The notes under the pieces were generated by a model. The model ran no database searches, was not told the origin of the DNA, and saw only the letters and a program-made list of their open reading frames with translations. This document shows positions 1-64,000 of a stretch of DNA of 64,000 nucleotides, in pieces (the first letter of the stretch is position 1; each line of letters begins with the position of its first letter). Location: the NCBI GenBank assembly GCA_963514005.1, contig OY740795.1:868001-932000 (forward strand). The letters run 5' to 3'. Made by a program: the position numbers and the translations under genes. This DNA is from Raja brachyura. Taxonomy: Eukaryota.

Positions 1-611
1 CTAACATTCAGGATAGTTGGGGCAGAGTTGGCTTGTTTCCCATGGATTGTCAGGGGCTTCGACCTGATTAAAGCATATGAACTTATGAGAGATATGGAAA
101 GTGTAGGCATTCAGAACGGGTTTTTTCTATCACACGGTGGAATTATTAAAGATTAAATGCCCCACCATTAAGGTGAAGGGGGCAAAACGCAAACGATATG
201 TACGGGTTAATTATGGAAAGAGCGATAAGTACATGGGACATGCTGCCGGGGATGGTGACAGAGGCGATATGACAGTGGCTTTTAAGAGGCTTTGAGATAA
301 ACACACGGACATGCACGGAAAGGACAGATGTGAGTGATTTACAGGAGATACGATTAGTTGAGCTTTGCATCATGTTCGGCACAGACATTACTGCCTGAAC
401 GGCTTGTACCGATTCTGTCCGTATTTCTGTTCTATGTTATCCTTCGCAGCTGATGTTTTCTGAAACAAGGAGCAATATTATGTAAAAGTGTGTTTTGTCC
501 GCATGTCAAAACTTCCCATTTGTTCGGCGGTAACACTAAAAGGTTAAGCATGTTTCCCTTCCATCGTCTAACGGCCCCTATTTTTCTCTTGACACGGAAT
601 CTAATTCACAG

Positions 612-921
612 GACATGGCGCTGGGGATTCGGTGACTCAGAGCCAGCCTTTACTGAGACCGAGACAGGGTGACTTGGTGAAACTAACCTGTACCTACAAT
701 ACTGCAGCATCCACCTATTATTTATATTGGTATCGACAAATTGCCGAGGAAAATCCTGAGTTTATTGTGCTGATACGATCTTGGGACCAACGGGAAACAC
801 TGGGAGACATATTAGAGAAACGGTTCTCCACGGATCTCCAGAAAGCGACATCATTTGTCCATTTAAATATTTGGGGTCTCCAGCTGACAGACTCTGCAGT
901 GTATTACTGCGCCCTGAGTTC
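612..921 (+). CDS. TRAV: TCR alpha/delta variable gene segment 1, V exon (leader exon predicted upstream of the window)
   Basis: Acceptor ..ttcacAG at 610-611 (phase 1), then an open frame HGAG-DSVTQ...LTC...LYWYRQ...DSAVYYCALS with canonical Ig V Cys/Trp/Cys, directly followed by an RSS. Confidence 0.93.
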
Positions 922-960
922 CACAGTGATTGGAAGCAGTCTCTGCGCAGTGCAATAACC
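922..960 (+). other. V recombination signal sequence, 23-bp spacer
   Basis: Heptamer CACAGTG 922-928, 23-nt spacer 929-951, nonamer GCAATAACC 952-960. Confidence 0.93.
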
Positions 961-1300
961 GCCTGTGGTGAGCCTTTCTTGTCCTTTTCTGTGTTTCCCA
1001 GGGTTTAAAGAGCTCAGGTGTCGCAGCCGCGTGCAGAGCGCCAATAGGATCGCAGACACACACAGACAGGAAACCTCGGATATACTTGTCAGCCACCGCA
1101 TCCTGGTGAACCAGAGATACTAAGCAAGATTCAAACGACGCGATTTGTTTCAATTCCTTGATCCACACCAATAAAATGTAAAGTGAATAATTGCTAATTC
1201 AACTCCCGTCGCTGCGGAAACTTCTGGTCAGCGGCATAAAACAATAACCCCTCCCTCTTTCTTCGCTCTGTCTCCTGTCAGTTAACCGACCAATTATCCA

Positions 1301-2140
1301 TACAAATGGTACAAAGGTACAAAGGACATTTATTGTCACATACACCAATTGGTGTAGTGAAATCTGTCTTGCCATGCAGCACACAGATAAAGATAAGACA
1401 TAACATTAAAGAATTTAACATAAAACATTAAAAATAAACATCCCCCCACAATCGTTCCCATTATGAGGGAAGGCACAAAGTCCAGACCCCATCCCCAGTT
1501 CACCCATAGTCAGGTCTATTGAGGCCCCAACAGTCGCCGCTATGGGGGCCGATGTTCCAGGCCTTTCTTCGCCGGGTGATGGTGTTCCGGCGACGGGAGA
1601 ACCCTCTCAGCGGCTCAGGGTGCCTGTAACGGCCGATTCCATGCAGGAGACCGCGGCTTCCCACGCAAACAGGCCGCACTGGATGGAGCTCCACAACTGG
1701 TGATCTCGCCGAGAGATCCCAAGCTCCCGATTTAAATTTCAGCTCCGCCGCCCGCGGCTCCGCGATATTCACCTGCGGTCTTCAGCTCACCGGAGCTCCA
1801 GCCCGGCGACCCAGGCAAGGCATCGCCCGCTCTGCGATGGCGCTCCACCGCTGCGCCGCTGCCGAAGCCATGGTTCTGGGCGGTCCCCCGAGGAAATGCC
1901 GCTCCAGCCCGCTGGTAGGCCGCGAGGACGGGTCGACGGTGCAGCCCGGAGAAAGCTGCCTCTCCGACCAGGTAGGGTCCCTAGAAAGCAGTTTTCCCCT
2001 TCCCCTCCTCCACCCCCCACGTAAAAAAGGCTAGGTCTCCGAAAAACAAAAAACTCAACTAACAAAATTTTTTTTAAAAAATAGAAAAAACGGACATCTG
2101 CAGGCTGGGCAGCCATACCCGTACAGGACGGCGCCCCCTA
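1301..2140 (-). mobile_element. GC-rich non-autonomous retroposon with Rex1-like 3' tail
   Basis: Related copies at 24241-25108, 42892-43330 and 43483-44445. Short tandem-repeat tail. Absent from the paralogous position downstream of V segment 2. Confidence 0.65.
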
Positions 2141-2661
2141 ATATACCAGTTACTAGTATTTAGCCTCCAATGCAATTGGCTTTTATCTTGTTTATCCGTT
2201 TTCTGCGCGGCATGAGAATGCGGTTAGGAGAGATAGATCCTAGTTGAATGACGGAGTAAACTTGATGGACCGAATGGCCTAATTCTACTCCTGTCTCTTA
2301 TGACCTTTTTAAACTTTTGTTCGTTGGGACCTATCTCTGCGCGCATTAGACAATGCATTCAAACTGCTGATATTCCGCAATTCATGTATCTATGTATAGC
2401 GTTCTGGGGCAGGGTTGTGCATATGTACATATTGATCAGATGCAATCTATATTGCTACTGGAGCAGAGTAATTATTGGCCCACTGTGGTTTTGAAGAAGG
2501 AGTGGTCCCGTGAGTGGACTGACTTCCTCCTGTGATGGTTCTGCTTTGTTGTTTTCGGACAGGTAACACAATATGTACATATGAGTCGAGTCAAGCTGCC
2601 ATTTTTATCGGGCAACTGAATCATCCTACGACAAGTGCAAGTACTACGATAGGACAAGTAC

Positions 2662-4770
2662 GATGAAGTACAAAAGTTGTTCATACCAGTTTGGCAAAAG
2701 AATAAATCGGGGAAGGTGGTGCATCCATGGATAACAAGGGAAATCAGGGATAGTATAAAAACAAAAGATGAGGTATACAAATTTGCCAGAAAAAGCAGCC
2801 TACCGGAGGACTGGGAGAAATTCAGAATCCAGCAGAGGAGGACAAAGGGCTTAATTAGGAAAGGGAAAATAGATTATGAAAGGAAACTGGCAGGGAACAT
2901 AAAAACTGACTGCAAAAGTTTTTATAGATATGTAAAGAGAAAGAGACTAGTTAAAACAAATGTTGGTCCCTTGCAGTCAGAAACAGGTGAATTGATCATG
3001 GGGAACAAGGACATGGCAGACCAATTGAATAACTACTTTGGTTCTGTCTTCACTAAGGAAGACATAAATAATCTGCCGGAAATAGCAGTGGAACGGGGGT
3101 CAAATAAGATGGAGGAACTGAGTGAAATCCAGGTTAGCCGGGAGGTGGTGTTGGGTAAATTGAACGGATTGAAGGCCGATAAATCCCCAGGGCCAGATAG
3201 TCTGCATCCCAGAGTACTCAAGGAGGTAGCCACAGAAATAGTGGATGCATTAGTGATAATTTTTCAAAATTCCTTAGATTCTGGAGTAGTTCCTGAGGAT
3301 TGGAGGGTAGCTAATGTAACCCCACTTTTAAAAAAAAGGAGGGAGAGAGAAAGCGGGGAATTACAGACCAGTTAGTCTAACATCGGTAGTGGGGAAACTG
3401 CTGGAGTCAGTTATTAAAGATGGGATAGCAGCGCATTTGGAAAGTGGTGAAATCATTGGACAAAGTCAGCATGGATTTACGAAAGGTAAATCATGTCTGA
3501 CAAATCTGATAGAATTTTTCGAGGATGTAACTAGTAGAGTGGATAAGGGAGAACCAGTGGATGTGTTATATCTAGACTTTCAGAAGGCTTTCGACAAGGT
3601 CCCGCATAAGAGATTAGCATACAAACTTAAAGCACACGGTATTGGGGGTTCAGTATTGATGTGGATAGAGAACTGGCTAGCAGACAGGAGGCAAAGGGTA
3701 GGAGTAAACGGGTTCTTTTCAGAATGGCAGGCAGTGACTAGTGGGGTGCCGCAAGGCTCAGTGCTGGGACCCCAGCTATTTACAATATATATTAATGATT
3801 TGGACAAGGGAATTCAATGCAACATCTCCAAATTTGCAGATGATACCAAGCTGGGGGGTATAGTTAGGTGTGAGGAGGATGCTTGGAGGCTGCAGGGTGA
3901 TTTGGATAGGCTGAGTGAATGGGCAGATGCATGGCAGATGCAGTACAATGTGGATAAATGTGAGGTTATCCACTTTGGTGGCAAAAACATGAGGGTAGAC
4001 TATTATCTGAATGGTGGCAGATTAGGTAAGGGGGAGATGCAACGAGACCTGGGTGTCATGGTACACCAGTCATTGAAAGTAGGCATGCAGGTGCAGCAGG
4101 CAGTGAAGAAAGCAAATGGTATGTTAGCATTCATAGCGAAAGGATTTGAGTATAGGAGCAGGGAGGTTCTACTGCAGTTGTACAGGGTTTTGGTGAGGCC
4201 ACACCTGGAGTACTGCGTACAGTTTTGGTCTCCAAATCTGAGGAAAGACATCCTTGCCATAGAGGGGGTACAGAGAAGATTCACCAGACTGATTCCTGGG
4301 ATGTCAGGACTTTCATATGAGGAAAGATTGGATAGACTCGGTTTGTACTCGATGGAATTTAGAAGATTGAGGGGGGATCTTATAGAAACCTACAAAATTC
4401 TTAAGGGGTTGGACAAGCTGGATGCTGGAAGATTGTTCCCGATGTTGGGGGAGTCCAGAACAAGGGGTCACAGTCTAAGGATAAGGGGGAATTCCTTTAG
4501 GACCGAAATGAGGAAAACATTCTTTACACAGAGAGTGGTGAGTCTCTGGAATTCTCTGCCACAGAAGGTAGTTGAGGCCAGTTCATTGGCTATATTTAAG
4601 AGGGCGTTAGATGTGGCACTTGTGGCTAAAGGGATCAGGGGGTATGGAGAGAAGGCAGGTACGGGATACTGAGTTGGATGATCAGCCATGATCACATTGA
4701 ATGGCGGTGCAGGCTCGAAGGGCCGAATGGCCTACTCCTGCACCTATTTTCTATGTTTCTATGTTTCTAT
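2662..4770 (+). mobile_element. CR1 LINE, 5'-truncated, near-intact ORF2 (reverse transcriptase)
   Basis: ORFs 2677-3375 and 3389-4672 join through one frameshift at the A-run near 3330. Motifs LDFQKAFDKV, GVPQGSVLGP, KFADD; (TTTCTATG)n tail. Confidence 0.95.
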
Positions 4771-4882
4771 GACAACCAGAGAGCAGTGCCGAACTGCTAT
4801 CTACCTCTTTGGTGACCCTCGGAATATCATTGATCGGACTCTGCTGGCTTTACTTTGCACTGAACGTTATCCCCTAATCATG

Positions 4883-5038
4883 TTGGGGGTTGTGAGTCGA
4901 GTCTGGGTGAGGATGTGGTCGTAGAGTTGGAGGGAGTTAGAGTTGAGTCTGAAGAAGGGTCTCGACCCGAAACGTCGCCTATCTCCTTCGCTCCTTAGAT
5001 GCTGCTGCACCCGCTGAGTTTCTCCAGCTTTTTGTGTA
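4883..5038 (+). mobile_element. Short Penelope-derived element with hammerhead-like motif
   Basis: Flanked by the 14-bp direct repeat ATCCCCTAATCATG (4869-4882, 5039-5052). Contains CTGAAGA-A-GGGTCTCGACCC-GAAACGTC. Confidence 0.7.
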
Positions 5039-7049
5039 ATCCCCTAATCATGGGTCTGTACGCTGTAAATCAATCGATTGTAATCATGTTTTGCCTTTCT
5101 GCTTACTGGTTAGCACTCAACAAAAGCGTTCTACTGTACCTCGGTACACGTAACTATCCGCGACATGCCTAAGTTTCATTTTTAATGCGATTTTATGAAA
5201 ACAGTTATTAACAATGGTATAATGTTTTTAGGAACTGGTCCACACAAACGTGGGAAATCTGAGTATAATAGGCCTTTCGGCACAGACCGAATCCGCCTTT
5301 ATATTTGTTCACGGCCGATTGCACAAATTCTGCCCCATTTTCTGCGTCTTCCACGTATCGCTGGACCCCTCCGAGCCCCAAGAACGAAATGTATTACCGT
5401 TTCAACATACTAAATTATTCGCTCTTCAGTTTTTACGCCCATTCGCACTCTATCCATTCAGTCTACTTTGGCTTTGACTACCAGAATGACACAATAAATA
5501 TATGGTAGCGAAACCGAGAAATGCAGATGCTGGTTTACAAAAAAAATAATGCACAAAGTGCTGGAGTACCTTAGCGTGTGAGTCACAATATGTGGAGAAC
5601 AGGGATGGGTGTCGTTTCAGTTCGGGGCCGTTCTTCCGACTGATAGTCGTGAAGAAGAAGATAAGAAAAACATTAAAAAGAGAGGTGGGTTCGGGCAAAG
5701 CCTGCCCATAATTGCATGCACGCTTGTGAGCAGGTGACTAGGCAACTAGTGGACAAAGCTCAGAGATACAAAAAATACTGATACCCAGACACAAAAAGGT
5801 GTAAAGAGCCGGTAATTGTGAAGCTCCGTCCAGCCTCCCTACCCCCCCCCCCCCCCCCCTCCCCCTTTCACCCCAAGCCCACCACAATCAGTCTGAAGAA
5901 TGGTTCCAAACCGAAACTTCACCCATGTTCTCCGGAGATGCCACCCAATTCGCTATGTTTCGCCAGCAGTTTGTGGCGTTTTAGGAATTAAAGTATTAAT
6001 AGGAACTAGCTATAAGTATTGAATTGCTGCGCGTGTTGCCAGTAGAAGAGGTCAGCTGCTGGCAAGATATTAGAGTCTGAAGAAAGGTCTCGACCTGAAA
6101 AGTCGCCTTTCTCCTTCGCTCCTTAGATGCTGCTGCACCCGCTGAGTTTCTCCAGCCTTTTGTGTACACTAGATTCTCCAGCACCCGCAGTTCCTTCTTT
6201 AACAAGATATTGGAGTCATTGGGTCGCAGTCACTATATCCGAACAACCACTGGAGGTCGCTCGTTAATCTCTGCACAGAATCCACAGGTGTTTCCGTTCA
6301 TTTAAACGGGGGAAATATCGTTTGCAATGCAAAGTTGGACTCGACCCCAGATTGTGTCGGAGACAAAATGTGCAGCAAAGAACTGCAGAAGCTGGTTGAA
6401 ACCGAAGGTAGACACAAAATTCTGGAATAAATCAACGGGACAGGCAGCGTCTCTTGAGAGAAGGAATGAGTGACGTTTCAGGTCGAGACCTTTCTAAGGA
6501 CCATTCCTTGGGTAGGAGCCAGATGGAATGAGTTGAAACGAGAACAAAATGCCTTTCACTATATTCACAATGGAATTGGTCGAATTTCTTGTGCGAATGG
6601 GATCAAGGGGTATGTGGAAGTTGCAGGAAATGGGGTCAGAATTCGGATGATAAACACTGATCTAGTTCATTCAATGCTGATGCTGCATACAGCATTTTTC
6701 TTCCATGTGAAACAGATGTGAGATCAATCAGCGTCCACTTCCTTGTGCGAGAATGAAATACATCGTTACTTTAAAATGAGAAGGCCATTGTCTGCATCGT
6801 ATTAATGCTGCATGAATCCCTCTCATCATTGATTTTTCGTTGTTTTCTGTCTCTGCGGAGTGGGCGACTAAGGGAGCTGCTTTTCATAAAATTCCATGAA
6901 GATTGCAAAATGACTGGTGGCTTAAAAAAATCATTGAAAGAAGGTTCCGTGTTTGAGATTCACGATTCATCATTGGACACGCATGTGGGGCAGGAATGCT
7001 GGGGGGAGGATAACATGTATCTCCTTTCGAGAGGCTGCAAGAAAAAGCC

Positions 7050-7720
7050 GAGGACATATGCACCGTGGAATCGGCGCCTGTGATAGGCAAGTTACTAGAG
7101 AGGATGCAGAGGGATATCGTACATATGCATTTGGGTAGAAAAACGGATTAGAGATAGCCAGCATCGTGCTTTATGCCAGGGTTCGCATGTTACGATCATA
7201 TTAGGTTTTTTGAAGAAGTAACCCAAAATGTTTAGTGAGGGGAAAGTCGTAGAGATTGTATGTTCAGCAAGGTATTTGATAAAGTGCCGCGTGGTTGACT
7301 GCTCTGGAATGGTAGCACGATCCAGGGGGATCTTGCTAACTGGGTGGAAAATTAGGTTCAAGGAAGGTAGCAGAGAAGGATGGAGGAAGATACATTTTCA
7401 GACTAGCTGCCTACGACAAGTTATGTGCCTAAAGGATCAGATCTGGGCGCATTGCTGTTTGTCATTTATATCGAAGATTTGGATGCAAATGTAGAAGGCA
7501 AGACTACAATTTTGGCAGATGACACAAAAGTAGATGCGAAGCGAAGATGATTATCAAAATCCACCGGAGGATCTCGGTCAGTTCAACAAGTGGGCTGAGC
7601 AATGGTTGATGAATTTTAATGAAGTTAAGTGAGAGGTGTTGCATTTTGAAAAGTGAAACACGGCAGGACATTCCCGGCGAATGGGAGGGCCGTGGGGAGT
7701 GTCGCATTGCAGAGACTAGA
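7050..7720 (+). mobile_element. Old degenerate CR1 fragment
   Basis: Decayed RT-region similarity to the intact CR1 copy, with many stops and frameshifts. Confidence 0.6.
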
Positions 7721-8074
7721 AAAGGGCATGACCCGGGTTGCGGTGATCTCTTGGGGCGACGTTGATGGGGAGAACTCTGCGTGCGACGAAGTGTGTCGAT
7801 TCCATCCCTATGTAGTTCATTAGGTTTCTGTGCGTTAGAAATGCCATATGAGGCCATAGAGAAAAAAGTCAGGGTACGTTCTGCAGCACATGTTGATATT
7901 TAATGGGAGATTCGGAGAATGCAGGATCCCTTAAAACCTATATGAAAGTAGAGGCGCTAGCGTGTCAACCAGCTGTCGAAGTTGAATCAGCACAGCTCCA
8001 ATTCGGTCAAGGCAGTGCAGGGCCACGCACTCCAACTTTCGGCCAAGCCAGCTATCTGCTCCCTTAAAGGAAAG

Positions 8075-8117
8075 ATGGAAATACTGCTTAATTTCATCTT
8101 CGGTGCATGTTTATTGC
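8075..8117 (+). CDS. TRAV: Leader exon of TCR V segment 2
   Basis: ATG-initiated hydrophobic MEILLNFIFGACLL plus C, then GTAAGT donor at 8118. Phase 1 matches the V exon at 9305, giving MEILLNFIFGACLLRQGAG-DSVTQ. Confidence 0.85.
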
Positions 8118-9304
8118 GTAAGTCCTTTCAAGACAATCGTGACGTGAACGGAAGACAACTTTATTTTCCACATGTTTTGTGATTTGTCCTTAATATTCAC
8201 AATGTTCGTGCATTTTCCGAGGAGTCAGGGATTAGTGCTCATAATCGACCTGGCGAATGTGGCTCATAACCGCCATCGAAGCCTCGAGTGCAGTCTATTT
8301 TGAGCTGTCTGGACTTGCTGAGCACTCCAGTCTGGAAGATGGCAAGAGTTATGGCAAGAGAATTAACATGTGCGACATTGTGTTTTTAGTCTTAGCAGTT
8401 ACTTAAATCTGCTGTCTGCCATGGTCGTATCCCGGGACTTTGCTGGGTCCAATCCCCACGACAGCCAAGGTGTGCGGTGAACCAATGGACTCATTGTAGA
8501 AAAATCTGTTATTGCTATTGCTATGCAGCGTTAAAGGATCTTGGTTAGGCCGCATGGGTAGCGTTGCTTACAGTTTCCATCGTCTTATTGAAGGGACAGC
8601 GTGGAGGTTTTGGATAGGATGCATACTAGGATTACCATGAAGGATCTGCATATGCTGGTTTATACCGACGATAGTGTCGCCACCTTCATTACCAGAAAAC
8701 TGCTTTAGAGGGTTCGAGCTTTCAGGAGAGTTTGGGCAGAGTTGGCTTGTTTTCCGTGGATTGTTAGAGGCTGAGACCTGATGGAAGCATATGCACTAAT
8801 GGTGAAAGTGAATATTCTGATGGCAAAGTGAAAGCATTCAGACGGTTTTGCGTTTCCCAAGGTGGAAATATTAAAGAGTAGATGGACTGACTTAAAGATG
8901 AAAGGGGCAAAAATCAAACGAATAGTACGTGTTATTTACGGAGAGCGGTAATGCCTGGGACATGCTGCGAGCATGGTAATAGAACCGATACGACAGTGGC
9001 TTTTAAGAGGCTTTTAGATCAACACAAGGATATGCACGATAAGGAGAGATATCGGCAATGTGCAGGGAGAGACGATTAGTTCAGCTTGGCATCATGTTTG
9101 GCACAGAGATTGTGGGCAGAACGGCGTGTTCCTGTGCGGTCCGTTTCTTTGTTCCATGCAACCCTTCACAAATGATGTTTTCTAAAAGATGGAGCAATGT
9201 TGTGTAAAAGTGTGTTTTGTCCGCATGTCGAAACGTTCCATTTGTTCCTTTCCACCGTCTAACTGCCGTTTTTTTTTTCTGTTCACCCGAAATCCATTTC
9301 ACAG

Positions 9305-9614
9305 GACAGGGCGCTGGGGATTCCGTCACTCAGAGCCAGTCTTTATTGAGACCAGGAAAAGGTGATTTGGTGAAACTAACCTGTACCTACAATACTACAG
9401 CATCCGCCTATTGTTTATATTGGTACCGACAAATTGCGGCGGAGAATCCTGAGATTATTGTCCTGATCCAGTCTTGGGACCAACAGGTACAAAGGGGAGA
9501 CATATTAGAGAAACGATTCTCTGCGGATCTCCTGACAACAACTTCAATTGTCCATTTAACTATTTGGGGTCTCCAGCTTACAGACTCTGCTGTGTATTAC
9601 TGCGCCCTGAGTTC
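9305..9614 (+). CDS. TRAV: TCR alpha/delta variable gene segment 2, V exon
   Basis: Acceptor ttcacAG at 9303-9304. Open frame QGAG-DSVTQ...LTC...YCLYWYRQ...DSAVYYCALS; 79 of 98 residues identical to segment 1. Confidence 0.93.
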
Positions 9615-9653
9615 CACAATGATTGAAAGCAGTCTCTTCGCAGTGCAAAAACT
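9615..9653 (+). other. V recombination signal sequence, 23-bp spacer
   Basis: Heptamer CACAATG 9615-9621, 23-nt spacer, nonamer GCAAAAACT 9645-9653. Confidence 0.88.
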
Positions 9654-10880
9654 GCCTGTGGTGAGCCTTTCCTCTCCTTTCGCAGGAGTTCAAGGGCACA
9701 ATGTGACCGCCATGTAGAGAATGCCGATTGGTGCTCAGACGCACGCTGACAGGAAACCTGAGAAACCTCAGATGTACTTGGCAGCCACTGCATCCTGGTG
9801 AAGCCGAGAAACAACCAAGCTTCAAACGACGCAAGTTATTTCAATTCCAACATCCAAAAAACTAAAAAGTAAGCTGAAATGTAGCTAACTCAACTCTGAT
9901 CCTGCGGAAACCCCTGGTTAGCGGCAGAAAACAATACCGACCCCACCCTTTCCTAATTCAGCCTTCTCCGAGTCAGCCAAATCTCTGTCCATTCTGGCAT
10001 CTAGCCTCTAATACAATGGGCTCCTATCTTGTTTAGCAGTGCTCCGCGCAACATCTGACCAAAGGACTTACAAAAATCTAAGCAAGCAACACCCACTGAC
10101 TCTCCATCGTCTATCCAACTTGTTGCTCCTCAAACAACAACGGCAGTTTCCAACAGTTTTGAGATTAACTTCGAGCTACCCTTAACAAACCCATGGTAAC
10201 TGTGGCCTATTTTATCGTGTGGTTCCAACCAACCACTGAATGCATCACAGTGTCGCCACTTCCTTCGAAGTGTTATACACCGTTATACACCGTTATCGCT
10301 CTCCGGTCCACATCGCCACCGAGAACTTTGGTCAGTTCTCATCGACACTGTTATTCTAACCTTTCCTATGCCGTACGTTATGTATTTTAGAAAAATCCTG
10401 CTTAATCCGTTCAATCTAAAGGCAGAAACAATAAACAGCTGATGCTGGTTTTAAAAAAAGAAGCCGTAAAGTGCTGAATTGTCCTATTCATATTCTCCAG
10501 AGATGATGCCTGACCCGCTGTGTTACTCCAGTACTGTGCCTTTCGCCTGAAAAAAAGTTCGACCCGAGTTCTAGCCCAGCCCTACCCAGATGCTGCATGC
10601 CTTCTGCGGTTAACAACCATTTTGTGTTTTCCTCAAAATGTCAACATCTGCTGTCTTATATGTGTCCATGATGTTAATTGTGTCTATGCTGTTAGTTAAA
10701 ACTGTCAACAATTAAATCAGGCAACAACTTTGATAGAGAATTGACAGAAATTAACAAATGTGTTATATAAACCTTCGTTATAATCCAGCATCTACAGTTC
10801 CTTCATATGCAGCATAAAAACAAAATCCCTTTTATTTTATTTCATTAAAGCAACCGAAATACCTTTTATAATGTGTTTTC

Positions 10881-11600
10881 TTTTTTTTTTAATTAAAGGT
10901 TTTTTATTGGAGGGGAAAAAAATTAAAAAATCACAGTACATCTGATGTATGGCATTACATTTTCCTTCATTTTGTTTCTTATAAATAACAATAATAATAA
11001 TTTATATAATAATTTGTATAAAGAAAATAACCCTAACCCACCCTCCCTAAACACCCCCTTGGCAGCTTTGTTTTCACATTCCAAATATATCACAAAATCA
11101 AATGCACTTTTTAACAATAATAAAGTAACAAAACAGAATAAAGGCAGATCCCCACGTAATGTCAAGTGCACTCAGTCAATAGGTAGTTCCTTTAGACCCT
11201 CAAAATATGATAAAAAGGATTCCCATTTCAAATAAAACATTTTCACAGACTCCCTCAATATGAATTTAATCTTTTCTAACCTTAAAAAAACATGACGTCT
11301 TCCAGCCAAGCAGCGGCAGATGGAGGAGTGTTAGATTTCCAGACCAGCTAGATTCTCCTACGGGCCAAAAGTGATGTAAATGTAATGATATCAGACTGGG
11401 TTGTATTTAAACCCAATGTTTTATTTGTTACACCAAATACAGCTACAAGCGGGCAAGGTCTCACTGTCATCCCAAGGACTTCACTGATGGTTTTAAAAAC
11501 TACTGCCCTGTAGTTAACAAGTTTGGGGCAAGACCAGAATGCATGAGCTAGATTGGCTGGAGAGAACGAGCCTGTCACAGCCAGCGTCCGTGCCTGGATA
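10881..11600 (-). mobile_element. L1-clade LINE 3' fragment
   Basis: ORF 11348-11611 has H-x-FWSCPKL of the L1 ORF2 C-terminus. T-run at 10881-10890 is the poly(A) tail. Confidence 0.8.
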
Positions 11601-12029
11601 TATGTTAGCATATATAATGTATTTTCTAGTGTCTCCTCATTTCTAAAGAATTTATATAATTTTCGTTACAATAATATTTAAATTTCCAACCATTTGTGAA
11701 GCTATTGCATTGATATATTAGAAACTATGTTTAAGGCAGAGATGGACAGATTCTTGATTGGTGCGGGTGTCCGCGGTTGTGGGAAGATGGCGGGAGAGTG
11801 GGGTTGGGAGCGAGAGATGGATCAGCCATGATTGAGTGACGCGGAGGAATTGATGATCCGAATGGCCTAATTCTGCGCCTAGAACATTATGAACCTATGA
11901 AAAATCGAAAGCCTTCCATAGTACATTGTGGCGAGCGTTTAAGAAGAATCTACATTAGAGTTCTACCGATACTTTGTTAATATATCTGTCATTTTTTAAT
12001 TGGTCTTCAGTTCTACTGCTTGCAGATAG

Positions 12030-12360
12030 AGGGGTGGCACAGTGCAGCATTTGGTACAGCTGCTGCCTCACAGTGCCACAGACCCTGGTTAGATCCCGAC
12101 TTTGTGTGCTATCTGTGTGGAGTTTGCAGAAGGACCCATTTCCATGCTGCATCTCTAAACTACAATAAAGATGGTCATGTAACGATAGAATTGCTTCCTT
12201 GAAGCACCAGAGTTCAATCCTGTCTACGGGTGCTGTCAATACAGAGTTTGCAAATTCTCCCCTTGACTGCGTGAGTTTTCTCCGGGTACTTTGGTTTCTT
12301 CCCATACTTCAAGGATATACCGGTTTGTAGGTTAACTTGCTTCTGTAAAATTGTAAATTG
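12030..12360 (+). mobile_element. tRNA-derived SINE (elasmobranch HE1-like), partly duplicated head
   Basis: A/B-box-like head (GGCACAGTG...GGTTAGATCCC). Homologous to copies at 22960-23262 and 56830-57090. Confidence 0.6.
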
Positions 12361-12364
12361 AATG

Positions 12365-13760
12365 AGGAAAGCTGTAGGCCCAGATGGCATATCTGGACGA
12401 GTACTTAAGTCTTGTGCTGCTCAGCTTGCTCCAGTGCTCACCACAATATTTAACCTCTTCATGGCCAAGTACGTGGTCCCTGCCTGCTTCAAAAGATCCA
12501 CCATTTTCCAGTGCCAAAGAATGCCTCTCCAACGTGCTTGAATGACTACCGACAGGTTGCCCTCACCTCGGCAGTCATGAAATGCTTCGAGAGGCTGATC
12601 AACAACCACATCTGCGCCTTCCTCCCTCGCAACATGGACCCGCTGCAGTTCGCATATCGTCCGAACAGATCCACGGTTGATGCGGTCTCCTAAGTTCTGC
12701 ACACTGCTCTCCCTCACCTTGACAGCCAGAAGCGGGGGGGGGGGGGGGTCAATGTGAGGATGCTGTTCATTGAACTCAGTTCAGCTTTCAATACGATAGT
12801 CCCCACCAGACTGGCTGGGAAACTGGGGCTTAACACAACCCTGTGTGCCTGGGTCCTGGACTTTCTCACCGCCAGGCCCCAGATGGTGAGATTGGAATAC
12901 ATCCATCCAACCCCCTCATCCTGAACACAGGATCCTCCCAGGGTTGCGTCCTTAGCCCTCTACTCTACTCCTTATACACACACGACTGTGTTGGCAGGTT
13001 CAGCTCCAACTCCATCATCAAGTTTGCTGATGACACTGTGGTGGTGGGCCTGATCTCCGATAACGATGAGAAGGCCTACCAGGAGGAGTTGTGAATAGGC
13101 TGAGCAGCTTTCAATACCTGGGCGTCCACATCACAGAGGATCTGACAACACACACGGCCTCACCCGTGAGTACGGTAAGGCAGCGCCTTTACCACATCAG
13201 GCAGCTGTGGAAATTCAGAGTCCCCCTGAGGATCCTTCTGTGCTTCTACTCTGGAGTTGTAGAAAGCATCCTGTCCGGCAACATCACAAACTTGTTTGGG
13301 AACAGCTCTGCCCAGCATAGGAAGGCTCTGCAGAGAGTCGTGCGTTCGGCCGAACGCACTATGTGAACTACACTCCCCCCCCCCCCCCCCTGCAGGACCT
13401 ATACACCAGGAGGTGCAGATCCACAGCCAGCAACATAATGAGGACCCCTACCACCCCAGCAACGGACTGTTCCAGCTGCTATGGCCAGGCGACCGATCCG
13501 CTGTCATGCTGTGAAAACAGAGGATGAGACGGAGTTTCTTCCCACAGGCCATTTGGACTGTAAACTCTTATCTCACCAGGGTCTAATTCACTGTACTAGT
13601 TTACTGTTGTGTTGTGCCTCTTGTAAAAAAAAAATATTTTCTAACATGTAAATACTGATTCTGTTCTATTCTGTTCTGTAGTTTTTGCAAAATCCGCAGA
13701 CATAGCCACTTTCATTTCAGTGCACATCTTGTATGTGTATGTGACAAATAAATTTGACTT
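12365..13760 (+). mobile_element. Rex1/Babar LINE, degenerate
   Basis: Fragmented RT: LNDYRQVALTS, QFAYR, QGCVLSPLLYSLYTHDC, KFADDT. 3' UTR ends ..TGACAAATAAA. Confidence 0.88.
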
Positions 13761-14440
13761 GGGATTTATTCTTGTTTTCAAGCCATGGTTAGGTATAGCT
13801 CTTAGGGCTAACTGAATAAGAGGATATGGGGAGAAGGGAGGAATGGTTTTGGATGATCAGCCACGATCATATTGAATTGTGGTGCTGGCTCGAAGGGCCA
13901 AAGGGCCTACTCCTGCACATATTTTCTATGATTCTATGTTTCAATGTATCACTTGAAGTGTATAAAGTGAGGCAACGATGAAGTAGATAACCAAATCCGT
14001 TTATATGTTCCATTGTGCAAAACGAAAGGGCGTGGGTTCAATGTGATATGCAGTCATTAAAGAGATATTTTAATAGAGATTTGCCCGAGGAGGCAGTGGG
14101 GGCAGAAACAGTAACACGATAAGAGGCAGCTGGACAGCTACTTGAATGATCGGGCCATAAAGGGAAACAGGGTGCGATTAATAGGGCATAATGGTCAGCC
14201 CAGAGTCAAATGGTCAAGGAACACGTACTGCCGGTATACAACTCCATGATTGTCTCAAAAATTGGCATTTCATATTTCGTTGCACAATATGCTCAGCTGG
14301 CGTATGCGTAATGTGCAGGCGACCTTACATTGATTGCTCAACCTCACTGGGGAACGAAATATTGTTTTTCCAATTCTCGTTCGTGATGCTCGGGGGAGGA
14401 CGTCTAATTTTCCATTTAATTGTACATGTATTATTTAGAA

Positions 14441-14448
14441 TATAAATA
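14441..14448 (+). promoter_or_regulatory. TATA box of GPCR gene 1
   Basis: TATAAATA about 90 bp upstream of the ATG at 14535, with CTAATT/TAATT sites just upstream. Confidence 0.5.
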
Positions 14449-14534
14449 CACCAGGTTATTTAATTTGGGTCATGGTCTGTCCGGGTCCAGTTACGCACAG
14501 GATAGAATACGACCAAGAAGACGGAAATCTGAAC

Positions 14535-14598
14535 ATGTGGCAGCTGCGGCACATAGAACGTTATTATTACCCTATTCTGGCTGCACTTGGAGTACCAG
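14535..14598 (+). CDS. GPR139/142-like GPCR gene 1, exon 1 (alternative in-frame ATG at 14472)
   Basis: MWQLRHIERYYYPILAALGVP plus G, then GTAGGT donor. Phase 1 joins exon 2 to give GVP-VNLVTIVIL (TM1). Confidence 0.85.
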
Positions 14599-15670
14599 GT
14601 AGGTCAGGGGTGGCTTGTGTGGCGCGAATTCACATACGGTTCTAGGTTGCTTCTTTTTTTTCATACTGGTTACGGGAGAATATTAAAGATAAAGAGAAAT
14701 GCTGCAAAAATCTTCAACCTGTTGCTTAGTGACTGGTGAGAGTGAAACCATGCACATGTTCCTTTACCGTCTCGTCTTAGGTCAAGATTTAAGTCAATGC
14801 TCATGAGTGTTTGCATGTCAAATGTACCTACAGCCAAACAATGACATTCTCACTCGCTGCAGCATTACATGCTTGTTGGCAAAATAAACAGAAAATATTC
14901 AATAATCTAAAAGCCCAAATCCTAGTTCAAAAATATAGTGATCAAAAGCCTGATAGGTATTGGGCCGAAGCAGTTCTTGAAGCGAATGGTCCCGGTTTTG
15001 CAACACCTGTAATTTATTGCAGATGGTAGGAGAACGTGGCCAGTGTGATGCGGGACTTTGGTCGGATATAAGGAATAGGAATATAGTTAAAATTGGTTCT
15101 TGTTTTTGTTGCTAGAGAAGAATACCAGTTTTTGAAAGATTAACTTTCAGATTGAGATTGGGATTCTTGATCAGTCGTAGAGTATATGCTTTGCATGTAT
15201 GTGCCGCGCCAAATTCAATCGCTGGCATCACCTGCCTGAGCTTTCCACTTTTTTCAGTGAGGAGAAGGTTGGCTATATCCAGCCAGATCAGCGAATACAC
15301 CTTGACCGGCAAATCCCGAATTCCTGTTGTGCAGCGTCTCAATGAGTTGAGAAGCGGCAGTTCGGAGGAAATTGCTCTTTCTAGCCAGACGACCAAAACG
15401 TTTTCGTCAAGATTTAAATGTCAAAGGCTAGTGCTCATTAATTTAAAGTGAGCGGGGCAATATTTTTCATAGAGGGTAGTTGGACCTGGGACTGGTAAGG
15501 GTAGTTATAACGGTCGAGGTTCTATAGCTTTTAGATAGGTACACGTATATGTACTGAATCAAAAAGGCAACAGTATAATTGTATAATACACTCCCACAGC
15601 CCATGGATCGATCATTTTATTTCTTAAATTTATCATGCAATTAAACGTAATTGTTTTTATCTTCTCCCAG

Positions 15671-16584
15671 TGAACCTGGTTACGATTGTGATCCTGTGTC
15701 GTGGAAAGTGCGGTCTCTCCAAATGCATCACCCGTTACCTGGTGGCCATGGCTACGGCGGACCTCTCGACGATTATTTTCAAGGCGCTATTAGAGCTGGT
15801 TGCCGGAATCTATTGGACGAACACATTCTTGTTCTATACACCGGTCTGTAAGTTCATTATCTTCATGGCGGCAGTGGCTGTAGACTGTTCCGTTTGGTTT
15901 ACGGTCGCTTTCACTTTTGATCGCTTTGTGGCCATTTCCACCTTGAATATGAGAACCAGGTACTGCACCGAGAGAACCGCGGTGGTGGTTGTAGGGGCAT
16001 TGACCGCGCTCTTCTCTGCAAAGAACATTCCATGGCCCTTCGCGTACATCGCGTATTTAGCAACTTCCGTTGGTCAACTTGGTTGCTTCCGTTCGCCACA
16101 TGTTTATACTCTGACCGGATGGGTGGCGTTTTCTGTGGCCGACCAGTTGTTAACCCCAATTGTTCCGTTCTGTTTGATTTTGTTCTTTAATGCGCTCACA
16201 ATCAGACGCATTTTAGCGGCCATTTGGATCCGCAGGAACCTTCGGGACCTGCGCAGCGCGGACCCGGAGACAGCGAACCGCAGGCAGTCCATTATTTTAC
16301 TCCTTGCAATCACTAATAGTTTTATCATCCTCTGGGCGACAACAATCGCAAATTTTATTTACAATCATAGTATAGTAGCTGCTCATCGCGTAGCGTCGAG
16401 TAACAGTTTTCCTTTGCTCCAGAAAGTTGCAATTCTACTTCAGCTTCTCAGCACCTGCACAAACACTGTAATTTACACCATGACCCAGAGGAAGTTTAGA
16501 AAACAGCTGCTCCAGGCACTCAAACTCCCATGCATTCTCATTCCAAAATCGATGAAACCCATCCGAGCAAATGTCTGTCAGTGA
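15671..16584 (+). CDS. GPR139/142-like GPCR gene 1, exon 2 (325 aa total)
   Basis: Acceptor cttctcccAG, uninterrupted 7TM frame: MATAD (TM2), FTFDRF (TM3), FIILW (TM6), NTVIY (TM7), KFR helix 8. Confidence 0.92.
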
Positions 16585-18230
16585 TTGGTTGCATGTCAGA
16601 ATAAAGGTCAAGCATTCCTTCTTTCCAGAGATGCTGCCTGTTCCGCTCAGTTACTCCAGATTTTTGTGTCAATCTGTGGCTCACGTAATAACGTAGACAA
16701 CTTCGCTCTTATCTCAAAAAATCAACTCAGGACACAAAGGATTCTCTCCACGATTGGAAACACAATTCTCAAGTCACTTACTTGTATCCATTTATTTTTC
16801 GTTTGTTGGGCGGGGGTAGGTGGTTACTTCAATTGTGACCATGTGGAATTGGCTGCTTTGTGCAATGGTCCCTTGGGTAGGGGTTGGAATCGATGTGCTG
16901 CCTTTTGCTTTCTGTGTATGGCAGCCAACGTATTTACCATGTAAGCCACCAGTTAACTATACCTGCCTTGCTTTGTTACCAAAGGCCATGCCGTCAGTCC
17001 TAGGAGCCAAGACACAATTATACCGTTCAAAAGCCTCCACGGTATACTGGTGTCTGAACAAATGTCGCTACATGAAAAGTCCCCTATCCATGTTCTGCAT
17101 AAATGGTCCCTGTCTGACTGATACTCTAGCATTTTGTGTTTGTTTTTCTTTCCAATAACGTCGGCGCTTCCACGTATAATATGCTTCGTGAAATAGTGTT
17201 TTCCTCGCATATCATACGGAAGGAGTCTGTTTCGCCCACCGATTCTTGTCGACTCTCGTAGCAATGACGTCAATTCTATTCCGCGAAGATTTCCCTGCAG
17301 CCTCTTCTTAATGTCATAAGTAAATAAGGATAGGACTAGTATTAGGGCATTCGGCCCATCAAATCTACTCCGCCAATCAATCATGGCTGATCTATCTCTC
17401 CCTTCTAACCCCATTCTCCTGCCTTCTCCCCTTCAACCTTCCCTCCATTGACGAACTGTACACTGCAAGGGCCAGTAAACGAGCGGGTAAGATCATCTCT
17501 ACACCCTCTCACACTGGTCACAAACCCTTTGAATCATTTCCCTCTGGAAGGCGATTCTGGACTGTCAAAGCTGCCACAACCAGACATAAAAGCAGCTTTT
17601 TTTCCACGAGTAGTACCTCAACTCAATAACCAAATGTCTGTAGCCTCCTTTTGCTCTGGTATTTTATTTAATTCATATGTTTAATCAACAATGTTTTATT
17701 ATTAATGTTTAACGTTTTATGTGTCATTCCTAACTGTCACTACTACAAATGTCAATTAACTTATTAATTCATTCACTAGTGAAGACAGAATCAAAGTACC
17801 TTATCAACTATTCCGCCGTTTCCTTGTTCCCCATAATCATTTCACCAGTTTCTGCCTTCGAGTGACCCACATTTGGGTTTTCTAATCTCTTTCTCTTAGC
17901 ATAGCAACTTTTACTATCCTTATTTATATTCTTGGATAGTTTACATCCTGCCAGCATCACCCGAATCAGCTTACCTGCATTTCTCGTTAAAGAATGAACT
18001 GCAGATGCTGGAGAATCGAGGGTACACAAAAAGCCGGAGAAATTCAGCGGGTGCAGCAGCATCTAAGGAGCGAAGGAGATAGGCGACGTTTCGGGTCGAG
18101 ACCCTACCTGCATTTCTTCACTGCTTCTCGCCCGCTCCAACATTTGGCGTAGTCTCCTCCCTCAGCCTGCTCGGCGAAGACTCTCGAGCCAAAGACCCGC
18201 ACTTTTCTCAAAGGCACTTCCCTCGACAAG

Positions 18231-18692
18231 GACTTTCATATGAGGAAAGATTGGATAGACTCGGTTTGTACTCGATGGAATTTAGAAGATTGAGGGGGGA
18301 TCTTATAGAAACCTACAAAATTCTTAAGGGGTTGGACAAGCTAGATGCTGGAAGATTGTTCCCGATGTTGGGGGAGTCCAGAACAAGGGGTCACAGTCTA
18401 AGGATAAGGGGGAATTCCTTTAGGACCGAAATGAGGAAAACATTCTTTACACAGAGAGTGGTGAGTCTCTGGAATTCTCTGCCACAGAAGGTAGTTGAGG
18501 CCAGTTCATTGGCTATATTTAAGAGGGCGTTTGATGTGGCACTTGTGGCTAAAGGGATCAGGGGGTATGGGGAGAAGGCAGGTACGGGATACTGAGTTGG
18601 ATGATCAGCCATGATCACATTGAATGGCGGTGCAGGCTCGAAGGGCCGAATGGCCTACTCCTGCACCTATTTTCTATGTCTATGTTTCTATG
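18231..18692 (+). mobile_element. Young CR1 3' fragment
   Basis: Nearly identical to 4309-4770, with approximate TSD CCCTCGAC(A/G)AGG. Confidence 0.92.
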
Positions 18693-19404
18693 ACCCTCGA
18701 CGAGGCCGCTCCCCAACAGGCCGCTCCCCTTTTCAGCCAATCCTCTTTAAATCTGCCGCTCCTGAAATGCACAATTCCGCAAGAGATTACCTTCTCTGCC
18801 AATCCCCGCACTGACTCCTTCACCTGCCACACTTCTGCCTACCTTGAAGGTAACAATACTTGCGCTGATCAATGGTCAAGGGAGTTTTATTTGAGAACAA
18901 GTGGCAACACCGAATTTTGTTTACACATTGCACTCTCTGAAGGCATTGTTCGTGCTCATGAAACATTTGATATAGTTTAATTATATTTTTTTGTAAATTC
19001 CAATTGATCGCTGGGTTATAGAAATTAATTCCATTAAGGAACACCTGTAGAAAATATATATAAATTTGACATTAATTTATTGAATGCACGGTACATTTTT
19101 TTCAACAAATAAATGTTGTCGCTAAATATATATGAGTTATTTGTTGCGTGTTCATTTTGTGGAGTGCTTACCAAAGAAGTAGAGTTCCACCTCGTTGCCA
19201 CCGTGAAACGTAAATTGCGAGGCAGGAGACTATAATAATAAGTTAATAATAATAATATACTAGCTGATAATAATAAGGAAAGTATGGAAAGCCGTTCGAA
19301 CGCAAGAGATCCAGGGACAACCAATTGACTGCAAACCGCAATTGGCTTCATGGATGGAGCATGGTGGTGGTGGAAGCGTCCCGTTCTGAATGGGTCCCTG
19401 TATC

Positions 19405-22400
19405 TAGGTATGTTACAAAAGTTTCCTTCAGCGGCGCTGCAGTTCTGTCACTGGCCGTGTGCGCGACTTTGGCGCCTTTGAGAGGGGGGCGGGTTTAAAA
19501 TGCCGTTTTCTCCACCCTGTTGAAGTCGATCTTTGTCAGGCTGTTTAGCGGCTGAAGAATAATCGCTCCGCCATGCGTTTTATACTTTGTTTTTAAATAC
19601 TGCTGGATAATTTAATAGCAGGAGTAAAATAAAAATAATTTTCTAAAGCTGTCATCGCCGACAACGGAACGGATCTCACGTACGGGACAAAGCAAGGTAC
19701 GCCGTTTATTTTTACATGTAAACGTGCTTCTTGGGATGCCTTTAATCAAAATTTCACGTTGCGAAAAGGTGATTTAGGCCCCATACGAACCGGCAGTGTT
19801 TTTCGTGCCGAAATGGGGTTTAAATTCACCGCAAATGCAACGTTCCAATCGATCACGATCCACAAAATCTCGCTCGTAAGATGATTTAAATTACCTTTAA
19901 TTTATTGGAATTAAACACCAAATTCCTTCAATTTGGCCTATAAATTCATGACAAATAGGTCATGGGGTCATCCAAGTAAGATTGTTTCATATTTGTTTCA
20001 GAATGCTTCGATCTATAATAACTGAACATTTCATTCCGTTCTCTTAATTTTTAATAAAGTTATGGGCTTTTGACTGTCCTTGATCACAGCTTTTGAGTTA
20101 AATCAATGGAAAAGCAAAAGGGAACAAAATGCAAATTTCCGAGTATGAAAATGGCCATAACCTTTTTTAATACTGAAGATATGAAAGTGAATTGGGTGTC
20201 AAATTAAACTTATTTTTATGCTTTATCTGATGAGATAAATTGAAATGCCGACCCTTCTATCTGCCGCGGGAGTTCACAGCTCTTGTTATCATGGCTGTTT
20301 ATATTCCACCAAGCGCTAGCGATAAGCTAGCACTGAACACCCTGCTAACAACCATCAACAAACTACAGACTGCACACCCTGATGGGATTTTCATAGTGGC
20401 TGGAGACTTCAATCAGGCAAATCTAAAAACTGTCCTCCCTAAATTCCACCAGCATGTCACATGTCCGACGAGAGGTCAAAATACATTGGATCATGTATAC
20501 AGCAACATCAGGGATGGATACAAAGCCTCTCCCCTCCCTCACCTCGGCCAGTCTGACCACCTATCCCTCTTTCTCACCCCAGCATACAGACCTCTTATCG
20601 TGAAAACAAAGCCCAGTGTGAGAAACATAAAGATTTGGCCTGAGGACGCTGCTGCTCAACTTCAGGATTGCTTTGAGCGCACCGAGTGGGATCTTTTTGC
20701 AAATCAGGACATAACAGACAATACATCCACAGTCATGTTCTACATACAGAACTGCACCAATAACGTCACTATCGACAGAGAGGTTAGGTGTTATCCAAAT
20801 AGCAAACCATGGATGACCAGTGAGGTCAGGAAGCTGCTGAGGGAACGCAACTCAGCCTTTGGATCTGGCAATGATCAACTGTACAGCACTGCCAGATCCA
20901 AACTGAAGAGATCAATCAAAGAGGCAAAGGCAGCCTATGGAAGAAGACTAGAGGGGCACTTTAATGAGAGGGACCCCCGGCGTGTTTGGCAAGGTATCCA
21001 GCAACTTACCAACTACAAGGGCAACAGGGGGTTAACCACCAGCAGCAGTAGTAACTTGCTGGCTGAGGAGCTTAACCACTTTTTCGCCCGTTTTGAGCTG
21101 AGTAAGGCGGAGCCTGTGCCTGCAGCCGCGTCCAGCACTGACGACCTGGCATTCACTGTGAGCACAGAGGGTGTCAGGAGAGTACTCCGCAGCGTCAACC
21201 CCAGGAAAGCTGCTGGCCCAGATGGCATCCCAGGGAGAGTACTGCGGGATTGTGCAGACCAGCTGGCGGAGGTATTCAGCGCCATCTTTAACCTCTCTCT
21301 GTCAACATGCACTGTCCCTAAATGCTTCAAGACTGCCACCATTGTGCCTGTTCCGAAAAAAACATCTATCACCAGCTTGAACGACTACAGACCTGTTGCT
21401 CTCACTTCAACTGTGATGAAGTGCTTTGAGAGACTGGTCCTGGCCCACATTACATCCTCACTCCCACCCACCCTGGATCAACATCAGTTTGCATACAGAG
21501 CCAACAGGTCAACAGAAGACGCCATCAACATGGCTCTACATTCTGCACTGACTCACCTGGAGCGCCCCGGCTCATATGTGAGGATGTTGTTTGTAGATTT
21601 TAGTTCTGCATTCAATACCGTCATCCCCAGCAGAATGGTGGACAAACTGTTTGACCTGGGTGTAAATGCCAATACATGCAAATGGATCAAGGACTTCTTA
21701 ACAGACCGCCCACAGACTGTCAGGATGGGGTCCAATCACTCCCCAGTCCTGACGCTCAGCACAGGGGCGCCACAAGGCTGTGTGCTGAGTCCTATTCTCT
21801 ACACAATCTACACTCATGACTGCACACCGACACACATCACAAACCGGATTATTAAGTTTGCGGATGACACGACTGTGGTGGGGCTGATAAATAACAACGA
21901 CGAGTCTGCCTACAGAGATGAAGTCCAAAAACTGACTGTCTGGTGCACTAACAATAACCTGGCACTCAACTCAACCAAAACAAAAGAACTGGTTATTGAC
22001 TTCAGGAGGAGGAGATAAGAACCTCCTCGTCTTTACATCAAATGAGACATGGTGGAGAGAGTCACTGACTTTAAGTTTCTGGGCACATACATCTCCCAGG
22101 ACCTTACATGGACAGTGAACACCATCACTCTCGTAAAGAAGTCACAGCAGCGGCTATATTTCCTGAGGACTCTGCGGAGAGCAAACGTCTCACAGCAGCT
22201 GCTGCTGTCCTTCTACCGGTGCGCCGTGGAAAGCATCCTCTCCTATGGCATCCTGGTGTGGTTTGTTTGCTGCACTGTGGCTGGAAGGAAGGCACTACAG
22301 AGGGTTATTAAAACAGCACAGAGCATCATAAACACTCAACTACCCTCCCTGGAAGACATTTACAAGGCCCGATGTTTACGCCGGGCGAGAAACATCACAC

Positions 22401-22888
22401 AGGACTCATTCCACCCTGCCAACCACCTTTTCAATCTGCTGCCCTCTGGGAGGTGATACGGGTCTTTGAAGGCCCGCACTTGCAGACTAACTAACAGTTT
22501 CTACCCATGTGCCATTAGAGAACTTAACTCAAACAGATAACTCTACGGGCAACACTACACAATTCGGGGTGCAAATAAAAATTTGTCTGCTAGAATGTGC
22601 AATATAATGTGCATTTTTATTATCTATTACTTATTTTATGCATTGATCTTGTAGTAAATGTAAATGTAAGACTAAATGGTTGTTTGTGTTATTGTGTTTT
22701 TGTTCTTTTTTTAAACTTTTTATCCCGTGTTTTTTATTGTTTACCATGGAAGGGGATGCACATGAAATTTCGTTGTACAGTTGATGTGCAATGACAAATA
22801 AACGTATTTGATTTGATTTGATTGCTTTATCTGATGAGATAAATTTCAGACTTGATTTTTTTAATCTCGAAATTTTGTAACATTGCTA
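19405..22888 (+). mobile_element. Non-autonomous hAT-like DNA transposon, copy 1, interrupted by a Rex1 LINE
   Basis: Imperfect TIRs TAGGTATGTTACAAAA / TTTTGTAACATTGCTA. Direct repeat CTGTATC at 19398-19404 and 22889-22895. Homologous to the intact copy at 53209-54239. Confidence 0.85.
20242..22822 (+). mobile_element. Rex1/Babar LINE, 5'-truncated (APE endonuclease part plus RT)
   Basis: ORF 20240-22018 (VAGDFN, LDHVY, SDH, KFADD) and ORF 22049-22456. (ATTTG)n tail; 23-bp TSD at 20219-20241 and 22823-22845. Confidence 0.95.
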
Positions 22889-22959
22889 CTGTATCTAGTG
22901 TTGTGTCTCAGGGATCCTTCCTGGCGATACTACCGTTTGTTTCCTTCATATTAGTATTT

Positions 22960-23262
22960 AGTTTTAGAGATGCAGCGCGGAAATAGGCCGTTCGGTACAC
23001 CGAGTCCTCACCGGCCAGCATTCCCAGCACGCTAACACGATCCAACACAAACGAGGGAAAATTTACAATCATGCCAAGCCAATTAGCCTACAAACCTGTA
23101 CGTCTTTGGAATGTGGGAGGAAATCGAAGATCATGGAGGTCATCCGCGCAGGCCACTGGGAAAACGTACAAACTCACTGCAGACAGCACCCGTAGTCAGG
23201 ATCGATACCGTGTCTCCGGCGCTGTAAGGCAGTAGTGCTACAGCTGTGCCACTGTGCCGCCC
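22960..23262 (-). mobile_element. tRNA-derived SINE (HE1-like)
   Basis: Reverse strand begins GGGCGGCACAGTGGCACAGC, with a B-box-like GGTATCGATCC and a CR1-like tail. Confidence 0.75.
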
Positions 23263-23289
23263 GAAATATGTTGTCAATTATATCAATTG

Positions 23290-24190
23290 TTTATATGGGA
23301 ATGTCAGACATGATCTGCAGGTTTGCAGATAACACTAAAGTGGGCGGTATCGTCCATAGCGAAAATGGTTGGGAAAAGTGCAGCAGGCTCTTGATCAGTT
23401 TTGCAAGGGCGCTGAGCAATACTTAATGGAGTTTCATGCAGATAAGTGCAAGATGTATTTTTGGAGTTAACCCAAGGCAGGACTTTCGTAATGAATGTCA
23501 GGGCCCTGGGAATTGTAGTGGAACGCGGGGATCAGGAAGTGCAGGACACGTAGCTCATTGTGCATGGCGTAAACGGTATATGAGAAGGTCAAGAAGGGTT
23601 GTGGTGTATTGACCTTCAACTTTCAGGGTACTATAGAGGTTGTGATTACATCTTACATTTCAACAAGACCTTGGTGGGGCCGCATTTGAACGATTGTTTT
23701 CAGTTTTGTCCACGCTCCTATAGGAAGGATTAAGCAGCGATAAGTGTACAGATGATTTTCGAGGATGTTGGCTGGATCTGAGCTCCTAGGCTCTATGGAG
23801 ATGTTGCGTAGGCTAGTATTTATTCCTGAGAGACGCTATTCTGGGTGTTAATAGCTTCGGGGGACTACTTGGGTCGAATGCGCAGAGCCCTTCGTCCAGA
23901 GCAAGAGTATCAAGAACCAGACGACAAAGGTTAAAGATGAGAGGGAAAAACATTTATTAGGAACCGGGGGGAGGGGTCAACGTTTTTACACAGATGGTGG
24001 TGAGTATACGGAACAAAATGCCACAGGAGGTAGATGAGGCAGGTACGACAACAAAATTTGATGGGTACATGGATACGACTGGTTTAGGGGGAAATTGGAT
24101 AAAAGCGGTACGGGGATTCGTGTAGATGGGGCATTATTTCCGCATGGGCATGTTGAGTGGAGTTATGGTTCCTTGCTGTGTGACTCTATG
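23290..24190 (+). mobile_element. Old degenerate CR1 fragment (continues from about 19330)
   Basis: RFADNTKVGG and a decayed 3' region. It is the host of the hAT-like insertion and the SINE. Confidence 0.65.
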
Positions 24191-24240
24191 AGCCTGCGAC
24201 TAATTGTGTTTTTTTTTTTACTTTCGTTGTTATCAAGCAG

Positions 24241-25108
24241 TAGGGGGCGCCGTCGCGTATGGCTGCCCTGCCAGCAGCTGTTAGGCCTTTCACCCTTTTT
24301 TTATTTTTCCGGAGTTACAAGTGTTTAGGAGGTCTTCTAGTCTTTTTATGTCGGGGGTGGGGGGGTCGAGGGGGAAACTGTTTTTCTCAGTCCCTACCTT
24401 GACGGAGATGCGGCTTTTCTCCGAGCCGTGTTTTCTCCACTTCCTCACGGCCGACCAACAGTCTGGAGCGGCGTTTCCAGCCAGAACCGGGCTGGACTTC
24501 AGCTTCGGCGGCGGTGCAGCGCTGAGGGACTATCGTGGAGCGGGCGATGCATTGCCTGGGTCGCCATGCGGTAGGCGCCGGAGTGCTGTGACCGCCGAGA
24601 TCAACATCGCGGAGCAGCGGTCTGTGGAACTTCCAGCCGCAAGCGGCGCTGAGCTTTAAAGACCGTGGAGCCTGGGATCTCACACTGAGGTCGCCAGTGT
24701 CGGAGCTCCGACCAGCGCGGTCCGTGGACTTCGGGAGCCGCGGTCTCCGGGGGGGGGGAGGGGTGGGGGAGCGGCCACTCCAGACACTCTGAGCCGCTGA
24801 TAGTGTTCACTCGACGCCAGAGCTTCATCATCTGGCGAGATGGCCTGGAGCATCGGGCTGCCGTAGCGGCGACTGCGGAGGCGTCAATAGGCCCGACTAT
24901 GGGTGAACAGGGGACGGGACTGGACTTTTGATGCCTTCCCCCACAGTGGGAACCATTGCAGGGGAATGTTTTTATGTTTATTGTTAAATTCTTTAATGTT
25001 GTTTCTTATCTTCATTTGCTGCAATGGCAAGTCAAATTTAACTACACCAATTGGTGTATGTGATAATAAATGTCCTTTGTATCCTTTGTATCCTTGTATC
25101 CCTGTATC
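24241..25108 (+). mobile_element. GC-rich non-autonomous retroposon with Rex1-like tail
   Basis: Starts TAGGGGGCGCCGTC like the 2140 end of copy 1. Ends AATAAATGTCC followed by short TGTATCC repeats. Confidence 0.65.
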
Positions 25109-25242
25109 TAGCGAAATACATTGGACAAATCACCAGATTTCTGTATGTGCTTCTATATTATCACCTTCAGTCTTCGATGAATGGACTTATGTTCGATGAT
25201 GTTGTCTTGACTAAAACCGAACAATAACCTCAAGTCTCTGAA

Positions 25243-25444
25243 NNNNNNNNNNNNNNNNNNNNNNNNNNNNNNNNNNNNNNNNNNNNNNNNNNNNNNNNNN
25301 NNNNNNNNNNNNNNNNNNNNNNNNNNNNNNNNNNNNNNNNNNNNNNNNNNNNNNNNNNNNNNNNNNNNNNNNNNNNNNNNNNNNNNNNNNNNNNNNNNNN
25401 NNNNNNNNNNNNNNNNNNNNNNNNNNNNNNNNNNNNNNNNNNNN
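25243..25444. other. Assembly gap
   Basis: Run of N. Confidence 1.
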
Positions 25445-25829
25445 GCTTGTGTCTGCACGTGCTTGGGCGTTCGTGCGCGCTTGTGTGCGTACGTGTGAGC
25501 GCATGTGTGCGTACGTGTGAGCGCGTGCGCGTGCGGGCGCGAGTGGATGTGTGCCTGTGTGTATGTGCTGCGCGTGACACTGTGTGTGGTGTTATCTACG
25601 ATGGCACTGGAGTGCGGCTGGTCACAGAGGAAGCTGTAGTGTACCCCAGCACAATCGCCTCACTCTTTTAAATATTTTTCCTCCTTACACGCTTGTCACT
25701 GTTTCTGCATTGTGTCATTTTCCTCTTCGCTTTACCTTTTGTACTGGTTTTAGGCTTGATTCTATTCCTGTATGGTATTATATCAGCTGATTGTATTGCA
25801 CACATGCAAAAGCACTTCAATATACTATT

Positions 25830-26155
25830 TTATTATACACGGCAATTCTCCTTCCGTGCCCTGCCATCTGCTCTGGATGCGATGCGCCGGCACTGGCAGG
25901 ACCCCGATTTCAGTCTCACTCACCCAGACCAACAACGGACCACAACGATATTTCATCCAACGGGAGATCCGCGCCTTCAACAGACGATTTCTTGCCAACT
26001 CCTCTCTCACTATACTTGTGGAAGATTGCAACCTTCACGGGGTCCACCCTGTTTCAACGAATGCAATTAACCTGGCGTGCACATGCAGAAGATCAAACAG
26101 AACAATGTGTCTCACAACTTTAGGCTGTGCACGCCATACGCACGAAGAAGCAGAA
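25830..26155 (+). mobile_element. Unclassified LINE 3' end with (GAA)n tail
   Basis: Second copy at 44160-44298. Decayed ORF2 C-terminus-like peptide QRYFIQREIRAFN. Confidence 0.6.
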
Positions 26156-27231
26156 CACTAAACATGAAATAATAAAATAGTATGCATAGTACCATTCTCA
26201 AAGTTGATCCACATTCAATTTTCCTCGAAGCAAAAAACGCGCGGAAGTCCCCCATTGGCTACGCATTGGCTATAAAGAAAACCCTGAAAAAAACTGGGTT
26301 TTAACACTCTCTCATGCCTATATTTTCGTTACAAATAGGATCGTAACACATTGCAATTAATTAAACACATATTCTCCATTTCTTTGTTCGGGATGTGATT
26401 CAGGGTTCATGAATTCATTCTTTTTTACAGCAACGTAAGGCCATTCGGCCCATTAAATCTACGTCGCCATTCAATCACCTTCTCCTCTCATCCCACTTTC
26501 TCCTGCTTTTGCCCAGTACCCCTGACGCCCTTCCTAAATGTGGTTTAAACTGAGTGCCGTTAGCGCAGGAGTTGAAGCACTCGGCGCCTTCGAGGAAGCA
26601 AAGTACACCAGGCCTCTTTGGTGTAAGAATAAATCCAATTGTAACCGAGCTATTGGCCACCGTTCTTCCGCAGACCGATCTTCTTGCTGTCTTTCTATGA
26701 AATCGCTCGAATTGTAACAGGCGCTCAAATTCCGTGTTGTTCGGGCGACGCAGCTTGGGTGGCCGCCGGCGCAGTCCATTCTTTGGAACGCTAAGTTCCC
26801 CAGTATGAAGCGAACAACAGCGCGGGTTTCTCACATTCTCTTGGACAATACTTCACATTCATTACCCGTTCCAAATTAAAACATATCATCGGCCCGACAG
26901 CCCACCTCAATGTCGCCGAGCAACGGTGAGTGAAGCTGTCAACAATAGAACTGTTTCCATCCCCCACACCCTTGCCTCTTTCGTGGGCCGTCTTTGACTT
27001 GTATATCTGCAGGTGGGTCTATCAGATAGCACTCTGATAGTAATGACGTGCCCGGAAACTGACGTTCCCCAACTAGTTTGTGTACGACGTAAACGTAAAT
27101 ATCCGAGATCATTGCAGTTCATTGGTGGCATCTGGCGCAGAAACTCGCAGCTCAATCCGGCCGTTTGCGCCGCATCAGCTCTGTGGAGAAACACTGGCCG
27201 TCAAAGCAGTTCGGGGTCCTCTGTTCCAGGG

Positions 27232-27274
27232 ATGGAAATCCTGCTCATCTTCGCGATTTCTGTATTTCACCTCC
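27232..27274 (+). pseudogene. Orphan TCR V leader exon (no V exon visible downstream)
   Basis: MEILLIFAISVFHL plus C, then GTGGGT donor. Same length (43 nt), phase and MEILL start as the leader at 8075, and a shared upstream motif (15 of 19 nt). Confidence 0.65.
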
Positions 27275-27745
27275 GTGGGTATATTTACAATAATCACGGG
27301 TTAAATAGAAAACATGTTATCCTATTTGATTTGTTTCCTCCAACGTAGAACTGGAACAGAAGAGCAGACCACTCGATCCACAGTGTCTCTACCGAACAGG
27401 AATGCAAGCCAAACTAGACTCCTGAGCCTGGAAAGACCCATTTTAAACAAATCCTTGTATGTATCCATCTGAAAGTTTCACAAACGCCACTATTGGATAG
27501 CTCCGCCGCTGCCACTCCGGGCAACGTGTTCCAAACAGGCACCACCCGCTGTGCGAATAACTGTCCCAAAAATTCCCATCTCGCCTTAAAGCTATGTTCC
27601 TTAGTGTTTGGCACTTAGCTTTCTTCATTTGCCCCCGAACCTTCCGGAGGCCAGGAAGAAGTACCTTTAAACGTGATCAGGGGTGGGGCAGGCAATGTAG
27701 GCTAACTGCGCGGATTGTGTTGCAAGTGCCTATCCTCAGTGACGT

Positions 27746-30700
27746 CATAGAAACATAGAAACATAGAACATAGGTGCAGGAGGATGCCATTCGGATCTTC
27801 GAGACAGCACCGCCGTTCATTGTGATCATGGCTGCTCGTCCCCTGTCAATAACCCGTGCCTGTTTTCTCCCCATATCCTTTGAATCTATTAGCCCCTAGA
27901 GCTCCATCTAACTCTCTCTTAAATCCATCCAGTGACTTGGCCTCCACAGCCCTCTGTGGCAGGGAATTCCATAAATTCACAACTCTCTGGGTGAAAAGGT
28001 TTTTTCTCACCTCTGTCTTAAATGACCTCCCCTGTATTCTAAGACTTTGGTCCCTGGTTCTGGACTCGCCCAACACGGGGAACATTTTCCTGCATCTACC
28101 TTGTCCAGTTCTTTTATAATTTTATATGTTTCTATAAGATTCCCCATCATCCTTCTAAACTCCAGTGAATACAAGCCTAGTCTTTTCAATCTTTCCTCAT
28201 ATGAAAGTGCCGCCATCCCAGGGATCAATCTCGTGTAACTACGCTGCACTGTCTCAATCACAAGGATGTCCTTCTTATAATTAGCAGACCAAAACTGTAC
28301 ACAATAATCCAGATGTGGTCTCACAAGAGCCCTAAACAACTGCAGAATAACATCTTTATTCCTATACTGAAATCCTCTTGTTATGAAGGCCAACATTCCA
28401 TTAGCTTTCTTTACTGCCTGCTGTACCTGCACACCAACTTTCAGCGACCGGTGTACAAGGACGCCCAGGTTTCGCTGCGCCTCCCCTTACCTAACCTAAC
28501 CCCATTGAGATAATAATCTGCTCCCTTGTTTTTGCCGCCAAAGTGGACAACCTCACATTTATCTATATTATACTGCATCTGCCACGCATCTGCCCACTCA
28601 CTCAACCTGTCCAGGTCTCCCTGCCACCTCCTAACATCCTCTTCACAGTTCACACTGCCACCCAGCTTTGTGTCATCCGCAAACTTGCTAGTGTTGCTCC
28701 TAATTCCCTCTCCAAATTATTAATATATATGGTAAACAGTTGCGGCCCCAACACCAAGCATTGCGGCACTCCACTCGCCACTGCCTGCCATTCTGAAAAG
28801 GATCCATTCACCCCTACTCTTTGTTTCCGGTCTGCCAACCAATTTTCTATCCATGTCAACACCCTACCCTCAATACCATGTGCTCTAATGTTAGTCACCA
28901 TTCTACCGTGCGGGACCTTATCAAAGGCTTTCTGAAAGTCTGGATACACTACATCCACTGGCACCCCTTCATCCACTTTACTTGTCACATCCTCACAAAA
29001 TTCCAGTAGAATAGTCAAGCACGATTTCCCTTTCATAAGTCCATGTTGACATAGACTAATCATTTTACTGCTATCCCAATGCCCCATTATTACCTCTTTA
29101 ATAATTGACCCCGGCATCTTTCCATCTACCGAAGTCAGGCTAACTGGTCTTTAATTCCCCGTTTTCGCTCTCGCTGCTTTCTTGAAAAGTGGGATAACAT
29201 TAGCTATCCTCCAATCCACAGGAACTGATCCTGAATCTGTCGAACATTGGAAAAAGAACACCAATTCGTCCACTATTTCTAGAGCCACCTCCATAAGGAC
29301 TCTGGGATGCCGATCATATGGGCCAGGGGATTCATCATCCTTCAGTCCCACATTTGACTTTGCTATTCTATTTCCCCTAGCATATCTAAATATGCCTTTA
29401 CTGTCCTTCTTTATATTCCTGGCCAGCTTCCATTCGTACTTCATCTTTTCAGCCCGTATTGCCCGTTTTGTTTCCTTCTGTTGTCCTATGAAAGTTTCCC
29501 AATCCTCTGGCTTCTGGCTATGCTTTGCTGTGTTATACATCTTTTACTTTAGAAACATAGAAACATAGAAAATAGGTGCAGGAGTAGGCCATTCGGCCTT
29601 TCGAGCCTGCACCGCCATTCAATGTGATCATGGCTGATCATCCAACTCAGTATCCCGTACCTGCCTTCTCTCCATACCCCCTGATCCCTTTAGCCACAAG
29701 TGCCACATCTAACGCCCTCTTAAATATAGCCAATGAACTGGCCTCAACTACCTTCTGTGGCAGAGAATTCCAGAGACTCACCACTCTCTGTGTAAAGAAT
29801 GTTTTCCTCATTTCGGTCCTAAAGGAATTCCCCCTTATCCTTAGACTGTGACCCCTTGTTCTGGACTCCCCCAACATCGGGAACAATCTTCCAGCATCTA
29901 GCTTGTCCAACCCCTTAAGAATTTTGTAGGTTTCTATAAGATCCCCCCTCAATCTTCTAAATTCCATCGAGTACAAACCGAGTCTATCCAATCTTTCCTC
30001 ATATGAAAGTCCTGACATCCCAGGAATCAGTCTGGTCTAATTTTATTCTATCCCTAACTTCTCTTGTCAGCCACGGTTGCCTCCTACTCCCCTTAGAATC
30101 TCTCTTCCTTTTTGGAATAAAATGATCCTGCATCTTCCGGATTACGCCGAGAAATTCCTGCCCTTGTTGTTCCTTCATCATTCCTGGTAGGATCCTTTTG
30201 CAGTCTACCTTGGCCAGCTCCCCTTTCATGCCTCTATAGTCCACTTTGTTCAACTGCATCACTAACACTTCCCGATTTAACGTTCTCCTTCTAAAATTGC
30301 AGATTAAAACTAATCATATTATGACCACTACCTCCAAGCGGTTCCTTTACTTCGAGTTCTCTTATCATATCTGGTTCATTGACCAACACTAAATCCAGAA
30401 TTGCCTTTTCTCTGGCTGTCTCCATTACAAGCTGCTCCAAGAATCCATCTCGGAGGCATTCTACAAACTTTCTTTCTTGGGGTACTGAACCAATCTGATT
30501 TTCCTAGTCTACCTGCATATTGAAATCCTACATCACCACAGTGGCATTACCTTTGTTACATGCCAGTTTTAACTCCTGCTGCAACTTACACCCTACATCC
30601 GCGCTACTATTTGGGGGTCTGGAGATAACACCAATTAGTGTCTTCTTGCGTTTGCAATTCCTCAACTCAATCCACAGTGACCCTACCTCGTCAGTCCCTA

Positions 30701-31030
30701 TGGCATCCCTCGCAAGGGATTGAATTCCATCCCTCACCAGCAGAGTTACCCTCCTTCTCTGCCCACCTGGCGGTCTTTTCTATAGGATGTATAACCCTGA
30801 ATATTACGTTCCCAGGCCGATCCTCCTGCAGCCATGTCTCAGTAATCCCCACAATGTCGTATCTACCAACCTCTAACTGAGCCTCAAGCTCATCTACTTT
30901 ATTTCTTATACTTCGCGCATTCATATACAATACTTATAATTCCTTACGCATCTTAACGTTCACATCGATCCCTATTACACTTGGCCATACTCTCCTATCC
31001 CTTTGTGAGCTTGTTTTCCCGTTAATTCTG
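27746..31030 (-). mobile_element. CR1 LINE, older, EN plus RT, with a nested young CR1
   Basis: Fragmented ORFs including NARSIRNK..ITETWL (APE) and DFQKAFDKV; (TTTCTATG)n tail at 27746-27770. Confidence 0.92.
29551..30036 (-). mobile_element. Young CR1 3' fragment nested in an older CR1
   Basis: ORF 29647-30018 is identical in protein to the C-terminus of ORF 3389-4672. Confidence 0.92.
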
Positions 31031-31309
31031 GGGTCATTAACCACCCCTTTACTTAGGATAATGTGTTCACTGGTAGTCACCGTGCTGGAGGAGAGAATGT
31101 GCTCTCGTGGAAGGAGTACAGAGAGAGTTGCTGCCACGACTTGAAGGCCTGGGCTACAGGTAGCGGTTCAGCAGGCACGGAATGTATTCTTTGGAGTGCA
31201 GGAGGATGAGAGGTGGTTTTATAAGTGTAAGGTCAGGAGGGAAATAGATGTGATCGATCAATTTACCCAGATAGTCTTTTACCCAGGGTAGAGAATTACT
31301 ATCTAAATG

Positions 31310-32054
31310 GCGTCGTTGGGAAATGAGGAAGTACAACCGGAGCTGGGGGTTCTTGTTCATCAGTTTATGAACGTAAGCATGCAGATACAGCAGGCAGTGA
31401 AGAAAGCGAATGGCATGGTGGCCATCATAACCAGGAGTCGAATATAGGGCCAACGCGGTCCTTATGTAGTTGTACAGATCCCTATTAAGCCCACACCTGG
31501 AGTATTGTGTGCAGTTTTGGTTCCCTAATTTGAGGAAGTGCATTCATGCTAATGAGGGAGTGCAGCGTAGGTTTACAATGTTGAATCCCGGGATGGCGGG
31601 ACTATCATATGCTGAGAAAATGGAGCGACTGGGCTTGTACACTCAGGAGTTTAGAAGGATGAGAGAGGATCTCATTGAAATATATAAGATTGTTAAGGGT
31701 TTGGACACGCTAGAGGCAGGAAACATGTTCCCGACGTTGGGGGAGTCCAGAACCAGGGGCCACATATTAAGAATAATGAATAAGCCATTTAGAACGGTGA
31801 CGATGAAACACTTTTTCTCACAGAGAGTGGCGAGTCTGTGGAATTCTCTGCCTCAGTAGACGATGGAGGCAGGTTCTCTACATGCTTTCAAGACAGAGCT
31901 AGATAGGGTTCTTAAAAATAGCGGAGTCGGAGGATTTGGGGAGAAGGCAGGAACGGGGTATTGATTGGGATTATCAGCTATGATCACATTAAATGGCGGT
32001 GCTGGCTCGAAAGGCCGAATAGCCTACTCCTACACCAATTGTCTATTGTCTATT
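31310..32054 (+). mobile_element. CR1 3' fragment, (TATTGTC)n-tail family
   Basis: ORF 31470-31859 PHLEYCVQFW; tail GTCTATTGTCTATTG. Confidence 0.88.
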
Positions 32055-32339
32055 GAACAGAGATTCTTCATCGTACCCTACAAGAGGCAGGTATAGCTGG
32101 GATCCATGCGTGTGTCCATAGCCACGCCTTGGACCTGGAGAAAGTGGACTTTTATACATCGGCATGAGTGCACGATCATTTTTCTGAATATCTTAGCTCA
32201 GTCCGCCTGGACCTATCTAATCTTCCGGTTTCCAAACAGTTTAATTCCCCGTCCCATTCCCACGCTTACTTTTCTGTCCCTGGCCTCCTCTATTTGTCAG
32301 AGAGAGGTTAAAAGCAAATAAGAGGAACAGTAACCCGTA

Positions 32340-32925
32340 TTGCAGATGGAACATAGTGAAGAAAAGTATGGAGTCATGCATTTTGGTAGTAGGAATAAAG
32401 GCATAGGCTATTTTCTAAATGGTGTGAGAACCCAGAAATCCGAGGAGCAAAGAGACTTGGGATTGCTGGTGCAAGATTTTCAAAAAGTTAATCTGCAAGT
32501 CGAATCAGTGGTAAAGAAAGCAAACTCAGTGGTAGCACTTATTTCAAGAGGCCATGTGTACAAACACCTACTAGATATATAGGTGATATCTAGTATATAG
32601 TGCAGATGTTTCCACCAATGGTTGCGTATAGAACTAGAGTTCATAGCCTCAGAACTAAAGGACATTCGTTGAGGAAGGAGAAATGTATTTAGTAAGAAGG
32701 TGACGAATCTGTTGAATTATTTGCCACAGAAGGCTGGGGAGGCCAAGTCAGTGGATATTTTTTCTGGCAGATAAAAATAGATTCTTTATTAGGACATGTG
32801 TCAGAGGTTATAGGGAGATATCAGGAGAATGAGGTTAAGAGGGGGAAATAGATCAGCCATGATTAAATGTGTAGACTTCATCGACCGAATGATCTAATTG
32901 TGGTATTCCGTATGCCCTTATGACT
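32340..32925 (+). mobile_element. Degenerate CR1 fragment
   Basis: VMHFGSRNK..RDLG..VKKAN and a decayed 3' UTR. Confidence 0.7.
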
Positions 32926-33020
32926 TATGACATTATTTCGCTTGGGTAACTTCTAACGCTGTGGTATGAGTATTGTTTTTTTCTATCTTCAACAACTTTC
33001 TCACTGCATTCCACCTTTCT

Positions 33021-33289
33021 GGCCGCCACTTCAGCGCCTTGGGCCGGCCGCTCACCTGTGGCAGTGCTCTCCGTATGAACATCTCTCGCCTGCCGCTCGC
33101 TCGTGTCAGCCGCTTCCAGCAAATACTTAAATTCCCACAGTGGAGTAATCTCAATCGCGCTGTTGGAATTTAAGGATTTGCGGGAAGCAGCTGACATGAG
33201 TGAGGCCAGCGAGCGGCAGGAGAGAGGTTCTTAGACGGAGAGCTGCCAGAGGTGAGCGGGTACCGGCAGAAGGCGCTGAGGTGGCGGCC
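33021..33289. repeat. Long imperfect inverted repeat (hairpin)
   Basis: Arms 33021-33140 and 33160-33289 are reverse complements with scattered mismatches and indels; 19-nt loop. Confidence 0.85.
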
Positions 33290-33772
33290 GGTTCCGCGGT
33301 GATGCCGCTTGCAGCCAGCCGAGCTGCTTCACCCCCGTGCAAGGAGCGTCGCAAGTGGCATTACCCCGATCCCGTCCTTCACAACATTCGTGCCCTCCCC
33401 GCAACTTTACTCCGGGCCAGACTCCCCAAACGCTGTGAAAGGAGCTTTCCCCCCTCCCCCACATCCCGGGAAATACGGTATTTCAATACATAACCAAGAA
33501 ATGTACTTACCACATCATTGGTACACGAGCTCCATTCTTCTATCTCTGTTTCCGGAGATACACCTAAAATAATGCCAATCCATATTTGAAAACCCCGCCA
33601 ATAAACTACCGCTGCGCTTGCGCAATAGGCGGCAGCGCATGCGCAGTGCTGCAAAGGCAGAAGTTCAGCTGCCTTCAGCCCCGCTTGAAACTGACGGCTT
33701 CCAGCAGCGCTGACGGCACGCGGGGTGCACAGACCTTCAAGGTTATAAGTGCTGCGGATGAAAGGCACGGTC

Positions 33773-33816
33773 AATTATGCCTACCTAAGAGATCGATCTC
33801 TTGGATAGGCATAATT
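33773..33816. repeat. 44-bp near-perfect palindrome
   Basis: AATTATGCCTACCTAAGAGATC|GATCTCTTGGATAGGCATAATT, 20 of 22 positions pair. Confidence 0.85.
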
Positions 33817-34540
33817 CTCCCATGCCTTTACTATTTATATTAGTTGTTATCATGTTATAATTTTAGTCAGGGTCGGCAGTGCCCACCCTGACGGCACGAG
33901 CCTGGTACCAATGGTATTTTATTATCGTTACTTTTTAGCATGTATTTAATTCATTTCTTCTATTTCGTTTTCTCTCTCGCTCTGCATCACGGTCTATATC
34001 TCTCGTTTCCCTCTCCCGTGACCCTAGTCTGAAGAATGGTCTCGACCCGAAATGTCATTTATGTGAAGAGGGCTAAAATAGAAAGACAAAGATGTAATGC
34101 TGAGGCTCATTCAGGCTCCGGTCAGTCCACATTTGGAGTGTTGAGAGCAAATTTGGGAACCATGTCCGTGAAAGGATGTGCTGGGCCTGGAGAGGGTCCA
34201 GAGTATGTTAACAAGAATGTACTCAGAAATGAGTGGGTTAATATCTGATCAGCGTTTGGCGGCACTGAACCTGTACTCGCAGGAGTTTAGAACAATGAGG
34301 GAGGACCTCATTGAAGCATACCGAATAGTGAAAGGCTTGGATAGAATGGATGTGGAGATGATATCTCTACTTGTGGGAGAGTCTAGATGTAGAGGTCATA
34401 GCCTCAGAATTAAAGGACTTCGTTAAGGAAGGAGATGAGGACAAATGTATTTAGTCAGAGGGCGATGAGTCTTTGCCACAGAACGCTGTGCAGGCAAGAC
34501 ACATGGTTAATTTAAAGCTTATAATTTAAAGCTTATAAAG

Positions 34541-34543
<3 letters not shown>

Positions 34544-34575
<32 letters not shown>

Positions 34576-34646
34576 GCCTTTAAATAACTATATTGATATT
34601 GACCAAAACTAATTGGGAATATCTGTTGTTTATATATATAAACAAC

Positions 34647-34711
<65 letters not shown>

Positions 34712-34762
34712 TTTAAATAACTATATTGGTCTTGACCAAAACTAATTGGGAATATCTGTTGT
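34544..34762. repeat. (TA)n microsatellites with a locally duplicated segment
   Basis: Two (TA)n runs, each followed by GCCTTTAAATAACTATATTG...ATCTGTTGT; abuts the gap. Confidence 0.85.
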
Positions 34763-34934
34763 NNNNNNNNNNNNNNNNNNNNNNNNNNNNNNNNNNNNNN
34801 NNNNNNNNNNNNNNNNNNNNNNNNNNNNNNNNNNNNNNNNNNNNNNNNNNNNNNNNNNNNNNNNNNNNNNNNNNNNNNNNNNNNNNNNNNNNNNNNNNNN
34901 NNNNNNNNNNNNNNNNNNNNNNNNNNNNNNNNNN
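34763..34934. other. Assembly gap
   Basis: Run of N. Confidence 1.
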
Positions 34935-34977
34935 TATTCTAAATTAGTACGGGTGGCGGGGAATTCCAACAATTTAA

Positions 34978-36579
34978 TCTTATACTTGTTAAAAATTTGA
35001 TCTTGTACGACTGTAGATGTGCGTGCATGTGTGGTTGGATTCACATCTTCGCAAAAACACTACGTATTCCGATTGACATTTTCCCCGTCGAGGCCGGGAT
35101 CGCCGTATCCGAACATTTTCTGCTTTATTTCTCGACCTATTCTCGACTCATTACTGATTAAAAGTCTAAAAAAATCAAAAACCAGCTTCAACTGATGACG
35201 TCTCAATGGCTCAGCTTGCAGAGATCTGCCTCAAGATTTCATCCTATATTTGACACGTTATTCGCGATTAAAGATTTTAAAATGCTAAATTCCACTAGAT
35301 TTTTAGATATTCTAATTCACATGTTCCCCTTCTAGGCAGAAACCAATTTCACTGAACATGTTATGCTTTATTTCTCGACTTATTACTGATTGAAGTAAAA
35401 AATAAAAAAAAAATACCTTGAATTTCAAACGGACCAGTTTCAACTGATGACGCTACAATGGCAGCTTCAACTGATGGCGTCACAATTGATAGCCTAGCAG
35501 GAGGAGGGGAATTGCTATTGCAACTCGCAGGGCAAGTGAAATTGGATTTTCAATTTTCAAGAGAAAGTCTCTTCTCCTGTCACTGGACGGGAAGGTCCGC
35601 CCCTTCCTGCGCTATAAGGTCTTTACTGTCGCTGTGGTTGGCCGTCATCAAAAGACAATTTTCGGAGGGACCGGGTGTTGTCGCCAAACGAAAGGCGGAG
35701 AAGCTGATCTCGACGGAAGACAGCGTCCAGAGCCCGCTATCAGTCCCAAACACACCGCCATCACAACGCCCACAGCTCCAGCAACCTTCTCCTCAGGTAC
35801 CCCTCGCTGCACCTGTCCCCTTCCCCGTGATACCCCTCTATTCCCCATGGCTATTTTCCATGATTTTCTAGAACCTCTCCCACACACCCCTGCAGCACAC
35901 ACCTCGGCGCGCCGTAGCTGCTGGTGCTTCAGAACCGCGCCAAGGAACAGCGCCGCCGGGTCATGCTCCCCCAGGGCACGTAAGAATGGAGGGAGAGTGG
36001 AAGGGGATAGGGGATAGAGAGTGAGGAGGGAAGTGGGGAGGGAGGAGGACTTAAGGAGGGAGGGAGGGAGTGACTGAGGGTATGGGAAAGGAAAGGTGAG
36101 GGAGCTAGTTAGGCAGGGTAGGAGAAGAGGGAAAAGAAGATGGAGGAGGTGAAGGGGATAAAGGGAGCGGAGGACACAGTATAGGAGGAGAGAGTGGGGG
36201 ACGTAAGGAGTAGGGATTAGAGGAAGATGGGGCCGCGGGGGAGGCAAGGATGGAGAGTGGCTGGGTAGCGGGAGGTGAGGAATGGGGAGGTGGGGGATAG
36301 AGGGATAGGAGTGTGTTAGGGAGGGAAGATGAGTTATGTAGGTAGGGAGGGGGTGACCGAGGGTAGGGGAAAGGAGAGGGAGAGAGAGGTGAGGGAGGGA
36401 TTTGGGAGGGGTGGCGGAGAGGGGGAAGAAGAGGGAGGGTGAAGAGGAGGGGGAGAGTGCAAGGGATGAGGGGAAATTAGCTGCGCCTGTGCAGTTGGGG
36501 GCGGTTGCCTCAGTCGAATATTGCGTTGGGGGACCAAGCCTCTGTGTGGCAGGGACCCAACGGGTCCCACTTACTCTAG
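34978..36579 (+). mobile_element. Non-autonomous Helitron
   Basis: 3' end is the hairpin GGGACCC-AAC-GGGTCCC (36552-36568), 7 nt, CTAG, then T. Probable 5' end A|TCTTATAC at 34978. No TIR or TSD. Confidence 0.72.
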
Positions 36580-36973
36580 TATATATTAAATGGTGCATTG
36601 TGTGTCCTGATGTATAAAACGGATATGCAGAGCACGTCCACACATATTTAAGGGTACCACAAATGGTAGACAGGGTGATTAATAAGGTATACGAAATGTA
36701 TTGTATATTAGCACAGACACAGTGTACAAGAATAAAAGAGCTACCAATAACTACATTCAACACACGTTGGAAGACAGCTCACATGAAACCTTCCTTGGCC
36801 AATCTACCGTTCTCCCTCTCACCGATAAGCACCAGAGTGTGACTGGAACTATTAGGTATTTCTGGCCATTGTCTTAAAGGAAAGGCATGACAGCACTGAA
36901 TAAGACACGCAAAAGAATAGCGAGAAAATGTGTGAAGACGGCAACCAAGTTCGTCCAGTCTGACAGATCATTT

Positions 36974-37896
36974 TTACAAACCTGCCCTCGACGTCAAACA
37001 TTTGCGGGCAACACTCAACGGGTATTGAACCGCAAACGTCAACTTCTCCCTGAATTTGGACTGCGTACCCACATAAATGCACGTGTTGATGCAGGAACTA
37101 AGAATCTCCAACATATACCCGCTTTCCTGGAGGATAAACTGAGGCTGATTCGAATTGGAACCGCTGACGTAATTGTTGCTTGAAATTTGTACAAATAGGA
37201 AATTGACAATATACGTCAAACGCAACAGGATAAAACTGCCCGAGATGGCCATGAGTAAGATAATGGACTTTCTTCTGCTCTCCATCTCCGAGTCGCTCTG
37301 TTTGTCGCTGTTGCTCTGGGCTCGGAGTCTGCTGCGCGCTTTACTGGCCACAAGAATGTATCTAACGGTGAGGAAATTGAGCAGCAAAATTAGGACGAAG
37401 GGGAGACATGGGTTTAACATAAGATGTACCCACTCATAAAATCTCCACGCAGCTAGAGTATAAAATATTTCCTTCAAGTTGCAATACCAAGCGACGTCAT
37501 TGATGATATACATGGGCTCGTATGCAAAGTAAAGAGGAATGTTCTTCAAACAGTCGAGCATCCAGACGATTGCTATAACGACTGCCGCTGTTTTCTCGGT
37601 GCAATACCTCAATTTCAGTTTCTGGCAACAAATAGCAATGAACCGATCAAAGGTGAACGCGACCGTTAACCAGGCTGAAGCGTCTTTGGCAATCCAACTG
37701 AGGACAATAATTAGACTGCAGGCCGGGGTGGTGGAGAGAATGCTGTCCGAGAAATAAATGGCCCGAAGACGGCTGAGTACCACAGCAGTAACAATGACCA
37801 GGAAATCCGCCACCGCCATGAACAACAGATAGCGAGTGATACATTTCGAGAGGCCGCACATTCCATGCGACAGAATCACGACTGTCGCCAAGTTCG
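36974..37896 (-). CDS. GPR139/142-like GPCR gene 2, exon 2 (330 aa total)
   Basis: Acceptor ctattgcAG, then (A)NLATVVIL. Intact 7TM with MAVAD, FTFDRF, NTCIY, KFR. Confidence 0.92.
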
Positions 37897-38930
37897 CTGC
37901 AATAGAGAAGGCAGACGTCGGGTAAATAGTAATCAGCCGATAACTGTGCCAACTAACCCTACAACCTACCTGTATTTTATACCTGTACATTATCTGGCAC
38001 TTGAAAACTATCATATCAATACCTGTTTCGCATTCGCAGTCTGAAGAAGGTTCTCGATCCGAAACTTCACCGATTCATTTTCTTCAGAGCCGCTATCTGA
38101 CCGGCTGAGTTACACAGGCATTTTGTGTCTATCTTCGCCTTTGTACTAAATCGCTTTCCACGTATATAATGTGCATGTAGTTTCTCAGAACCAATAAATG
38201 AATTCGCTCATCAAACTGGCAATCAACACTGGCAAGCATGCCAATTTACAATGTGATGCCCCGGAATTAAGTAGGCTAGGGGACCAGTGCGAACCTAAAA
38301 GAGTTTAGACCGCAGAACAGCTACCATGACTGAACAAGCTGCGTGGAAAAGTATTCAGCAAATAATAGATTAACGTGTTCTTGCCATCCGAAGCATCACC
38401 AAGGATATCAGACGCTTCACCGCAATGATTCGTTAATGGGGTACAAAAGGCTGGTTAACATGCCCTTGCAAACAGCAATAAACATTCTCCAAAAAACAGA
38501 GTATTTGCGAAGAGAGAGTCAATGATTATGGGAAAAGGGGAAAAATTCACATCCAAGGACAATCGTCGCACGCGATCAATTGTCGCAATAAGCAGACGTC
38601 AGCTGAATGACTCAATAGGAAAGCAGCAGAAAACATGCATAATTCGGGTAAATACTGGGGAAATGTAACTATTCAAAGTATTGGCTTCATCTGTGGGAAG
38701 GTGCAGCTGGTTTATTCCGAAAATAGACACATAATACAGGAGGAACTCAGCGGGAGCAGGGAACATCTCTGCATGAAAGGAATAGGCGACATTTCGGGTC
38801 AGAGCACTTCTTCAAACTGTTTTTATTTTACACGGCAATGTGTCTGAACAAGGGTTCCCTCCTGTAACATGGAGAACGTGCAAACTCCATACAGACATCA
38901 CGCATAGTCAGGATCGATCCCGGGTGTTTG

Positions 38931-51620: not shown

Positions 51621-53208
51621 TTACGTCATTCAGCCTATCAAGTCCACACCGCCATTCAATCATGGTCGATCTATCTCTCCCTCCTCAACTCATTCTCCCG
51701 TCTTATACGCATAACATCTGACTACTCTACCAATCGAGAAAAGTTACTGGAATATATAGAGAACTCGAGGAGAAGAGCGGCTCAGTGAGCATATCAACTA
51801 CAAGCATTGGCTGTCGAAATAAGATTGAATTCCAATAGGAATCATAGGAAGTTATCCATTCTCTCTCCGTTCAGAGTTTTGAACGTTCGCTTCCTCCTTT
51901 GTGAAACAAAATATTTATCTACCGACCTACAAAATCCAGGGATTAATTGCAGTGCTGACAGCAAAGAAGGGATTATCCGGTTGTTTTGATAGAAGCGGGT
52001 TTTAGAGGATTCGGTTCAATGATTGGACAAACCAAATGTAAATATCCCAAGCAATTTTAGTTTATTATAGTTACAGTAAGCACAGAATAAAATAATTAAT
52101 AAAGCAACATCCCTCACGACGTTCTGCACGTCCGACTTCACTCATGTGAGCGATGACTAGTTGCGAGCACTGTTAGGGATTCCACCACATGGGCAGTTCC
52201 TGCATGCGCTGGTTGGCTGGCAGATAGAAGATCCGGGCATCATTCAGGATCACAGTCGAAGGTGAACCCTCTCCCGTTGAACTCGCTGGCCACATGCACG
52301 TATACAACCAGTAAGCCCGTGCTTCTAATTTAAGCTGCAAATAAGCGGTGACTGTTTTTTTAAACAGGCTGCTTCTCCGATTATTATTAACAAAAATGTT
52401 GTATATTACATAATGCACCGAACTAGTCTCGGATACATATGAGAAAGAAAGGTTTATCTTATCTTCTCACCAGGTCTTACTGCAGCAGCGTGATCAGGGA
52501 CTTCGCGATTTAATGGATCGTCTGAGTGATCCTGAGCATCTTGCCAAGCTCCTACTTATTTTCCTCAGATCACCTGCATGCTTGACATATGCTGTTAGTG
52601 GAAGATAATTCTATTTTAGCTGCAAAAACCGGTTTAATCCTCACTTTAAACCGGTTTAACACCATTCCCATGCAGACTATCATGTAAAGCAAGAGCACCC
52701 CTCAAATGGTCGGACCTCCAATCATATAATATTTATTTGATTGATCGTTCAGCTCGAGGATGAAGATAGAGGCACACAGACTTCAACGGTACGGTCCACA
52801 TAATGTCTCCTATTGTACAAAGCACCGTGTTTTATACACATTTACGGCTAAGCGGCGCCTGTTACCTAAAAATGAAAACGAATACTTATTACTTAATGAC
52901 CAATGCAGAACGAGATAGCACGTCGGGAATTCCAGTAATGCCTTGAATGCATTTTTTTTACTAGCTTTCCAATATCTTGTCCGGGTTGGTGACGGGTGGC
53001 GCTCGTGCTTGAAACATCCCTTTATGGAAGTATAGATCAGACCGTGGTTAAATGGGGTGCAACGAGGAAATTATCAGCTAACTCCCATGAAAACGTGCTC
53101 TCTCGGCGTTCCATGGCCTCTTTTCGGCTGCTCTATTGAACAGTTATCCTTGCAACAATCCCATTTAGTCGGTGTTCGTAGATATTCCTATTCGGCCTGT
53201 AGAGTTAA

Positions 53209-54239
53209 TAGGTATGTTACAAAACTTACTTTGAGCAGCGCTGCAGTTCTGCCGCTCCCCGTGTGCGCGACTTTGGTGCCTTTCAGAGGGGGGCGGGCTT
53301 AAAGTGCCGTTTTTCCACAGGCAGGGAAAATCGATCAATGTCGGGCGATTTCGTTGCGGAAGAAAAATCGCTCCGACATTTCATCAATGAAGGTATTTTT
53401 AAATTACGCTAAATTATTTATTAGCTAGAGTAATTTAAAAATCACCTTCAAAAGCCGTGAGCACCGACAACCGGAAGGATTTTGCGTAGGGGAGAAAAAA
53501 AGGCACACAGTTTATTTTTATATTAAAAGTTGTTTTTTCGGGAGGCTTTAATAATATTTTCATGTTGCGAAATGGGGTCCAAAAAATGTATGAACAAACA
53601 GTATTTTTCCTCCCGACTTCACCGCTAACCGCAACGTTCTAATCCACCGCATTCCACTAAAACCCACTCGCGTTGATTTAAATGGCCATTAATTTACAGG
53701 CATAAAACACTAAATTCCTTCCATTTGGCTCAGAAATTCATGAAAATTAGATTTAAAAATTATGTTATATTGTGGATTATTGTGTGAATGTTATTTGGAC
53801 ACTTAGGCAATTTTAAAAAAGTTTATCTTTTCTTAAGAAATGGATAGATGTTTAGATCTACTCATTGAATTTTGTAATTAGCTACAATTAGATAACTAAC
53901 TAATTATATGCTTTAATTTCAGGTCATCCAAGTAAGATTGTTTCATATTTGTTTCAGAATGCTTCAATCTATAATAACTGAAAATGTCACTGAGTTCTCT
54001 TAATTTTTAAGAAAGTTATGGGCTTTTAACTGTTCCAGATCACAGCTTTTGAGTTAAGTCAATTGAAAGGCAATGGGGAACAAGATGCGAATTTCCGAGT
54101 ATGAAAATGGCCATAACGTTCTTAACACTGAAGATATGAAAGTGAATTAGGTGTCAAATTAAACTTATTTGTATGCTTTATCTGATGGGATAAATTGCAG
54201 ACTTGATTTTAAAAATCTCAAAATTTTGTAACATTGCTA
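53209..54239 (+). mobile_element. Non-autonomous hAT-like DNA transposon, copy 2 (1031 bp, uninterrupted)
   Basis: Same TIRs as copy 1. Direct repeat GAGTTAA at 53202-53208 and 54240-54246. Confidence 0.88.
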
Positions 54240-54279
54240 GAGTTAATGCAGCTTTCAGAACAACCGACATACTGCTCTG

Positions 54280-55146
54280 CAGTATGCAATTTTGGTCCCG
54301 TAATTTCAGGAAGGACATTCTTGCTATTGAGGGAGTGCGGCGTCGGTTTACAAGGTTAATTCCCGGGATGGCAGGACTGTCATATGCTGAGAGAATGGAG
54401 CAGCTGGGCTTGTACACTCTGGAGTTTAGAAGGATGAGAGGGGATCTCATTGAAACATATAAGATTGTTAAGGGTTTGGACACGCTGGAGGCAGGAAACA
54501 TGTTCCGGATGTTGGGGGAGTCCAGAACTAGGGGGGCACAGTTTAAGCAATTTAGAACGGAGACGAAAAAACACTTTTTCTCACAGAGAGTGGTGAGTCT
54601 GTGGAACTGTGCCTCAGAGGGCGGTGGTGGCCGGTTCTCCGGATGCTTTCAAGTGAGAGAACAAGGGGTCACAGTCTAAGAACAAGGGGGAATTCCTTTA
54701 GGACCGAAATGAGGAAAACATTCTTTACACAGAGAGTCGTGAGTCTCTGGAATTCTCTGCCACAGAAGGTAGTTGAGGCCAGTTCATTGGCTATATTTAA
54801 GAGGGCGTTAGATGTGGCACTTGTGGCTAAAGGGATCAGGGGGTATGGAGAGAAGGCAGGTACGGGATACTGAGTTGGATGATCAGCCATGATCACATTG
54901 AATGGCGGTGCAGGCTCGAAGGGCCGAATGGCCTCTACTCCTGCACCTATTTTCTATGTTTCTATGTTTCTATGTTTCTATGAGAGCTAACTATGGGTCT
55001 TAAAATAGCGGAGTCAGTGGGTATGGGGAGAAGGCAGGAACGGGGTACTGATTGGAGATGATCAGCCATGATCACATTGAATGGCGGCGCTGGCTCGAAG
55101 AGCCGAATGGCCTACTCCTGCACCGATTGTCTATTGTCTATTGTCT
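54280..55146 (+). mobile_element. CR1 3' fragment with a nested young CR1 piece (about 54660-54981)
   Basis: Two consecutive CR1 3' ends with different tails. The host resumes after (TTTCTATG)n. Confidence 0.85.
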
Positions 55147-55573
55147 ACAATCTACTTTGCTCACTGTCCATGAAATCCACCCAGATTCCGCTTCGATCCC
55201 AAAATTACATTGTTATTTTCAAAATGCACTTAACCATCACTTATCTGAAATTGGAATGTGCGGGTAATCGGTGGCACCTGTCCCACTTCGCCTCCCTTGC
55301 GTCATCTATTCTCAAGCTATTATGACATTGCACTATGCCAGATACTTGTGCACTTTGGGCCACCGGTTACCAAGACCATTGTCTTGAGTCTTTTAAGGAG
55401 ATAGGTCTTGCGACATTCCAGATGGATATTTGTTTATTAATCGAAAGTATTAGATAATCGTGTCTACATAATTCACTGGCATATGAATGAGCTTTTATCT
55501 TGCAGTACGTTTCTACAGTGGATGTCCCCGTATCCATCATTACGCACTCTATTTGAGACAGAATTGTAAGAAT

Positions 55574-56487
55574 TTACCTATAGTTGAACCTTTTTTTAAT
55601 TAGATTGAAGGGGTATTTAATAGCAAACGTTAACTGCCCCCTGAATCTAGTTTGCGTCGCTGCATATACGCAGGAGTTAATGCACGAACCGAGAAGCTCC
55701 AACATGTGTCCGCTTTCTTGCAGGATAAACCTTGGATCGTTGGAATTGATGCCGCTGGCATAACTGTTGCCTGTAATTTGCACGTACAGAAAATTCACAA
55801 GGTAGATCAACCGCAATAAGATAAAACATCCCGAGATCACCATGAGTAAAATGATAGACTTTTTTCTGCTCTCCATCTCCGGGTCACATTTACTTTCTCC
55901 GTTGCTCTGGCATCGGAGCCTTCTGCGGGATCGACTGGCTGCGAGAATGTGCCTGACTGTCAAAACATTGAGCAGCAAAATCAGTAGGAAGGGGACGCAT
56001 GGGTTCAAAACAGGGCGTTGCCAGTCATAGATTCTCCATACAACGGAAGTATAATAGCTACTTTTGATGACGCAGTACCAGGGTACATTATCAGTGACGT
56101 ACATTGGTTCCAGAGGAAAGAAAGAGGGAATGTTTTTCAAACAGACCAGCACGCCAACTGTCCCGATGACGACCGCCGCGGTTTTGTCTGTGCAATATCG
56201 CAGTCTCAATCGTTGGACGCAAATGGCGGTGAATCGGTCGAAGGCAAAAGCTACCGTTAACCAAACAGAAGTGTCTTTGGAAACCCAGCTGAGGACAAGA
56301 ATGAGTGTGCAGCCCGGTGTGGTCGAGAAGAAACTAACCGGGAAATAAATAGCCCGTAGGCGGCTTAATATCACGACGGTAACGATGACCAGGAAATCCG
56401 CCACCGCCATGAACACCAGGTAAAGGGTGATACACTTGGAGAGTCCGCACTTTCCCTTCGACAGAATCACAATCGTCACCAAGTTCG
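55574..56487 (-). CDS. GPR139/142-like GPCR gene 3, exon 2 (327 aa total)
   Basis: Acceptor ccacttgcAG, then (A)NLVTIVIL. Intact 7TM with MAVAD, FAFDRF, NSCVY, RFR. Confidence 0.92.
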
Positions 56488-56829
56488 CTGCAAGTGGGAG
56501 GCAGAGTAGTTAATAATGTAACTGTCCAATTGTGGCCAATTAATCAGGACATTGGTAGACAAATCATCACATTAACAGATTGCTTATAGATTTCGAATAA
56601 TCAATGTTAAATTCGTGATCCCAAATATACGTCCATTCTAGAATGAAAAATGTCACTTGCTTTGAATCATATGAAAATTTAGGTTAGAACAGAACAAAAA
56701 CACTTCGAGTTACAAGAAACTGCAGATGTTGGAACCTTCACGAATACACAGTCGGCTGTTCGGGCAGCATATCTGTGGGGAAATATACAGTTCAAGACTA
56801 AACCTTGAGAAGGCATTTTTCCGTTTTCA

Positions 56830-57090
56830 GGATACAGTGCGGAAACTGACCCTTCACCCACCAAGTCCGCGCCGACCAGCGATCGTTCTGTACTACCCAG
56901 GATGGATATTTGGTTTACGGAAGCCAATTAACCGACAAACCTGCACGTGGGAGGAAACGGGAGAAGCCCCAGGCGGTCACAGAGAAAATTTGCAAACTCC
57001 GTGCAGATGATATCCGTAGTCAGGATCAAACCATGGCCACTGGCGCTGTCAGGCAGCGACTCTACCGCTGAATCACTGTACCGCCCCCAC
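56830..57090 (-). mobile_element. tRNA-derived SINE (HE1-like); second partial copy at 57250-57440 next to (GTTTA)n
   Basis: Homologous to 22960-23262. Confidence 0.7.
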
Positions 57091-57928
57091 GACTTCAGAT
57101 TCTGACCCGCATCTGTGGAGGCAATGGATTGTCGACGTTTCTTATCAATTTTGTCTTGTTTAGTTCTGTTTAGTTCCGCTAGTTTAGTGCAGTTCAGTTT
57201 GATTTAGTTTAGTTTAGTTTAGTTTAGTTTCGTTTAGTTTAGTTTAGGTTAGAGATACAGTGTGGAAACAGGCCCTTCGGTCAACTGAGTCCGCTCCGAC
57301 CAGTGATCCCCGGACACAAACACTACCCTACACACACTAGGGAGAATTTATATTTATATCAAGCTAATTAGCATACAAACCTGTGTGCCTTTGGAGTGTG
57401 CGAGCAAATCGCAGCACCCCTGGAAAACCATGGCGGGAAAATGTACAATATAATACAATACAATCAGTTTTAATCGTCACATTGCACATAAAGTGCAAGT
57501 GAAACGAAATTGAAAACAAAACAGACAGCACAATTAGAATTAATTCGGAAACAACTGACGAAGCAAATCTGTAACGTCATTTTATAAAAGCACGACTGAC
57601 CAATTGGTCGCGGCGCATGGATGAAGCGGAGGACAGGGGTAAAAGCTGATGTGCTTAAAATATATGTAACTGATCCTCTCCGGTAACAACAACAAAAAGT
57701 AATTCAGCGGGTCAGGGAGCATCAGTGAAGGGAAGGGAGAATGGACAAGAGACGTTTACAGTCGGAACCCTCTTAAGAACGATTGTGGTAGCGGAGATAA
57801 AGCTGGAAAAAGGGTGAGGGCGCTGCAATATTTGGCGAATGATAGGTGGATACAGGTGAAGGGTGTGGAAATGGCAGATAGGTACAGAAGAGACAAACTC
57901 GAAAAGTGCATCTGCGACAAAACATTAC

Positions 57929-57998
57929 CTGGAACACCAAACACCGCAAGAATAGTATAATAAATAGCAAAGACCGGCCCGTTTCCAGGTGCGTGCAT
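57929..57998 (-). CDS. GPR139/142-like GPCR gene 3, exon 1
   Basis: MHAPGNGPVFAIYYTILAVFGVP plus G, then GTAATG donor; phase 1; paralogous to 40148-40217. Confidence 0.88.
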
Positions 57999-58060
57999 TT
58001 TCAGTGACGTCGATGACCTATTCAGATGCAGGTTCTGAACCAAGCGTGGCCACGGTTGCA

Positions 58061-58176
58061 GTTATACCCACCGTTAATCTCTGGAGCGCCAATTAGCTTG
58101 CGTCATCGCTGTTGTTACCTTAAATGTTCTGAACAAACAAATGAATGCAGTAATTTTCATGCAATTTTAATTAATC
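58061..58176 (-). promoter_or_regulatory. Proximal promoter of GPCR gene 3
   Basis: TATAAC on the minus strand. Read on the plus strand: CCAATTAG (58089-58096), TGAACAAACAA (58130-58140), AATTAATC (58169-58176), in the same order as gene 2. Confidence 0.55.
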
Positions 58177-58830
58177 GCATAGGAAGCATTGAAAGTGCTG
58201 ACGCCTGCTTGGGATCACATAGAAGTAATTACGTTTTGAAAAATAGACTGGAGGTGTCATGTGATTTAAGTCGATAATTTACTAAATCGTTACTTACGGT
58301 ATTGTTGGTTGGTTGGATGAACTATCAAAGCCCTTCGATTACGTCAAAGAACTTACACAAAATAAGGTCATGACGTTATAAGAACAGCAAGAAGGTTGGC
58401 AATACGTTGGCCGTAGGATAGCAAAAAGGTTTATGATTGCAGAGGTTTTGTAGTCGAGCAACGGGAATTTCAATCATACATTGCAATGGGAGGGAACGAT
58501 ACATTGCAATGGGAGTGCAGATAATAAATTTAAAATGGGTAGGCGACCTAAATTCTGGAACCTCTCCACTTTATATCGAAATGATTCCACCGAGGTAAGT
58601 GACTAAAACACAGTTTCTCCCTATTCCCGCCCCCACCGGCCCCACACGCACTAAAACACCATTTTAGACATACTAAAAACAAACAAAAATCGAAAAGACG
58701 AACAGCCGCTGGCGAGGCTGCCCGCTCGCGGCACCACGCGTCGTTCCAGACACGAACTAAAATACGGACTGAACCTCTGAGTGAAAAAGTGTCTGCTCAC
58801 ATCCGTCTTCACCATTTCCCCTCCGTACAC

Positions 58831-59261
58831 GGTACCCGGACGTGGCGCCGCCGACCGAGAAGCCGAAGCAAAGAAGTCGAAGCCAAAGAACCGAATGGAA
58901 AAGAGGCTGAAACGCCAAATAACCGAAGAAGTACGAAGCCGAAACGCCACCTACCCGAAAGGCGGCGTCGCCTGCAAGCCAACAAACGCAATGCCGCTCA
59001 ACAGAAAAGTCAATTCGCTCCGTTGGCTTGTAGGTGACAGAGCGGCCATTCGGTGAGTTTGCTTTTAAGGGACGCAGCTTTTCGGTTAGTTGGCTTTTAG
59101 GCGTCCCGCCGTTTCGGTTAGTTTGCATATAGGCATCCCATACTTTCGGTTAGTTGGCGTTTCGGCTTCCTACTCTTTCGATTATTTGACGTTTCGGCCT
59201 CGTTTCCATTCGGTTCTTTAGCTTCGACGTCTTTGCTTCGGTGTCTTCGTTGTCCGCACAC
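58831..59261. mobile_element. Foldback/MULE-like MITE
   Basis: About 100-bp inverted arms (58863-58961 vs 59143-59241) built from CCGAA sub-repeats. GTACAC repeated on both flanks; interrupts a decayed CR1. Confidence 0.7.
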
Positions 59262-59754
59262 GCTGTACACCTAAGTCCTCTGGCTTTGGAACCCTCTACA
59301 ATGCGAAAAAGATTGTGAGCGGTTTGATTTGTCCACGTCCCTCGTCAACTTGTGCAGGTCAATAATGTCCCCCACAAAGTTCTACACTCTAAGGCAACAG
59401 ATGCCAGTTTATGTAGCCCTCAACTCTTTACCACCAACCCCCATCCCCCTCCTTGTAATTCCAGTCAACAATCCCAAGCAACTAAGATAGACAAAAGTGG
59501 TGGAACACAGCGGGTCAGGTGATATATGGGGAAATACGATAGGTGATGTTTCCGGTCGGAACCATCTTCAGACATGTTAGCGGGGAGGAACTAGAACCAA
59601 GGTGTGTCGGGGCTACCTCCTGCATCCGGGAATATCTCATGGACATACTAACCTTACCACTAACTTCCACCCCGCCCAAAAGTGCACCCGCGCTATTTTC
59701 TAAACCTTTCTTCCCTTTCTTGATCTACCTGCCTCCATCACAGGAGACAGATTC

Positions 59755-61140
59755 TCTACTGAATTCTATGATACACATATCCACTCACAGAGATGCCAGC
59801 ACTACATTTCTTCCAACCCTGCCTCTTACAGCAATGCTAACCCCTTTTCTCAGTTCCTCCATCTCCGCCGCAACCTCTTCCAATATAAGGTTTTGCATAC
59901 AAGGATATTCGAGGTACCTTTATACACTAGTGAACGTGGTTTCACTCCATCTGTCATAGATGGTTCCTTCACGCGTGCCTCCTCTGTGCCTCTTCGTTAT
60001 AATCTCGTCGTTACGCCCCCCCCCCTCCCCCTCCGACCAGACGCAACAGCGACAGAATGTTGCTGGTAGTTAGTTTTCACACCGTGCCCAGCCAGCATCC
60101 GCATCCAACACATCATGCTCCGAAATGTACGTCACCTCCATCGTGCTCCGATCACTAATCACAGCGTCACGACCGCTGCCTCCGCAACCACTTGTTTAAT
60201 TCATCCAATCCCACACAAACCCGTTCCTCTCCAGGCACCTCCCCTCCTCCCGCAACCGCGGGAGATTTAACACCTGCCCTGATACCTCCTCCCTCGACTC
60301 CATCCAGGGACCTCGACAGTCCTTCGCGTTGAGACAGAGGTTCACAAGTAATTCCTCTAACATAATCTACTGCATCCGGTGTTCCAGATGTATGGTCCAT
60401 TACATCGACGAGACCAAGCGTTGGCACGCCACCGCTTCGGTAAACAATACGCAGGATCCACCAACGTCTACTGGATCTCTCAATTCCTAACCTTTTCAAC
60501 TGCACTTCCCTTCCTAAACTGACATTTTTGACCTGGGCCCACTCCATTGCCAAAGTGAGGGCACACGCAATATGGAGGAGCAGCACTTCATGTGTAGGAA
60601 GGAACTGCAGATTCTGGTTTAAACCGAAGATAGACACAACTTGCTGGAGTGACTTAGCAGCCAGGCTATATCTCTCGATATTCCTTCACTTCAGTGATGC
60701 TGCCTGTCCCGCTGAGTTACTCCAGCATTTTGGCACAGCAACGCCTCATACTTGGCTTGGGAAACTTACAACCCACTGCTACGAACGTTGAATTCTCTCA
60801 TTTTAGGTAGCATCCAAACATTCCCCTCCATCCTCCCTTTCCACCCTTTCCTCTATTAAAATTTGGTTAACCAATTTCACAGTTCGCAATTCCCCTCTTG
60901 GGATCACACCGTCCCCAGCCAGCAATTAGGCCATCGGAATCGCTCTGCGTGGTGTTATCTCTTGCCGACTTTGGTCTGTCCTGGTCTTTACTTGCATCCA
61001 CATTCTCGCCACTGCAAATAATATGCAGACGGGTCCTGACCCGAAACGTCACAAATGAAAATGTCACCAAGGATGCTGCCTGATTCCCTGACTCACATGT
61101 TGTATCTATCTTCGGTATAAACCAGCACCTGCTGTTCATT
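59755..61140 (+). mobile_element. Penelope-like element, degenerate
   Basis: Decayed RT thumb (PFSQFLHLRR) and GIY-YIG domain (NIIYCIRCSRCMVHYIDETKR); ends in a GACCCGAAACGTC repeat. Confidence 0.8.
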
Positions 61141-61984
61141 TAAATTATATTCCGATAGAACTTTATTTATCACAGGAGCGTACGTTGATCTGCCATCAGT
61201 CATAAAACACAAGATACATGAATCATGACGTTAAAGTGACGAGTGGAAAGTATTGGGAATGTGCCAAGGTTTGGAAAGGGAGGGGGGGGAGACAGTCTAC
61301 CCCACGACAGAAGGCCAAGGAGCTGTAACGTTTGATAGCCACAGGGAAGAAAGATACCATGTGGTGTTCTGTACTCTATTTCGGTGGAACCAGTCTGTGC
61401 CTCAGGTTGACAACTGTGTCATGTAGGGTGTGATCTACACTGTCCAAGATGTTCCACCAGTTTGAGGACCATGCTCCTCTCCAAGACCACCACCCATGAA
61501 TCAAACGTCACCCTCAGGAATGAGCCAGCCTTCCTCGTGAGTTTGTTAATCCTAAGAGATCTCAAGCGAGATTCTGAAGAATCTCCTTTACAGCATTTCC
61601 AACTTAATTATATCCTTCCTGTTTCAGGGCGACGAGGGATCGCGGACCTAAATTTTGTGATCTTCCCATTCAGTCATAGAAATTGGCTCTAAACCAATCG
61701 AGTCCACGCCCACCATTAAACAACCACATCCCCACTAACACTACATCGCCGTCCATGTCTATTATTTCCCTTTCCCCAGAATCGTGGTCTGAAGAACGCA
61801 TTCTGCGAGTAAATTAGGTAATGAATAAGATTTGGGACAAAAACACAAATTGCTGGAGAACATTGTAGATGAAAGACTGTCAGTAGCGACAAAGGGATAG
61901 TCGACGCCTTGTGTCGATATATAGACCCAGGACCTCTACAGTGAATTTTGAACCTGGTTCTCCCGTTCGTTTGCGTTTGTTCCC

Positions 61985-62220
61985 TCTTTCAGAATGGCAG
62001 GCCGTGGCGAGTGGAGTGCCGCAAGGCTCGGTGTTGCGGCCGCAACTGTTTCCCATATATATTAATGATTTGGAAGAGGGAATTAGGAGCAGCGATAGGA
62101 AGGCTGCGGATGACACAACGCCGGGTGGCAGTGTGAACTGTGAAGAGGATGTTAGGGGGATGCAGGGTGACCTGGACAGGTTGAGTGAGTGGGCAGATGC
62201 GTATTATGCAGTATAATATA
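61985..62220 (+). mobile_element. CR1 RT fragment
   Basis: SEWQAVASGVPQGSVL..ADDT. Confidence 0.85.
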
Positions 62221-62881
62221 GATAACCATATAACCATATAACCCTATAACAATTACAGAACGTAAACAGGCCTTCTCGGCCCTTCCAGTCCGTGCCGACC
62301 ATTTATTTTCCCCTAGTCCCATCTACCTGCACTCAGACCATACCCCTCCATTCCCTTCCCGTCCATATACCTATCCAATTTACTTTTAAATGTTAAAATC
62401 GATCCTGCCTCCACCACCTCTACTGGAAGATCATTCCACACAGCCACCACTCTCTGAGCAACGAAGTTCCCCCTCATGTTACCCCTAAACTTCTGTCCCT
62501 TAATTCTCATGTCATGCCCTCTTGTTTGAATCTTTCCTACCCTCAATGGGAAAAGCTTATCCACGTCAACTCTGTCTATCCCTTTCATCATTTTAAAGAC
62601 GTCAATCAAGCCCCCCCTTAACCTTCTGCACTCCAAAGAATAAAGACCTAACTTGTTCAACCTTTCTCTGTAACTTAGTTGCTGGAACCCGGGCAACATT
62701 CTAGTAAATCTTCTCTGTACTCTCTCTATTTTGTTGACATCCTTCGTATAATTAGGCGACCAAAATTGTACACCATACCCCAGAATGGGTCTTACTAATA
62801 CTTTGTCAAATTTTAACATTACTTCCCTACTCCTATATTCAATGCTCTGATTTATAAAGGCCAGCACACCAAAGGCTTTCT
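62221..62881 (-). mobile_element. CR1 3' fragment, (TATATGGT)n-tail family
   Basis: ORF 62313-62903. Confidence 0.9.
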
Positions 62882-62967
62882 GGTATATGGCCTCCACCTG
62901 CACCTATTTTACATGTTTCAATGGTTAATAAAATATGAATGAATCGCCTTCACGCATTATAGTATTC

Positions 62968-64000
62968 TTTTTTTTTTTTTTTAATATTTTTTTTATTTGA
63001 AGTAACCAGTTTACAATGTATAACACACATTTAAAACTATCATCTTAATTCAATATTTCTACAAATAGCACATCGATAATTAATATCGTCTGTTTTTTTG
63101 GAAATAAAGATAGAAAAAGATATATAATAAAGAGGAAAAGAAAAAAAAAGATAGGAATAGAAAACAATCTACAAATACAAATTAAAAAAATATATATATT
63201 ATATATTATATATATATAAATCAGAAACAACTAAGTACATTATACATGAAATTATTTCAAACAATAATATCAATAGGACATGCGCATTAATCCCATATGT
63301 AAATAAGTTATTCTCATCGGATTCCGTAGGGTGCCCGTCGAGCCGTGATGCGAAGAACAGCTACTTCTCTAGATACTGTATATATGGAGACCATATCAGT
63401 TCAAAAGAATTATACCTGTCCAATAGGACAAATCTAATTCTTTCCAAATATAACGTCTCCTGCATCTCTGCTGTCCACATTTTAATTGTTGGGGATAATG
63501 TTCCCTTCCAAAATTTCAATATGATTTTTTTCCCTATTATCAAACAGTAATCAAAGAAATTTCTTTGATTTACTGTCAAAACCAAACTTGATTCCGGAAT
63601 TCCAAATATTATTAATTTTGGGTCAGGGTCCAGTTTAACTTTAAGAACTTCAGAAATTACTTTAAAAATTTCTGTCCAGTAATAATTCAACTTAGGGCAT
63701 GTTACAAAACTATGTATTAAGTTTGCTTCTAGATTCTTACATTTATCACAAATAGAGGAGAGATTGGGAAAAATACTATTTAATTTGGTTTTCGAATAAT
63801 GTAATCTATATAGTACTTTAAATTGTATCAATATATGTCTAGCATTTAAAGAACACCGATTTATTCTCTGTAAGCTTTCTTCCCAAATTTATTTTGTTAT
63901 AGGTAATCCAATTTCATTTTCCCATGCTTGGCGATATGTTTCAGTTATTGGGGTCTCTTTATCTAGAATAATATTATATATATGAGCTATTACCTTTTCC
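62968..64000 (-). mobile_element. L1-clade LINE 3' end, continuing beyond the window
   Basis: ORF 63361-63831 QFKVLYRL..CDKC..HSFVTCPKL. Poly(A) is the T-run at 62968-62982. Confidence 0.88.

Follow-up and report, generated by a model that had tools for sequence, protein, structure and literature searches.

Three skate genes from a large elasmobranch expansion of a GPR139-related orphan receptor lineage, a candidate sensory repertoire

Three genes in the stretch of Raja brachyura DNA analysed here (the window, 64,000 nucleotides of contig OY740795.1) are, judged by sequence relationship, intact members of a very large elasmobranch expansion of an orphan class-A GPCR lineage. Each is a two-exon class-A GPCR gene read directly from the sequence, with 325 codons in G1, 330 in G2 and 327 in G3. 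The intron of all three splits a codon after its first base (phase 1), straight after the motif G-V-P and before the Asn of TM1. The first-pass annotation had described three intact paralogues of 325–330 residues and a remnant within 44 kb, with a phase-1 TM1 intron after GVP in all three; the gene models and tblastn matches confirm the former, and the GT–AG introns read from the sequence the latter. The features, by position in the window, are:

14535..14598, plus strand: G1 exon 1, with the start codon, the short N-terminus and the first half of TM1, ending in G-V-P and one base of the split codon
14599..15670, plus strand: G1 intron, phase 1, 1072 bases, GT..AG, donor GT at 14599-14600
15671..16584, plus strand: G1 exon 2, remaining TM1 to the stop codon, from the open reading frame; Pfam 7tm_1 E = 5.7e-14
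25243..25444, unstranded: assembly gap between G1 and G2, 8.7 kb past G1, outside all gene models
34763..34934, unstranded: assembly gap 2.0 kb past the G2 stop codon, outside all gene models
36974..37896, minus strand: G2 exon 2, remaining TM1 to the stop codon, from the open reading frame and acceptor; Pfam 7tm_1 E = 5.3e-16
37897..40147, minus strand: G2 intron, phase 1, 2251 bases, GT..AG
40148..40217, minus strand: G2 exon 1, from sequence reading and tblastn
43346..43474, plus strand: remnant of a fourth copy, detected by tblastn, whose 43 codons run from late TM3 into early TM4
55574..56487, minus strand: G3 exon 2, remaining TM1 to the stop codon, from the open reading frame and acceptor
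56488..57928, minus strand: G3 intron, phase 1, 1441 bases, GT..AG, containing high-copy repeats
57929..57998, minus strand: G3 exon 1, from sequence reading and tblastn

Searching the window by tblastn with a family protein recovers G3 at E = 1.6e-176, G2 at 1.1e-142 and G1 at 4.5e-65, and the Pfam 7tm_1 matches of the three genes score 52.7, 59.3 and 56.2 bits against a curated cut-off of 30.5. The remnant (43346-43474), in which DRF has decayed to HRC, matches at E = 5e-8 and 1.3e-9; no other pieces of a fourth gene were found near it by tblastn. G2, the remnant and G3 lie on gap-free sequence and neither assembly gap touches any exon or intron; only G1's linkage to the other copies, its distance from them and its relative orientation depend on scaffolding over both gaps. 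Between 56790 and 57560, inside the G3 intron, contig depth climbs into the hundred-thousands. LINE reverse-transcriptase fragments are abundant throughout the window, and 5 kb away from G1 there is a V segment of a rearranging antigen receptor.

The Pfam 7tm_1 matches and the predicted seven-helix fold identify the window proteins as class-A (rhodopsin-like) GPCRs. An AlphaFold2 model of an orthologue 93% identical to G3 (pLDDT 84, pTM 0.81) has seven helices, an ECL2 hairpin and helix 8. Of the microswitch residues, the window genes retain N1.50, D2.50, the D-R pair, N7.49 and Y7.53; Y3.51 is replaced by F, so that G1, G2 and G3 all read DRF. P6.50 and P7.50 are missing from all three, with similar departures in relatives and, for TM7, in GPR139 too; the TM7 motifs are NTVIY, NTCIY and NSCVY, without Pro, and position 6.48 is W in G1 and R in G2 and G3. 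The N-termini ahead of TM1 are ~ 8–10 residues long and carry no N-x-S/T sequon, and CGLSKCIT (ICL1) and RYCT (ICL2) are present in each gene. The short sequon-free N-terminus, DRF, Pro-less TM7 and constant ICL1 and ICL2 motifs noted at first sight are therefore all upheld in three of three genes. Across the 117 aligned family rows, the cysteines of the TM3–ECL2 disulfide are found in 115 (Cys 3.25) and 114 (ECL2).

A protein search at E ≤ 0.001 gave 1172 relatives (90% clusters). Among the best 120 of the 1172, the named proteins are elasmobranch (sharks, skates and rays), three being unnamed, and by our count at least 44 come from Heterodontus francisci (horn shark), at least 21 from Heptranchias perlo and at least 10 from Leucoraja erinacea. 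Representatives at 50% identity that score below 1e-30 number 109, and the 10 representatives whose source was looked up, the deepest branches among them, are all elasmobranch. Numerous family proteins share chromosomes in the database listing. The proposal that the receptor family is large and lineage-specific agrees with these figures, which come to 1172 clusters and, in a single species, no fewer than 44 proteins, and birth-and-death evolution is fitted by the old duplicates and the remnant in the window. A little-skate protein shares 93% identity with G3. G1 is the most divergent of the three (44% identity to G2 and G3); its nearest relative is a sevengill-shark gene with 57% identity, it deviates at 8 of the 75 columns that the family conserves, and it forms a long branch in the tree. 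The label ‘unrecognised’ holds only in part: a literature search found no paper describing an elasmobranch expansion of GPR139-related receptors, but the databases already contain the family, NCBI pipelines predicting hundreds of members automatically named ‘probable GPR139’.

By sequence, the family belongs to a wider GPR139-related group, and its closest relative outside the cartilaginous fish is, in the tree, an orphan gene of amphibians and sturgeon. The tree was calculated with IQ-TREE (LG+C20) from a set that did not include bona fide GPR139 and GPR142. The elasmobranch family and the amphibian/sturgeon orphan clade group together with support 99/99, and a second orphan clade, adjacent to TMEM183A, is separate and further out (99/99). 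Four candidate sequences considered as GPR139/GPR142 were rejected, as they are not orthologues. The direct descent from GPR139/142 that had been suggested is not supported by this tree (built without those two receptors), in which the sister is the amphibian/sturgeon clade, GPR139 being simply the nearest solved receptor.

The amphibian/sturgeon orphan (also automatically named ‘probable GPR139’; for example in Pleurodeles, Xenopus, Microcaecilia and Acipenser) is ~ 32% identical to the family and ~ 70% identical across amphibians, and is called single-copy from one listed protein per species. It has in common with the family a TM3–ICL2 block, T-F-D-R-[FY]...K-L-K-x-x-Y-C-T, and an ICL3 block, D-P-E-M...R-R-x-S-I, but retains Pro 6.50 and Lys 6x51. 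The TMEM183A-adjacent orphan is found in coelacanth, catshark, sturgeon, amphibians, teleosts, turtles and squamates, with one or few proteins in the species listed, so that sharks have both it and the expanded family. It is ~ 34% identical to the family and falls in the same GPR139-related group, with ERF, a TM7 N-M-Y-L-Y without Pro and a TM1 G-I-P-S-N. Possibly, it is one of the ‘GPR210’ orphans (GPR210A/B) proposed by Rinne et al. 2019 (PMC6504862). Alternative gene models of both orphans part exactly at the family's TM1 junction, which points to a TM1 intron shared by these relatives. Because DRF/ERF, the Pro-less TM7, the TM1 G-x-P-x-N and, to judge by the gene models, probably the TM1 intron are common to both sets of relatives, they are best read from the alignments as ancestral traits rather than novelties; DRF, the Pro-less TM7 and the intron, which had been offered as marks of the family, are present in it but not special to it.

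Among solved receptors, GPR139 is the top match in a PDB single-sequence search (50 bits, with 24 for the next match), in a PDB profile search (103 against 78 bits, later matches including chemokine receptors, with CCR4 at 78 bits) and in Foldseek. Human GPR139 (structures 7vug and 9m42) has ~ 22% identity to the family. The two have in common the TM1 motif Y-Y-x-x-L-x-x-x-G-x-P-A-N, a Pro-less TM7 N-x-x-x-Y and the TM3–ECL2 cysteine pair; GPR139 differs in having DRY, and W-A-P in TM6. The first-pass annotation gives GPR139 as single-copy in mammals, against dozens of copies per genome in the elasmobranch family. A receptor of the brain, GPR139 responds to L-Trp, L-Phe and certain peptides (PMC5218887, PMC5430874), with binding residues F109 (3x33), H187 (5x43), W241 (6x48), R244 (6x51) and N271 (7x38) (PMC5430874). 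At these five positions, in the same order, the residues are W, R, R, Y, H in G3; W, H, R, Y, Y in G2; and A, D, W, T, I in G1. The family positions matching F109, H187 and N271 each hold 13–15 residue types, and R at 6x51 is found in 4 of 117 rows, with a basic residue (R/K) there in all eight aligned single-copy relatives. Since G1, G2 and G3 have not retained the residues with which GPR139 binds its ligands, amino-acid sensing cannot be transferred to the family as an inherited role.

Variability was measured in bits over the 117 family rows, a higher value being more variable, and the helix numbering of pocket positions was set by hand, guided by motifs and by how the sequences align with GPR139. 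Of all segments ICL1 varies least (0.47 bits), and the most variable are ECL3 (2.15), the outer half of TM3 (1.79) and ECL2 (1.64). The earlier remark that ECL2 and TM5 vary strongly is thus roughly right, although ECL3 and outer TM3 are more variable. The inner halves of the helices average 0.89 bits and the outer halves 1.50. Within the outer halves, 24 generic pocket positions have 1.85–1.89 bits compared with 1.36–1.39 for the others (permutation p = 0.0015–0.0017). The TMEM183A-adjacent single-copy clade, with equal overall divergence, shows the reverse, 0.76 bits in the pocket and 1.23 at other outer-helix positions, and in the amphibian clade the pocket is nearly invariant (0.05 against 0.47 bits). 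An unbiased ranking against the single-copy clade places 3.28, 3.29, 3.33, 5x43, 6x51, 6.54 and 7x38 among the positions most variable in the family, and ICL1–3 and the inner end of TM5 among those more conserved in it. The variable pocket with conserved intracellular loops that the first-pass annotation had described is therefore borne out (1.85 against 1.36 bits), and is reversed in single-copy relatives.

The coding sequence is under purifying selection on average. Between paralogues dN/dS is 0.18–0.35 (for G2 and G3, 0.18–0.28 at dS ~ 0.8–1.2), and G3 differs from the contigs of a second organism, a close relative, by four synonymous and one or two non-synonymous changes, giving omega ~ 0.08 with one non-synonymous change. 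A comparison covering 1.5 kb at each of the three start codons found neither shared upstream sequence nor O/E-type sites, which counts against a sensory role, and a search for G3 among RNA runs found no run containing it.

With the extracellular N-terminus almost absent, the ligand would have to bind in the pocket between the helices. The positions lining this pocket have diversified among the paralogues, whose ligands may differ accordingly from one to the next, and the near-constant cytoplasmic face (ICL1, ICL2, the inner ends of TM3, TM5 and TM6, and TM7) would suit one common transducer. A diversified pocket combined with a constant cytoplasmic face makes a layout of many receptors, different small ligands and a single transducer the most likely, as in a chemoreceptor-type sensory repertoire. 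On balance, we lean towards this reading of the elasmobranch expansion of an orphan GPR139-related lineage. Chemical sensing by the family and differences in ligand among its paralogues are what we infer from the genes, and we regard it as a good, if unproven, candidate sensory repertoire. The OR, TAAR and ORA/V1R families resemble it in their lineage-specific expansion, tandem arrays and pseudogene remnants, in a short N-terminus and a coding sequence nearly all in one exon, and in a pocket that varies while the cytoplasmic face is conserved. They differ in that their kinship to the family is only at the class-A level, in that the family has a coding intron in TM1, and in that they are sensory-neuron receptors, the elasmobranch family being known here from genes alone.

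Variable pockets are known also from immune and somatosensory GPCR expansions, and lineage-specific tandem expansion with a variable pocket and conserved signalling face would also fit receptors on leukocytes, mucosal cells or peripheral sensory neurons that, like formyl-peptide, chemokine-like and MRGPR-type expansions, detect microbial or endogenous small molecules or peptides. The chemokine receptors behind GPR139 in the profile search (CCR4, 78 bits) are in keeping with such a role, but the short N-terminus speaks against chemokine-type protein ligands, and the antigen-receptor V segment near G1 is a matter of neighbourhood only and says nothing of function; we consider an immune or somatosensory repertoire rather unlikely. 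The kinship to GPR139 itself could instead indicate neuromodulatory brain receptors that retained a GPR139-like role in sensing internal amino acids or peptides and multiplied in elasmobranchs. Against this stand the loss of the GPR139 binding residues, including that of R or K at 6x51 (kept in 4 of 117 family rows and in 8 of 8 single-copy relatives), and the existence of dozens of paralogues per genome whose pockets have diverged, which would be unusual for an internal neuromodulator receptor, and we think it decidedly unlikely.

It is very improbable that the copies are mostly functionless, copied by segmental duplication in a genome rich in retrotransposons and slowly decaying, with the pocket variability reflecting relaxed constraint. 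The abundance of LINE fragments, the remnant and the long branch of G1 with its departures from conserved columns would be expected of such duplicates, but all three reading frames and their splice sites are intact despite dS ~ 1 between copies, and the dN/dS values given above are low both between paralogues and for G3 against its close relative. Furthermore, paralogues differ less on the cytoplasmic face than do the orthologues of the single-copy clade, a pattern that relaxed constraint would not yield.

For the favoured chemoreceptor-type repertoire, a wider role may be considered. The set of canonical OR, TAAR and ORA genes in sharks is very small. In a catshark sensory-organ study the 50 most olfactory-specific genes include no GPCR (PMC11979771), a point against the sensory reading, although sparsely expressed receptors would hardly enter such a list. 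There is a small but real chance that the family is a main and so far overlooked chemoreceptor repertoire of elasmobranchs, which have few of the canonical receptors (PMC11979771 for sharks), expressed as one or few receptors per olfactory, taste or solitary chemosensory cell and filling the gap in OR, TAAR and ORA genes. If so, an internal orphan receptor, kept by amphibians and sturgeon as one copy, would have been recruited for elasmobranch chemoreception.

The first-pass annotation had described three intact receptor genes and a remnant, and both this reading and every motif on its list were borne out when the DNA was read around the open reading frames. Three long ORFs score above the Pfam 7tm_1 cut-off in a profile search. 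The two-exon models G1, G2 and G3 have intact frames, and in all three the intron starts with GT, ends with AG and falls behind the first base of a codon, between G-V-P and the TM1 Asn. No further piece of a receptor gene was found around the remnant. The features of the window are as follows.

14535-14598 (exon 1) and 15671-16584 (exon 2), plus strand: G1, 325 codons
40217-40148 (exon 1) and 37896-36974 (exon 2), minus strand: G2, 330 codons
57998-57929 (exon 1) and 56487-55574 (exon 2), minus strand: G3, 327 codons
43346-43474, plus strand: remnant of a fourth copy, 43 codons, DRF decayed to HRC
25243-25444: assembly gap between G1 and G2, outside all exons and introns
34763-34934: assembly gap between G1 and G2, outside all exons and introns
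2677-4672, 20240-22018 and 54203-54679, plus strand: LINE-type reverse-transcriptase ORFs or fragments
28650-29117, 41554-42030, 48156-48701, 50131-50808 and 62313-62903, minus strand: LINE-type reverse-transcriptase ORFs or fragments
9217-9653, plus strand: germline antigen-receptor V gene segment (Pfam V-set, E 1.2e-11; ORF ending Y-Y-C-A-L-S)

Uninterrupted sequence carries G2, the remnant and G3, and the scaffold is needed only to place G1 with respect to the other copies. LINE-type ORFs and fragments abound in the window, and Pfam RVT_1 was confirmed for three of those lying between the receptor genes; such fragments may have aided local duplications and deletions of these genes. Within the G3 intron, the stretch 56790-57560 contains very high-copy repeats; in each of the four DNA runs the contig depths there sum to as much as 10^4-10^5, and the contigs have numerous joints and loose ends. 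Over the exon 1 region of G3 (57948-58050) a second contig with 10 differences accompanies the exact one in each of the four runs, a sign that a closely paralogous exon 1 lies at another genomic site. Behind the V segment, which lies ~5 kb upstream of G1, comes a recombination signal: the heptamer CACAATG (9615-9621) and the nonamer GCAAAAACT (9645-9653), separated by a spacer of 23 bases. The segment looks like one of TCR alpha/delta type.

For the spliced models each exon was searched separately, and P0001, a little-skate protein 93% identical to G3, served as the full-length stand-in in the PDB, structure and representative searches. With P0001 as query the closest solved receptor is GPR139 (50 bits, the next hit having 24), and GPR139 also leads in a search with the family profile (103 bits against 78), at an identity to the family of only ~22%. 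A Foldseek ranking with GPR139 in first place was set aside as not discriminating, all peptide-type class-A receptors scoring nearly alike. In the alignment GPR139 has G-L-P-A-N in TM1 and a Pro-less N-F-F-L-Y in TM7, as the family does. The TM1 motif and the Pro-less TM7, both on the earlier list of shared features, are inherited rather than new.

Two clades of orphan receptors outside the elasmobranch family are far closer to it than GPR139 is. One, a single-copy gene in frogs, salamanders, caecilians and sturgeon, is the sister of the elasmobranch family with support of 99/99 in an IQ-TREE phylogeny that did not include bona fide GPR139 and GPR142. The other, which stands separate in the IQ-TREE analysis (99/99), is a conserved gene adjacent to TMEM183A, often fused to it in annotation, and is present in coelacanth, catshark, sturgeon, amphibians, teleosts, turtles and squamates. 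Support is weaker (85/61) for the elasmobranch family as a monophyletic group. Derivation from GPR139/142, as originally proposed, needs correcting. Alternative gene models diverge exactly at the G-x-P | x-N junction in all three clades, indirect evidence that the TM1 intron may be ancestral to the whole group. Among the matches listed for the TMEM183A-adjacent gene (P0217, P0284, P0287, P0385) there is no mammal or bird. Four other proteins considered as GPR139/142 orthologues (P0255, P0261, P0263 and P0269) were rejected, with only 45-60 bits to human GPR139.

A protein search with exon 2 of G3 returned 1172 clusters at E<=0.001. The named proteins in the best 120 of these all come from a shark, skate or ray, numerous family members among them share chromosomes, and the automatic name is 'probable GPR139' throughout, except for two 'hypothetical protein' and two 'GPR15-like' entries. 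By our own count the same best 120 include at least 44 proteins from horn shark, at least 21 from sevengill shark and at least 10 from little skate. Among representatives at 50% identity, searched exhaustively, 109 scored below 1e-30, and the source was an elasmobranch for all 10 looked up, deepest branches included; the ESM Atlas yielded only clusters of the family itself and generic peptide receptors of invertebrates. Full-text literature searches on GPR139 relatives or their expansion in cartilaginous fish, and on GPR210, found no paper describing the expansion. The nearest is a 2019 survey without shark genomes, in which coelacanth, gar and teleosts are proposed to have orphan 'GPR210' clades neighbouring GPR139/142 (PMC6504862); the TMEM183A-adjacent gene may be one of these. 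As a family it is real and large, and the searchable literature contains no description of it; annotation pipelines had already predicted its members.

The copies in the window differ in age. The best protein match of G3 is its orthologue in Leucoraja erinacea (92-93% identity), G2 and G3, separated by a dS of about 0.8-1.2, belong to a subclade specific to skates, and G1 lies in a much older subfamily, its nearest member being a sevengill-shark gene at 57% identity. This range of ages, together with the remnant, fits the birth-and-death evolution suggested earlier. Between G2 and G3 dN/dS is 0.18-0.28; between G1 and either of them it is ~0.33-0.35, with dS saturated. A sequencing-run search matched G3 in six DNA-like contig sets from two studies and in no RNA run. 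The contigs of one organism are identical to G3, and those of a second show four synonymous and one non-synonymous difference in exon 2 (omega ~0.08), with one further non-synonymous difference in a single run only. Four synonymous differences out of five have a chance of ~0.013 under neutrality (our own binomial estimate, ~24% of sites synonymous). Most of the 22 amino-acid differences between G3 and its little-skate counterpart are conservative; they are scattered along the protein and do not cluster in the pocket.

An AlphaFold2 model of P0001 (pLDDT 84, pTM 0.81) predicts seven helices, an ECL2 hairpin and helix 8. Over 117 family rows the entropy is 0.47 bits in ICL1, 0.89 in the inner and 1.50 in the outer helix halves, and 2.15 in ECL3. 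Using motifs and the GPR139 alignment, we identified 24 generic class-A pocket positions and compared them with the other outer-half positions.

Mean entropy (bits) of pocket and other outer-half positions in the family and its single-copy relatives
Expanded family: mean pairwise identity 0.61; pocket 1.85; other outer-half 1.36; permutation p 0.0017
TMEM183A-adjacent single-copy clade: mean pairwise identity 0.59; pocket 0.76; other outer-half 1.23
Amphibian clade: mean pairwise identity 0.77; pocket 0.05; other outer-half 0.47

The single-copy clades, which serve as the control, show the reverse of the family's pattern. In an unbiased ranking the largest gains in variability are at 3.28, 3.29, 6.54, 5x43, 6x51, one ECL2 site and 3.33, with 7x38 lower; positions at which paralogues are more conserved than orthologues fall in ICL1-3 and at the inner TM5 end. 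The combination of a variable pocket with conserved intracellular loops, claimed at the outset, holds on these entropies.

Mutagenesis of GPR139 has identified F109, H187, W241 and N271 as important for L-Trp, L-Phe and synthetic agonists, and R244 is a ligand contact in the binding model of the same paper (PMC5430874). Each window gene keeps at most one of these five residues. Every single-copy relative aligned, amphioxus included, has R or K at 6x51, where only 4 of the 117 family rows are basic. Since the GPR139 ligand residues are not retained, amino-acid sensing is not transferable from GPR139, and the interpretation first given needs correction in ligand class as well as in origin and novel features. 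At the TM6 toggle position 6.48, the class-A Trp is kept by G1 and, across the family, seen in 88 rows; another 18 have Y, six have R and two have K. The buried Arg of G2 and G3 is unusual.

37150-37152, minus strand: Arg at 6.48 of G2
55826-55828, minus strand: Arg at 6.48 of G3

The layout is that of chemoreceptor families, and by this analogy we lean, if only slightly, towards a candidate sensory repertoire of chemoreceptor type, in which many differing pockets would act through one conserved signalling face. Certain GPCR expansions of immune or somatosensory function are built in just this way, and an immune or somatosensory use of the receptors is possible, though we think it unlikely. 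Somewhat less probable again is a multiplied neuromodulator receptor of the brain; were expression broad or confined to the brain, the family would be no more than an orphan receptor that had expanded in one lineage, as is common. G1 differs at 8 of 75 conserved family columns, with its frame and splice sites intact, and that the genes are decaying duplicates seems to us very improbable.

The 1.5 kb upstream of the G1, G2 and G3 start codons contain no shared similarity and no O/E-type sites. No GPCR is found in the 50 most olfactory-specific genes of a catshark study (PMC11979771), a list in which sparsely expressed receptors would not be expected in any case, and the shark-nose paper makes no mention of other GPCRs. 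The functional claim for a chemoreceptor-type repertoire is a well-motivated hypothesis.

Cartilaginous fish have keen chemical senses. They possess only a handful of OR, TAAR and ORA genes, with very few canonical ones in sharks (PMC11979771), and current work concludes that the shark nose is almost entirely V2R-based. The present class-A family, with dozens of copies per genome, has so far been found only under a misleading automatic name; its diversified pocket and fixed signalling face make it a concrete candidate for a further repertoire, sensory or immune-sensing. In amphibians and sturgeon the same lineage consists of one gene whose pocket is frozen, and in elasmobranchs of a multigene family that is diversifying. 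Through this natural contrast, the recruitment of an internal receptor into a repertoire can be tested directly.
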